Shown: in pieces, positions 1-64,000 of the stretch
Layout: each line of letters begins with the position of its first letter
Numbering within the stretch: the first letter of the stretch is position 1
NCBI GenBank assembly: GCA_963972255.1
Contig: CAXATO010000017.1
Location: forward strand, 2,729-66,728
Direction: 5' to 3'
DNA: 64,000 bases
Origin: an uncultured Magnetovibrio sp.
GTDB lineage: Bacteria > Pseudomonadota > Alphaproteobacteria > Rhodospirillales > Casp-alpha2
The notes under the pieces: generated by a model
Told to the model about the DNA's origin: nothing
The model's database searches: none
The model's input: the letters and a program-made list of their open reading frames with translations, nothing else
Program-made: the position numbers and the translations under genes

Positions 1-1505
1 ATGACCTGTTCCTGCTGACGGCGGCCGTCGCCGCTGCCTTGGCGGCGCGGGCCGGGCTTGACCTGGCGACCGCGGCGCTGGCGGAAACAACCGCCCAGGC
101 GCGCGCACGGGCAGGCAGTTGGGCCGCCATCTCCCACCTGTTCACGGCGCAAGGCATGCCGTCATCCGACGCGCCGACCATGACCGGCGCCCCGGCGCCG
201 GTATCGACATCCCATCGGCTGCTGTTGACCGGATTGCCCGTGCTTGTTCTGGCGCTTGCGTATCTCACGGGCGTTCTCGCCGTGCCGGCCGTCCTCCTCG
301 CCCTTGCCGCCGCGGCGGCGGCCTATGTCATTCACCGCGGGGCGGCGGGGGCCTCGGGTGCCGGCGCAACTGCGACCGACGACATCGCGGGGCGGATTTT
401 GGATGCGCTCTGGACCATCAAGGCCATGGGGGCCGAGAACCTGGTTCTTCGCCGGGCCGAAAGTGCCGCGCGTGACGCCGCCACCGCCGGCCGCACCCGG
501 GCGCGGCCGCTGTTCGCCGCCGGTCGCGCCGCCAGCCTGTTCGACCGGCTTACCCTGATCCTGGTCATCTTGACGGGCACCGTGCTGGGCCTGAACGGGT
601 TGCTCACCCTGGGCCAGTTGGCGGCCGGGGTGCTGATTTCTTCTGCCCTGGTGCGCGATGCCTTCCGGGGCACGGCGGCCTGGACGCTGGCGCGGGCGGA
701 GCGGGCCGTGGAGGAGACGGCGGTCGCGGACATCTCGCAGGAACCGCTACCCCGCATCACCGGCAACTTGATGGTCAACCGTGTCAGCCTGGACCAACCC
801 GCCGACGGCGTGCGCGCCGTGGCGCGGACCCTGTTCGACCGCATCCGCATCGAAGCCGAGGTCGGCGAAATGGTGCTCATCACCGGCGGCGATGCCCAGA
901 TGCAGTCGGCGCTGTTGCGCCTGATGGCCGGGCTGGAGCGCCCGAAGTCGGGCACGGTGACCATCGACGGCTATGACCTGACCGCCTATCGGCCCGACAG
1001 CATTCGCCGTCAGGTCGCCTATGTGCCGACCCTGGGCGACATTCTGCCGGGGACCTTGCTGGAGAACCTCACGGCCATGGATCCCGGCCGGGCCGCCGAC
1101 GCCCTGGGGGCGGCCCGCCTGACCGGGCTGGATTCCCGCGCCGCCTGTCTGGCCGACGGGTTCGACACGCGCTTGCAGGGAGGGGCCGCCGGCTTCCCCG
1201 CCGGGTTCCGCCAGCACCTCGCGGTGACCCGAGCCCTTGCCTTCAAGCCCAAGGTCCTGCTGCTCGACCACGCCACGGAAAATCTGGACAGCCAGGACCT
1301 GCGCACGTTCTCCGACGTTCTTGAGCGGCTCAAGGGCCGGGTGACGATCATCTTCGCCTCGACCCAGGCCGGGCTGCGTGCCATGGCGGACCGCGAGGTC
1401 GATCTCGATGCTCTGAAACCGGCACCCGAGTTCGGTGCTGCCGTCGAGGATGGCGATGGTGCGGGCGACATCGGCCCCCTTCCGAATACGGACGGGGAGG
1501 GCTGA
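1..1505 (+). CDS. ABC transporter permease/ATP-binding subunit (type I secretion/bacteriocin-exporter type), 5' end cut by window edge; NBD motifs degenerate
   Basis: Frame 3 is open from the window edge, so the track start at 39 is an internal TTG. TM-rich N-part, then an ABC NBD fold. Walker A position reads GGDAQMQS (no GK[ST]), signature position reads FPAGF (not LSGGQ), Walker B reads LLLDHA (no catalytic E). Stop 1503-1505 lies 1 nt before the next ATG. Confidence 0.75.
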   Translation, partial: DLFLLTAAVAAALAARAGLDLATAALAETTAQARARAGSWAAISHLFTAQGMPSSDAPTMTGAPAPVSTSHRLLLTGLPVLVLALAYLTGVLAVPAVLLALAAAAAAYVIHRGAAGASGAGATATDDIAGRILDALWTIKAMGAENLVLRRAESAARDAATAGRTRARPLFAAGRAASLFDRLTLILVILTGTVLGLNGLLTLGQLAAGVLISSALVRDAFRGTAAWTLARAERAVEETAVADISQEPLPRITGNLMVNRVSLDQPADGVRAVARTLFDRIRIEAEVGEMVLITGGDAQMQSALLRLMAGLERPKSGTVTIDGYDLTAYRPDSIRRQVAYVPTLGDILPGTLLENLTAMDPGRAADALGAARLTGLDSRAACLADGFDTRLQGGAAGFPAGFRQHLAVTRALAFKPKVLLLDHATENLDSQDLRTFSDVLERLKGRVTIIFASTQAGLRAMADREVDLDALKPAPEFGAAVEDGDGAGDIGPLPNTDGEG

Positions 1506-1506
1506 G

Positions 1507-3939
1507 ATGACCCGCCGCGTTCCCCATTTCGAAGCGACGGAGGCCCTGTTTACCCGCGCCCGGGCGCTGAACGTCGGGACGACGGCGGATGCGGAAACTG
1601 CGGAACGGCCGACGGGTTCCTGGCGGTCGCTTCGCCTCGATCGGCTGGAGGGCCTTGATCCGCACGCCCAGGTACCGCCGCCGTTGTTGCCCTTGTCGCC
1701 CGATGCGGCCATCGACGTCGCGGCGCCGGAAGCGGAGGAAGCGCCGCCCAGTCCCCAGGATCTGGAAGTGGCGCTTTCCGAAGCCGTGGATTTGCCCGAT
1801 GACTGGACCATGGCGGCGGCACTGGCGGGCGGGACCAACGTCGCTCATTGCCTGCGCGAGGTATTGCAGGCCCTTGATTGGAACGGCGCGCCGCGCCAGG
1901 TGGCCGAAGCCCTGCCGGCGCTCAACGCCCCGCTTGACGCCTCGGGCGCGGTGACGGTTCTGGCCCGGCTCGGCTTTCGTTGCCGCTCGTTCCAGGCGCG
2001 CCTCAATGAATTGGGGCCGGAGGATTTTCCGGCCTTGTTCATCACCAAGTCGGGCGAGGCTCTGGTCCTGGAGCGGTTCGGGCAGAATTCGCTTCCCGGG
2101 TTCGACGGCGCGACCCGCACCCGCCGGCCCTTCGCCCGCGACCGGCGCGCCGGAAAGGTCCATGTCTTTACCGCCGCCGAGCCGGCCGCCGACACGGCGC
2201 CGCCGGCGGAACCGGCGGCCTTCGTCTGGTCGTTGCTGCGGGGCCGGGCAGGCGGCGTGGGCGCTCTGGCGTTGATCCAGGGCACCTTGGCGCTGGCCGG
2301 GCCGCTGTTGCTGCTGGTGGCATTCGACCACGCCCTGCCGGCCGCGGCGCTGCCCATGATTCTGTTCTTCACCGGGGCGGCGGCACTGGCGATGATCGTC
2401 GAGATTCCGTTCCGCGCCTGGTGCGACCGCATGGCGGCGCCGGTGTCGACGGCGGCGGCGGGCCTTGGGCTCGGCGCCTTGGGCCGGACGCTGTTCCTGC
2501 CGCCAGATGCCCTCAAGGGCACCACGCCCGGGGCGCGGCGCAGCCGCCACGAAGAATTCCATGCCGGCGGTGCGGCGCCGCCGGTGCGTCTGGTTCAAGC
2601 TGCCCTTGGTCTGCCGGGGGCGTTTGCCGCGCTTTGCGCGGTGGCGCTTCTTGGCGGTCAATTGGTCGTCGTTCCCATCCTGGGGGCCCTGGTTCTGGCC
2701 GGGACCGGCTGGGTGCTCCGGGGCGGGGTGCGCGCCGCCGTGGCGCGGGCCGTGGCCGCCGCCGGCAGCTTTGCCCAGCACTGGCGGGATCATGCCGACG
2801 TTCGCGCCGATATCATCGCGGGCGGATGCGAGGACGCCGTTGCCCAGCGAATGGCGCGCGCCGCAGGCGAAGCGGCCCTTGCCCGGCAGGAGGCGGCGGG
2901 ACAAACCCGTCGCGTCGCTGTTGCCGGCCGCTGGGTCGCCGCCGTGACCGTTGCCGCGACGGCGGCGGCCGGTGCCCATCTCGCGTTATCCGGCGGCCTG
3001 ACCCTGGGAGCTTTGGCGGCGTCGGTTCTGTTGTCCGGCTCCGCCCTGCGTGCCGTCTCCCGGGTGACCGACCAGACCGGCAGTGCCGCGCGCCTGTGGT
3101 GCGGTTTGGTCCAGGCGGGGCGCCTGCACGCGATCCGGCCGGAACGCAGCCCCGCGCGGCCATCTTTGCCGCCGCGCACCTTGGCCGGGCATGTCGATGT
3201 CAGCGGCCTGTCCACGGCGTCCACGGGCGGGATCGACATGCCGCTCGACGATGTCTCTCTTTACGCCGATCCGGGCGAGGTCGTCGCCGTGGTCGGCAAT
3301 TATCAATCGGGTAAGTCGGCGGTGCTGCGCGTGCTGGCGGGCCTGGAGCCCGCCGCCACCGGGCACGCCCGCCTGGACGGCGTCGAAACGGGATTGTTCG
3401 ATCCCGTGCAGTTGCGCCAATCCGTCGCCTACGTTCCCGAGACACCGGAGTTCCTTCCCCTGTCCATCGAGGACAACCTGCGCCTGATGAACCCCGTCGC
3501 CTCCGACGCGGACATCCAGGCCGCCTGTAACCTCGCCGGCGTGATGGAGGACATCCGCACGTTGGAGACGGGAGTCGGCGGGAACCGGCGGTCCGGTCTG
3601 GCCGTCAACATGGGCGTGTTCGCCCAGGACCCGCACCCCGGCTTTCTCAAGCGGCTGGCCTTGGCCCGCGGTTATCTTCGGCACAGCGGCCTGTTGCTGC
3701 TCGACGGGCCGGAACGTCATCTGGATCCGGACGGGGAACAAGCGCTGCTGCGCGCCATCGAGGACCTTCGGGGGCGCACGACCGTGATCGTCGCCACCGA
3801 CCGGCCGCAGATCATTCGCCTGGCCGACCGCGTGCTGTGGCTGGACGGCGGCCGGACCCGCGCCGAGGGACCGTCGTCGGCGGTCCTTGAGCAGCTTTAC
3901 GCCGAAGGACGGGTCGGACAGACTCTGGCGGAACGATGA
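1507..3939 (+). CDS. ABC transporter with N-terminal C39-peptidase-like domain, TMD and partly degenerate NBD
   Basis: ATG at 1507 is in frame with track ORF 1435..3939. The N-terminal segment (AHCLREVLQALDWNG...FPALFITKSGEALVLER) resembles the C39/C39-like domain of HlyB-type exporters. Walker A GNYQSGKS is intact. Signature position reads HPGFL, Walker B reads LLLLDGPE, and the H-loop His is replaced (ATDRP). Confidence 0.75.
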   Translation: MTRRVPHFEATEALFTRARALNVGTTADAETAERPTGSWRSLRLDRLEGLDPHAQVPPPLLPLSPDAAIDVAAPEAEEAPPSPQDLEVALSEAVDLPDDWTMAAALAGGTNVAHCLREVLQALDWNGAPRQVAEALPALNAPLDASGAVTVLARLGFRCRSFQARLNELGPEDFPALFITKSGEALVLERFGQNSLPGFDGATRTRRPFARDRRAGKVHVFTAAEPAADTAPPAEPAAFVWSLLRGRAGGVGALALIQGTLALAGPLLLLVAFDHALPAAALPMILFFTGAAALAMIVEIPFRAWCDRMAAPVSTAAAGLGLGALGRTLFLPPDALKGTTPGARRSRHEEFHAGGAAPPVRLVQAALGLPGAFAALCAVALLGGQLVVVPILGALVLAGTGWVLRGGVRAAVARAVAAAGSFAQHWRDHADVRADIIAGGCEDAVAQRMARAAGEAALARQEAAGQTRRVAVAGRWVAAVTVAATAAAGAHLALSGGLTLGALAASVLLSGSALRAVSRVTDQTGSAARLWCGLVQAGRLHAIRPERSPARPSLPPRTLAGHVDVSGLSTASTGGIDMPLDDVSLYADPGEVVAVVGNYQSGKSAVLRVLAGLEPAATGHARLDGVETGLFDPVQLRQSVAYVPETPEFLPLSIEDNLRLMNPVASDADIQAACNLAGVMEDIRTLETGVGGNRRSGLAVNMGVFAQDPHPGFLKRLALARGYLRHSGLLLLDGPERHLDPDGEQALLRAIEDLRGRTTVIVATDRPQIIRLADRVLWLDGGRTRAEGPSSAVLEQLYAEGRVGQTLAER

Positions 3940-5291
3940 CCCAGCCGGACACCACCCCATCCTATACGACCGAGACCCAGGCACCCGCCCAGGGACAGCC
4001 GCCGCTCGCCGTGCTTGAGGACGGCACGTCCTCGGCGGCGGAAGGGCGCCGCCGCTTGTGGTCGCGGGGCATGATCGTCGGGTTGGTCTTTGCCGTTGTC
4101 GCCGTCGGCCTGTGGGCAGCGTTCGCCGAGGTTCAGGAAACGGTCGAGGCCCAGGGGGCCGTCGTGCCCGCCGGGCAAATCCGCGCGGTCCAACATCTCG
4201 AGGGCGGCGTGGTGTTGGAAGTTCTGGCCGAGGAAGGCCAGCTTGTCGATCAGGGTGCCGTGCTGCTGCGGCTCGACCCGGCGCAGATCAAGGCACGGTA
4301 TGAGCAGGCCCGGATCGAGGAGACGGCGCTTGCTCTCAAGGCCGAGCGGCTGCGGGCCATCGGCGACGGACGGGAGCCCAATTTCGGTTTCGCCGATCCC
4401 ACGTTCCAATCCCTCGTGCAGGACCAATGGGCCGTCTACAACGGCTACCAGCGGGCCCAGGAGAACCGCCGACTCATTCTGGAATCCCGCATCCAACAGC
4501 GTCAGTCCGACCTGGACCGTCTCAAGGGCGAGGACGAAACCCTAACCCGCAGGGCGCAGATTCTGGCCGAAGAACTGGCCATGCGCGAGGAGCTGTTCCG
4601 CAAGGGACTGAGCCCCAAGATCATGCTTCTCAACGTGCGCCGCCAAGTTGCCGACGTCCGCGGTGACATGGCCAGGGTCATCAATCGGCGCGAAAAACTG
4701 ACCGAGGCGGTCGAGGAAGCGAAGTCCGAGCTCGACGCCCTGGAAAGCCGCAGCCGCGAGGAAGCGCTTGCCGAATTCGGCCTGGTCACGGCCAAACTGG
4801 CCCAGGCCTCGGAAGAGGTGAAGCAACTGTCGGCGCGGGTCGACGCCTTTGATATTCGTTCCCCCGTGAGGGGCTTCGTGAAGGGCATCGGCGGCTATGC
4901 CAAGGACCGCATCGTGCCGGCGGGGGCGACGGTCATGGAAATCGTGCCCGTGGACGAGGACCTGATTGCCGAGGTCCGGGTGGCGCCCCGCGATATCGGC
5001 CGCATCACCGTGGGACAGCCGGTCGCGGTGCAGATCACGGGCGCGGGGTCCGGCCGTGCCGGGCAGGTCGGCGGTGAATTGCGCGACGTCTCCGCCGGTA
5101 CGTTCACGGATGAAGCCGGCAATCCCTATTATCGGGCGACGGTCGTCCTGGATCAGGCTTTCGTCGGCGACGATCCCAAGGCCAATAAGATATTGCCGGG
5201 CATGCAGGTCAGCGTGCGCGTGCGCACCGGCCGGCGGACCTTGCTGGAATACCTGTTCCGGCCGGCGTCGGCGCCCCGGCGTCTTCTGTAA
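3936..5291 (+). CDS. HlyD-family type I secretion membrane fusion protein
   Basis: ATGA start/stop overlap with the upstream ABC gene. One N-terminal TM helix, long coiled-coil region, and barrel-sandwich motifs typical of HlyD/periplasmic adaptor proteins. Confidence 0.85.
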   Translation: MTQPDTTPSYTTETQAPAQGQPPLAVLEDGTSSAAEGRRRLWSRGMIVGLVFAVVAVGLWAAFAEVQETVEAQGAVVPAGQIRAVQHLEGGVVLEVLAEEGQLVDQGAVLLRLDPAQIKARYEQARIEETALALKAERLRAIGDGREPNFGFADPTFQSLVQDQWAVYNGYQRAQENRRLILESRIQQRQSDLDRLKGEDETLTRRAQILAEELAMREELFRKGLSPKIMLLNVRRQVADVRGDMARVINRREKLTEAVEEAKSELDALESRSREEALAEFGLVTAKLAQASEEVKQLSARVDAFDIRSPVRGFVKGIGGYAKDRIVPAGATVMEIVPVDEDLIAEVRVAPRDIGRITVGQPVAVQITGAGSGRAGQVGGELRDVSAGTFTDEAGNPYYRATVVLDQAFVGDDPKANKILPGMQVSVRVRTGRRTLLEYLFRPASAPRRLL

Positions 5292-5304
5292 AATTACCTT
5301 ACTG

Positions 5305-5751
5305 TCAGTCGGACGGCGGAACGGCCCCGGCCATTTCGGCACCCAGTTCGATGATACGCCGGGTTTCCGACCACAGCGGCAGGTCGGGGATTTCGGCCAG
5401 CGGCATCCACAGGGCGTCGGCGGCGTCGCCGGCGGCCTGGGGCACACCCGCGACCCAGCGGCAGACCACATCGACCAGGGTGTAGTGGAACTGAAGGCGG
5501 CCGTCATCGTCCCGGGTCATGCTGTCGACCACGTCGATCAGGCCGAGTACCTCGGCTTGAATTCCCGTTTCCTCCAGAATTTCACGGAGTGCGCCCTCAT
5601 GCACGGTCTCGCCGACGTGTTGCGCGCCGCCGGGCAGGGACAGGCTGCCGGCGCGTGGCGGCTTGCCGCGCCGGATCAGCAGTACATGGTCATCCTTGAT
5701 GACGACGGCGCCGATGCCGACGATGGGGCGGTTGGGATATTCGCGGCTCAT
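5305..5751 (-). CDS. NUDIX hydrolase
   Basis: Nudix box GGAQHVGETVHEGALREILEETG. Confidence 0.85.
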   Translation of the reverse strand: MSREYPNRPIVGIGAVVIKDDHVLLIRRGKPPRAGSLSLPGGAQHVGETVHEGALREILEETGIQAEVLGLIDVVDSMTRDDDGRLQFHYTLVDVVCRWVAGVPQAAGDAADALWMPLAEIPDLPLWSETRRIIELGAEMAGAVPPSD

Positions 5752-5912
5752 GCGGGGCGGTTTCGCATATGAAAATAGACTCCCTTTGGCGGGTGGAGCG
5801 GGTACACTACCGTCAACGGCAGGCCCCTGGAAACGGGAAACGAAGAACCATGCCGGAAGGGTTGAGAGCGGCCGGACGTTGGCTGGTTGCGGATTGAAAA
5901 CAAAGGTTCCAC

Positions 5913-6257
5913 ATGTCGGCCACGGGCGTTCTTGAACGCAAAATGTATCAGGCGGACGATCGCATCTTCAAAGAGGGTGACGAAGGCCTGTTCGCCTATC
6001 TCGTGCAAAGCGGATCGGTCGAAATCTACCGCGAGGCCACGGGCGAAGTTCTCAGCACCATCGGCGCCGGGGGCATCTTCGGTGAGATGGCCCTGATCGA
6101 CGGCAAGCCGCGGGCGGCGTCTGCCCGTGCGGCCGGCGGGTGCACGGTGGTCGTCATCAACCGCGCCAATTTTCAGCACCGCATGAAAAAGTCGGATCCC
6201 TTCGTCCAGGGACTGTTGAAGATCCTGGCCGAAACCGTGCGGAGGATGAGCAAGTGA
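5913..6257 (+). CDS. stand-alone cyclic-nucleotide-binding domain protein
   Basis: cNMP-binding beta-barrel motifs: FKEGDEG...YLVQSGSVEI...GEMALIDGKPRAASARA. Confidence 0.75.
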   Translation: MSATGVLERKMYQADDRIFKEGDEGLFAYLVQSGSVEIYREATGEVLSTIGAGGIFGEMALIDGKPRAASARAAGGCTVVVINRANFQHRMKKSDPFVQGLLKILAETVRRMSK

Positions 6258-6288
6258 TCCCATTGCGTGCGGGGCAGGGGATTACTTG

Positions 6289-7179
6289 ATGTTTGAAAAT
6301 TTCCAGCTGGATCGCCGGGAAATCGGCGGCGTCGCCGTCAACTTCCGCATGGGCGGCGAGGGGCCGCCGTTGCTGCTGCTGCACGGCTATCCGCAGACCC
6401 ACGCCATGTGGCACAAACTGGCGCCCCTGCTGGCGCGCCATTACACCTTGGTCATGCCCGATCTGCGCGGATACGGCGACAGCGGCAAGCCGCCGACGGA
6501 CGCGGATCATGCCCCCTATTCCAAGCGCGCCATGGCGGGTGACCTGGCGGGCCTGATGGCCGATCTGGGATTTGACCGCTACGCCGTCGTCGGCCACGAC
6601 CGGGGTGGGCGGGTCGCCCATCGGTTGACCGCCGACAATCCGGACAGGGTCGCGCGGCTGGCGGTGCTCGACATCGCACCGACGGAGCACATGTACCGCA
6701 TGACGGACATGGAATTCGCCACGGGCTATTACCATTGGTTCTTCCTGATCCAGCCGGCCGACCTGCCGGAGCGCATGATCGGCGCCGATCCTGAACTCTT
6801 CCTGCGCCGCAAGATGGGGCAATGGAGCGGCAAGGGAAGCTTGTTCGACGACGCGGCCATGGCCGAATACATCCGCTGCTTTTCCCTGCCGGAAACCATT
6901 CATGCCTCCTGCGAGGATTACCGAGCGGCGGCGACCATCGACATGACCCACGACCGGGACGACATGGCGGCGGGCCGCAAGCTGACCTGTCCGGTGTTGG
7001 CGCTGTGGGGGGCCAAGGGACTGGTTGCCCGCAAGTTCGACGTTCTGGCCGCATGGCGCGAGCGGGCCGAGGACGTGACCGGCGGGACGCTCGATTGCGG
7101 CCATTTTCTTGCCGAAGAGTTGCCGGATGATACCTTTGCCCGGCTTCGGGAATTCCTTGGCGACGGTCCCTGGAATTGA
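6289..7179 (+). CDS. alpha/beta hydrolase (haloacetate dehalogenase / epoxide hydrolase-like)
   Basis: LLLLHGYPQTHAMWHKLAPLL...PDLRGYGDS and nucleophile elbow VVGHDRGGRV. ATG at 6289 chosen over TTG at 6286. Confidence 0.85.
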   Translation: MFENFQLDRREIGGVAVNFRMGGEGPPLLLLHGYPQTHAMWHKLAPLLARHYTLVMPDLRGYGDSGKPPTDADHAPYSKRAMAGDLAGLMADLGFDRYAVVGHDRGGRVAHRLTADNPDRVARLAVLDIAPTEHMYRMTDMEFATGYYHWFFLIQPADLPERMIGADPELFLRRKMGQWSGKGSLFDDAAMAEYIRCFSLPETIHASCEDYRAAATIDMTHDRDDMAAGRKLTCPVLALWGAKGLVARKFDVLAAWRERAEDVTGGTLDCGHFLAEELPDDTFARLREFLGDGPWN

Positions 7180-7248
7180 GATTAAGACAGAGCGGTTTTT
7201 GGGCGACGGCCCACGGTTGAACTGGGAAACAGAAGGCTACTCTTTGAC

Positions 7249-8118
7249 ATGAGTGACGAGACGCAGCACGACGATCAGGCCCCCGCATCCGATGCCAAAC
7301 CGGCGTCGAACGGATTCTTTCCGCGCATGCGCGCCTATTTCTTCGCCGGGATCCTGGTCACGGCACCAGTTACCTTCACCTTTTATTTGGCCTGGTTGCT
7401 GATCCATTTCGTGGACAACAGCATCCGGCCGCTGATCCCGGTCAAGTACAACCCGGAAACCTATCTGCCCTTCGCCTTGCCGGGCCTGGGTCTGTTTGTG
7501 CTGATCGTCGGCCTGACCCTGACCGGTGCGCTGACGGCCGGGTTCATGGGCCGATTTTTCATCAAGCTGAGCGAACGCATCCTCAACCGCATGCCGGTGA
7601 TTCGCAGCGTCTATAACGCGACCAAGCAAATCCTGGAAACGGTCCTGGCGCAGCAGTCGAATGCATTCCGCGAGGCCGTGCTGGTCGAATATCCCCGGCG
7701 CGGCATGTGGGCCATTGCCTTCATCACCGGCACCACGACGGGTGAGGTGCAGAACGTGACACAGGAAGAATGCATCAACATCTTCATTCCGACGACTCCG
7801 AACCCGACCTCGGGGTTCTTGCTGTTCGTTCCCAAGGAGGACTTGGTCAGCTTGGATATGTCCGTCGAGGAAGCGATCAAGATGGTGATTTCCGGCGGCA
7901 TCGTCACGCCGCCCGACCGCCGGCCGGATGCGCTGAAGAAACAGCCCGTGACGTCGGCCCGGGTGTACGAGGATCTGGACACCCTGCGCGAAACCGCAAA
8001 CGCGCCCGTGGTTCTGGCTGCCAAGCGGCCCGCGGAAATTCAGAAAGAATTGCAGGCATCGCTGCCGGCGAGTGAACGGGGACGGACCAAGAAGCCGAAA
8101 AGCGGCGACAAGTCCTAA
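7249..8118 (+). CDS. DUF502-family membrane protein
   Basis: Two N-terminal TM helices and the conserved block PVIRSVYNATKQILE...EYPRRGMWAIAFITG typical of DUF502. Confidence 0.75.
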   Translation: MSDETQHDDQAPASDAKPASNGFFPRMRAYFFAGILVTAPVTFTFYLAWLLIHFVDNSIRPLIPVKYNPETYLPFALPGLGLFVLIVGLTLTGALTAGFMGRFFIKLSERILNRMPVIRSVYNATKQILETVLAQQSNAFREAVLVEYPRRGMWAIAFITGTTTGEVQNVTQEECINIFIPTTPNPTSGFLLFVPKEDLVSLDMSVEEAIKMVISGGIVTPPDRRPDALKKQPVTSARVYEDLDTLRETANAPVVLAAKRPAEIQKELQASLPASERGRTKKPKSGDKS

Positions 8119-8127
8119 CCGGCCAAT

Positions 8128-10212
8128 CTAGCCTGACCGCAGGGTGCGCGCCGCCGCATCCCGTTCGAACAAGTATAAGAGAACGCGCAGGGCCGTCCCC
8201 CGGTCTGATTTCAGGTCCGCGTCCCGGTTGAGGATCAGCGCCGCGTCGTCCCGCGCCATGGCGAGCAGGTCGCCGTGGTGGGCAAGGTCGGCCAGACGGA
8301 ACGTCGGCAGGCCGCTTTGCCGCGTGCCCAGAAGTTCGCCGGCGCCCCGCAGTTTCAAATCTTCCTCGGCAATGCGAAAGCCGTCGTCCGTTTCGCGCAG
8401 GATTTTCAGCCGTGCCCGCGCGGTTTCCGACAACGGCGGCGCATAGAGCAGCAGGCAGGTGCCCGGCTTGTTGCCGCGCCCGATGCGCCCGCGCAATTGG
8501 TGCAACTGGGCGAGGCCGAAGCGTTCCGCATGCTCGATGACCATGACCGTGGCGTCGGGTACGTCGACGCCGACCTCGATCACCGTCGTCGCGACCAGAA
8601 CCTGCAGCGGGCCGTTGGCGAAGGCATCCATGACGGCGTCTTTCTCCGACGCCTTCAAGCGGCCATGAACCAGCCCGACCCGATCGCCGAACACCTGTTT
8701 CAAATGGGCGTAGCGGTCTTCGGCGGCTGCCGCGTCGATCTTTTCCGAATCCTCGACCAGCGGGCAGACCCAATAGGCCTTGGCCCCGGTCGCCAGGGCG
8801 CGGGTCAGGCCGTCGACGACTTCGGTCAGACGGTCGTTGGGCACGGCCCGGGTATCGACGGGCGCGCGGCCGGGCGGCTTTTCCGTCAGGCGGGAGGATT
8901 CCATATCGCCATAGGCCGTCAGCATCAGGGTGCGCGGGATCGGCGTCGCGGTCATGACCAGGACATCGCATTTGCGGCCCTTGGCGGTAATGGCCAGGCG
9001 CTGATGCACGCCGAAGCGATGCTGCTCGTCGACCACGGCGAGGGCCAGGTCCTTGAACGCGACATCTTCGGTGAACAGCGCATGGGTGCCGACGGCAAGG
9101 TCCGTGGTGCCTTGGGCCAGATCGGCCAGGATGGCGTCCCGGGTCTTGCCCTTTTCCCGCCCGGTCAGAAGCGCGATGGACAGGCCGGCGGCATTGGCCA
9201 GCGGCTCCAGCGTCGCGAAGTGCTGGCGGGCGAGGATTTCGGTGGGCGCCATGAGGGCCGCCTGGGCCCCGGACTCGACCGCGCGGGCCATGGCCAATAG
9301 CGCCACCAGGGTCTTGCCCGATCCGACGTCGCCTTGAAGAAGCCGCAGCATGCGCTCGGGTGCGGCCATGTCGCCGGTGATCTCGGCCACGGCCATGACC
9401 TGCGACGGCGTCAGTTTGAAGGGCAGGGCTTTGGTGATGCGGTCCATGATACGGCCGTCGCCGGTGGTTGCGCGGCCGGCGACCTTGCGCATGTCGCGGC
9501 GGACCAGGGCGAGGGCCAGTTGATTGGCCAGCAGTTCGTCATAGGCGGCGCGCCGGCGGGCCGGGGCATCGGGTTCCGTGTCGGCTTGCGCTTCCGGATG
9601 GTGGAGTGTGTTCATGGCGTCGTGCCAGCCGGGCCAGCCCTCGCGCTGGGTGACGGTGGGGTCGAGCCAGTCGGGAAGCTCCGGCGTGGCTTCGATCGCG
9701 GCCAGCACCGCCCGCCCAAAGGTCTTGGGCGACAGCCCCGCGGTCATCGGATAGACCGGCTCCGCCCGCAGCAATTGCTCCCGTTCTTCCACGGGGACGA
9801 TGTGGTCGGGATGGGTGATCTGCAAAGAGTCGCCGTAGCGTTCGATGACGCCGGACACGATGCGGGTTTCGCCCTCGGGCAAGGTCTTGGCCAGGTAGTC
9901 GTCCCGGGCATGGAAGAACACGAGGGTCAGGCGGCCGGTGTCATCGGAAATCTCGACCTTATAGGGCTGGCGCCGGTTATGGGGCTTGGCGTGACGACCG
10001 ACGGTGACGGTCAGGGTGGCGACCCGTCCGGCCTCGGCTTCGGCAATCTTGGGCGCATAGCGGCGATCGACGATTCCGGTCGGCAGATGAAACAGAAGAT
10101 CGAGCAAGCGCCCGCCGCCGCACAGCTTTTCAATCACGGCCCCCACGCGCGGGCCGACGCCGGGGAGCGTCGTCACGGGCTTGAACAAGGGGAACAGGAT
10201 TTCCGGGCGCAT
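8128..10212 (-). CDS. recG: ATP-dependent DNA helicase RecG
   Basis: Start trimmed to MRPEILFPLFKPVTTLPGVGPR (CAT at 10210-10212). Wedge domain followed by DEAD/DEAH helicase motifs (GDVGSGKT, VVDEQHRFG). Total 694 aa. Confidence 0.93.
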   Translation of the reverse strand: MRPEILFPLFKPVTTLPGVGPRVGAVIEKLCGGGRLLDLLFHLPTGIVDRRYAPKIAEAEAGRVATLTVTVGRHAKPHNRRQPYKVEISDDTGRLTLVFFHARDDYLAKTLPEGETRIVSGVIERYGDSLQITHPDHIVPVEEREQLLRAEPVYPMTAGLSPKTFGRAVLAAIEATPELPDWLDPTVTQREGWPGWHDAMNTLHHPEAQADTEPDAPARRRAAYDELLANQLALALVRRDMRKVAGRATTGDGRIMDRITKALPFKLTPSQVMAVAEITGDMAAPERMLRLLQGDVGSGKTLVALLAMARAVESGAQAALMAPTEILARQHFATLEPLANAAGLSIALLTGREKGKTRDAILADLAQGTTDLAVGTHALFTEDVAFKDLALAVVDEQHRFGVHQRLAITAKGRKCDVLVMTATPIPRTLMLTAYGDMESSRLTEKPPGRAPVDTRAVPNDRLTEVVDGLTRALATGAKAYWVCPLVEDSEKIDAAAAEDRYAHLKQVFGDRVGLVHGRLKASEKDAVMDAFANGPLQVLVATTVIEVGVDVPDATVMVIEHAERFGLAQLHQLRGRIGRGNKPGTCLLLYAPPLSETARARLKILRETDDGFRIAEEDLKLRGAGELLGTRQSGLPTFRLADLAHHGDLLAMARDDAALILNRDADLKSDRGTALRVLLYLFERDAAARTLRSG

Positions 10213-10308
10213 GGGGCGGGTTCTTTGTATCAGCGGCTGACAATGCAGATTGAAGCGACTATATCCTACGTCCCCCGCAACGATCTTTCGATAGGAACCG
10301 GTCTTCCC

Positions 10309-10557
10309 ATGGACGCCCGCCGCAAACGCATCCTTTTCCGCGCCCAGCACTGCGGGATGAAGGAAAACGACATCATCCTGGGCGGTTTCGCCGAGGCGCG
10401 GATCGAGGCCCTGTCCGAGGCCGATCTCGACGCCTTCGAGATTCTGCTGAAGCAGCCGGACAACGATGTTTACACCTGGGTGTCCGGGCGCGAAACGCCC
10501 CCCGCTGAATTCGCGACAGACCTGATGCGCCAGATCCTCGCCTTCAATGCCGACTGA
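10309..10557 (+). CDS. sdhE: succinate dehydrogenase FAD assembly factor SdhE (DUF339)
   Basis: Tail of track ORF 9334..10557. MDARRKRILFRAQHCGMKENDIILGGF...LLKQPDNDVYTWV matches the SdhE/Sdh5 pattern (R.R..G..E.D). Start is uncertain; ATG 10243 is the alternative. Confidence 0.7.
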   Translation: MDARRKRILFRAQHCGMKENDIILGGFAEARIEALSEADLDAFEILLKQPDNDVYTWVSGRETPPAEFATDLMRQILAFNAD

Positions 10558-10569
10558 GCCCGAGAACCC

Positions 10570-13500
10570 GTGACCGATATGGCCCAGGACAATACGGAAA
10601 AGCATTGGTATTCGCCCGGCGTGCGCCGGGTGTTCGGTGTGCCCGGCGGGGCGGAAGCCCTGGTGCTGGCCGATGCGGCGCGGGCCGGGAAGGCCGTGCT
10701 GTTCATTGCCCGCGACGACGTGCACATGGATCAGGCGGCGGAGGCCCTTGCCTTCATGGCGCCGGACATCGCCGTGCTGACCTTTCCCGCCTGGGACTGT
10801 CTGCCCTATGACCGGGTGTCGCCCAAGACCGACATCGTCGCCCGCCGTGTCGGGACCCTGACCGAACTGCGCCACGGGGATACCAAGGCCCGGCCGCCGC
10901 TGGTGCTGACGACCGTGTCGGCGGTCCTCCAGCGGGTGCCGCCGCGGGCCTATTTCGATGACGCGGGATTGAGCCTGCGGGTCGGTGATCGCACGGGGCC
11001 GGAAAAGGTTCTGGAAAGCCTGGCCCATGCTTCCTACCAGCGGGTCGAAACCGTGTACGAGCCCGGTGAATACGCCGTTCGCGGCGGTATCATCGACATC
11101 TATCCGGCGGGAGCGGCGAACCCGGTGCGCCTGGATTTCTTCGGGGATGAACTGGAACAGGTGCGGACCTTCGATCCGACATCCCAACGCTCAGATGAAA
11201 AGCTCGACGGCTTCGCGATCCGCCGGGCCCTGGAAGCGCCGTTGGACGAAGAGGCGATTTCGCGGTTCCGCTCGGGCTATCGCGTCGCCTTCGGCACGGG
11301 CGGTGACGATGATCCCTTGTACGAAAGCGTGTCCGCCGGGCGCGCCCATCCGGGCATGGAACACTGGCTGCCCCTGTTCCACGACGGCATGGAGACCTTG
11401 TTCGATTTCCTGCCCGAGGATGTGATCGTGGCGCTTGAGCCCCAGGCGGGCGAATCGGCGGAAGGCCGGCTCGCGATGATCACCGACTATTACGAGGCGC
11501 GGGCGGAAATGGCCAATACGCCCCAGGGGGCGATGGCGGGCGTGCCGTATCGGCCGCTGCCGCCGGAACAGCTTTATCTGGCGGCCGATGAATGGCGCCA
11601 GATCGAGGGTGGCCTGAACGTGCGCGAACTGTCGGCATTCGATGCCGCCGGCGACGGGCCCGACGCCATCGACCTGGGCGGGCGGCCGGGCCGCGAGTTC
11701 GGCGATGTGCGGGCGCGGCCCGACGCCGATGTGTTCCAGGAAACGGCGACCCATATCAAAGCGCTGATGGCCGACGGTCACAAGGTCGTCGTCGATACCT
11801 ATTCCGAAGGGGCGCGTACGCGCCTGATGACCGTTCTGTCGGAGCGGGGCGTGACGTTGACCCCCGCCGCCGACTGGCAGACGGCGCTGACGGGGCAGGG
11901 GGCGACGGCGATCGTGCTGGGCCTGCCGCGGGGCTTCGTGCTGCCGGGTCGGGTTACAGTGGTGTCGGAACAGGACATCCTGGGCGAGCGCGTGGTGCGC
12001 CGCCACCGGGTCAAGGTGCGCCCGGAAAACCTGATCGCCAGCGTATCGGATATCAATGAAGGCGACCTGGTCGTGCACGCGGAACATGGCATCGGGCGCT
12101 ATGAAGGACTGCAGGCCATCGACGTCGGCGGGGCGGCCCATGATTGTTTGATGCTGGTCTATGCCGGCGACGACAAGCTGTTCATTCCGGTGGAGAACAT
12201 CGAGGTCGTCACGCGCTACGGCTCCGAAGGCGGGCCGGGGCAGTTGGACCGCCTGGGCGGCGCCGCTTGGCAGGCGCGCAAGGCCAAGATGAAGGCGCGC
12301 ATCCACGACATGGCGGAAAAGCTCATGCAGGTCGCGGCGGAGCGGCTGTTGAAGGACGCGCCGCGCCTGGAAGGGCATCCCGGCGCTTATGACGAGTTCT
12401 GCGCGCGCTTCCCCTATGACGAGACGGAAGACCAGCTGCGCGCCATTTCCGATACTCTGGAAGACTTGGCCAAGGGGCTGCCGACGGACCGCCTGGTCTG
12501 CGGCGACGTCGGCTTCGGCAAGACCGAGGTTGCGTTGCGTGCCGCCTTTACGGCGGCGCTCACCGGCAAGCAGGTCGCCGTCGTGGTGCCGACCACGCTG
12601 CTGGCGCGCCAGCACTTCAAGACCTTCCAGGAACGCTTCGCCGGATTTCCCGTGAAAATCGGACAGCTGTCGCGCCTGGTCACCGCCAAGGACGCGGCCA
12701 AGGTGAAGGAGGGCATGGCCAAGGGGGATATCGACATCGTTGTCGGGACCCATGCGCTTCTCGGCAAGGACGTGCGGTTCCGCGACCTGGGCTTGCTGAT
12801 CATCGACGAAGAACAACACTTCGGCGTTGCCCATAAGGAACAGTTGAAGCAGCTGAAGACCAACGTCCATGTCCTCGTCCTGACCGCGACGCCGATTCCG
12901 CGCACGTTGCAGATGGCGCTGTCGGGCCTGCGCGAGATGAGCCTGATCGCGACACCGCCCGTCGACCGGCTGGCCGTGCGGACCTTCGTGCTGCCGTTCG
13001 ATCCGGTCATCATCCGCGAGGCCATGGTGCGCGAACTGCACCGGGGCGGGCAGGTCTATTACGTCTGCCCGCGCGTATCGGACCTGGACGGGGTCGCCAA
13101 TCAGATCACGGAGCTGATGCCCGACGCGCGCATCGCCCTGGCCCATGGGCAGATGAAACCGCGCGATCTGGAAGACGTGTTCCAGGCCTTCGCCGACGGC
13201 GCCTATGACGTTCTGGTCTCGACCAACATCATCGAATCCGGCCTCGACCTGCCGCGCGTCAACACCATCATCATTCACCGCGCCGACCGTTTCGGCCTGG
13301 GCCAGCTTTATCAGTTGCGCGGCCGGGTCGGGCGTTCGAAGATTCGGGCCTATGCCTATCTGACCCTGCCGACCCGCGGCAAGCTGACGCCGACGGCGGA
13401 AAAGCGGCTGGAAGTCATGCAGACCCTGGACACCCTGGGTGCGGGCTTCACCCTGGCCAGCCACGACATGGATATTCGCGGCGCCGGCAACCTGCTGGGC

Positions 13501-14073
13501 GAGGAACAGTCCGGCCATATCCGCGAGGTCGGGGTCGAGCTTTATCAGCGCATGCTGGAAGAAGCCGTGGCCGAGGCCAAGAGCGGCGGCGGCGACACGG
13601 CGGCGGACGATGATTGGAGTCCGCAGATTTCCCTCGGCACCGAAGTGCTGATTCCGGACCACTACGTCGCTGACCTCAGCTTACGTCTGGAGCTCTATCG
13701 TCGAATCTCCCGCCTGTCCGGCGACGACGAGATGGAGGACCTGGCGGTCGAACTGATCGACCGGTTCGGGCCGATCCCGGAAAGCGTGCAGAACCTGCTG
13801 GACCTGGTGCGGCTCAAGGGATCGTGCCGCCGTGCCGGGGTCGCCAAGGTCGATGCCGGGCCACGCGGCGCCACCGTGCAGTTCCGGGGCGACGATTTCG
13901 CCGATCCGGTGGGGCTGGTGCAATGGATCACCCAGCAGAAGGGCAAGGCCAAGCTGCGTCCCGACCACCGGCTGATCTACGTCAGCGACTGGCCGGACAA
14001 GCAGGCCCGGACCAAGGGGGTGCGCTTCCTGGTCTCGCAACTGGCGGCCATCGCCGGCAAGGCGGCGGCCTAG
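10570..14073 (+). CDS. mfd: transcription-repair coupling factor Mfd
   Basis: 1167 aa. UvrB-homology N-part, CarD-like RNAP-interacting domain (GDLVVHAEHGIGRY), helicase motifs (GDVGFGKTEVALRA, IIDEEQHFG), and TRG motif. Confidence 0.95.
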   Translation: MTDMAQDNTEKHWYSPGVRRVFGVPGGAEALVLADAARAGKAVLFIARDDVHMDQAAEALAFMAPDIAVLTFPAWDCLPYDRVSPKTDIVARRVGTLTELRHGDTKARPPLVLTTVSAVLQRVPPRAYFDDAGLSLRVGDRTGPEKVLESLAHASYQRVETVYEPGEYAVRGGIIDIYPAGAANPVRLDFFGDELEQVRTFDPTSQRSDEKLDGFAIRRALEAPLDEEAISRFRSGYRVAFGTGGDDDPLYESVSAGRAHPGMEHWLPLFHDGMETLFDFLPEDVIVALEPQAGESAEGRLAMITDYYEARAEMANTPQGAMAGVPYRPLPPEQLYLAADEWRQIEGGLNVRELSAFDAAGDGPDAIDLGGRPGREFGDVRARPDADVFQETATHIKALMADGHKVVVDTYSEGARTRLMTVLSERGVTLTPAADWQTALTGQGATAIVLGLPRGFVLPGRVTVVSEQDILGERVVRRHRVKVRPENLIASVSDINEGDLVVHAEHGIGRYEGLQAIDVGGAAHDCLMLVYAGDDKLFIPVENIEVVTRYGSEGGPGQLDRLGGAAWQARKAKMKARIHDMAEKLMQVAAERLLKDAPRLEGHPGAYDEFCARFPYDETEDQLRAISDTLEDLAKGLPTDRLVCGDVGFGKTEVALRAAFTAALTGKQVAVVVPTTLLARQHFKTFQERFAGFPVKIGQLSRLVTAKDAAKVKEGMAKGDIDIVVGTHALLGKDVRFRDLGLLIIDEEQHFGVAHKEQLKQLKTNVHVLVLTATPIPRTLQMALSGLREMSLIATPPVDRLAVRTFVLPFDPVIIREAMVRELHRGGQVYYVCPRVSDLDGVANQITELMPDARIALAHGQMKPRDLEDVFQAFADGAYDVLVSTNIIESGLDLPRVNTIIIHRADRFGLGQLYQLRGRVGRSKIRAYAYLTLPTRGKLTPTAEKRLEVMQTLDTLGAGFTLASHDMDIRGAGNLLGEEQSGHIREVGVELYQRMLEEAVAEAKSGGGDTAADDDWSPQISLGTEVLIPDHYVADLSLRLELYRRISRLSGDDEMEDLAVELIDRFGPIPESVQNLLDLVRLKGSCRRAGVAKVDAGPRGATVQFRGDDFADPVGLVQWITQQKGKAKLRPDHRLIYVSDWPDKQARTKGVRFLVSQLAAIAGKAAA

Positions 14074-14094
14074 GCGCTTTCTACTAGTAGGAAA

Positions 14095-14679
14095 TCAGTG
14101 AATGACCTTCGTGCCCGCCTGGGGGGTGACGACGGGCTCGCCCACGGTCAGGGCCAATCCCCATCCGGCCTTCTGCACCGTAGTCGCCACCATGTGGCAG
14201 AAGCCGTGCAGCAGTTTCTTGTCCAGGGTCACGGTGACGTTCATGTCGTTGGACGTCTGGAACCCCAGCACCAATTTCTTGCCGTCCCAGGGTTTGACCT
14301 TGGCCCCGGTCACGACCATGGGGCCCGTGTTCGCGGTCAGATCCACGGTGTCCTCGTCGTGCTTGCGAGAAAAATCGGATTCCTGCACGGCGGCCTGATG
14401 TTCCATGCCCAGCACCGCATCGCGCACTTTGGGCGGTACGGCGGCGGCCGGGGGCTCCGAAGCGCCGGCGGGGCCATCGGCGTCGTTCGATTGCGGGCGC
14501 AGGCCGGAAAGGTCCGCCGTCTGCGCCAACTGGCCGCCCAGTGCCGGCCATAGCGTCGCGATGAAGCGACGGGTCAGCCACAGGCGGTATTCGGTTTTCT
14601 CGCTGGTGGCGATGCGCAGCATCATGCGGTCCTCGGTGGGCACGTAGGTGACCGTCATTTGATGCAGGCGTTTTGTCAC
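14095..14679 (-). CDS. hypothetical protein
   Basis: 194-aa ORF convergent with mfd. Two ordered-looking halves joined by a Pro/Ala linker. No family recognised. Confidence 0.5.
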   Translation of the reverse strand: MTKRLHQMTVTYVPTEDRMMLRIATSEKTEYRLWLTRRFIATLWPALGGQLAQTADLSGLRPQSNDADGPAGASEPPAAAVPPKVRDAVLGMEHQAAVQESDFSRKHDEDTVDLTANTGPMVVTGAKVKPWDGKKLVLGFQTSNDMNVTVTLDKKLLHGFCHMVATTVQKAGWGLALTVGEPVVTPQAGTKVIH

Positions 14680-14700
14680 GGTTGGATCGCGGCCTCCGGT

Positions 14701-15354
14701 TCAGGCGGCCGAGGCGGCGGCGTCGAGCATACGCGCCAGGATCTGCGGTTCCTGGGCGCCGGAAATCACCAAGGGGCCGGTGAACACGAAGGACGGCACG
14801 CCGTTGACGCCGAGGCGATGGGCGCGGGCGTTATCCTGGGTCACGGTCTCCATGTCCTCATCGCCGGCCAGGTAGGTTCGCAGGTCGGCATCGTCGAGGC
14901 CGTGGCGGGCGCCGATGTCGAGCAGCACCTGTTCCTCGCCGATGTCGAGGCCGTGGACGAAGTAGGCGACGAACAGGGCCTCGACCACCAGGTCGGCGGC
15001 AGCGCCGTGGCGGGCGGCATATTTGACAAGGCGATGGGAATCGACGGAATTGGGTGTCTTCTGGATTCGGTCGAAGGCGAAATCGATTTCGACCGACTGA
15101 CCCGCTTCGCCGATGGCGCCGTAGATGCGCCGGACCCGGGTTTCCGATCCGAACTTCTTGACCAGATAGGCCGTGCGGTCGACGCCGTCGGGCGGCAGTT
15201 CCGGGTTCAGCAGGAACGGCCGCCAATGGGTGGTGACGCTCAGGTTCGGGCGCATGGCCAGAGCCTGATCCAACCGGCGCTTGCCGATGTAACACCAGGG
15301 GCAGACGGTGTCGTAAATGATTTCGATGTCCAAGTGACGGGCCCTTAATCCCAC
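14701..15354 (-). CDS. DsbA-family oxidoreductase (FrnE / 2-hydroxychromene-2-carboxylate isomerase-like)
   Basis: Thioredoxin-fold CPWC active site (DTVCPWCYIGKRRLD). Confidence 0.85.
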   Translation of the reverse strand: MGLRARHLDIEIIYDTVCPWCYIGKRRLDQALAMRPNLSVTTHWRPFLLNPELPPDGVDRTAYLVKKFGSETRVRRIYGAIGEAGQSVEIDFAFDRIQKTPNSVDSHRLVKYAARHGAAADLVVEALFVAYFVHGLDIGEEQVLLDIGARHGLDDADLRTYLAGDEDMETVTQDNARAHRLGVNGVPSFVFTGPLVISGAQEPQILARMLDAAASAA

Positions 15355-15450
15355 GGCAGGGCAAGTATCAGGCCAAAGTATAAGGGGGTGGCACCAACGT
15401 GCACACCCCCTTGGTAATTCGTGCTGAGTCCCGGCCGTTGCTCCATGGCG

Positions 15451-15597
15451 TCAGTGGCTGAAGCGGGGCCGTGGCTGATAGAGGGCCCGATTGAAGGCTG
15501 CCCATTCCGGCGCGGAATAGAGGTAGGCCGTTTTGACCGGGGCCTTCTTGGCTCGGTTGAGGAAAAAGCCGCGGAACAGAATGATATGCGAGAGCAT
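15451..15597 (-). CDS. possible 48-aa small protein (below the ORF-track cutoff)
   Basis: ATG is preceded by AGGAG at an 8-nt spacing. Translation is MLSHIILFRGFFLNRAKKAPVKTAYLYSAPEWAAFNRALYQPRPRFSH. No family recognised. Confidence 0.25.
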   Translation of the reverse strand: MLSHIILFRGFFLNRAKKAPVKTAYLYSAPEWAAFNRALYQPRPRFSH

Positions 15598-15640
15598 CTC
15601 GTGGTCTCCTTTCAGATTGGAGAATCGCTAGACACAAATA

Positions 15641-15687
15641 TACGCACGTTGTGCGCAAAAATCCAGAATAATACGCACAAAGTGCGT
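15641..15687. promoter_or_regulatory. two copies of the palindrome TACGCAC-N3-GTGCG, starts 31 nt apart
   Basis: Copies are tacgcacgttgtgcgca (15641-15657) and tacgcacaaagtgcgt (15672-15687). The second is followed by T6 on the + strand. They lie between the MFS stop and the small ORF/dsbA-like gene. Confidence 0.3.
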
Positions 15688-15690
15688 TTT

Positions 15691-16980
15691 TTAGCGCCGC
15701 GCGTCCGGTACGCGCAGGATCAGGACGAACCCGACGATGAAGAAGGCGATGACCGTCGCCATGCCGTGGCGCTGGCTGTCGGCCATGCTCGTGGCCCAGG
15801 CCACGGCGGCCGGGCCGACGAAGGCCGTCGCCTTGCCGGCGAGCGCCATGAATCCGAACATTTCCGTGCGCAGGTGATCGGGCGCGAGATGTGCCATCAG
15901 GGACCGACCCGCCGCCTGACCCGGGCCGACGAACAGGCCGATCCCAAGGGCGAAGGTCCAGAACAGGGCCTTGTCGGTGACGGAGACGATGGCGAGCCCG
16001 AAGATAATGAGGCCGAGCAGGGAGATCAGGATCGTGCGCTTGGGCCCGATCCAGTCATCGACCCAGGCCATGGCGAAGGCACCGAGGCCGGCGGTGATGC
16101 TCATGCCGATGCCGAGCTGAATGACCTCGGCCTGTTCCATGCCGAAAGTCCCGGCGGCGTAGATGCCGCCGAAGGTGAACATGGTGCCGAGGCCGTCCAT
16201 ATAGATCATGTAGCCGATCAGAAAGACGATGATGCCGTCATACTCCCGCGCGCGCCTCAACGTGCCGCGCAGCGTGGCGACGCCGTCGCGCACCGCCGTC
16301 AGGGCGGGCAGGCCGCGGGACGGCGTGTCCGGGGTGAACAGGAACAGGGGCAGAGAGAACAGGGCCAGCCAGACCGCGACGAAGGGCCCGGAAATACGCA
16401 CATGCTCCGCCGCGTCCTTGTCCAGGCCCAGCCACGGCACGTCGGGCTGTACAAAACCGACCAGCAGCACGACCAGGCAGGCGATGCCGCCCGCATAGCC
16501 GAAGCCCCAGGCCCAGCCCGACAAGCGCCCGATGCGGTCGCGTCCGGCAACGTCGGGCAGCATGGCGTTGTAGAATACGGTCGCCGTTTCGAACGTGAAG
16601 TTGGCGGCGGCGGCCAGGACGAGCGCCAGAACGATGGAAGAGGGATCGGGCTCCACGAACCAGAGCAGGGCCGAGGCAATGACGAGCCCCAGGGTGAATA
16701 CGAAGATCCAGGGCTTGCGCCGCCCGCCCCGGTCGGCGATGGCGCCCAGGATGGGGGCCGAGACGGCGACGCAAAAGGACGAAGCCGATATGGCATAGCC
16801 CCACATTTCGGTCCCTGCGATCGGGTCGGCGGCGACGGCCTTGGTGAAATAGGTGCTGAAGACGAAGGTCGAGATAACGGCCGCATAGGCCGAATTCGCC
16901 CAGTCGTACATGGCCCAGGAAAGCGCGCCCAGAAAGGTCGCGGGCTTCGCGGGCGCTGCCTGTTGCGGGTGGTCTGTCAT
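15691..16980 (-). CDS. MFS transporter (UMF1/Atg22-like)
   Basis: 429 aa, about 12 TM helices. N-terminal WAMYDWANSAY motif is typical of the UMF1 family. Confidence 0.85.
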   Translation of the reverse strand: MTDHPQQAAPAKPATFLGALSWAMYDWANSAYAAVISTFVFSTYFTKAVAADPIAGTEMWGYAISASSFCVAVSAPILGAIADRGGRRKPWIFVFTLGLVIASALLWFVEPDPSSIVLALVLAAAANFTFETATVFYNAMLPDVAGRDRIGRLSGWAWGFGYAGGIACLVVLLVGFVQPDVPWLGLDKDAAEHVRISGPFVAVWLALFSLPLFLFTPDTPSRGLPALTAVRDGVATLRGTLRRAREYDGIIVFLIGYMIYMDGLGTMFTFGGIYAAGTFGMEQAEVIQLGIGMSITAGLGAFAMAWVDDWIGPKRTILISLLGLIIFGLAIVSVTDKALFWTFALGIGLFVGPGQAAGRSLMAHLAPDHLRTEMFGFMALAGKATAFVGPAAVAWATSMADSQRHGMATVIAFFIVGFVLILRVPDARR

Positions 16981-17221
16981 CGATCCAGGGACATGTTGGG
17001 GCTTCCAATTGCGGTTCGTGCGCGAGGGTGACCGTAGGCTGGATCACCGACCCCGGGCAAGCGGGTTGCGCGGGCGCGATCGGGGGCGCGGCCGGTTTCA
17101 CCGCCCATGCGATGAAGATGCCGGAACAAAAGGAAGATTCGCCTTATCGCGGCCATGATTAAAGGGCATAACCCCCTGGACTGACGATTTCCCGCAACAA
17201 CACGGTTACCGAAATTCACCC

Positions 17222-17404
17222 ATGCAGTACGACCCCAAAGAAATCGCAAAAGACATGATCCAAGAACACGGATTTGACGGAGCCTTATCTGCTGCCATCG
17301 AAGGTGCGATGGATGCACAAAGAGCGGGTGACAATTACAGCCTGAGCGTTTGGCGGGAAGTTAAGGCAATTATCCGCAAACAAATTTCCGACCGCGCGGC
17401 CTAG
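17222..17404 (+). CDS. hypothetical small helical protein
   Basis: 60-aa ORF in a lower-GC stretch with non-shadow-like composition (K/E/D/I rich). No family recognised. Confidence 0.35.
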   Translation: MQYDPKEIAKDMIQEHGFDGALSAAIEGAMDAQRAGDNYSLSVWREVKAIIRKQISDRAA

Positions 17405-17577
17405 CCCGCGGCTTCAGCCTCCCTCATCCACTGTCCCGACGCTTAAAAGCGGTTCGAGTGATGCTCGTCATGTTCCGGAGGGGGCGAAATGGGTATGCTG
17501 CTCCCGTCATTCGCAGATCAATTCGAATGCCACATCAATAGGCGACGGCTCGATATTTCGGGCCGAAGGAGGGGTGT

Positions 17578-18561
17578 GTGGCCTATTTGGAGAATTATAC
17601 GGTCCTGGCGTCTGAAGACCTGGATGAGGTGCGTGAGTTCCTGTCGGGGTTGACGGTGCGCCATTCTTTCGATGTGCGCGGCGAAATAGCGGATTTTTCG
17701 GCAAACGTCGCCGTGGCTCCGCTTGGGGAGCATTCCCTTCTTCATTTCGGATACGGTAATTCCCGGGTTGAAGTCACCTCCGGCGAGGAGAGCGACGACG
17801 GGCTGCTGATCTATGTCGTGACCGAGGGGATGGGGTGTTTCCGGTCCGGAAATTCGGAAACCGAGTTCTCGGTCATGCGGGGGGTTGTTCGGGACGTGTC
17901 GCGGCCGATTTCGGCGATGCAGGAAAATCTATCGGGCTTCGCCCTGCCGCTGTCGAAGGCGCGGCTGCGCCGGCATGCGAGCGCGATCATCGGTTCCGAT
18001 ATCGGTCCCGCCCGGGTGGATTTCGACCAGACCATCGACATGGCGACCCCGGGCGGCCGTCAGTTCCGCAATACCTTGCATTATGTCGCGAATTCCCTGG
18101 ATGGGCCGCTCCGGGAGTTGGACAATCCGATCCTTACCCGGCATATGGAAGAACTGATCCTGACGCAGGTTTTGACGCTGCTGCCGAACAGTCTGTCAGA
18201 TGCGATGGCGGATTGCGCCGCGCGGAGCGCGCTGCCCTATCATGTCAAGCGGGCGCGAGACCATATCCATGCCCACGCGCATGAGCCGATCAGCGTTGCC
18301 GATATCGCCGCCGCGGCCGGATGCGGCTATCGGACCGTGCAGAATGCCTTCAAAGACATCTATCACGTGTCCCCCATGGCCTATTTGCGGCTGATCCGCC
18401 TGAACAAGGTTCGACGGGCATTGCTTGATGGTCGCGACGATTTCTCATCTATTGCCCAAGTGGCTCAGGCCTGGGGGTTTAGCCATATGGGGCGGTTTGC
18501 GGAGCTCTACCGGCGTCAATTCGGTGAACTGCCGTCGGATACTGTGCGCAAACGTTCGTAA
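17578..18561 (+). CDS. AraC-family transcriptional regulator
   Basis: GTG start preceded by AAGGAGG. C-terminal double HTH (ISVADIAAAAGCGYRTVQNAFKD...GFSHMGRFAELYRRQFGELPS). Confidence 0.85.
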   Translation: MAYLENYTVLASEDLDEVREFLSGLTVRHSFDVRGEIADFSANVAVAPLGEHSLLHFGYGNSRVEVTSGEESDDGLLIYVVTEGMGCFRSGNSETEFSVMRGVVRDVSRPISAMQENLSGFALPLSKARLRRHASAIIGSDIGPARVDFDQTIDMATPGGRQFRNTLHYVANSLDGPLRELDNPILTRHMEELILTQVLTLLPNSLSDAMADCAARSALPYHVKRARDHIHAHAHEPISVADIAAAAGCGYRTVQNAFKDIYHVSPMAYLRLIRLNKVRRALLDGRDDFSSIAQVAQAWGFSHMGRFAELYRRQFGELPSDTVRKRS

Positions 18562-18729
18562 GTGCCGGTGGCTTATCCGGAAAGTGTATCCATTATCCAA
18601 TATGCGCCAAATAAAGGGCAGGGGCACGCCATCCGCGTTCTCTGGCCGAGGTTTCCTGCGTACCCTGTGCTGATGCTAGGCCGCCAAATGAGAGCGGTTG
18701 CGGGGAAAAAGAGACGAGGTCGATCGAAG

Positions 18730-27323: not shown

Positions 27324-28448
27324 ATGACGCTCAGTGCCGTTGACCTGACCCAGCAACTGATTCGTTTCGATACGATCAACCCGCCCGGTCGTGAGCGGCC
27401 TTGCGCGGAATTTCTCGGCGGCCTGCTCGACGCCGCCGGGTTCGACGTCACCTATCACGACTTCGGCGACGGCCGCGCCAATCTGATCGCCCGACGCGGC
27501 GGGGACGATGACCGTCCGGCGCTGGGGTTCACCGGCCATCTGGACACGGTGCCGCTCGGCCACCGGCCGTGGTCGGTGGATCCGCACGCGGCCGATATTT
27601 CCGACGGCAAGCTGTGGGGCCGGGGCGCGTCCGACATGAAAAGCGGGGTGGCCGCCTTTACCGTGGCCGCGCTTCGGCTGGGCGGTGCCCTTGACGGCAC
27701 GCCCGGGGTCGAACTCGTCTATACCGCTGGCGAGGAAACGGGCTGTGACGGCTCGTTCGGGCTGGCGCACGGCGACGGCGCCTTGGGCCGATGCGGTGCC
27801 CTGGTTGTTGCCGAGCCGAGTTCCAACCAGCCCTGGGTCGGGCATAAGGGGGCGCTCTGGCTCAAGGGAACCGGGCAGGGGGTCACCGCCCATGGCTCGA
27901 TGCCGGACAAGGGCGAGAACGCCATCTACAAGGCGGCGCGGGCGATCTCCAAGCTGGAGGAATTCGATTTCAACGTCGCCCGGCATCCCGTTCTCGGGCC
28001 GGCGACGATCAACGTCGGCATGGTGCAGGGCGGCCTGAACATCAATTCGGTTCCCGACCATTCCGAATTCACCATGGATATCCGGACCATTCCGGGTCAG
28101 GACCATGCCAAGCTGCGAGAGCAGATCGCGAGCTATCTGGGCGATGAGATAGAGATCGAAACGATCGTCGACGTCGGCGGAATGTGGACCGATCCGGAGA
28201 CCGCGTGGATTCAGGACGTGTTCGCTATCGTCACCGCGCATACCGGATGGGAAAAGTCCGTACAGGCGGCGACCTATTTCACGGACGCGTCGGCACTGAC
28301 GCCGGCCTACGGCAACCCGCCGACGGTGGTCCTCGGACCCGGTGAGGCCGCCATGGCCCATCAGACCGACGAATACTGCTACGTCGACCGCATCGATGAA
28401 GCCGCCGGGATATACGAAGACATCATCCGCAAGTGGTGTGCCGTTTAA
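27324..28448 (+). CDS. M20-family metallopeptidase/deacylase (ArgE/DapE-like)
   Basis: Start trimmed to MTLSAVDLTQQLIRFDTINPPG. Motifs GHLDTVP, RGASDMKSG and GEETG. Confidence 0.85.
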   Translation: MTLSAVDLTQQLIRFDTINPPGRERPCAEFLGGLLDAAGFDVTYHDFGDGRANLIARRGGDDDRPALGFTGHLDTVPLGHRPWSVDPHAADISDGKLWGRGASDMKSGVAAFTVAALRLGGALDGTPGVELVYTAGEETGCDGSFGLAHGDGALGRCGALVVAEPSSNQPWVGHKGALWLKGTGQGVTAHGSMPDKGENAIYKAARAISKLEEFDFNVARHPVLGPATINVGMVQGGLNINSVPDHSEFTMDIRTIPGQDHAKLREQIASYLGDEIEIETIVDVGGMWTDPETAWIQDVFAIVTAHTGWEKSVQAATYFTDASALTPAYGNPPTVVLGPGEAAMAHQTDEYCYVDRIDEAAGIYEDIIRKWCAV

Positions 28449-28481
28449 CCGCCCGCGTTTCTTGCGGCGCTCGATTCCGCA

Positions 28482-31154
28482 CTAAGAAGGCACGGCCGAA
28501 TTAAGCAGGCGGAGCCGAAAATAGCTGGTGCCGCCGTCGCTGAATTCCGCGGTCAGGTCGCCGCCCATGGCCCGCATGATCGCTCGGCTGATCGGTAAGC
28601 CCAGCCCGGCCCCTTTTCCGCGCGCAGATTTGCTGCCGCGGGAGAATTTCTCGAAGATCGTCGCCGCGTCTTCCTGGGACACACCCCCGCCGTTGTCCAT
28701 GATATCGATCAGCACGTGTTCGCCCTTTTTATAGGCGTTGATGCGAACTTCCGGCTGATCGGAGTCGTTGTATTTGACGGCGTTCATCAGGATGTTCAGC
28801 AGAACCTGATGCAGGCGGTCCTCGTTCGCTTTGACGCATAGCGCATCCTGTTCGTATTCGATGTCGACCAGAACGCTGGCTTTTCGTGTCACGCCGGATA
28901 TGGCGTCCAGGGCCGCCGAGATTGCCGCCTTGACTTCGATATGCCCGATTTGCAGCTTCACGGTTCCGGACTCGAATCGGCTGATGTCGAGCAGTTCGTC
29001 CAGCAGGCGCGTCAGCCGTCGGCTTTCGTCGTGAATGATGGAGACGAAGCGCCGTTGATCGGCGAGGGATATCGGGTCATCGGCTGCCAGGGTTTCCGAA
29101 AAGGATTGGATTGATGTCATCGGCGTGCGGAGTTCGTGACTGATCTGACTGAGGAACTCGTCTTTCTGGGCATCGAGGACCCGAAGCCGTTCGTTCACTT
29201 CGCGAAGCTGTTGCGCGGTGCGTTCCAGTTGCGCGGATTTCTCGGACAATTGCCGGGACGTTTCCACGAGCTGCAGCGCCTCGTCGGCAATGTCGATCAA
29301 CTCGGTCATGCCGACGGTCTCATGCCCGGCGATGCGTGACACCATGGCGTGGGCCGACGCCGCGCCGATCGAGCCGGCCAACTCCCGTTCCAGTCGGGCG
29401 ATGACGGCGTCGCTGGCCAGGGGAAGCCCGGTGGTGCCTTGCTCATGGGCCATTTCATCGAACAGCCGGCGGGCCGCGTCGGTGCCAAGGATACGCTGGG
29501 CCAGGATGAACAAGTCTTCCGAGTCGGCGGTGCTGTTGGCGACGGTCGACGGGGCCCCGCCCGACGAGCGGAAGACGTCGACGAACATCGCCGCTTGAAA
29601 CCGCTCAAGCGTACCTGCGCTGGTCAGGTTCGACACGATGAGGAAGGTCAAGGCATTGGTTCCGACGCTCCAGATGACCGCATGGACGAGGGAGTCCATC
29701 CCCTTGAACCCGAACAGCGCCTGGGGCCGCAGCAAGTCGATGCCCCATGGCCCGTTGGCCAGCGTTGCCGCGCTGAGCACGAAATCGCCGCCGAAGCTGG
29801 GAAGGAACAGCGTGTAGGCCCAAAAGCTGAAGCCGACGATCAAGCCGGCGAAAGCGCCGGTCCCGGTTGCGCCGCGCCAGAATATCCCGCCGAGCAGGCT
29901 GGGCAGGAACTGGGCGACGCCGACGAAGGCGATCAACCCGATGGCGGCCAAGGCGTCGGACCCGCCACTGGCCTGGAAATACAGAAAGCCGAGGCCGAGG
30001 ATAAAGGCGATGCTGATGCGCCGGGACACCAGAAGAAGGTTCCTGACATCGCCGCTGACGGCCCGCGTTCCGTGCAGCAGGCGCAGTGCCACCGGCATCA
30101 CGATATGGTTGGAAACCATGGTCGATACGGCAATCGCCGCGACGATGACCATGGAGGTCGCCGACGAAAACCCGCCAAGAAAAGCAAACAGCGCCAATTC
30201 GTGCCTGTCATGGGCCAGCGGTATCGTCAGAACATACAGATCCGGATTGGACGATTCCGGCATCACCTGAAGGCCGACCAGCGCGATGGGCATGATGAAG
30301 ATGGTCATGCCGAACAGGTAAAGCGGGAACAGCCAGGACGCCGTCGTCAAATGACTTTCTTCGACGTTCTCGACCACCGTCACCTGAAACTGCCGCGGCA
30401 GGCAGATGATCGCGGTCGCCGACAGGAAGGTCAGGGTCACCCACCTTGGTCCGAAGATATCGCTGGAGCCGCGGATGACGTCGGGATGCACGTTCTCGAA
30501 GACGTCGGCGAAGCCGTCGGAAATGCCGTAGGTGACAAAGAATCCGACGGCGATCAAGGCGAGCAACTTGATGATGGCCTCTAGGGCGATGGCGGCGACG
30601 ACCCCGTGATGGCGTTCATTGGCATCAAGGTTCCGCGTGCCGAACAGAATCGTGAACAGCGCCATGCCGGCGGCCACCCAGAAGGCGGTGGTGATGGCAT
30701 CGGCATCGCTGGAAATGATCTGATAACTGCGGACCACGGATTGAAGCTGCAGCGCGATATAAGGCGTGGTCGCGATCACCGCGATCAGGGTCACCAGCAC
30801 GGCAAGGTTCGAGCTTTTGCCGTAGCGCGATGAGATCAAGTCGGCGATGGACGTGATCCGGTGGGCGCGCCCGATCCGCACCAGCTTGCGCAAAATCCAC
30901 CACCATCCGACAAACACCAAGGTGGGGCCCAGATAGATGGTGACGAACTCGAGCCCGTTTCGCGCGGCGGACCCCACGGCGCCGTAGAATGTCCAGGACG
31001 TGCAATAGACGGAAATCGAAAGGGTGTAGACGATCGGCGAATGCAGCCAGCTTGTCCGGCTGCGCTGGGCGCGCCGGTCAACGACGAAGGCAATGGCGAA
31101 TAAAAGGAACACATACCCAAGACAGACCGTCAAAAGGATATTGACGGAAATCAT
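28482..31154 (-). CDS. sensor histidine kinase with N-terminal sodium/solute-symporter (SLC5-like) domain (CbrA/CrbS-type architecture)
   Basis: Start trimmed to MISVNILLTVCLGY (ATGA overlap with the upstream small ORF). About 13 TM helices, then HisKA (SHELRTPMTSI) and HATPase_c (GLGLPISRAIMRAMGG). No C-terminal receiver. Confidence 0.85.
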   Translation of the reverse strand: MISVNILLTVCLGYVFLLFAIAFVVDRRAQRSRTSWLHSPIVYTLSISVYCTSWTFYGAVGSAARNGLEFVTIYLGPTLVFVGWWWILRKLVRIGRAHRITSIADLISSRYGKSSNLAVLVTLIAVIATTPYIALQLQSVVRSYQIISSDADAITTAFWVAAGMALFTILFGTRNLDANERHHGVVAAIALEAIIKLLALIAVGFFVTYGISDGFADVFENVHPDVIRGSSDIFGPRWVTLTFLSATAIICLPRQFQVTVVENVEESHLTTASWLFPLYLFGMTIFIMPIALVGLQVMPESSNPDLYVLTIPLAHDRHELALFAFLGGFSSATSMVIVAAIAVSTMVSNHIVMPVALRLLHGTRAVSGDVRNLLLVSRRISIAFILGLGFLYFQASGGSDALAAIGLIAFVGVAQFLPSLLGGIFWRGATGTGAFAGLIVGFSFWAYTLFLPSFGGDFVLSAATLANGPWGIDLLRPQALFGFKGMDSLVHAVIWSVGTNALTFLIVSNLTSAGTLERFQAAMFVDVFRSSGGAPSTVANSTADSEDLFILAQRILGTDAARRLFDEMAHEQGTTGLPLASDAVIARLERELAGSIGAASAHAMVSRIAGHETVGMTELIDIADEALQLVETSRQLSEKSAQLERTAQQLREVNERLRVLDAQKDEFLSQISHELRTPMTSIQSFSETLAADDPISLADQRRFVSIIHDESRRLTRLLDELLDISRFESGTVKLQIGHIEVKAAISAALDAISGVTRKASVLVDIEYEQDALCVKANEDRLHQVLLNILMNAVKYNDSDQPEVRINAYKKGEHVLIDIMDNGGGVSQEDAATIFEKFSRGSKSARGKGAGLGLPISRAIMRAMGGDLTAEFSDGGTSYFRLRLLNSAVPS

Positions 31155-31447
31155 CAGCCGGCGGGATTTGAATCGGTCGGGGTGGGCTCGCCGTCGCCTT
31201 GGGGAGGCGTCGCCATCGGTGCGCCGGTTCTGCTGAGCGGTCCGGCCATGATGGCGGCGCCGAATATCAGCGCCGCCCAAACCACAAAGATATACAGCAG
31301 CGGAATTGGCACGCCGAACAGGTTGGCATCGACCAGGACGACCTGTGCGAACGGCGGCATGACCAGGACGATGCCGACCAGCAGGATCGCCATCGACCGA
31401 TCGCGCGCCCGACGTCCCGACAGTTGCGTTATCTTTTGATCAGGCAA
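31154..31447 (-). CDS. small two-TM membrane protein translationally coupled to the symporter-kinase
   Basis: 97 aa with two hydrophobic helices. Its stop TGA overlaps the kinase ATG (ATGA at 31154-31157 region). Confidence 0.55.
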   Translation of the reverse strand: MPDQKITQLSGRRARDRSMAILLVGIVLVMPPFAQVVLVDANLFGVPIPLLYIFVVWAALIFGAAIMAGPLSRTGAPMATPPQGDGEPTPTDSNPAG

Positions 31448-31468
31448 GGCGCGGTCTCCAGCGAGTCC

Positions 31469-31846
31469 CTAGTCGGGCCGGCCGACCGCGAGTTTTTCGA
31501 CAGCGGCGATGAGTTCGGAATTAACGAACGGTTTGGTGATGAACATGTCGGCCCCGCATTTCATCGCGGTTTCCCGATCTTCGCGCTGACCCTTTGCTGT
31601 GACCATCAGCACGGGAAGGGTCTTGGTCCGGGCGTCCGCCCGCAATCGCCGGAGAACCTCGTAACCGTCCAGTTCCGGCAGCATGACATCGAGAATGAGG
31701 ATGTCCGGCGTGTTCGATTGCGCGACCTCAAGGGCCTGGCGCCCATTGGTGGTGGTCGCCACTTCGAACCCGGACCGTTCCAAGATGAAAGTCAGTGATT
31801 CGACGATATTCGGCTCGTCTTCGGCAAGCAGCACGCGTTTCGCCAT
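31469..31846 (-). CDS. single-domain response regulator (CheY-like receiver)
   Basis: VLLAEDEP...DILILDVMLPELDG...LMVTAKG receiver motifs. No output domain. Confidence 0.9.
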   Translation of the reverse strand: MAKRVLLAEDEPNIVESLTFILERSGFEVATTTNGRQALEVAQSNTPDILILDVMLPELDGYEVLRRLRADARTKTLPVLMVTAKGQREDRETAMKCGADMFITKPFVNSELIAAVEKLAVGRPD

Positions 31847-31955
31847 GTTTCGACGAAACCTCCCAGATTACGGTTGTTGTTATGTCTCCCAGTCGGGGAT
31901 TAGACCCCAGATGACACGGGTCTGCAATGCCCATGCAAAGAACCGCATATTCGTG

Positions 31956-33350
31956 TTACTGCGTGAGAGGGGCCTCAACCCGGTGTGGACAGGATTGCCG
32001 CGAACACAATCGGCAGCCCGGACCGACCTCCTCGACGACAGATGACGTGTCTGGTGCGTAGACCGTCATTTCCGCATCAACTTCTGTTGTCACGAGCATA
32101 TCGGTTACGTAATGCCGCGGTCGGCCGAACCCGGTCATGCCGGTGTTTCGTGCCCGGGCGATGAAGACGAAGCGGTCACCGGACGGGAAAAGTGCGCGCT
32201 GTCTGATCACCGCCTCCGGTGATTGCTGAGCCCGGAACAAGACCCACAATGGGCAGGCGGCGGCATATCGGGGAATGATGAGTTTCTCAAACCCGAGTTT
32301 CTCGATGATCATGCCCGATGCGTTGGCCTGCAGGTACCCGAAGCGGGGAAGCCCGGTCCCCCGGGGGATCGAGATCAATCGGTGACAAACGGTATCGACC
32401 TCGGTCGAGTAGGCCTCCGCCAGGGCTTCGACGTCATAGCGCAGTTCCTTGGCTTCTTGTGTGAACGCGGCCATGGGCATCAGGATGGCGCCGACCGCGT
32501 AATCGGTCAGCAATTGGCGGGCGCGATCGGCGGCGGCGGTTGTTTCAATCTGGCTGCTCTCGGCGATGATTCGTTGAATCGGAGCCGCCAGGTGTTCGTC
32601 CACCAAAGCCCGTGCCTTGACCCGTCGGGGCAGGGGGCGCAGATCGGCCAGCATGTGGGACATCTCGTCGGCAATGGTTTCGATGACATCGAAACGGCCC
32701 CCATGGTCGTCGAACAGGGCCTCGACCTCGTCGGCCGGGGTGAGGAATTTTTCCGCGTGCACCGATTTGTCCAGGTAGGTGGCGAGCGTTTCGCCGTTTT
32801 CCGACAGCACGCGGATTTCTTCATGGATGATCTCGATGAACCTGTCGCGGCGTTCGGGGGGAAGGTCGGAATAATCGACGAGAATATCCGCGACCGAGCG
32901 AATGGCCGTCATGCGGTTCAGCATCTTGTGGATCTCCGCGCCGAGATAGGGATCGTTCGACAGGCGGTCGGACAGGACCTGAGCACGGACCGTCGCCTCC
33001 CGTTCGGACTGGGCCAGGGCCGCGACGGCGCGGGCCCAGCCGGGGAACCTTCCGATGAATTCGCTGGTGCGCTCTCTTTCGACGTTCGCGTCCTTCAGCG
33101 CGGGTAAATGGGCGATCTCTGAAAGCGCGGCGTTCAACCGTTCTTCTGCGGCACTTCCCAAGTCGTCCAGCGACAGGTTCAGGGCGCTGGCGATTTTGCG
33201 CAGCAAGCCGCCGGCAATGGGTCGCTTGTTCCATTCGATCAGGTTCAAATAGCTGGGGGAAATACCGACTTCGCGGGCGAGGGCGGCCTGGGTCAATCCG
33301 GCCTCTCGGCGGTACTGCTGAATGCGCGTGCCCAGGATTGCATTGACCAT
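31956..33350 (-). CDS. XRE-family regulator with ImmA/IrrE-like and DUF2083-like domains (short-chain fatty acyl-CoA regulator ScfR/RamB-like)
   Basis: N-terminal HTH (IQQYRREAGLTQAALAREVGISPSYLNLIEWNKRPI). Long C-terminal region ending in the Cys motif CRLCSRQSCPHR. Confidence 0.75.
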   Translation of the reverse strand: MVNAILGTRIQQYRREAGLTQAALAREVGISPSYLNLIEWNKRPIAGGLLRKIASALNLSLDDLGSAAEERLNAALSEIAHLPALKDANVERERTSEFIGRFPGWARAVAALAQSEREATVRAQVLSDRLSNDPYLGAEIHKMLNRMTAIRSVADILVDYSDLPPERRDRFIEIIHEEIRVLSENGETLATYLDKSVHAEKFLTPADEVEALFDDHGGRFDVIETIADEMSHMLADLRPLPRRVKARALVDEHLAAPIQRIIAESSQIETTAAADRARQLLTDYAVGAILMPMAAFTQEAKELRYDVEALAEAYSTEVDTVCHRLISIPRGTGLPRFGYLQANASGMIIEKLGFEKLIIPRYAAACPLWVLFRAQQSPEAVIRQRALFPSGDRFVFIARARNTGMTGFGRPRHYVTDMLVTTEVDAEMTVYAPDTSSVVEEVGPGCRLCSRQSCPHRVEAPLTQ

Positions 33351-33392
33351 CCGAACGCCCCCTATCTGTCGCGCGCCGCACGGCGCTTTGTG

Positions 33393-33478
33393 TCAATGAT
33401 TTACAGATTAAATTTTATCAAATTCAATTATTTACTAAATTATCTATATAAATCAATTAAATATTGATTCGTTTACAA
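33393..33478. promoter_or_regulatory. strongly AT-rich divergent control region with a perfect 7-bp inverted repeat
   Basis: About 85 nt of mostly A/T in a GC-rich genome, between the ScfR-like gene and the second ABC operon. AATCAAT-taaat-ATTGATT lies at 33451-33469. There are three TTTAC(A/T) motifs. Confidence 0.4.
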
Positions 33479-33593
33479 GACTCCCGCCATCTAGTTCCGG
33501 GATGGATCAGTTCATCGAGGGTCAAGGCTGCGTGAACAGCCGCAGAATTAAATAAGGCCCGCCGACAACAATTAAATTGGGAGACCTCCAAAC

Positions 33594-34934
33594 ATGAGTG
33601 AGTTCAAAATCACGCGCCGTGGCCTGCTGAAAAGCTCCGCCGCGGCCGGTGTCGCCTTGGCTGCGCCGACCATCTTTTCCTCCAAGGCATTCGCTGCGGG
33701 CTATCTGAATGAGCCGACGGGCAAGACCGTCACGTTCGGCTTCAACGTGCCGCAGACCGGTGCCTACGCCGATGAAGGCGCGGACGAACTGCGCGCCTAC
33801 CAGCTGGCTGTCGAACATATCAACGGCGAAGGCGACGGCGGCATGCTGAATACCTTCTCGTCCAAGGCGCTCAAGGGTAACGGCGTCAATGGCAAGAAGG
33901 TCGTGTACGTCACCGGCGACACGCAGACCAAGTCCGACGCGGCCCGCGCCAGTGCCAAGCGCATGATCGAAAAAGACGGCGCCATCATGATCACCGGTGG
34001 GTCGTCCTCCGGTGTCGCGATCGCGGTTCAGGGCCTATGCCAGGATGCCGGCGTCATCTTCATGGCCGGCCTGACCCACTCCAACGACACCACCGGCAAG
34101 GACAAGCGCGCCAACGGTTTCCGTCACTTCTTCAATACGGAAATGACCGGTGCCGCCCTGGCGCCGGTGCTGAAGAAGAACTTCGGTTCCGACCGTGTCG
34201 CCTATCACCTGACCGCCGATTACACCTGGGGCTGGTCGCAGGAAGGCTCGATCAAAAAGTACACGGAAGAACTCGGCTGGAAGACGGCCGCCGCCGTCCG
34301 CACGCCGCTCGGCGCCGGTGACTTCTCGCAGTACATCACGCCGGTGCTCAATTCGGGCGCCGATGTGCTGGTGCTCAACCACTATGGCCGCGACATGGTC
34401 AACTCGCTGACCCAGGCGGTGCAGTTCGGTCTGCGCGACAAGCAGGTCAACGGTAAGGACTTCGCCATCGTCGTGCCGCTCTACAGCCGTCTGATGGCTC
34501 AGGGTGCCGGTGAAAACGTCAAGGGCATCTTCGGTTCGACCAACTGGCATTGGTCGCTGCAGGACGAAGGCTCGCAGGCGTTCGTCAAATCGTTCGGCAA
34601 GAAATACGGCTTCCCGCCCTCGCAGGCGGCGCATACCACCTATTGCCAGGCCATCCTCTATGCGGATGCCTGCCAGCGGGCCGGCACGTTCCGTCCGTCC
34701 GGCGTCGGCAAGGCGCTGGAAGGCTTCAAGTTCGACGGTTTGGGCAACGGCCCGACGGAATACCGGGCTGAAGATCACCAGTGCTTCAAGGACGTCCTGG
34801 TCGTGAAGGGTAAGGAAAACCCGACGTCCAAGTTCGACGTTCTCGAGGTCGTCGAAGTCACCCCCCGCGCGCAGGTCGAGTATCCGGCCAGCCTGCTGGG
34901 TGGGGAACTGGGACCGTACAACGACGGTAAGTAA
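33594..34934 (+). CDS. ABC transporter substrate-binding protein (Peripla_BP_6 type) with Tat-like signal
   Basis: TRRGLLKSSAAAGVALAAP twin-arginine-like leader followed by a type I PBP fold pattern. Confidence 0.9.
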   Translation: MSEFKITRRGLLKSSAAAGVALAAPTIFSSKAFAAGYLNEPTGKTVTFGFNVPQTGAYADEGADELRAYQLAVEHINGEGDGGMLNTFSSKALKGNGVNGKKVVYVTGDTQTKSDAARASAKRMIEKDGAIMITGGSSSGVAIAVQGLCQDAGVIFMAGLTHSNDTTGKDKRANGFRHFFNTEMTGAALAPVLKKNFGSDRVAYHLTADYTWGWSQEGSIKKYTEELGWKTAAAVRTPLGAGDFSQYITPVLNSGADVLVLNHYGRDMVNSLTQAVQFGLRDKQVNGKDFAIVVPLYSRLMAQGAGENVKGIFGSTNWHWSLQDEGSQAFVKSFGKKYGFPPSQAAHTTYCQAILYADACQRAGTFRPSGVGKALEGFKFDGLGNGPTEYRAEDHQCFKDVLVVKGKENPTSKFDVLEVVEVTPRAQVEYPASLLGGELGPYNDGK

Positions 34935-35018
34935 TCAGTCCTCCCGACTGGCTCAACGGTCGCTCCCGGGGGGAAATTCCCCGGGGGCGGCCAACTATTT
35001 CCGTAGGGGTGACGATTC

Positions 35019-36047
35019 ATGGATGCAATTCTTCTCCAGATTTTAAACGGTCTCGATAAGGGGGGGGCCTATGCCCTGATCGCCCTTGGCTTGACCATCA
35101 TCTTCGGCACGCTCGGCGTGGTGAATTTCGCGCATGGCGCCTTGTTCATGCTGGGTGCTTTCTGCGCGGTGGCGGTCAAGGCCGTTCTGAACATTCAGAT
35201 GGTGACGATCGACCCGACGAAAACGACCCCATGGGGCGCGCCGATGGAAATCAGGCAGCCTTATGTGGAAGTCTGGTTCGGCGATTTCGGCACGACGCTC
35301 CTCGATTTCTCGGTGCCCGTTTCCATTCTTCTCGCCATTCCGATCATGCTGATCATCGGGATCGCCATGGAGCGGGGCCTGATCCGGTATTTCTATAAGC
35401 GCCCCCATGCGGAACAGATCCTGGTGACCTTCGGCCTCGCCATCGTGCTGCAGGAGATCGTCAAAAGCTATTTCGGCGCCAACCCGATCCCGCAGCCGGC
35501 CCCCGACGTCGCCAACGGCATGATCGACTTCGGCATCCTGGTCGGATTCGAGGCGGGCAACGTGGTCTATCCGGCCTGGCGCTTCATCTATTTCCTGTTT
35601 TCCACCGCGGTCATCGCCGCCGTGTTCGCCTTCCTGCAGTTCACCACGTTCGGCATGGTGGTCCGGGCCGGAATGGCGGACCGGGAAACGGTGGGGCTTC
35701 TGGGCATCGACATCGACCGCCGGTTCACCATCGTGTTCGGCATGGCGGCGGTCGTCGCCGGCCTGGCGGGGACCATGTACACGCCGATCCTCAGCCCCGA
35801 TTACCACATGGGCATGGACTTCCTGGTCCTCAGCTTCGTGGTCGTCGTCGTCGGCGGCATGGGGTCGCTTGGCGGTGCCGTCGCGGCCGGTTTTTTGCTG
35901 GGAATCCTGCAAAGCTTCGCATCGATGAACGAGGTCAAGGCCATCCTGCCCGGCATTGACCAGATCATCATCTATCTCATAGCGGTCGTGGTCCTTCTGG
36001 TCCGTCCGCGCGGCCTGATGGGCCGCAAAGGCGTGATGGAGCACTGA
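35019..36047 (+). CDS. LivH-like ABC permease (with extra periplasmic insertion)
   Basis: [24 protein letters not shown] LivH N-terminus, 342 aa. Confidence 0.9.
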
Positions 36048-36051
36048 GCCC

Positions 36052-37203
36052 ATGCATCCCACATCAATCACAAAAAAAGATCTGCTTCTGTTCGCCGTGT
36101 TCACGGCGGCGGTTCTGGCGGGCCCGATCATCCTGAAACCGATCGGCGCCGGTTACCCCGACCTTTTGCAGAAGTTCGCGATCTACGGCATCTTCGCGCT
36201 GGGCTTCAACATCCTGTTCGGCCTGACGGGGTATCTCTCGTTCGGTCACGCGGCCTTTCTCGGCGTGGGTTCTTACACGGCGGTCTGGACCTTCAAGCTT
36301 CTCAGTATGAACCCGGTGCCGGCGATCATCTTCGCGACGCTGATGGGGGGGCTGTTCTCGGCGTTGATCGGCTATGTTTCTCTGCGCCGGTCGGGCATCT
36401 ACTTCTCGATCCTGACCCTGGCCTTTGCGCAGATGTGCTACAACATGGCCTATTCGGTGCTGACCCCGATCACCAATGGTGAGACAGGCCTGCAGTTGGC
36501 CCAGTCCGACCCCCGTGCGCTGGATGTCGCCTTCGGCCGGGATTACGGCGCGGTGCTGCCGTCATCGGACCTGTTCGGCCTGGAAATGACCGGTTATCCG
36601 GGCTTCTATTTCTGCGCCGTGATGCTGATCATCTGCTTCTACATCACCCTGCGGATCTTCCGCTCGCCGTTCGGCATGATGTTGCGGGCGGTGAAGTCGA
36701 ACCAGAACCGCCTGAACTACACGGGCGTCAACACCCGGCCCTACGCACTTACCGCGTTCATCATTTCCGGCATGTTCGCCGGGCTGGCGGGTGGATTGCT
36801 GGCGGTCACGGATCCCCTCGCGGGGGCCGAGCGCATGCAGTGGACGGCCTCGGGCGAGGTTGTTTTGATGACCATTCTGGGGGGTGCCGGCACGCTGTTG
36901 GGGCCGGTTATCGGCGCCGGCGCCATCAAGTACTTCGAAAACATCTTCTCGGCGTTCAACAAGGGCATCCTGAACAACATCTTCGACTTCCTGCCCGATT
37001 TCCTGCAGCAGGTGGCGGTATCGGTCAGTTCGATGTTCGTGGGCGAAGGTTGGCACCTGACCCTGGGGGCCTTGTTCATGGTGATCGTCATCTTCCTCCC
37101 GGGCGGCCTGATGGAAGGTGTCTCCCGGATCAGCAACCTGCTGTCGAGGCGCCGCTCCGACGGCGGCTCCGGCGGCACGCCGCATCCCGAACCGGCTGAA
37201 TGA
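36052..37203 (+). CDS. LivM-like ABC permease
   Basis: [25 protein letters not shown] hallmark. Confidence 0.9.
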
Positions 37204-37216
37204 GCGGAGATCGGAC

Positions 37217-37972
37217 ATGAGCACTTTATCCGTAAGGAACGTCAATAAGCGGTTCGGCGGCCTGAAAGCCCTGGACAACGTGAACCTGGAGGTCGAGGCC
37301 GGAACGGTCCATGCGATCATCGGACCCAACGGGGCCGGCAAGTCGACCCTGCTGAACTGTTTTATCGGGCGGCTTGAACCCGATTCAGGCTCGGTTACGT
37401 TCGATGGTCAATCTCTGCTCGGGATGGCGCCGCACGAGATCAATCAGGCCGGGGTCAGCCGGGTGTTTCAGACGCCGGAAATCTTCGGTGATCTGAGCCT
37501 GATCGACAACGTCATGATCCCAAGCTTTGCCCGGCGCGACGGGGCGTTCAAGATCAATGCCTGGGCCGCCATCCGGCGCAACGGTCCGATGGCCGAGAAG
37601 GCCATGTCCATGCTGTGTGACGTCGGTCTGGACGCCAAGGCCGACGAAACGGCCGCCCATCTGTCGCGCGGCGACAAGCGGCGGCTGGAACTGGCCATGT
37701 GCCTGGTTCAGGACCCGAAGCTGCTGCTGCTGGATGAGCCGACGGCCGGCATGGCGCGGGCCGACACCAACAACACCATCGATCTGATGAAACGGATTGC
37801 CGAGCGCGGGGTGACCATGGTGGTCATTGAACACGACATGCATGTGGTGTTCTCCCTGGCCGAGAAGATATCGGTGCTGGCTCAGGGCGCGGTTATTGCC
37901 GAGGATACCCCCGAAAACATCAAGGGGAATCCGAAAGTGCAGGAAGCCTATCTTGGTGGAGCGCATCTATGA
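37217..37972 (+). CDS. LivG-like ABC ATP-binding protein
   Basis: Start trimmed to MSTLSVRNVNKRFGG. Walker A GPNGAGKST, Walker B LLLLDEPTAGM. Confidence 0.9.
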   Translation: MSTLSVRNVNKRFGGLKALDNVNLEVEAGTVHAIIGPNGAGKSTLLNCFIGRLEPDSGSVTFDGQSLLGMAPHEINQAGVSRVFQTPEIFGDLSLIDNVMIPSFARRDGAFKINAWAAIRRNGPMAEKAMSMLCDVGLDAKADETAAHLSRGDKRRLELAMCLVQDPKLLLLDEPTAGMARADTNNTIDLMKRIAERGVTMVVIEHDMHVVFSLAEKISVLAQGAVIAEDTPENIKGNPKVQEAYLGGAHL

Positions 37973-38802
37973 ACCAGATAGACGAACGGGAGTCTCGTAT
38001 GGACAAGGGCGCTGAGGAACAGACGCTGCTCGAAAACGGCGGTTTCAAGGGGGGCACCGCGCCGGGCGTGCCGCCGGTGACCGCGAAGGGGGGCGCGCCC
38101 GCCTATTTCTCCTGCTGGGATATTCATGCCTATTACGGGGAAAGCTATATCGTTCAGGGTGTGTCATTCGACATCCGCGAGGGCGAGATCGTCGCCCTTT
38201 TGGGGCGCAACGGGGCCGGCAAGACATCGACGCTCCGCGCCATTGCGCGGCTCGACGACCCGGCTCTCAAGCACGGGGAAATCTGGCTTGATCATAAGCC
38301 GCTGCACAGCATGCGGGCCCATGAAGCCTCGCGCAACGGCATTGGCCTGGTGCCCGAAGACCGGCGGATCATTCAGGGCCTGACGGTGGAAGAAAACCTC
38401 ACCCTGGCCCAGATCGCGCCGCCGATCGGCTGGTCGATTGAGCGCATTTACGAGCTGTTTCCCCGTTTGGGCGAACGCCGCGAACAGGAAGGCACGACAT
38501 TGTCCGGTGGCGAACAGCAGATGCTGGCCATCAGCCGGGCCTTGGCACGGGATGTGAAGCTGCTGCTCCTGGACGAGCCCTACGAAGGTCTGGCGCCGGT
38601 CATCGTTCAGGAGATCGAGCGAACCCTGGAAGAGATCAAATCCCACGGCATGACCACGATCATCGTCGAACAGAACGCCATCGCCGCGCTGCACCTAGCG
38701 GACCGCGCGATCATTCTCGATATGGGGAAGGTGGTGTTCGACGGCTTGGCCAAGGAAGTTCTGGATAACGCCGACCTGCGCCAACAATACCTGGCGATCT
38801 GA
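37969..38802 (+). CDS. LivF-like ABC ATP-binding protein with about 45-aa N-terminal extension
   Basis: Walker A GRNGAGKTS, signature LSGGEQQ, Walker B LLLLDEPYEGL. ATGA overlap with the upstream gene. ATG 37999 is the alternative start. Confidence 0.85.
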   Translation: MNQIDERESRMDKGAEEQTLLENGGFKGGTAPGVPPVTAKGGAPAYFSCWDIHAYYGESYIVQGVSFDIREGEIVALLGRNGAGKTSTLRAIARLDDPALKHGEIWLDHKPLHSMRAHEASRNGIGLVPEDRRIIQGLTVEENLTLAQIAPPIGWSIERIYELFPRLGERREQEGTTLSGGEQQMLAISRALARDVKLLLLDEPYEGLAPVIVQEIERTLEEIKSHGMTTIIVEQNAIAALHLADRAIILDMGKVVFDGLAKEVLDNADLRQQYLAI

Positions 38803-38882
38803 CGGGCGATTGTATCGCGGGTCAGGGCAGGCATCGCTTGGGGCCTCTGTTGGCGGGGCGTGCTAGGAACGGCGGATGGGGC

Positions 38883-38904
38883 GGGGAAAGCGGTCACTTT
38901 CCCC
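38883..38904. terminator. perfect 8-bp stem-loop between convergent genes
   Basis: ggggaaag cggtca ctttcccc. It overlaps the stop codon of the LysR gene. Confidence 0.35.
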
Positions 38905-39757
38905 AGGTCAGTCGTTTGATCAGATAGTCGGCGAATTGTCCGGCCGTCGAGTCCTTTCTGATGCCCCCGGAATAGAGCACCAGATCAACGGATGGCAGAT
39001 ACGGCATGCCGTCGAAGCCCGTGCAGGCCCTCAAGCCGGGGCCGATGGCTGGGGCGGTCAGCACGGTGACGGCCAGTCCGGCCTGCACGGCGGCCAGCAG
39101 GCCGGCGATGCTTTCGCTTTCACAGGCGATCCGCCAGGGCCGGCCATGTGCCTCCAGGGCCTGCAAAGCGTGATCGCGGTAGAGGTTTCCCGGCGGCAGC
39201 ATGGCCAGCGGCAGCGGAGTCTTCTTGTGGGCCGCCGAACTCTCACCGGTGACGAAATAAAGCCGCTCCGAACGGATAAACCGGCCCTCGGCATTGCCGG
39301 GCATTTGGGTTGCGAGGACAAGATCGATATCGCCTGCTTCGAATCCACGCAGCAGGGGAAGGCTGAGCGCGCAGCGCAGGTCGATCTGCACCGTTGGGTG
39401 GGCCCGCCCGAAGTCCGCCAGGATGTCGGGCAGGAAAAAACTGGCGTAAAGGTCCGGCGTGCCCAGGACAATGCGCCCCGAGATCTCCGGTTGCGTCAGC
39501 CGGGTCAAGGCCTCGTCGTGAAGGCGCAGGATGCCCAGGGCGTATCCATGCAGAAGTTCACCATCGGCGGTCAGTTTCTTCGGCCGTTGAGAGGTTTCAA
39601 ACAGGCTCTTTCCCAATCGTTCCTCAAGGCGGCGCAATTGTTGACTGATCGCCGGTTGTGTCAGGTTCAAGCGTTTTGCGGCTTCCGTGACGCTGCCTGT
39701 TTCCACGGTGACCGCGAAGGTGCGCAAGAGCGGCAGGTCGATATTCAGTGTGAGCAT
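38894..39757 (-). CDS. LysR-family transcriptional regulator
   Basis: N-terminal wHTH (LRTFAVTVETGSVTEAAKRLNLTQPAISQQLRRLE) plus a LysR substrate-binding domain. Confidence 0.9.
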   Translation of the reverse strand: MLTLNIDLPLLRTFAVTVETGSVTEAAKRLNLTQPAISQQLRRLEERLGKSLFETSQRPKKLTADGELLHGYALGILRLHDEALTRLTQPEISGRIVLGTPDLYASFFLPDILADFGRAHPTVQIDLRCALSLPLLRGFEAGDIDLVLATQMPGNAEGRFIRSERLYFVTGESSAAHKKTPLPLAMLPPGNLYRDHALQALEAHGRPWRIACESESIAGLLAAVQAGLAVTVLTAPAIGPGLRACTGFDGMPYLPSVDLVLYSGGIRKDSTAGQFADYLIKRLTWGK

Positions 39758-39761
39758 GGAT

Positions 39762-39776
39762 ATAACAACTCATTAT
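39762..39776. promoter_or_regulatory. candidate LysR-type T-N11-A box
   Basis: ATAAcaactcaTTAT lies immediately upstream of the lysR-type start, in the AT-rich divergent region towards the TauD-like gene. Confidence 0.3.
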
Positions 39777-39880
39777 GATTGGGATAAAAACAATTAAATA
39801 GTATTATGCTCATCAATGCGACATGGTTTGTTCAAGAAACGCAGCACCCGCCGCGTGCCCACTAACCGAGATGATCACGC

Positions 39881-40861
39881 ATGTCCTCCGAACATACCCT
39901 GCTGACGAACAAACTTTCCGGCCCCCTGGTGTGGCAGGCCGACGATTTGAACGAACAGGATTGGCGCTATACCATCGATGCCGCTTGCCTGGACGAGATC
40001 GCCGGACTGACCGAAACCCTCAAGATCCGAAAGGGTGAGGTTGAGGACCTGCGGCCTGACGACTTCGATTTACCGCATTGCCGTGACCTGATGACCCGGG
40101 TGCACGACAACTTGGTATCCGGCTGCGGATTCGCCCTCGTCGACCGCCTGCCGATGGACAGATTGGATAAGGACACGGCCAAGGCGCTCTATTGGCTTCT
40201 GTCCTGCATGATGTGTCGGCCCGTGGCGCAGAAACTGGACGGGACCATGGTCTACGATGTGCACGACACGGGAAAACAGGCACTGCCCGGGTCGGGGGTG
40301 CGGCCGGACAAGACCAACATCGACCTGACCTTCCACAACGACAATTCCTACAACGATCCGCTGCCCGACTTCGTCGGCCTGCTGTGCCTGAAGCCCGCCA
40401 AGAGCGGCGGCGTCAGCCGGGTCATGAGTTTCGAGACGGCGCACAACGCCATCCTCGACCGCCACCCGGATGCGCTCGCCCGGTTGTACGAACCCTTCAT
40501 CTTCGACCGCCAGCGCGAACACGAAGCGAACGACGCGGAAACGATCTCGGCGCCGGTGTTTGAGAACGACGGAAAGTTGAAGGCGCGGCTTGGCATTCAT
40601 CAGATGCACAACGGCTACGCAATGACCGGAACCGACATGGACGACGAGACCCGGCGCGCCATCAATGCGTTGGAAGACGTCTTTTCCGATGACGCCCTGC
40701 AATTTCGTTTTACGATGGAGGCAGGGCAGTTCCAGTACGTGAACAATAAGGTGATTGGCCACAGCCGAACCCAATTTGAGGATTTCGACAATCCCGAAGA
40801 CCGGCGCCACTTGGTGCGCCTGTGGCTTCGGGCGAAAGGCGCGCCCACGTACGCCGGCTAG
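39881..40861 (+). CDS. TauD/TfdA-family Fe(II)/2-oxoglutarate-dependent dioxygenase
   Basis: LTFHNDNSY (H.D iron ligands) and a C-terminal HSRTQF...R..R pattern. Confidence 0.8.
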   Translation: MSSEHTLLTNKLSGPLVWQADDLNEQDWRYTIDAACLDEIAGLTETLKIRKGEVEDLRPDDFDLPHCRDLMTRVHDNLVSGCGFALVDRLPMDRLDKDTAKALYWLLSCMMCRPVAQKLDGTMVYDVHDTGKQALPGSGVRPDKTNIDLTFHNDNSYNDPLPDFVGLLCLKPAKSGGVSRVMSFETAHNAILDRHPDALARLYEPFIFDRQREHEANDAETISAPVFENDGKLKARLGIHQMHNGYAMTGTDMDDETRRAINALEDVFSDDALQFRFTMEAGQFQYVNNKVIGHSRTQFEDFDNPEDRRHLVRLWLRAKGAPTYAG

Positions 40862-41014
40862 ACTTAGAACCGGCGGGCATGCCCGCTTAAGCGCCGACAC
40901 CAATGATCGGCGCAGACGACGACAGGAGGCCACCGGCAAAGCCGGCTCCTTGGGGACAAGAATCATCCAAAGGCGGTGTTTTCACACCGGTGGCCGTTGC
41001 TGCACGGCTGCCGA

Positions 41015-41797
41015 ATGGGATTGATTCTTGGGGACCTATCGGTGTTAGCCATTACGGATTTGAAGAAACATTACGGCGGCGTTGCCGCCCTCGACGGCTG
41101 TTCTCTGGACATTGCCGAGGGCGCGATTACCGCGGTTATCGGTCCCAATGGGGCGGGCAAGTCGACCCTGTTGAACTGTGTCGCGGGGGCCCAGACACCG
41201 GACGGTGGGACGGTCACCTTCTTGGGCGCAGACGTCACCGGGGCCAAGCCGCACATCCTGGCGTCGCGGGGGCTTGCTCGCACTTTCCAGATCTCCCGCG
41301 AACTGTCCAGCCTGACCCTGGTCGAGAATCTTCTGCTCGCCGACGCGACGCAGCACGATGACAGTTTCTTTCGCCCCCTGTTTCAGGCCGGATCCGTGCG
41401 CCGGGCCCAGGATGCCGCCATGGAGCGCGCCATGGCGTTGTTGCGGCGGGTCGGTCTCGATCGGCTGGCCGGCAACACGGCCAACGCTCTTTCCGGTGGG
41501 CAGAAGAAGCTTTTGGAATTGGTGCGCGCGCTGATGCTGCGCCCACGCGCGGTGCTGCTGGACGAACCGGCGGCGGGCGTCGCACCGCCCATGGTCAACA
41601 CGCTGATTGACGTCATTCTGGAACTCAAGAGCGAGGGCATGACCTTCGCCCTGGTCGAGCACAACATGGACATGGTGCGGGCCTTGAGCGACCGCGTCGT
41701 CGTCATGGCCGAAGGTCGCTCCCTGGTTTCCGGTTCGTTCGAAGACGTCACATCCGACCCCCGTGTGGTCGAAGCCTATCTAGGGGGTGTGCTGTGA
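41015..41797 (+). CDS. LivG-like ABC ATP-binding protein
   Basis: Start trimmed to MGLILGDLSVLAITDLKKHYGG. Walker A GPNGAGKST, signature LSGGQKK, Walker B VLLDEPAAGV. Confidence 0.85.
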   Translation: MGLILGDLSVLAITDLKKHYGGVAALDGCSLDIAEGAITAVIGPNGAGKSTLLNCVAGAQTPDGGTVTFLGADVTGAKPHILASRGLARTFQISRELSSLTLVENLLLADATQHDDSFFRPLFQAGSVRRAQDAAMERAMALLRRVGLDRLAGNTANALSGGQKKLLELVRALMLRPRAVLLDEPAAGVAPPMVNTLIDVILELKSEGMTFALVEHNMDMVRALSDRVVVMAEGRSLVSGSFEDVTSDPRVVEAYLGGVL

Positions 41798-42516
41798 GCG
41801 CCATCCCGATAAGCGTCGAGAATTTGCGCGCCGGATACGGCGGCGACGACATCCTCAACGGCATTACGTTCGACGTTCGGCCCGGCGAGGTGTTCACCAT
41901 CATCGGACCCAATGGATCGGGCAAGTCGTCGTTGATCAAGGTGCTGGCCGGCATCGTGCCGGTGCGCGAAGGCCGGATCAGCCTGTTCGGGCGCGACGTC
42001 ACGCATCTGAAGACGGCTCAGCGGATCGCCGCCGGCCTGGCCTACGTGCCGCAGGAATTCAATGTCTTCCGCAACATGACCGTGGGCGAGAACCTACGTC
42101 TGGCGACCGAGTTCATCGGCCTGCGTGGCGGCGTGGCGCAAAGCGAACGCGATCGGGTGCTCGGGATGTTTCCGGACGTGGCCGGGCGGCTGGGTGTCCA
42201 GGCAGGGACACTGTCGGGCGGACAGCGCCAGATGCTGGCCTTCGCCTGCGCCCTGATTTCGGCGCCTGACGTTCTGTTGCTGGACGAACCATCGGCCGGT
42301 CTGTCGCCGCGCCTGGCCGGCGAGATATTCGAGGCCGTGCAAACGGTCAACGCCCAGGGGACCACGGTCATTCTGGTTGAACAAAACGTGGCGGCGGCGC
42401 TGCCCGTTTCCGACCGGGTCCTGGTCCTGGTCAATGGGGCCGTGCGCCGTTTGGCGCCGGCGACCGATCTGAAGGCGCGCGACGATCTGGCGCAACTGTT
42501 CCTTGGAGAAGCATGA
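41794..42516 (+). CDS. LivF-like ABC ATP-binding protein
   Basis: Walker A GPNGSGKSS, signature LSGGQRQ, Walker B LLLDEPSAGL. Confidence 0.9.
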   Translation: MSAIPISVENLRAGYGGDDILNGITFDVRPGEVFTIIGPNGSGKSSLIKVLAGIVPVREGRISLFGRDVTHLKTAQRIAAGLAYVPQEFNVFRNMTVGENLRLATEFIGLRGGVAQSERDRVLGMFPDVAGRLGVQAGTLSGGQRQMLAFACALISAPDVLLLDEPSAGLSPRLAGEIFEAVQTVNAQGTTVILVEQNVAAALPVSDRVLVLVNGAVRRLAPATDLKARDDLAQLFLGEA

Positions 42517-42519
42517 AAC

Positions 42520-43380
42520 ATGGCACAACTGCTCGTTAACGGACTGGTGACCGGACTGATCGTCGCGCTGCCGGCCCTCGCGCTGTCGCTCACGTTCGGC
42601 ATCCTGCGGTTTCCCAACTTCGCCATCGGCGCCATGCTGACGGCGGCGGCCTATCTTGCCTGGGTGCTGAACTTCTATGGCGGCGTGCCCCTCGTCGCGG
42701 CGGCGTTGTTTACCGTGGTGCTGTTTCCCCTGGTCGCACTGGCCTGCGACGCGGCCGTGTTTCGGCCCCTGCGGGACCGCGGGCCGATTACCCTGCTGGT
42801 CGCCAGCATGGGATTGTCCTTCGTGCTGGAAAACCTTTGCCGGCTGATGTTCGGCAATGAAGCGCGCAATTTCGATATGGCCCTGACGCGGCCCTACCGT
42901 GTCATGGGGGTGCGCATCAATTTCGAACAGATCCTCACCGCCGGCGTCAGCATCGGCGCCATGGTGTTGGTCTATGTGATCCTCATCCATTCGCCGCTTG
43001 GCCGCGCCATGCGCGCCATGTCCGACAATCCGACGTTGGCGGCCGCCCGCGGCATCGAGGCGACGCGCGTGGTCAGCCTCACGTGGCTGCTGGCCGGCGC
43101 CCTGACCGCCGCCGCAGGCATTCTGATCGGCCTCGACCGGGCGATCGACCCGCAATTGGGCTGGAACTACATCATCGTCTGCTTTGCCGCCGCCGTGGTC
43201 GGCGGCCTGGGCAGCCCCGTGGGCGCGGTGGTCGGCGCCATCGGTTTGGGCGTGATCGGCGAGCTGGCAACCCTGGTGGTCGATCCCAACTACCGCGCCG
43301 GCGTCGCCTTCGCGGCCATTGCCCTGGTCCTGTTGTTTCGCCCGAACGGCTTGTTCGGCCGCCTGGAGATCCGCAAATGA
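42520..43380 (+). CDS. LivH-like ABC permease
   Basis: Polytopic membrane protein with LivH N-terminal pattern (QLLVNGLVTGLIVALPALALSLTFG). Confidence 0.9.
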   Translation: MAQLLVNGLVTGLIVALPALALSLTFGILRFPNFAIGAMLTAAAYLAWVLNFYGGVPLVAAALFTVVLFPLVALACDAAVFRPLRDRGPITLLVASMGLSFVLENLCRLMFGNEARNFDMALTRPYRVMGVRINFEQILTAGVSIGAMVLVYVILIHSPLGRAMRAMSDNPTLAAARGIEATRVVSLTWLLAGALTAAAGILIGLDRAIDPQLGWNYIIVCFAAAVVGGLGSPVGAVVGAIGLGVIGELATLVVDPNYRAGVAFAAIALVLLFRPNGLFGRLEIRK

Positions 43381-44378
43381 TTGGTTACCTGACAACGATC
43401 CTGACCCTGGTGTCGATTGCCGCGCTGATCGCCATGGCGCTGAACATCCAATGGGGCATGTGCGGCATGGTCAACTTTGGTCTCGCCGGGTTCGTGGCGC
43501 TGGGGGCCTATGTCACGGCGATCCTGACCTTGGCCGGATGGAGCACATTTGCGGCCATGGCGATGGCCATCGTTGCCTGTTCCGCGGCCGGAGCCCTGTT
43601 GTCGCTCATTTCCATGCGATTGTCCGAGGATTATCTCGCCATCGTCACCCTTGGTTTCGGCGAAATCGTGCGCCTGGTCACGCTCAATGAAAGCTGGCTG
43701 ACCGGCGGCGCCATGGGCCTGCCCGGCATTCCCCGCCCATTCGTCGGTGTCATCGGGGAGGCCAATTATGAAACCTTCTACATGGTGTTCAGCCTGGTCA
43801 TCGTGCTGGTGGTATTCCTGGCGTTGGATAAATCGGCGCGTTCGCCCTTCGGCCGGGCGCTGCGGGCCGTGCGCGACGACGACCTGGTCGCGGCCAGCTT
43901 GGGCAAGAACGTGCTGTTGCTGCGCGCCAAGGCCTTTGCCCTGGGCGGCGCGGTGACCGGGATCGCCGGATCGCTGCAGGCATTTCAGTTCTCCTACATC
44001 GACCCCAGCCAGTTCACCCCGATCCTGACGGCCTATGCCTTCATGGCAGTGATCGCCGGCGGGCGCGGCTCGCAACGCGGACTGATCCTGGGGGCCTGTT
44101 CCATCATGGTGCTGTTGGAGGCAACGCGATTCCTCAAGGACGTGATCCCGTTCCTCGACAATGCCCAGGTTGCGGCCGTGCGTCTGATCCTGATCGGCGC
44201 CGGGCTGATCGCGCTGTTGATTTTCCGGCCCCAGGGCCTGCTTCCCGAATTCCGTCTGGCCCCGGCGAGGACCGACGGAGACTCCCCCCGCCGCGACGCC
44301 GACGGCGATGACACGATGGTTCTGCCGCAAAGCCTGCCACGGCGGACCGAAACCCTTCATCCCATTCCCAAGGAGTAA
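43377..44378 (+). CDS. LivM-like ABC permease
   Basis: Start trimmed to MIGYLTTILTL (ATGA overlap). MALNIQWGMCGMVNFGLAGFVALGAY hallmark. Confidence 0.9.
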   Translation: MIGYLTTILTLVSIAALIAMALNIQWGMCGMVNFGLAGFVALGAYVTAILTLAGWSTFAAMAMAIVACSAAGALLSLISMRLSEDYLAIVTLGFGEIVRLVTLNESWLTGGAMGLPGIPRPFVGVIGEANYETFYMVFSLVIVLVVFLALDKSARSPFGRALRAVRDDDLVAASLGKNVLLLRAKAFALGGAVTGIAGSLQAFQFSYIDPSQFTPILTAYAFMAVIAGGRGSQRGLILGACSIMVLLEATRFLKDVIPFLDNAQVAAVRLILIGAGLIALLIFRPQGLLPEFRLAPARTDGDSPRRDADGDDTMVLPQSLPRRTETLHPIPKE

Positions 44379-44382
44379 TTGC

Positions 44383-45630
44383 ATGACCCGAAACGCAAAA
44401 CCGCAGAACGGTCTTACCCGCCGCCGCCTTCTGTCCACCGGCGTTGCCGCCGGGGCCTTGACGCTCGCCGCCCCCTTCATCCGCAGCGCGCGCGCCGCCA
44501 GCGGACCGATCAAGATCGGCATGGTGATTCCCTTCACCGGGGCGACCGGCGCTTACGGGCCCGAGATGGAGAAAGCAGCCAAGCTGGTCGTCAAGACGAT
44601 CAACGACGCCGGTGGACTGCTTGGCGGTCGGCCCGTGGAATTGATCATCGAGGATTCGGAGACCAGCCCGACCGCCGGCGCGGTGGCGACCAAGAAGCTT
44701 CTGGAGCTCAACGACGTCAGCTGCATCATCGGTTATTGGGGCAGCCCCATCGCCATGGCGTCCAAGCAGCTTCTGATCGACGCCAAGAAGGTGATGATGG
44801 TCAGCTGCGCGGCCAACCCGGTGACGGAACAAGACCACGGCGGTTTGATCTGGCGGTTCCAGGCCAAGTCGACCCAGTGGGGCCCGGCCGGCGCCAAGAT
44901 CATGAAACAGCGCGGTTATAAGAACATTGCCGTTCTGGCCCAGCAGAATCCCTTCATCATGCCGATGATCGACCCGTTCATTGCGGAGTTCGAAAAAGGC
45001 GGCGGCAAGGTGGTGCAGAACCTGACCTACCTGCCGGAGCAGCCGTCCTATCGGGCCGAGGTGGAAAAGGTGTTCGGCGGCGAGCCCGACGCAGTATTCA
45101 TCCCCGGCCTGTTGACCGACTTCACGTCGATCATGAAAGAGGTCTACCGCGGCGGCTTCGACAGCAAGGTTTGCACCCTGTCCATCGCCGGCGACGCCAA
45201 CGGTCGCTTCCTTAAGAACGTCGGCCCCGAAGTGGCGGAGGGCATCGATCACTATCAACCGGCTCCGCCGCTGACCAGCCCCAACTACAAGAAGTTCATC
45301 AAGATGATGGGCGAGCCGGAAGACACCGTGTTCCTGTTTGCGGGCAATGCCTTCGACCAGATGTGGGTGGCGGCTTTGGCCATGGAAAAGGCCGGCACGG
45401 ACGTCAGCGCGACCTGGACCAAGATGGTTCCGGAAATCGCCAACCCGCCGGGTGCCCTGACCGGCGACGGCCTGGAGGCGCTGAAACTGATCCGCGCCGG
45501 TGAAAAGGTCGCCTATGTCGGCGCCGGAGCCGATTGCGATTTCAACGAATCCGGCGATCAGCTGAACCGTCACTTCCTGCATCGGGTCATTCAGGACGGT
45601 AACAACGAGTTCGTGCAGACCATTTCCTGA
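44383..45630 (+). CDS. ABC transporter substrate-binding protein (Peripla_BP_6 type) with Tat-like signal
   Basis: Start trimmed to MTRNAKPQNGLTRRRLLSTGVAAGAL, preceded by AAGGAG. IKIGMVIPFTGATGAYG pattern. Confidence 0.9.
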   Translation: MTRNAKPQNGLTRRRLLSTGVAAGALTLAAPFIRSARAASGPIKIGMVIPFTGATGAYGPEMEKAAKLVVKTINDAGGLLGGRPVELIIEDSETSPTAGAVATKKLLELNDVSCIIGYWGSPIAMASKQLLIDAKKVMMVSCAANPVTEQDHGGLIWRFQAKSTQWGPAGAKIMKQRGYKNIAVLAQQNPFIMPMIDPFIAEFEKGGGKVVQNLTYLPEQPSYRAEVEKVFGGEPDAVFIPGLLTDFTSIMKEVYRGGFDSKVCTLSIAGDANGRFLKNVGPEVAEGIDHYQPAPPLTSPNYKKFIKMMGEPEDTVFLFAGNAFDQMWVAALAMEKAGTDVSATWTKMVPEIANPPGALTGDGLEALKLIRAGEKVAYVGAGADCDFNESGDQLNRHFLHRVIQDGNNEFVQTIS

Positions 45631-45702
45631 CGGGTGACATCGACCGTCGGGAGGCGGCGTCAATCCATGTCGCCGCTCGGCAAATATTTTTAAGTCCGCG
45701 GA

Positions 45703-45734
45703 AGGAGTCCTCAGCCAAGCTGAGGGCTCCTTTT
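45703..45734 (+). terminator. rho-independent terminator
   Basis: 13-bp stem (one G-U) aggagtcctcagc/gctgagggctcct with a 3-nt loop, followed by TTTT. Lies between the convergent SBP and AraC genes. Confidence 0.6.
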
Positions 45735-45863
45735 CGTCATGCCCTGCCAGCCTGGCGGCGCCTCAGGCGCGCAATTCAGTGACCGGTTCGTTTCGACAAG
45801 CCGTGGGAGCCAACAACCAGGGGGCAACTCATGGAATCAGTCGGGACGCGTTTGCGACGCCCG

Positions 45864-46913
45864 TTAGATCTTGAGCGTTTGCGACAGCCAGATTTCGTAG
45901 TCGCGATCACCGATCTGCGGCGTGTCGGAAATCTGCGTATCCAAGTGGACGCCGGTACGGCCCAATTCACGGGCGTCCTTGGGCGACATGCCGAACCGGG
46001 CCTTGAAGGCGCGGGAGAAATGGGCCTCGCTGGCGAAGCCCCAATTGAACGCAATGTCGTAAACATATTTTTGCTGGTGGCGGGGCGAAACCAGGTCCGC
46101 GGCCGCGCGGCGAAGGCGCCGGTCCTGGATATAGGCCCGGACGCCGCCATAAGGGGCGAACAGGCGGTAAAGTCCGGCCCGGGACAATCCGACGGCGCTG
46201 CACAAGGTTGAAACCGACAGCTCGGCAGATGCCAGATTGCGCTCGATCTCGGTCTTTGCCCGATGCAGAAGACTGGCGGCGGCGGCAGCGGCGGCGTTTT
46301 CCACATCGTCCGCGGAACCGTTCAGGGCGCTTGCCATCAGCGCCAGTGTCGGTTCGACCGACAGGGCCGCGCTTTCCTCGGTCAGGCCGTCGGACATGGA
46401 AAACAGCATTTTCAGGTGATTGACGGCCATGGCGGTCAAGGGATCGGCGCCCTTGAGGACGCGGCATTGCTGGCTGTCCGGTCGGCGCAGGTAGGGGGCG
46501 AGGAGCGGTCGCGGCACGACCAGGGTCAGATGCGAGAAATCAGATGTTTCCGACATGTGGCGTTCCGCCAGGTCGATGATCAGCAGGTCGCCGACGGCGG
46601 CTTCGGAATGGTGTCGCCCGCGGCGCACTTCCTGACCGCCCTCTAGATGGGTCTGAATCAGAAAATGATCCAATCCGTCCTTGGATGCCCGAAGGGAATC
46701 CCGTTCGAACCGCTGTGCCTTCGTTTCGCAGCGGCTGAACATGATCTGATCGTTCAGGAGAAAACTGGTCAGTGAGGCATCAAAGCCGTCCGCGGCCGAG
46801 CGGGACGATGGCGTGACATCGAACAGGGCAGAAATGCTTTCCCGCCAGACATCGAACCGTTGGTCGGCAGGCAGGCGGGTCGTCGAAAATTGGGATTTGC
46901 TGATCGCGTTCAT
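45864..46913 (-). CDS. AraC-family transcriptional regulator
   Basis: Start trimmed to MNAISKSQFSTTRLPADQRFDVWRESI. C-terminal double HTH (LSVSTLCSAVGLSRAGLYRLF...GFASEAHFSRAFKARFGMSP). Confidence 0.85.
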   Translation of the reverse strand: MNAISKSQFSTTRLPADQRFDVWRESISALFDVTPSSRSAADGFDASLTSFLLNDQIMFSRCETKAQRFERDSLRASKDGLDHFLIQTHLEGGQEVRRGRHHSEAAVGDLLIIDLAERHMSETSDFSHLTLVVPRPLLAPYLRRPDSQQCRVLKGADPLTAMAVNHLKMLFSMSDGLTEESAALSVEPTLALMASALNGSADDVENAAAAAAASLLHRAKTEIERNLASAELSVSTLCSAVGLSRAGLYRLFAPYGGVRAYIQDRRLRRAAADLVSPRHQQKYVYDIAFNWGFASEAHFSRAFKARFGMSPKDARELGRTGVHLDTQISDTPQIGDRDYEIWLSQTLKI

Positions 46914-47197
46914 GGCCGATTTTACCGGTGGGACTTTTTCATCCCGATAGGGGGCCGGTCCGTCTCTGTCATGGCGCGAGCTCCCGTTTGGTGGGCGGGC
47001 GTCCCGCTCTCTGCATGGTTGAAAAGGTATCCTCCGCCCGGGGCGGTGATCAAGAAGTTTGAGACGCTCAGTCAAACATCCGTGAGGGAAAACAAATATG
47101 CTTTGCCCTGATCGGTCCGGAACATGCCGTCTTCGGGCCGTGAATCGCGTCTGCGCGGTTCTTGAAAAAAAGTTCTCTAACAAGGGGGTAAATCGGC

Positions 47198-47479
47198 ATG
47201 AAGTTTATCGCAGCGACCATGATGGCGTTGGCCGTAGCAATCTGGACGGCTGATCCGGCCTGGGCCGATGATGACGAAGGGCGTTACCGCATCGTCAACA
47301 TCAAGCGCGATATCGACGCGGACAAGGGGCCGCGGACGGTCAACGGCACGATGATGATCGACAGCAAAACGGGCCGCAGTTGGGTCCTGGATGAAGAGCG
47401 GGGCCGCTGGGTGCCCGTCGGATTCCGTGCGGCCAAGTTGGGTAACGACGTCACTGTCCTTCCCGGCAGCGCGAAGTAA
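47198..47479 (+). CDS. small secreted protein (93 aa), first gene of the secretin operon
   Basis: Sec signal MKFIAATMMALAVAIWTADPAWA followed by a charged, beta-looking mature part of about 70 aa. GGGGG-type SD sequence upstream. Confidence 0.6.
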   Translation: MKFIAATMMALAVAIWTADPAWADDDEGRYRIVNIKRDIDADKGPRTVNGTMMIDSKTGRSWVLDEERGRWVPVGFRAAKLGNDVTVLPGSAK

Positions 47480-47508
47480 GTCGGCATCCAGTGCGGAGCG
47501 TATCCAAA

Positions 47509-49446
47509 ATGAATAAGAACACATTGGTTGCCGCCATGGTCGGCGTGTCCATGCTTGGCGGGTGCATGCAGATGTCCGGGGTTGAACCGCGGCTTGCCAC
47601 GGGGATTGGCGGCGCGGAATCGGCAGAGGCCAAGCCGAAAACGCACCTGAAACTGACCGAGAACGATTACGAAAAGCCCTTGTGGAAAGCGCTGGACGCC
47701 ATCCGTCGGGGGGCGCTTCCGGAAGCCAATTTCATTCTTAATCAGGCGCTCAACCTGGCGCCGACCGACTCGGACCTGCATTTCCTCAACGCCTATGTCT
47801 ACGAACTGCGCAGCCGCAGCGAAGGGGCAAGGGTGAGCGAATTGGCCCAGTCCGGGTATATCGCCGCGTTGAACAACGATCTGCGCCATTGGCCGTCGGC
47901 TTATCGGCTGGGCCTGTGGCACATGCGCCGCGGGGAACACGGCGAGGCCCTGCGCTGGCTGGGCGAGGCGGCGTTGATCAAGGATGACTCGCCTGAAATC
48001 TTCGAGGCCTTGGCCGAAGCCAGTTATCTGGATTTCGATGCCGCCGCCGCCGAGGCATTCCTGAACCGGGCCGCCGAACTGACCGGCGAGACGGTTGAGA
48101 ACGTGCGCGCCCGCGCCGTGGTCAATGCGGCCCTGAACGACCGCGAAGACGCCGACAAGTTCGTCGAAAAATATAGAGACCTTGTCTCTGAACAAGAGGC
48201 CCGGCGTCTGAGCATGCGGGTGCAGCAGTGGCAGGGATTCCACGACAATGCCCTGAAAAACGCCGCCATTCGCGGCGGCGGGCATATCCAGCAGGCGCAA
48301 TTCTTCGGCGGCAAGGCGCCGGCCGGAGCGCCGTCCAGCAAGTCCCCGGGCAGTACGTCAGGTGCGGCCACGGGGCAACAGAGTGCGGCCGAATCTGAGG
48401 AAAAGCCCGAAGAATTGAAGAAACTGCCGGGCATGCTGGTCGTCGATGCGATCATCATTCGCCAGGCCTCGTCCCTGTCCGAACGGCGGGGCGTCAATCT
48501 GATCTCCCAGCTTCAGGCGAGTTTCAGCGGTGATGTGTTCCAGTTCACCCAGGACAGTGGCACGTCGGGCAGCACCGCGACCAAACGGATTCAAAAGGCG
48601 TTCAAGATCGCCTTGGGCACCAATTCCCAAAGCTCCATTGATTACAGTCTGAACATCGCCAACAACACGGACAACCGCACCGAGGTTCTGGCCCGGCCGT
48701 CGATTACCGTGCTGGAAGGGGAGACAGGCAGCTTTTTCCTGGGGCAGGAAGTGACCTATTCCGTGGACGGTGATGGCGCGGATTCCTTCGACAAGGAAGT
48801 CGGCATTTCCTTCGAGGTGACGCCGGAAATTCTCGACGGCGGCAGGGTGCGTCTGGAAACCAAGGCCGAGTTCGATACCTTCACCACATCGACATCCAGC
48901 GTCACCTTCAACCGCGTCATCCCGACGTTGAAGAACCGCCTGAGCAGCACGGCCATCCTGTCGATCGGCCAGACCCTGGTCTTGGGGGGCGGCACGGAAG
49001 AGGAAAAATCGAAGTCGTCGGACGACGTGCCGGTTCTGGGCCGCGTGCCGCTGTTGCAGTACTTCTTCAGTTCGAAGACATCGACGACGGAAGACACCTC
49101 GCTGATCTTCCTGATCACGCCGCGCTTGGCTGAAACCCTGGACGACCGGGAAAACGTGGACGCCGCCGCCGGGGAACAAGGGGTGAAGACGGACGGCGAT
49201 ATCATGCGCCAGTTGCGTCAAAGGTTCCGAAACTGGTTCGACCCGACCAGCAATCTGACCAAGGCGTTGGTCGGTCTTTCCTATTCCGACCTTTACCGCG
49301 AGTTTCGCGCGGGCGACCTCAAGTTCTCAGACGACGATAAAGACGGTGATTTCGATCGCCTGTTGGCAAACGACGGGAACGGGTTCCTCAACACGTATGA
49401 GGACGGATTTTTCCCGGAACTGTTGCGGTACTTCTATTTCAACTGA
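47509..49446 (+). CDS. lipoprotein secretin with N-terminal TPR domain
   Basis: Lipobox MLGGC. TPR-like helical repeats at roughly residues 45-255, then a low-complexity linker. Secretin C-domain ends in GGGTEEEKSKSSDDVPVLGRVPLLQYFF...LIFLITPRL, followed by a tail of about 110 aa. Confidence 0.85.
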   Translation: MNKNTLVAAMVGVSMLGGCMQMSGVEPRLATGIGGAESAEAKPKTHLKLTENDYEKPLWKALDAIRRGALPEANFILNQALNLAPTDSDLHFLNAYVYELRSRSEGARVSELAQSGYIAALNNDLRHWPSAYRLGLWHMRRGEHGEALRWLGEAALIKDDSPEIFEALAEASYLDFDAAAAEAFLNRAAELTGETVENVRARAVVNAALNDREDADKFVEKYRDLVSEQEARRLSMRVQQWQGFHDNALKNAAIRGGGHIQQAQFFGGKAPAGAPSSKSPGSTSGAATGQQSAAESEEKPEELKKLPGMLVVDAIIIRQASSLSERRGVNLISQLQASFSGDVFQFTQDSGTSGSTATKRIQKAFKIALGTNSQSSIDYSLNIANNTDNRTEVLARPSITVLEGETGSFFLGQEVTYSVDGDGADSFDKEVGISFEVTPEILDGGRVRLETKAEFDTFTTSTSSVTFNRVIPTLKNRLSSTAILSIGQTLVLGGGTEEEKSKSSDDVPVLGRVPLLQYFFSSKTSTTEDTSLIFLITPRLAETLDDRENVDAAAGEQGVKTDGDIMRQLRQRFRNWFDPTSNLTKALVGLSYSDLYREFRAGDLKFSDDDKDGDFDRLLANDGNGFLNTYEDGFFPELLRYFYFN

Positions 49447-49469
49447 GTGGTCGGTGTAAGGATTGCGGC

Positions 49470-52400
49470 ATGCGTAACAACGCCGCGCGCAGGGACGGAC
49501 AGGTCCGGTCTCGAACACGCGCATTGACCATCGTGGCGGCATTGGGGGCGGCTGGGTTCCTGGCGGTCTTTCCGACCGATCTGTCCCAGGCGCAAACCCA
49601 GGAATCCGGTGCGCCGGCCCTTGCCGCACCCAGCGTCACGGCGCCCACGGTCGAGGCACCCAAGGTTGCGGCGCCGGATGCCGGGGCACCGTCGTCGGTT
49701 GAATCCGAACTGCAACAGGAGATCACCAAGGCGTTCAAGAAGTCCGGCCTGTTCAAGGGACTGGATCTGGACCGCCTGGGTCAGGACGGCAAGGCGCGGA
49801 CCCTTAAGTTGTCCGGCAACAAGGGCGAGCTCGAATTTTTTCATTTGCCCGAAGGGGCGCAAGACGACAACACGACGCCGTCTCCGGCCGCATCGGATCA
49901 GCAGACGCCCCCACAAACCCAGCCCGGCGTCCCCGGCGCCCCGACCCCGGCGCCCGTGGACAAGGTGGAAAGCCGGCCCTTGGATGCCCCCGCGCCGCCG
50001 TCGCCTACCGCGTCGGGGCAGGGCGATGACACGGTCAAGGGGAGTTATCATTTCCTTCACAAGCGCGAGAGCTTGCCGCTCCGGCTGTTCGCCGACGCAG
50101 CCGGCCGGTCCGGCGCCATCGATCTGGTGCTCAAGGACGCCGTGCTGATCTACAGTTCGGAAGCCCGCGAGACCCGCTTGTCCAAGCTGAGTATCCCCCC
50201 CGCGACAACGCGCTATCTGAAAAAGTTCATCACCGCCAAACGCCGTGCCATGGATCTGCCCGCGGGCGGCATGATCTTTGCCCGGCTGGTCATCCGTGAA
50301 AATTCGTTCCTGGACAATCTGGATAAGGCCCTCGACTTCAAGGAAAAGGAAGTCCTGGTGCAGGGGCACCTCAGCTATCGCATGTTCCGCCGCCTGGTCG
50401 GGCTTAGCGTGAAGCCGGCAAAGCCGGACGTCACGGATGACGACATCAAGCTGACGTTCAACCTGGAAGGATTTCGGCCGCCGAAGATCGGACGTTATGT
50501 GGACGCCGCCGATCTGGCATTGACGATCGCACCGGACAGCAACGGGCGGCTGGACATGACGGGAACGGCAGCGGCCCGGTTCGGGTTCGGCGCGCGCAAG
50601 GTCAAGGCCGCTGGGAGGCTTGATTTCGACGCCGTGTCGGGCGATGGCGAGCCCGTATTCCGCATGACCGCCAAGGCGGGCCCGCGCGACCTGCGCAACA
50701 TCAAGGTCGACGGCGCCCAGGCCAAAGAGATCGACTTTTTGTTTTCGTTGGACGATGCCTATGTGCCCAAGCTGCGGGCCGAAGGTTATGGTGAGCGTTC
50801 GGGCGAGCGAATTCCCATTGCCGGTGAATTGGACGAGGAAGACGGAAAAGATCTATTTAAGCTGGACGGCAATACCCTGGAAGCCGTCGCGGGTCTGGAC
50901 ATTCCCGGGTTCGATGAGATCAAACTTGGCAATGTACCGAAGCTGACCACGGGCCGCGCCGTGTCGGTCGATACGATCATCCGCGGGCAGCCGGCGAAGC
51001 TGGTGATCGGGCCCGTCACCAACAATGACGCGGCCTATGTGGCCTTGTCCGTCGATGGCGCCGGGATTGAGATGCTGGTGCCTAAAAGTGTCCTGGGGGA
51101 TCTGGGCCAGGTCGAGACAGGACGCGCCGTGTTCCTGTACGTGCCCAAGGGGCGGGGGCCGCCCAAACTGTCGGATCTGCCGAAGCCGTTCCGAACTCTG
51201 TTCGAGGAGTTTTTTACGGACAAGGATCTGAGCAGCGCCAAGCCGGGGATGAATCTGTTTCAGGCCTCGGGCTTCGCCGAAAAGCATCCGTTTTCCACCT
51301 TGCTGTCGCTGTTCCGTCAAGGGCGGGCGAACGAGGGCGGTATCAAGATCGTCGGCCAGATCGATCCCCTGGTGTTCGACGAACCCGATGAGTCCGCAGC
51401 CGAGGCTTGGCGCAGTGGCGATGCGCGCGGACGGCTGAAGCGCGTCCTGGCGACCCTGCGCCTGCGGGGTGAAGTGTCGGGATTGGAGGGGGTCGGTCTA
51501 AGCAACCTGTTCCGTCTTGCCGACCGGGCGGAGTTCGTCTTCGAGGGCGGATCGTCGGGCAAGGTTTCCGCAGGGTTGGATTTCGGCGGCACCTTGACGT
51601 TGCCGGGGGCCAAGGCGCCGCGCTATTTCGAATTCGCCGCCGCGGCCCGGTCCGACGGCGCATTCCGTTGGCAGGGTGACGAGGTCGATGCCCAAGGCGA
51701 GGATATTCGAGGCGGTCAGCGGGTCACCCTGACGGGAGCCATCCGCAACAAGCGTCCGGTTGACCTGAGCTTGGCACTGGCCGGTGGTTTCCGGTTGGGA
51801 GATCTGTCACGCCTCCAGGTGCCGGGTCTGGCGGATTTGGAAATTCAGGACGTCTATCTGAGCCGCAAGGTCATTTCCGGCGCCTTGGGCCAGGGCAATG
51901 CCCGGTCCACCATCACCATCGTCGATAAGCCGGATGCCCGTCTGGCCGTGATCGATGTCAGTCGCGGGGTACGCCCGGCGGCCTATCTGCCGGGATTGAA
52001 CCGCACGCCCCTGGCCGGTCTGGAGTTACCGGAGACGGCGATCCTCATTGCCGGGCCCGGCAGTGGCGTGGAGGCGATCGACAGCCTGCCGACCGCCATG
52101 GCCCAGTCCTTGAAGAAAACGCTGGAAGGCGGCAGCATCGTTCTCAAGCCGGGGATTTCGTTCCTCAGCCGTCTGTCGTTCGACGGTGACGACCCCTTGG
52201 CGCGATTGGCCCGGCGTCTCGGCGTGCCCATAACGGAGACGGCCTTTCTATCGGGCGATATTCCCGCTGCCGTGGTCAAGGCAGTTGCCGGGGGGCGGGC
52301 ACCCAAGGTCCTGGCCGGATTGTCCTTGAAGGCGCAACTGCCGCGATTGACCCTGCCGGGGCTGGAAAACCTGTTCAAGTTGTCGGACGTGACGGAACTG

Positions 52401-55400
52401 GCGCTGACCAGTGACGCGGCCGGGGCCATGGAACTGGCCCTGAAATCCGGGGGCACCTTTACCATTCCCATCGTCGGGCGTGATGAGCAGGTACAGGTCG
52501 ACGCCCGCATAACCGGGCAGGGCGCCCAGCGCATGGCCACGGTCGATATCGAGGCTGCCTCCAAACTGCACCTGACGGCGGAAGCTCCGCTTGATTTCAA
52601 GAACCTGGCCAAGGCCAAGGATTTCTCGGTTTCCATCGACAACGGCCTGACCCTGTCGGACCTACTGGGCACGGAAGTGCCCGGCATCGGCAGCCTGCGC
52701 CTGGCCGAAGCGAAATTGTCCTTGGGTCATGTCCAGGGGACCCTGGCGCTGGGCGACACGAAGTTCACGGTCAACCTCGCGGCCCTTGGTGGCGGTGGCG
52801 GCGGCGGCAACCCCCTGGCTCGGCTGATGACGATGGAGGTCTCGGACCTGCCCGGTCTGTCGGTGATTCCCGGCCTGGGGGCAACGCCACTGGCGGATGT
52901 TCGCTTGGGTGATCTTGTGTTCGCTTATCTGCCGACACTCGGCGGCGGCGGTGGGGACGGCCTGGCCCTGGACAAACTGCCGGAGGGGATCAGGCATCTG
53001 GCGGGCAGGCTGTCCGGGCCGTCGGGCGGCAGCAGGCTGCTACCCGGCCTGAACCTGGTGTCGGCCGTTGATCCCACCAAATTGGGCAAGCTGTCCGACT
53101 TGCTGACCAAACTGGGCGCCGGCGGTGGCGGCAAACCGTTCAAGCTGAAGGCGGTCATGCCGGGCGAGGCGCTTGCCTTCATCCGCGACAAACTGCCCAA
53201 GGGGAAAAGCGGTGGGTCCGGCGGGGCGGCGGCCAAGGCCAAGAAACTGGCCGGGACGGTTGTCGCCAAGATCATCCAGAAAACGGACCTCACCATTCCG
53301 GTTCCGGCGATCAAGCTGCCGGGGGTTGGTGACTATCTGTCGTCACGGGCGGCCCAGATAAAGCTGACGGGCGGCGAGGGCGCGAACGGCGCGGCGCTTA
53401 CCACGGCAATCACCGGCGCCTTCGATTTCGTCCTGCCGGGCACGCCCACGTCGGGCAACATGGATCATGAAATCACGCTCACCCTGGATGCGGGCCGCAA
53501 TCTGGCGGCGGCGGTCAACGGCACCGGGCGGCTGAACAATGTGGCGGGGCAGTTGACCCTGTCCGGATCGCTGGCCACGGGCGGGGGACGCAAGGCGGAT
53601 CTGGCGCTGGCCCTGGACGGCGAGGGATTGACGCTGGCCAATGTCATGGGCTTGAACGTGCCCGGCCTGTCGGATGTGGCACTGACCAAGGCCGCCATCC
53701 GCGCCGGGCTGGTCAGCGGTGAGATCATGGTCAAGGGCGCGACGTTCCAGGCCACGGCTTTTGATTTCGCCCGCGATAAGAAACCGGCCCTGGCCGTGGT
53801 TGCGGCAGACCTGGATGCAGCCCAGATTCTGCCCGCCTTGGCCGGCACGGCCCTGGACGCGGCGACGCTTGAACGCACGACCTTCCTGTACCTGCCCCAG
53901 GGCCGCAAGGAGACCTTGTCCGAAACCGGGTTCCCGGCAGAACTCGTCGGGCGTTTCGACCTGGCCAAGGTCGGCGACGGATTCAATGCCGAACTGATGG
54001 CGCGGCCGAAGCAAGGCGGCCAGTTGGCGGACCTGCTGGGCGGGCTGGGCATCCGCCTGACGGACCCGCTCGAGATCGAAGGCCGATTCAACGCCAATCC
54101 CTTCACGGCGTCGGGGAAGGACCTGATCGCCGCCATCGATCTGACGGCGACCCTGCCGACCCTGAGTTTCAACAAGATCGGCCCCGTGGCCATCAATTTC
54201 CCGTCGCGCCCGGTTCTCGCCCTGAAGGGAAGCGACACGGGATTGACCACGCGCGTCGATACCTCGATCCGCTTTACCCTGCCGGGACCGGGGCGCGTCT
54301 ATGAAGGCGACGGATCCTTCACCACCGAGCCGATGGAGGGGGGCAAGCGGCGGCTGACCTTCGCGGGCTCGGCCCTCGACCCGGGCGGACGAAAGGCTCT
54401 TATCGAAGCCTCGTTGCCCTTGCCGGGATCGCCGCGTGATTTCAGGCTCAAGTTCTCGGGTGAACAGACCCTGTCCAGTCTGCTCGGCGTGGACATTCCG
54501 GTGATCGGCGATCTCAACCTGAAAGAGGTCGAGCGGGACACGGATTATCTGGTCGCCAAGATCGCCTTGAAGGGCTTCGAGACCACGGTCGGCGCGTTCC
54601 GCACGGAAGGGCGCTGGGCGGTGACGCTATCCGCCGCCGGGTTGAAGCCGTCCGAATTCATTCCCGGCCTGGGATCGTCGCCCATCGCCGGCCTGACATT
54701 GCCGCAGGCCGTGTTCACCTATATCCCCGGTCAATCGGGCGATAACAAATCCTTGCGTCTGCCCTTCGATGTGGCGGCTTTGCCCGACAAGGTGAGAACC
54801 GCCGTCGGTCCCTTGCTCAGTCCCTTCGGCGGTGGCGGGTCGTCGTTCCGCCCCGGGCTCAATCTGAAAAGCTTCCTCAAACCCGGCGATCTGCCGGCCC
54901 TGAAGAAATTGTTCGCCTTCACCGGCAGCGGGGGTGGGCAGCCACTGAAACTATCGGGCGTGTTGCCGGTAGAGGTGCTGAAATCCTTGGTGTCGGGCGG
55001 CGGCGGTGGCGGTAACAGCGCCATCAAGACCCGCGCCAAAGAGGTCGTCGCAGGGCTGGTTCAAAAGGTCGACCTGGAAACCAAACTGCCGGCCGTGAAC
55101 CTGCCGGGTGTCCGTGATGTGGTCGCCTTTGACGATCCCATGCTGCGTATTCAGGGATTGTCGGAGAATGGAAAGGTCGCCCTGGTAACCCGCATCACCG
55201 GCGACATGCAGGTCACGCTGCCGGGGGTGGCGCCACTGGCCCTCGCGGGCAGCCTGCGGCTTGCGGCACGGGTGGACGGGGTCGGTCTGGATGTCGAGGG
55301 CGGCAGCGACCGTCTGCGCCTGACGGGCAGCGTCGACCTGAACAAGGCCGATCCTCGCCTGCAATTGGCGGTGGCGTCGGACATCACCGTGCAGGACCTG

Positions 55401-58400
55401 ATCGGCACGTCGGTGCCCGGGATCGGCGATCTCGCCCTGACCGATGCCCGCATCGGCTCGGAAGTGATTTCCGGCACGGTCCAGTTGCGCGGTTCCCAGA
55501 CGACTCTGGCGGTGTTCGATTTCAAGAAGGATAAGAAACCCTTCGTCGCCCTGGTGCCGGAAAGCGTGGATGCCGCCGATTTCATTCCGGGTGTGCGCGG
55601 CACGCCCTTGGACAACGCCAAGCTGACTCGGGGGGCGTTGGTCTACGTGCCCGGCGAGAAAGACGCGTATCCTGAGAACGACGCCTATCCGGACAGTGTC
55701 ACGGCGGCGCTCAAACTGGTGTCGCGCGACGGCGCGCTGCCGCCGTCCCAGGGGCTGCGCGCGGGCTTCATTGTCGAACCCAAGGCCGAGAGCCCCCTGG
55801 CCAAGGCCCTGGCCTTTGTCGGGGTCAAGGAGGACACCCTGGAAGTCGCCGGCGTACTGCCGTCGATTGTACTGGCATCCCGGCCGGGCGGCACCGGCCG
55901 AGGGTTGAGCGGCGATGCCTTGAAACAGGCCGTCGCCGCGGTCGATCTGGAAGCCCGCCTGCCGGCCATCAATCTGCCCGGCATCGACAAGGTGCTGACC
56001 CTCGGCGCACCGTCTTTCCTGATCAAGGGGACGCCGGTCACCGATATCAAGGGGCAATCGACGGGCGAGGTCAGGCTGCGCGTCGGCATGGCCGGTGACC
56101 TGGTCCTCAACCTGCCGGGACATGCCTTGGCCTTCGATGGTGGCATCGACATCGAAAAGACCACGGGCGGCAAGGCGTTCCGGCTGGCCGTGCGGTCGAC
56201 TTCCACCGTCAACTGGGACAAGGCCTTCGGACTGCCGTTTCTGGGGCTGAACAATCTGGCCCTGAGCGGCGCAATCGAGCGCACGGCGGAGGGCCGGGCG
56301 CTGTTGGATGCATCGCTTTCGACCATGGCGCGGCTCGACAAGCAGGAATTCGAGGCCGTCAGTTCTCTGACCCTCAAGTCCAATGCCGCCCCGGAACTGC
56401 GGTTCACGATCCCCGGCAAGATCGACGTCGCCAAACTGCCGCTGATCGGCGGGCTCAAGGGCATCAACGAGCTGAGTTTCGCCAATCTGTGGATCGGCAC
56501 CGGCGGCCTGGGGGGCAAGGTGCGCATCGACAAGCTGGGCATCGGCGGCGAGGGGGCGATCTTCCTGCACGGCGGCAAGCCCATTGCCCTGGTCAAGGCC
56601 GATCCGTTCAAGATCACCGACCTAGTCGGGAACTCGGGCCCGGCCAGCAAGTTCAAGCAGGTGTTGGAAGGGGCGGCCCAGATCTCCCTGCCTGAATCGG
56701 TGTTCGCCATTTCCACGGCGGACCTGTCGAACGTTCCCGTCGGGGACCTGCCGGCGGGCCTGCTGTCCATGGTCGAGGGACTGATGCCGAAATCGGGTGG
56801 CGACAAACGCACCCTGCCGTTCGGAGCCGGGGTGTCCTTGATCGCGGCCCTGTCGGAAGAAAACCTGCCGTCGGCGGTCCGCCAGGTCGCGACCCGCGAC
56901 GTCAACATCTTCAAGGCCGTGGACGGGCCGCTGTTGCTGGCCGGTAGCCTGAAGGGGGTGTTCGACGGCAACCTGGAAGCGCGCCTGGACGCGCGCCTGC
57001 CCAATTTCAAGCTGCCCGAGGGCCAGCCATGGCGTCAGTTGGTATCCATCGACAGTGTCGGTGCCGAAGGCTTCCTGTTCGTCGACGTGCCGAAGCTGCA
57101 GATGGGCCTTGGCGTCAACGGTAACATCACCCTGGACGTGCCGCGCCTGAGCACGCCGAGCAAGTCCGACAAGCTGAAGTTTGGCGGTGACCTGTATACG
57201 TCGTTCGACGCCGTGTCCTGGGCCGGCAGTTTCAAGCTGGCCGCCAACATGAAAGGCGATTGGCATCAGCCGTTCGGCATTTCCAAGAATCATACCTTCC
57301 GCAACCCGGCGATCCTGATCGGATTTGATTCCGAAGGCAGCGTCGAATTCGGTGTTGGGGCTTCGGCGATCGTGACCGGTTTGGGCCGCAAACAGGACCG
57401 CACGGTGACGGCGGATGCGGATTTCCTGGTCAACATCAACTTCTCGACCTCCATCCCGCTGCCGAAAAAACTGGCTGTCGCCTACAAGGTCAAAGGCGAG
57501 CTGAGCCAATGGACGTCGCTGGAAATGATGGAGGCCAACTTCAAGGGTGTCCTGGGCGGGCCGATGGCCAATGAGGTTCTCAAGGTCCTGCCCGACAAGA
57601 AATCCCGCGACGCCGCCAAGTACCTCCAAACGGAAATCCTCAAACGCAGCATTTTCGACATCATCCGCGTGGATGAACTGCCCCTGCCGACCTTGAGCGT
57701 CGTCGATCCGGTCATCTTCTTTGCCACGCCGGGGGCCAAGATTCCCGGGCGTGACGATACGCTGGATACCATGGGCGTGCGCGTCGGCGGCGGCGCTTAT
57801 ATGTCCTTGTTCGGGAACAAGAAGCGCCTGGGCGGGACAGACCTGCGTCTGACCTTGTCGGACGGCCTGATCTTGAAAGGCGATCTTGCCGACATCACCT
57901 TGCCGCCGATTCTCAAGGTCCAGAATGCCAAAGTCGACATCGTCGCCAACATCAAGCAACTGCCCCATTTCAAGGTATCGGGGAACACCGATTTCCTGGG
58001 CGCCAAGGAAAACATCGATATCGAGTTTTCCAAGGACCGCATCCATTTCGAACTGGAACGGGATTTGGGCCGAGTGATCAAGACCCGGTTCTTGGCGCAA
58101 ACAGACAGCGGCGATGTGTTGGGCGCGCGCGAATTCCTGGTCGAGGCCGATACCAAGACGGAAATCGACAAGCTGATCTCGGACGAAGTCTTCCCTCGGA
58201 TGGGCATTCCGAAGGTCGTGTTCGACGCCATCAAGTCGTCGACTCCGATCTTCATCCATGGCGCCAAGTTCCGCGGCAAACTGGTGGACTTTCTCAAGGG
58301 CGGCGAGGTGACGCTGGAGGTCGATCACAGCTTCTTCGGCACGCGTATGAAGGAACCGGCCGTGGCCAAGGTCAAGCCGGCCTGGGCGTCGGCCAACCCG

Positions 58401-61400
58401 GTTGAGGTTCTGCCCGCCGCCGCCATCGGCGCCGCCATGGGGAAAAGCTTCTTTGCCTATCTGATCGATCACCCCTTCACGTTGGGCAAGATCAACTTGG
58501 GGCTGGTGTCGTTGGAAAGCGCCAGCCTGAGTGCGGAACGGGATACGTCGAGCCGTTTCAAGATCACCGGCAAGCTCAATGCCCTGGGGCTCCCGTTCTC
58601 GCAAACCACGGCCTACCTCGACAACAAATCGGGACTGACGCTCGATTCCAAATCCGAGATCAATGTCGGTTTGCCGCTCGGCGTGCTGGGAAATCTGGCG
58701 CGCAGCGAAACCACGTTGCACTACGAACTGAACCCGTCCGGGCTCAGCCATCAGATCAAGCTCGACATGTCGACGGCAGCGCTGGGTTTCAAGGACTCGA
58801 TCCATTTCAACCTGGACGGCGACCTGACGGAAACCAACGTCTCGTTCCGCTCGACCCATCCTTGCGCGCGCTTTTCCTCGCAGACCACCATGGGGGCAGG
58901 GGACATCCGCAACCTTGCGCTCAAGGTCAATCAGGGAACGGCCCAACCCATCGACTTTGTCCAGGCCGTCAAGTTTCAGCCGAAGATCTCCCTGCCGTCG
59001 CCCAAGGACGCTTTGCAATGCGGCAGCCGCGTTGCCGGTATGGCGGCGGCGGCGGTCGACGTGGCGGCCCAGGGCCTGCGCGATGTGGCGAACGCGGCCA
59101 ACGTGGTGGTCGGCGCCGTTGGCAAGTTCGCCGGCGACATCATCAATAAGCTGCAGCAACTGGATTGCAAATTGCTGCGCCTGGGCGATTGCCCGCGGCC
59201 ATCTGACTGCCGGGGCAGCGAACGGTGGAACGACAGCCTCAAGCGCTGCTGGATTCCGGATAATTTCCTGCTGCGTCATTATTCCATTGCGAACCGCGAT
59301 AAAGGCTGGTGCGCCGACATCCGAGGGGCAAGGGACCAGGCAGGCGTGGATCTGATCCCCTGGGGCTGCCACGGCAAATGGAATCAAAGCTGGCGGTTCT
59401 ACGGTGATGGATACCTGCGAAACGTGAAAGGCGGCTGCATGGGCGCCCGCCGGTATCATGAAGGCGGTGTCGTGACCTTGGAATCCTGCAATTCGCGGGA
59501 AGTTCTGAAGATGGAATTCCTGACAACGGGGCAGATCATCGCGCACCGCAAGGATGGAAGCGGCGGGGCCTGCTTGGCCATCAACCGGGGAAAGATCGTC
59601 CTATGGGGATGCGGGCGCATCGGCGACAAGCATACGGATCTTTGGCTGCCCTTTGACCCGTTCAAGGGCCGCGTGGTCAATCCGGCGCTCGACCGGGAAT
59701 CCAAGGCCCTGGAAGCTGCTTTCAAGACGCCGATCAGCAACGATCCGCCGGTGCCGTTCATGCGCTATTGGAAGCGCAGCACGAATGAGTACTACCATAC
59801 CGCCGACCCGGAACAGTTCGGCAAGGGGCGCGACGGCTGGGCCTATGACGGCAAGGTCGGCATGATCTTCGCCAAGCGGGCCCCTGGAACCGTGCCTCTG
59901 TTCCGTTTCTGGCGAACGGCGCGGAAGGGGCAGAACCACGTCTACACGACCGACCCCAACCCCTACCGAGGCGGTCAGCGCGGCTTCAGTTTCGATGGTG
60001 TGGCGGGATACGTCTACAATCGTGACATCCCCAACACGGTGCCGTTCTTCCGCTATCACGAAAGCAATAACACCAACTACTTCTACACCGGCGACATCAA
60101 CCAACTGGGACGTAATCCAAGAGGGCCCTGGCGTTTCGAGGGAACCGCCGGCTACCTGCCCAAGGAAGAGCCGCCGCTGACACCGCCGGTGGAACCATCG
60201 AACCCGGTGCCCCTCGCGTTCGACAAAAATATCCAGGTCTTTCCAAAACCGGCCGAAGGCACGATGCCGCTATACTTGTACGGTCGCATCGAGAACCGTC
60301 GCCGTCAGGCACCCAATATCCTGTCGGGCGACTTCAAAGAATATGGCTACGGTTCGCCGGAAATCTATTTTGCGGGCATTGCCGGATATGTGTTCCCCGA
60401 CAAGCGCCCGGGCACGCTGCCGATCATCCAGCGCCGTTACGGCAAGAATATCGGGCTGGGGTATTATCCGGGACCAGACTACGGCCCGGGCAAGGATGCC
60501 AAGATCGTGCGTGTCGATCCCGTGCCCTTGCTGCGTTATTTCAATCCCAAGGCCAACGACCATCTGTACACCGCCGACCCGGCGCAGCTGGGTGACGGCC
60601 GCGACGGCTATATACGCGACGGCGTCGCCGGCGCCATCTTCCCGGGGCGGGTTCAGGGCACGGTGCCGCTTTACCGTTACTGGAACGGGGCCAAGCAGGA
60701 CCACATCTTCACCACCGATTTCCAGGAATTGTGGTACGGCAAGGACGGTTACGAGTACGTCGCCGTGGAAGGCTATGTCTATCCCAAGGAACAGAAGGGC
60801 AGCCGGGCGCTCCACCGCTACCGCAACGGGGCGAGCAACGACAATCTGCTGACCACGGACATCGACGAGTTCGGTGGAAAGAAGGGCGCCAAGGGCTTCA
60901 GTTACGTCAAGGTCGAGGGCTGGGTTCCCGCCGTCACGCCGCCGGGAGCCAAGGACCGGGTAGTCAAGTCCGAGCCTGAGATGATGTTGCGCTATCACCA
61001 TCCGGGCACCGGCGATCACGTGATCGCCCTCGGGTTCGGGGAAATGGGCGAGGGGGCGGACGGCTATGTCCTGGACAAACCCCTGGGCATGATCTTCAGC
61101 AAAAAGGCCAAGGATACGGTGCCGCTGTACCGCTATTTCCACGCGGCCAATAACGACACCTATTACACGACGAAGTTCGACGGTCTGGCCTGGGGCAAGG
61201 ACGGATGGACCTATCAAGGGATCGCCGGCTGGATCTATGACAAACAGCGGCCGGGCACGGTGGCGCTGCGCCTTTATCATTCGTCCGCCAATCGGGAACA
61301 TATGCTGGCGCGGGACGGAGATGCCAAGCCCGGGTATACGGCACAGTCCGTCGTCGGTTGGGTTCCGGAATTCCAGGCCCCCGGTGCCGACACGCCGGTG

Positions 61401-64000
61401 GTGCAATCCACGCCGGTGATCCTGGCCCGCTACGTCAACGCCAAGACCCGTGACAATCGCCTGACTGCCGGGGACAAGGAATTCGGCCGGGGGGCGGGCG
61501 GCTATGTGCCCGACCGCTACCTGGGGCACATCTGGCCGACGCGCGCCAAGGGCACGGTGCCGCTCTACCGTTATTTCAGCGCATCCAGGAACGACACCTA
61601 CGTGGCGACCGATTTTTCGGAACGTTGGTACGGGACCGACGGCTACGTTTATGAAGGCATCCTGGGCTACGTCCAGGCCAAGGAAGCACCGGGGACGGTC
61701 GCCCTTCATCGCTATGTCAACGAGGCCACGGGCGACACGCGGGTCACCACCGACTTCGCCGAACTCGACGGAAAGCGGGGCCGCGACGGCTATCGTTATC
61801 AGGGGGTCATCGGCTGGGTGAAACCGTTCACCCCACCGGGGCTGGACCAGCCGGAAAAAGCATCGAAGCCGGTGCCCTTCGTGCGCTACCGCGACAGGAA
61901 GTCCGGTGCCTACGTGCAAGTCGCGGGGGCCGAAACCTATGGGGCCGGCAAGGGCGACTTGGCGATCGAGCAGGCCCAGGGCCGCATCTTCAAGACCCGC
62001 GCACCCGGGACGGTGCCGCTCTACGAATACGGCCGGGGCAAAAGCCACGTGCGCCGCTATACCACCGATTTCCGCGATCTGCTGTTCGGTCGCGACGGAT
62101 TCGACTATCTGGGCCTGGCCGGTTTCGTCTATCCCGACGCCCGGCCCGGGACGGTGCCGTTATATCGGTTCGACACCCGCGACAACGGCGGCCATGTCCT
62201 GACCGTCGACAAGGGGGCATTCGCGGGCAAGAGCGGCTATGCGGGCGGCGGGATCATCGCCCATGTTCCGGCCTACGACGAGACGCCGTCACCGGCCTTC
62301 CGTAACCTTTATGTTGCAACCAACCGGAACTTCAGCTGCCTCAACGCCCAGGCTCAGGACGGCGGCGAACTCGACTCGCGCCTGTGCGCCGACGACGGCA
62401 ACATGCGGTTCACCTTCTGGTCCGACGGCACCCTGCGCCACGATCCCAAGGATTTGTGTCTGGGTACAAACAGCCAAAGCGGCAATGCGGCCGATGTGGG
62501 GACCTATACCTGCGATTATTCACCGGGCCAGCAATGGGATGTCCGCTGGAGCGGCAAGAAACCGTCGCGCCCGGACCCGGCGGCCCGTTTCCAGCTGGTT
62601 CACCGGCAGAGCGGAAAATGCCTGGGGTTGGCCGACGACAGCGCCCGTGACGAGGTCGAGGCCGTTCTTGTGAAATGCGCCGCCGAGGGCAAGGCAGGAG
62701 TTCAGTTCTGGAGCGCAGGTCAAGAGATCCCCGCTTATGTCCTGCCGGGCACGGACGCGCCGGTGCGGCCGTCGGACCCGGAACTGCTGGTGCGCTATGT
62801 CAATCCCAAGGCCAAGGGGGGAGATCATCGCTTGGTGCTGGGGCTGGACGAACTGGGCCGGGGCAAGGACGGCTTCTTGCCCGACGTCGTCATGGGCCGC
62901 GTATATTCGACGCGCGCGGCAACCGATCTGGTGCCGCTCTACCGCTATGTCGCGGCCAAGGACGGCGATCATATGTACACCGCCGATTTCCACGAATTGC
63001 GGTTCGCCACGGGCGGCTATCGGTTCGACGGTGTGCTGGGCTATGTCCAGGCGGCCAAGGGACCGGGATTGCTGCCTCTGCACCGCTACTTCAATAAATC
63101 CCGCCACGATCATCTGGTAACCACGGACGGGGACGAACTGGACGGCGCCAACGGCAAGAACGGGTATCGCTACGAAGGCGTCGCCGCCTATACCCCGGGT
63201 ACCGGCGCGGAGGTCCGCAAAGGCTGGGCCAAGGTTCACTTGGCCAACCGGGACGGCATGGTGTGCTTGACCCGGGACGGAGGCGGCAGTCTGTCGTCCC
63301 GCCGCTGCGAGGACGAGGGGGATCAGCCCCTGGCGTTCTGGACCGACGGCACGCTGCGTGACCTGAGCGGCGGCAAGTGCATGACGACCGATCGGGCGGG
63401 CACCGCACCGCCGGAAATGGCGGCCTGCGACAACAGTCTGGCCCAGCGCTGGACGCCGGAGTGGCAGGGCGGCAAAGCACCGGGACAGCCCGACGGGCGC
63501 ACCGCGATGCGGCTGTCCCATTGGCTGTCCGGGACGTGTGTGACACTGGCCGACGGATCGGGCCGCGACGGCGTGGCCGCCGTGATGGCGCCCTGCGGCA
63601 AGTTCGCCAAGGACGACCGCCGCGGCACCTGGTGGGCTCATGGCGGCGTGCCCACGTTCACCGCGCCGGGGGCGGACGCGCCGATGGTAAAAGCCGACCC
63701 CCAGCCGCTGATCCGATATGTCAGCGCCAAATCGAAAAGCGGCGACCATCGCCTGACCGTGGGGCCGGACGCCCTGGGTCTGGGGCGGGATGGCTATGCC
63801 ATGGAAACGGCGCAGGGTTACGCCTGGGCCGGACGGGCGACGGGCACGGCACCCCTGTACCAGTATCACCACAAGGCCACGGGCGATCATTTCTGGACCC
63901 CCGATTTCCGCGAACTGGGATACGGCGCGTCGGGTTACGCCTATCAAGGGGTCGCCGGGTATCTGCATGCGGACAAGCAGCCGGGGACGGTGGCGCTCCA
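49470..64000 (+). CDS. giant secreted repeat protein (>4,843 aa, 3' end beyond window): signal peptide, at least 7 novel modules of about 300 aa, at least 3 ricin-type beta-trefoils, and over 20 repeats of the YR.Y..DH.YT type
   Basis: Not in the ORF track. ATG 49470 is preceded by AAGGA at 7 nt. I translated frame 3 by eye to position 64000 without meeting a stop. The track reports no other + strand frame-3 ORF in this interval. Strong GC3 bias and protein-like repeats are conserved at the amino-acid level. Confidence 0.85.
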   Translation, partial: MRNNAARRDGQVRSRTRALTIVAALGAAGFLAVFPTDLSQAQTQESGAPALAAPSVTAPTVEAPKVAAPDAGAPSSVESELQQEITKAFKKSGLFKGLDLDRLGQDGKARTLKLSGNKGELEFFHLPEGAQDDNTTPSPAASDQQTPPQTQPGVPGAPTPAPVDKVESRPLDAPAPPSPTASGQGDDTVKGSYHFLHKRESLPLRLFADAAGRSGAIDLVLKDAVLIYSSEARETRLSKLSIPPATTRYLKKFITAKRRAMDLPAGGMIFARLVIRENSFLDNLDKALDFKEKEVLVQGHLSYRMFRRLVGLSVKPAKPDVTDDDIKLTFNLEGFRPPKIGRYVDAADLALTIAPDSNGRLDMTGTAAARFGFGARKVKAAGRLDFDAVSGDGEPVFRMTAKAGPRDLRNIKVDGAQAKEIDFLFSLDDAYVPKLRAEGYGERSGERIPIAGELDEEDGKDLFKLDGNTLEAVAGLDIPGFDEIKLGNVPKLTTGRAVSVDTIIRGQPAKLVIGPVTNNDAAYVALSVDGAGIEMLVPKSVLGDLGQVETGRAVFLYVPKGRGPPKLSDLPKPFRTLFEEFFTDKDLSSAKPGMNLFQASGFAEKHPFSTLLSLFRQGRANEGGIKIVGQIDPLVFDEPDESAAEAWRSGDARGRLKRVLATLRLRGEVSGLEGVGLSNLFRLADRAEFVFEGGSSGKVSAGLDFGGTLTLPGAKAPRYFEFAAAARSDGAFRWQGDEVDAQGEDIRGGQRVTLTGAIRNKRPVDLSLALAGGFRLGDLSRLQVPGLADLEIQDVYLSRKVISGALGQGNARSTITIVDKPDARLAVIDVSRGVRPAAYLPGLNRTPLAGLELPETAILIAGPGSGVEAIDSLPTAMAQSLKKTLEGGSIVLKPGISFLSRLSFDGDDPLARLARRLGVPITETAFLSGDIPAAVVKAVAGGRAPKVLAGLSLKAQLPRLTLPGLENLFKLSDVTELALTSDAAGAMELALKSGGTFTIPIVGRDEQVQVDARITGQGAQRMATVDIEAASKLHLTAEAPLDFKNLAKAKDFSVSIDNGLTLSDLLGTEVPGIGSLRLAEAKLSLGHVQGTLALGDTKFTVNLAALGGGGGGGNPLARLMTMEVSDLPGLSVIPGLGATPLADVRLGDLVFAYLPTLGGGGGDGLALDKLPEGIRHLAGRLSGPSGGSRLLPGLNLVSAVDPTKLGKLSDLLTKLGAGGGGKPFKLKAVMPGEALAFIRDKLPKGKSGGSGGAAAKAKKLAGTVVAKIIQKTDLTIPVPAIKLPGVGDYLSSRAAQIKLTGGEGANGAALTTAITGAFDFVLPGTPTSGNMDHEITLTLDAGRNLAAAVNGTGRLNNVAGQLTLSGSLATGGGRKADLALALDGEGLTLANVMGLNVPGLSDVALTKAAIRAGLVSGEIMVKGATFQATAFDFARDKKPALAVVAADLDAAQILPALAGTALDAATLERTTFLYLPQGRKETLSETGFPAELVGRFDLAKVGDGFNAELMARPKQGGQLADLLGGLGIRLTDPLEIEGRFNANPFTASGKDLIAAIDLTATLPTLSFNKIGPVAINFPSRPVLALKGSDTGLTTRVDTSIRFTLPGPGRVYEGDGSFTTEPMEGGKRRLTFAGSALDPGGRKALIEASLPLPGSPRDFRLKFSGEQTLSSLLGVDIPVIGDLNLKEVERDTDYLVAKIALKGFETTVGAFRTEGRWAVTLSAAGLKPSEFIPGLGSSPIAGLTLPQAVFTYIPGQSGDNKSLRLPFDVAALPDKVRTAVGPLLSPFGGGGSSFRPGLNLKSFLKPGDLPALKKLFAFTGSGGGQPLKLSGVLPVEVLKSLVSGGGGGGNSAIKTRAKEVVAGLVQKVDLETKLPAVNLPGVRDVVAFDDPMLRIQGLSENGKVALVTRITGDMQVTLPGVAPLALAGSLRLAARVDGVGLDVEGGSDRLRLTGSVDLNKADPRLQLAVASDITVQDLIGTSVPGIGDLALTDARIGSEVISGTVQLRGSQTTLAVFDFKKDKKPFVALVPESVDAADFIPGVRGTPLDNAKLTRGALVYVPGEKDAYPENDAYPDSVTAALKLVSRDGALPPSQGLRAGFIVEPKAESPLAKALAFVGVKEDTLEVAGVLPSIVLASRPGGTGRGLSGDALKQAVAAVDLEARLPAINLPGIDKVLTLGAPSFLIKGTPVTDIKGQSTGEVRLRVGMAGDLVLNLPGHALAFDGGIDIEKTTGGKAFRLAVRSTSTVNWDKAFGLPFLGLNNLALSGAIERTAEGRALLDASLSTMARLDKQEFEAVSSLTLKSNAAPELRFTIPGKIDVAKLPLIGGLKGINELSFANLWIGTGGLGGKVRIDKLGIGGEGAIFLHGGKPIALVKADPFKITDLVGNSGPASKFKQVLEGAAQISLPESVFAISTADLSNVPVGDLPAGLLSMVEGLMPKSGGDKRTLPFGAGVSLIAALSEENLPSAVRQVATRDVNIFKAVDGPLLLAGSLKGVFDGNLEARLDARLPNFKLPEGQPWRQLVSIDSVGAEGFLFVDVPKLQMGLGVNGNITLDVPRLSTPSKSDKLKFGGDLYTSFDAVSWAGSFKLAANMKGDWHQPFGISKNHTFRNPAILIGFDSEGSVEFGVGASAIVTGLGRKQDRTVTADADFLVNINFSTSIPLPKKLAVAYKVKGELSQWTSLEMMEANFKGVLGGPMANEVLKVLPDKKSRDAAKYLQTEILKRSIFDIIRVDELPLPTLSVVDPVIFFATPGAKIPGRDDTLDTMGVRVGGGAYMSLFGNKKRLGGTDLRLTLSDGLILKGDLADITLPPILKVQNAKVDIVANIKQLPHFKVSGNTDFLGAKENIDIEFSKDRIHFELERDLGRVIKTRFLAQTDSGDVLGAREFLVEADTKTEIDKLISDEVFPRMGIPKVVFDAIKSSTPIFIHGAKFRGKLVDFLKGGEVTLEVDHSFFGTRMKEPAVAKVKPAWASANPVEVLPAAAIGAAMGKSFFAYLIDHPFTLGKINLGLVSLESASLSAERDTSSRFKITGKLNALGLPFSQTTAYLDNKSGLTLDSKSEINVGLPLGVLGNLARSETTLHYELNPSGLSHQIKLDMSTAALGFKDSIHFNLDGDLTETNVSFRSTHPCARFSSQTTMGAGDIRNLALKVNQGTAQPIDFVQAVKFQPKISLPSPKDALQCGSRVAGMAAAAVDVAAQGLRDVANAANVVVGAVGKFAGDIINKLQQLDCKLLRLGDCPRPSDCRGSERWNDSLKRCWIPDNFLLRHYSIANRDKGWCADIRGARDQAGVDLIPWGCHGKWNQSWRFYGDGYLRNVKGGCMGARRYHEGGVVTLESCNSREVLKMEFLTTGQIIAHRKDGSGGACLAINRGKIVLWGCGRIGDKHTDLWLPFDPFKGRVVNPALDRESKALEAAFKTPISNDPPVPFMRYWKRSTNEYYHTADPEQFGKGRDGWAYDGKVGMIFAKRAPGTVPLFRFWRTARKGQNHVYTTDPNPYRGGQRGFSFDGVAGYVYNRDIPNTVPFFRYHESNNTNYFYTGDINQLGRNPRGPWRFEGTAGYLPKEEPPLTPPVEPSNPVPLAFDKNIQVFPKPAEGTMPLYLYGRIENRRRQAPNILSGDFKEYGYGSPEIYFAGIAGYVFPDKRPGTLPIIQRRYGKNIGLGYYPGPDYGPGKDAKIVRVDPVPLLRYFNPKANDHLYTADPAQLGDGRDGYIRDGVAGAIFPGRVQGTVPLYRYWNGAKQDHIFTTDFQELWYGKDGYEYVAVEGYVYPKEQKGSRALHRYRNGASNDNLLTTDIDEFGGKKGAKGFSYVKVEGWVPAVTPPGAKDRVVKSEPEMMLRYHHPGTGDHVIALGFGEMGEGADGYVLDKPLGMIFSKKAKDTVPLYRYFHAANNDTYYTTKFDGLAWGKDGWTYQGIAGWIYDKQRPGTVALRLYHSSANREHMLARDGDAKPGYTAQSVVGWVPEFQAPGADTPVVQSTPVILARYVNAKTRDNRLTAGDKEFGRGAGGYVPDRYLGHIWPTRAKGTVPLYRYFSASRNDTYVATDFSERWYGTDGYVYEGILGYVQAKEAPGTVALHRYVNEATGDTRVTTDFAELDGKRGRDGYRYQGVIGWVKPFTPPGLDQPEKASKPVPFVRYRDRKSGAYVQVAGAETYGAGKGDLAIEQAQGRIFKTRAPGTVPLYEYGRGKSHVRRYTTDFRDLLFGRDGFDYLGLAGFVYPDARPGTVPLYRFDTRDNGGHVLTVDKGAFAGKSGYAGGGIIAHVPAYDETPSPAFRNLYVATNRNFSCLNAQAQDGGELDSRLCADDGNMRFTFWSDGTLRHDPKDLCLGTNSQSGNAADVGTYTCDYSPGQQWDVRWSGKKPSRPDPAARFQLVHRQSGKCLGLADDSARDEVEAVLVKCAAEGKAGVQFWSAGQEIPAYVLPGTDAPVRPSDPELLVRYVNPKAKGGDHRLVLGLDELGRGKDGFLPDVVMGRVYSTRAATDLVPLYRYVAAKDGDHMYTADFHELRFATGGYRFDGVLGYVQAAKGPGLLPLHRYFNKSRHDHLVTTDGDELDGANGKNGYRYEGVAAYTPGTGAEVRKGWAKVHLANRDGMVCLTRDGGGSLSSRRCEDEGDQPLAFWTDGTLRDLSGGKCMTTDRAGTAPPEMAACDNSLAQRWTPEWQGGKAPGQPDGRTAMRLSHWLSGTCVTLADGSGRDGVAAVMAPCGKFAKDDRRGTWWAHGGVPTFTAPGADAPMVKADPQPLIRYVSAKSKSGDHRLTVGPDALGLGRDGYAMETAQGYAWAGRATGTAPLYQYHHKATGDHFWTPDFRELGYGASGYAYQGVAGYLHADKQPGTVAL
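50880..57130 (+). repeat. at least 7 tandem, diverged protein-coding modules of about 280-330 aa inside the giant ORF (approximate bounds)
   Basis: Anchor motif (D/N)(I/V)PG(I/L/F)(G/S/A)(D/S)L.L recurs at 50901, 51819, 52677, 53658, 54495, 55413 and 56233, a spacing of 820-981 nt. Conserved downstream blocks include FDF.(K/R)DKKP..A.V and L.A.LPAINLPG. Poly-Gly runs occur, for example at 52787-52807 and 54996-55013. Confidence 0.65.
59277..64000 (+). repeat. lectin-type repeat region of the giant ORF: ricin-type beta-trefoils (about 59277-59660, 62298-62727, 63222-63648) alternating with arrays of 45-50 aa repeats
   Basis: Trefoil regions carry paired Cys and Q.W-type motifs (NQSWRF, QQWDV, AQRWTP). 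The repeats have consensus TVPLYRY....(N/G)DH.YTTDF.EL..G.DGY.YEG..GYV. I counted about 23 units. Confidence 0.7.

Follow-up and report, generated by a model that had tools for sequence, protein, structure and literature searches.

To our knowledge, all characterised secretins form the outer-membrane end of an envelope-spanning machine that has an inner-membrane platform. The N0–N2 domains of known secretins link them to inner-membrane partners (GspC, PilP or the platform), and their gates are opened by a pilus, a needle or a phage. HxcQ is the liposecretin of the Pseudomonas aeruginosa Hxc T2SS, and TcpC is a lipoprotein secretin with a small partner, TcpQ. BfpG is likewise a small protein partner of the lipoprotein secretin BfpB (PMC12531336). 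In the Tad system, the final residues of RcpA are bound by TadD, a TPR protein that is lipidated and resembles PilF (PMC10499894). Among giant secreted proteins, SiiE is an adhesin exported by a T1SS (PMC6272769).

Here we describe a locus from a marine alphaproteobacterium that pairs a lipoprotein secretin with a giant lectin-array protein. It lies in the window, by which we mean the whole 64,000-nt stretch of DNA that was analysed. The explanation that we favour, and to which we give an even chance, is that the three genes form a module under AraC control whose self-sufficient secretin works for a single cargo, the neighbouring giant protein. The cargo-linked secretin module is real and apparently undescribed; we did not find it in the literature on orphan or TPR-fused secretins, DUF5648 or the Thalassospira T2SS.

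Layout of the locus and its first gene

Three co-directional genes, separated by spacers of 29 and 23 nt, face a divergent AraC gene; each is preceded by a Shine-Dalgarno-like sequence (GGGGG, GGAG or AAGGA), and all three products carry Sec-type signals. Re-measuring the spacers gave the same close-set arrangement, with a Shine-Dalgarno sequence for each gene, that an initial annotation of this DNA had reported. Pfam likewise confirmed the AraC family of the divergent regulator (45864..46913, minus strand), which contains AraC_binding_2 and HTH_18 domains. Its mechanical ORF extends over 45864–47183 (minus strand), but the start is likely the ATG at 46913, checked in the sequence and giving 349 aa, because the L001 orthologue is called at 349 aa (L numbers denote related loci). 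An AraC gene of the same type adjoins the module in 10 loci.

Conservation in the 284-nt divergent intergenic region singles out an inverted repeat, TTTGAGACGCTCAGTCAAA, at 47058..47076 (no strand assigned), which we infer to be a candidate operator. The block that holds it is invariant across the window, L001, L013 and L014, a 17-nt form (TTGAGA-N7-TCAA) is retained in L002, L038 and L039, and the repeat occurs a single time in the 64-kb window. A promoter and terminator scan of the operon region gave no signal above shuffled controls, and against Rfam the promoter and operon sequence gave only one sub-threshold chance match. Pfam analysis of 36 ORFs in the 47 kb upstream agreed with the earlier statement that partner genes are lacking there, as it detected no GspE/F, pilin, PilM-P, CpaE/F, T3SS or phage gene. 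An ABC/ABC/HlyD_3 cluster, which the initial annotation did not mention, occupies the start of the window (3–5291).

Gene 1 (47198..47479, plus strand) encodes a protein of 93 aa without similarity to any family in Pfam or NCBIfam. Its translation has the Sec signal peptide that had been ascribed to it, with cleavage between AWA and DDD and a mature product of ~70 aa. Orthologues (HMM E-values of 1e-33 to 1e-51) lie directly 5' of the secretin gene in L001, L002, L003/4, L011 and L013-15, and the same HMM detected none in L019-21, L031, L005 or L037. We regard this protein as a candidate periplasmic secretin accessory. The position of gene 1 is taken by a 90-aa ORF in L039 and by a 148-aa ORF in L038, both known by position alone.

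The lipoprotein secretin and the giant lectin-array protein

Gene 2 (47509..49446, plus strand; ATG at 47509, stop ending at 49446) encodes a 645-aa lipoprotein secretin that starts MNKNTLVAAMVGVSMLGGC and was characterised by Pfam, a family alignment (A1), AF2 modelling and Foldseek. The Pfam Secretin domain (PF00263) scores 118.9 bits over aa 385–540 against a cut-off of 27.5, and the lipobox reads LGGC, with Cys19 invariant in 19 family members in A1; both features uphold the earlier description of a lipoprotein of this length with a secretin C-domain. The lipobox is that of an HxcQ-type liposecretin, and a lipid anchor is predicted. From its N-terminus, the plus-strand product comprises a TPR superhelix in the AF2 model (aa ~50–254), a disordered Ser/Gly/Ala-rich linker (aa 255–305), an N3-like element with the secretin core (aa ~306–540), and a conserved C-terminal tail (aa 545–645) with the pattern LYREFRxGD...YFYF in A1. 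This tail is family-specific and ends ...LRYFYF or ...FLYF; the secretin has both such a tail and a TPR domain, a candidate tail-in-groove pair.

The TPR assignment of the initial annotation stood on structural rather than Pfam grounds. Pfam TPR matches fell below the cut-off (E ~1e-3), whereas the AF2 monomer, of low confidence elsewhere, contains a confident helical-repeat domain at aa 50–254, and Foldseek matched this half to TPR proteins, among them PilF at 6e-7. The N-terminal half of the secretin is a PilF/TadD-like TPR domain, predicted to be lipidated.

The core resembles every secretin class at once. Foldseek matched GspD, InvG, PilQ, RcpA, pIV and BfpB at E-values of 1e-10 to 1e-15, and the best PDB sequence match of the N3 and secretin region, RcpA (4e-18), led only marginally, at 68.6 bits compared to 66.2 for PilQ. 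Scores against the NCBIfam models for GspD (TIGR02517), PilQ (TIGR02515) and SctC (TIGR02516) were 86.4, 83.3 and 58.7 bits, respectively, below the cut-offs of 351, 284 and 238, and the protein was also far below the cut-offs for MshL and HofQ. Apart from Secretin and the weak TPR matches, Pfam gave nothing for this protein: no Secretin_N (PF03958, PF21305), STN or AMIN domain. Precomputed Pfam annotations of P0001–P0017 and P0019 contain no N0-N1-N2 domains, whereas the true GspD/PilQ matches (P0022–P0033) do have domains of the N0–N2 type. The CpaC-type domain PF13629 is absent from the secretin family and present in P0021, which lies outside it. The secretin has no N0–N2 domains, and its C-terminal half is a minimal N3-like element and core with the conserved tail after them. 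It is apparently an undescribed subtype in which the N-domains are replaced by a fused pilotin-like TPR lipoprotein domain.

Gene 3 (49470..64000, plus strand) is open from the ATG at 49470 to the window end, a span of 4,843 codons with a GC3 of 0.80, which matches the giant ORF of more than 4,800 aa with a signal peptide proposed earlier. P0035 is 100% identical to it over aa 1–4843 and has a full length of 5,805 aa, so gene 3 should end near 66887, ~2.9 kb beyond the window. After the signal peptide (aa 1–42; 49470..49595, plus strand), recognised in the sequence with cleavage between SQA and QT, come linkers rich in Pro and Ala and then an N-terminal segment that the family conserves; across the giant-protein family, members begin with a signal peptide. 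Fragment BLAST, an iterated HMM and alignment A3 then define six tandem repeats of ~295 aa (aa 537–2248; 51078..56213, plus strand), which share 23–39% mutual identity and have a partial seventh copy on their 5' side at aa ~434–489. The ~295-aa repeat has no sequence match in the PDB, and shorter core-family relatives have 0–2 copies.

The repeats lead into an 854-aa, beta-rich core (aa 2247–3100; 56208..58769, plus strand), delimited by family search and AF2, that defines an unnamed family, here specified by these residues and absent from curated collections. Its 92 cluster representatives were found among 1.84 billion proteins at E<1e-3. A confident AF2 model of the core built from 43 sequences (pLDDT 84.3, pTM 0.66) shows long antiparallel beta hairpins. 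The core matches no Pfam or NCBIfam family, its profile matches nothing among PDB sequences, and Foldseek gave a best E of 9e-3 and TM of 0.17 against the PDB and a TM of ~0.1 against BFVD. Because none of these structure and profile searches gave a significant result, we assign the core no fold; the echoes of the ApoB100 belt, LptD and VDAC are non-significant and are not evidence for one. A word-index protein search returned no match for aa 1–3230, its database being evidently without giant proteins, and a single matching fragment for aa 2247–3054.

Binding modules make up the remainder. The lectin array (59253..64000, plus strand) continues past the window and is identified by Pfam, an internal HMM and PDB matches to Ricin-type lectins. 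Pfam scores of 297 bits for DUF5648 and 107 bits for Ricin_B bear out the lectin repeats of the initial annotation. Eight DUF5648 modules, counted with the internal HMM, are interleaved with Ricin-B beta-trefoils; Pfam detects Ricin_B in three stretches, the first at aa 3262–3400, and the lectin modules all lie C-terminal of aa ~3262. P0035 ends in a Ricin-type domain. Among relatives, the C-terminal modules differ and include Ricin, F5/8C, Tectonin, Hemopexin and CDtoxinA-type domains. Judged by its sequence, the giant protein has the makeup that defines the core family: the core, at least one ~295-aa repeat before it and variable binding modules after it.

Neighbours of the secretin in related loci

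The initial annotation had proposed a check for co-occurrence of the secretin with giant genes across genomes. Among ~19 secretin-family members found, the secretin adjoins a very large Sec-dependent binding-repeat protein in every context examined, and this pairing is kept through at least five gene arrangements and down to a secretin identity of ~30%. The order AraC, small gene, secretin, giant gene recurs with differing flanks in the window, L001, L002, L013-15, L038 and L039, whereas Thalassospira-type loci carry the giant gene, a 110-aa gene, an ABC pair, the 93-aa gene, the secretin and AraC. In L019-21 and L031, the secretin and a core-family protein of 3,900 aa are divergent, and secretin identity is ~30%. 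In L005, the secretin adjoins a DUF5648-like protein of 1,588 aa with the repeat motif, and in L037 an ORF of at least 946 aa with Tectonin repeats begins 10 nt 3' of it. Genes for pentapeptide-repeat proteins lie close to secretins of the family in L012, L020 and L031.

To one side of this pattern, at least 10 loci (including L018, L022, L025-28, L030, L033 and L035) encode a core homologue of at most 2,850 aa and have no secretin in the several kb visible to one or both sides, so the cargo family does not in general require a secretin at its locus. Core-family members with a linked secretin are at least 3,890 aa long, and those of at most 2,850 aa have none in their visible flanks. In the strongest form of our proposal, which is tentative, the secretin would have been recruited for large cargo in particular, of ~3,900 aa or more.

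Genes of known secretion machinery were absent from these surroundings. In the contexts examined, the surrounding ~10 kb contain no gene of a T2SS, T4P, Tad, T3SS, phage or T1SS. There are no gsp genes in the 47 kb upstream or within ±10 kb in L001-L006, L011, L012 and L037-L039, no pilM-P or T3SS genes in any context examined, no tad genes (CpaE/F, TadB/C, Flp pilin) nearby, and no phage genes in the window or related loci, pIV being a distant structural match. The initial annotation had considered that orthologous secretins might always be part of a T2SS, T4P or Tad cluster; over ±10 kb, none is. It had also considered that ATPase or platform genes might lie just downstream. A genome scan with the last 500 aa recovered three loci: L007 and L008 are MAG contigs that stop within the repeats, and in L009, the one informative relative, the giant gene is followed by a P450 gene, an AMP-binding/PP/aminotransferase gene and an SDR gene; as named from translations, a P450-like ORF follows it in L015 and an integrase-like ORF in L014. 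In relatives, the downstream position is thus held by P450/SDR genes or an integrase.

Other routes for the giant protein fared no better. The giant protein does not fit two-partner secretion or an autotransporter (T5SS): Pfam finds only DUF5648 and Ricin in it, neither a TPS domain nor an autotransporter barrel, and no Omp85/ShlB partner is encoded nearby. Its Sec signal, the Ricin-type ends of P0035 and of its homologue in L009, which have no RTX (GGxGxD) repeats, and the lack of adjacent ABC/MFP/TolC genes all speak against the T1SS dependence that the initial annotation had considered. We also rejected T1SS export by way of the ABC/ABC/HlyD cluster at 3–5291, because that cluster is 44 kb away and absent near relatives, and because the cargo has a Sec signal and no RTX repeats. 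No evident energy source or gate-opening element is present at the module. Two other items recur beside family members: an ABC ATPase of the DrrA/GldA type, paired with a membrane protein of 456 aa, and a small secreted two-Cys protein. As candidates for missing machinery, the ABC-2 pair and the two-Cys protein were set aside, as no specific orthologue was found in the window, L001, L002, L009 or L010. In its genomic surroundings, the secretin goes with giant binding-repeat proteins rather than with type IV filament, T3SS, phage or T1SS genes; a neighbourhood of this kind is evidence of coupling rather than of transport.

Possible export routes and comparison with known systems

As the secretin is always found beside a giant gene and never beside machinery in the contexts examined, it could serve that one protein as its own exit or anchor. 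From the sequence features, we infer that the giant protein would be exported, surface-displayed or anchored, and export by the secretin alone is plausible. In such a mechanism, the conserved C-terminal tail of the secretin may dock in the TPR groove, as the RcpA C-terminus does in TadD, and the 93-aa periplasmic protein would stabilise the secretin ring, the part that BfpG plays for BfpB. The giant protein would pass the inner membrane by Sec, and its beads-on-a-string array of small beta domains would thread through the secretin, driven by extracellular folding or ligand binding rather than by a pseudopilus piston. The lectin array would end outside the cell, with the N-terminal repeats and core either released or held as a stalk or plug at the channel. 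In its strongest form, that the TPR-lipoprotein secretin is a complete translocon for one Sec-dependent giant cargo, with no filament machinery, ATPase or pseudopilus, the proposal is tentative and somewhat doubtful. We are similarly hesitant about a secretin-alone route, with the 93-aa partner in some lineages, that would differ from those of T2SS, T4P, Tad, T3SS and phages. The giant protein likely acts as an adhesin that binds glycans on particles, algae or other cells, and a role as a lectin-targeted toxin is possible.

An orphan secretin linked to its cargo could instead rely on the inner-membrane platform and pseudopilus of a T2SS, T4P or Tad system whose genes lie at another site in the genome, with the giant protein as an oversized substrate. 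Every secretin characterised so far is known to depend on an inner-membrane machine, the core studied here is about equally similar to RcpA, PilQ and GspD, and the shorter homologues without a linked secretin must leave by some other way, possibly a general T2SS. However, the parts that would contact a platform are missing (no N0, Secretin_N, STN or CpaC-type N-terminal domain), no machinery gene occurs within ±10 kb in more than 10 independent contexts, and strict synteny with a cargo rather than a machine is unlike known accessory secretins; we therefore judge this arrangement unlikely.

Two further proposals reassign the role of one of the partners. That the secretin exports another product, such as an exopolymer, while the lectin protein takes another route out as a co-regulated matrix or adhesion partner, is very unlikely: no glycosyltransferase, synthase, Wzx/Wzy or polysaccharide ABC-exporter gene was present in the neighbourhoods examined, and the giant protein is the only constant neighbour of the secretin. 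Fusion of TPRs to an outer-membrane channel is nevertheless an established design of polysaccharide exporters (BcsC, PgaA, AlgK/AlgE), the neighbour of the secretin is made of carbohydrate-binding modules, and pentapeptide-repeat proteins lie near secretins at the three loci named above. Slime secretion in cyanobacteria and myxobacteria, too, needs secretins (PMC12475490). Variation of C-terminal receptor-binding modules between relatives, which is typical of polymorphic toxins, would fit a lectin-targeted toxin released via the secretin, with the core as a membrane-inserting or delivery module and the ABC-2 pair and two-Cys protein providing self-protection. The only weak fold echoes of the core hairpins are to big beta proteins (ApoB100 belt, LptD, VDAC), and the ABC ATPase with its 456-aa membrane protein and the two-Cys protein do recur beside family members. 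Yet Pfam, NCBIfam and PDB searches revealed no toxin, enzyme or pore-forming domain, the Foldseek matches of the core are non-significant (TM ≤0.17), the window lacks the ABC pair and the two-Cys protein, and close relatives have no conserved partner 3' of the giant gene, all of which makes the toxin proposal quite unlikely.

Returning to a secretin dedicated to its giant neighbour, what accompanies it through evolution is a single cargo gene, not a machine. If the secretin works alone, gate opening and directionality would need no piston, a new protein-secretion route would be defined, and the way to the surface for the 400–650 kDa lectin-array proteins of marine Rhodospirillales would be clearer. 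The finding also brings up a giant-protein family of ~92 clusters with a conserved core that has no relative among solved structures. The module is present in Thalassospira strains, which are culturable, and the question should therefore be directly testable.

Each known system shares part of this design. The resemblance to LapA/LapE and SiiE is a works-like analogy only: a giant repeat protein with distal binding modules, possibly retained in the pore by its N-terminal part, is encoded beside its own conduit, but there the channel is of the TolC type, whereas here there are a secretin, a Sec signal, no RTX or C-terminal T1SS signal and no adjacent ABC/MFP/TolC genes. BcsC, PgaA and AlgK/AlgE likewise couple periplasmic TPRs, as a scaffold, to a channel in the outer membrane for the export of a very long polymer; they use a 16–18-stranded porin and polysaccharide genes, in contrast to the secretin and constant protein neighbour here. 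With the T2SS secretin GspD, whose substrates are folded exoproteins such as lectin-bearing toxins, the locus has in common a core fold (Foldseek E 1e-13) and Sec-dependent cargo that would pass through a secretin pore, but GspD has N0–N2 domains and a gsp operon; here there are neither, and the one dedicated cargo measures 5,805 aa. HxcQ and BfpB/TcpC share the self-piloting principle, an N-terminal lipid anchor on the secretin itself (predicted here), and a small Sec-exported protein is encoded beside the lipoprotein secretin, the 93-aa gene being placed much as BfpG is with BfpB. These liposecretins, however, belong to complete operons for a T2SS or a type IVb pilus and have platform N-domains, and the present secretin has neither. 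A further parallel is RcpA/TadD of the P. aeruginosa Tad system (PDB 8odn), RcpA being the best PDB match to the N3 and secretin region. RcpA has a VirB9-like/CpaC-type N-terminal domain and a pilus locus, whereas this secretin has neither and a giant lectin protein as its neighbour instead; and the lipidated PilF-like TPR domain and the conserved secretin tail, which belong to two proteins there, are joined here in one polypeptide.

The operon and its surroundings in the window

Three genes follow one another on the forward strand: a 93-aa ORF (gene 1, 47198–47479) and the 645-aa secretin ORF (likeliest start ATG 47509, stop 49446), both defined by ORF listing and translation, and a giant ORF that begins at ATG 49470 and meets no stop before the window ends (4,843 codons). 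The intergenic spacers are 29 and 23 nt, and on sequence inspection each gene is preceded by a purine-rich Shine-Dalgarno-like sequence; a hairpin scan found terminator-like hairpins at a level not above shuffled controls and none in the two spacers. With a GC3 of 0.80, the giant ORF is composed like a coding sequence; it is 100% identical across all 4,843 residues to P0035, the 5,805-aa full-length protein in a public representative library, and thus is a real gene that ends ~2.9 kb past the window. The divergent gene encodes an AraC-family regulator (AraC_binding_2 and HTH_18 in Pfam), with a likely start at ATG 46913 that agrees with a 349-aa orthologue. The operon described in the initial annotation, with its three ORFs, Shine-Dalgarno-like spacers and divergent AraC gene, was confirmed, and Pfam likewise returned the domains it had named, Secretin in the lipoprotein and DUF5648 plus Ricin_B in the giant protein.

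The AraC/operon intergenic region contains an inverted repeat, TTTGAGACGCTCAGTCAAA (47058–47076), that occurs once in the window. This repeat is kept in L001 (the locus of the relative "bacterium SCSIO 12827") and in metagenome loci L013–15, takes the form TTGAGA-N7-TCAA in L002, L038, and L039, and persists down to loci whose secretin is ~58% identical to that of the window. Judged from sequence, it is a plausible regulator site in the divergent promoter and a candidate operator.

Among 36 plausible ORFs in the 47 kb upstream of the operon we found ABC transporters, regulators, RecG, Mfd, DsbA, an MFS transporter, a peptidase, TauD, and similar genes, and no GspE/F, pilin, PilM–P, CpaE/F, T3SS, or phage genes, in agreement with the earlier claim that partner genes are missing from this region. 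Three co-directional genes at 3–5291, 44 kb from the giant gene, encode an ABC protein (membrane and ATPase domains), an 834-aa ABC ATPase protein, and an HlyD_3 membrane-fusion protein, and look like a T1SS-like or peptide exporter. The longest mechanical ORFs of the divergent RecG (−) and Mfd/TRCF (+) genes (8128–14073) overlap by ~600 nt, so their true starts lie further in. A second AraC_binding_2/HTH_18 regulator (17578–18561) is directly followed by a gene for an 895-aa protein (18562–21249) whose features are a signal or anchor segment, CPxGxxRT repeats rich in Cys, and a Tectonin lectin domain at the C-terminus; this protein has no similarity to the giant protein by BLASTP and may be part of a lectin regulon shared with the module. 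The segment at ~38850–45700 (LysR, TauD, and a second branched-chain-type ABC transporter), which separates the AraC gene from the first ABC system, is missing at the equivalent place in L001, whose secretin is 97% identical, and therefore represents a ~6.9-kb indel.

Secretin architecture and gene neighbourhoods

The lipoprotein belongs to the secretin superfamily: residues 385–540 score 118.9 bits against Pfam Secretin (cut-off 27.5). NCBIfam secretin models align to the C-terminal core only, all far under their cut-offs (GspD, 86 bits against 351; PilQ, 83 against 284; MshL, 68 against 250; SctC, 59 against 238), and a PDB sequence search placed RcpA (Tad), PilQ, and GspD nearly equal at 69–64 bits. 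A domain search detected no Secretin_N, STN, GspD-N0, or CpaC-N domain in the module secretin, whereas the homology search, at its tail, also reached genuine PilQ and GspD proteins, and these have such N-domains. In an AlphaFold model built from 19 family members, residues 50–254 form a confident helical repeat domain (pLDDT about 75–90), followed by a disordered linker and then by one N3-like element and the secretin sheets. By Foldseek, the C-terminal half matches all secretin classes (E 1e-11 to 1e-15), and the best natural-protein match of the N-terminal half is PilF, the type IV pilus pilotin (E 6e-7, TM 0.65 on target). The lipobox Cys is invariant across the family, including members only 30% identical, and a C-terminal extension of ~100 residues with an aromatic end (LYREFRxGD...[LF][LIV]Y[FHY]) is kept even at 30% identity. 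As the simplest reading, we infer a pilotin–secretin fusion without platform-docking N-domains, which were presumably lost.

A homology search covering 5.8 billion clustered proteins yielded about 19 full-length family members, the closest being that of SCSIO 12827 and others coming from Thalassospira (42–43%) and marine metagenome bins. L001, L002, L038, L039, and L013–15 share the order AraC, small gene, secretin, giant gene (5,831–6,172 aa in the loci for which its end is recorded); because their flanking genes differ, this block moves as a unit. The Thalassospira-type loci L003/4 and L011 carry a giant gene (about 4,100 aa, Ricin and F5/8C), a 110-aa gene, an oppositely oriented pair encoding an ABC ATPase and a 456-aa membrane protein, a 93-aa gene, the secretin, and AraC, with unrelated genes beyond. 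In L019, L020, L021, and L031 a secretin of about 30% identity is divergent to a ~3,900-aa core-family protein; in L005/6 its neighbour is a 1,588-aa protein whose repeats are DUF5648-like and which weakly matches the repeat motif of the giant protein; and in L037, the most divergent member, an ORF with Tectonin repeats, 946 aa or longer, follows after 10 nt. L012 is uninformative on the neighbour, as its contig ends at the secretin.

No T2SS, T4P, Tad, T3SS, phage, or T1SS genes were found in the ~10-kb flanks of the family loci read, so orthologous secretins are not always embedded in machinery clusters. Sequence 3′ of the giant gene was readable in three relatives and showed no secretion machinery directly downstream: L009 has a P450, an AMP-binding/PP/aminotransferase gene, and an SDR, L015 a P450-like ORF, and L014 a tyrosine recombinase/integrase-like ORF (20858–22111), the last two named from translation rather than Pfam. 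L014 is an 86%-identical relative, and its integrase-like ORF, standing where L009 and L015 have P450, hints that the giant-gene end is a genomic-island boundary. Three loci encode pentapeptide-repeat proteins close to the family secretin (L012:8272–9054, L031:16915–17814, L020:22049–22459). In a cyanobacterium, a protein of this type reportedly co-purified with PilQ slime nozzles (PMC12475490); the proximity seen here may be coincidence.

The giant protein and its core family

The giant protein consists of a signal peptide, Pro/Ala-rich linkers, six ~295-aa repeats (residues 537–2248) plus a partial copy, a conserved 854-aa core (2247–3100), a Cys-containing junction, and Ricin/DUF5648 arrays. 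Its only Pfam matches, DUF5648 (297 bits) and Ricin_B (107 bits), all lie past residue ~3260. Both P0035 and the L009 homologue end in a Ricin-type domain, and neither C-terminus shows RTX repeats or another sorting motif. Taken with the Sec signal, these ends speak against export by a T1SS. The core model (AlphaFold, 43 sequences) is confident and mostly antiparallel-beta (pLDDT 84, pTM 0.66). Foldseek found no significant relative of this fold in the PDB (best E 9e-3, TM 0.17) or BFVD, and profiles of the core and the ~295-aa repeat had no match among PDB sequences.

A search of 1.84 billion proteins gave 92 cluster representatives of the core family (1,200–6,165 aa), generally with signal peptides. 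In 21 of these proteins the C-terminal modules were Ricin (14/21), F5/8C (5), Tectonin (3), and Hemopexin (2), along with CDtoxinA-type lectin and PPC. Tandem genes in L027:635–16180 (2,362 and 2,779 aa) and two copies each on contigs Ga0315338_1000170 (L018, L030) and Ga0315338_1000031 (L025, L033) mean that some genomes carry the core family in more than one copy.

Scanning metagenomes with the core alignment gave 24 loci, in which a family HMM able to pick up other secretin types detected secretins only in L013–15, L019–21, and L031. In ten loci (L018, L022, L024–28, L030, L033, L035), where several kb are visible to one side of the gene or to both, none was seen. Every protein linked to a secretin measures 3,890 aa or more (three clades), and none of those lacking one exceeds 2,850 aa. 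A dedicated secretin could have been recruited for the largest versions, although the clades are few and not independent, and a secretin could be encoded elsewhere in the genome. A DrrA/GldA-type ABC ATPase (~320 aa) and a ~456-aa polytopic membrane protein of no known family adjoin core-family genes in nine loci (including L003:6957–9286, L011, L018:15841–18194, L020, L022, L024, L031, and L035). Directly after the giant-family gene in eight loci (including L010:4253–4477, L018:15595–15822, L022, L024, L028, L033, and L035) lies a highly conserved small secreted two-Cys protein (...SPEEVKICQETIKEMTGGKPP..VKLC..GKLNEAIEKAMAG), also of no known family, with a related 110-aa form in L003/L011. 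Shorter core-family relatives often have the pair, and often the two-Cys protein too; all of these are absent from the window.

Possible export routes and known secretins

The analysis shows a TPR and minimal secretin architecture, conserved synteny with a giant binding-repeat protein, and a lack of machinery genes nearby. A genuinely machine-independent secretin route is possible but less likely than not. All three products have computed Sec signals, and the secretin a lipobox. Self-piloting and assembly of the secretin would rely on the lipid anchor and on the TPR domain built into the protein. The Tad system uses a free-standing TPR lipoprotein, TadD, which is folded like PilF and binds the four C-terminal residues of RcpA; this contact is essential to secretin assembly (PMC10499894). 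By analogy, the C-terminal tail of the module secretin may dock in its own TPR groove. The 93-aa protein could be a ring accessory, as BfpG is to BfpB. Small beta domains of the cargo would thread the pore, driven by extracellular folding or ligand binding, and the giant protein would then either be released or, like T1SS adhesins in their channel, stay held by the N-terminal portion.

Dependence of the secretin on a machine encoded elsewhere in the genome, beyond the flanks read, is doubtful, since the N-domains that would dock to a platform are missing. We consider it very unlikely that the secretin exports some other polymer, to which the lectin protein would be a partner. As to the cargo's role, a toxin rather than an adhesin seems improbable.

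Searches of the open-access literature turned up no account of a secretin that carries a fused TPR domain and is paired with giant lectin proteins. By the defining features tested (model cut-offs, N-domains, and gene context), the module secretin falls outside GspD, PilQ, RcpA/CpaC, SctC, and pIV. Like HxcQ-type liposecretins it has a lipid anchor, and PilF and TadD are the proteins that its TPR element resembles.
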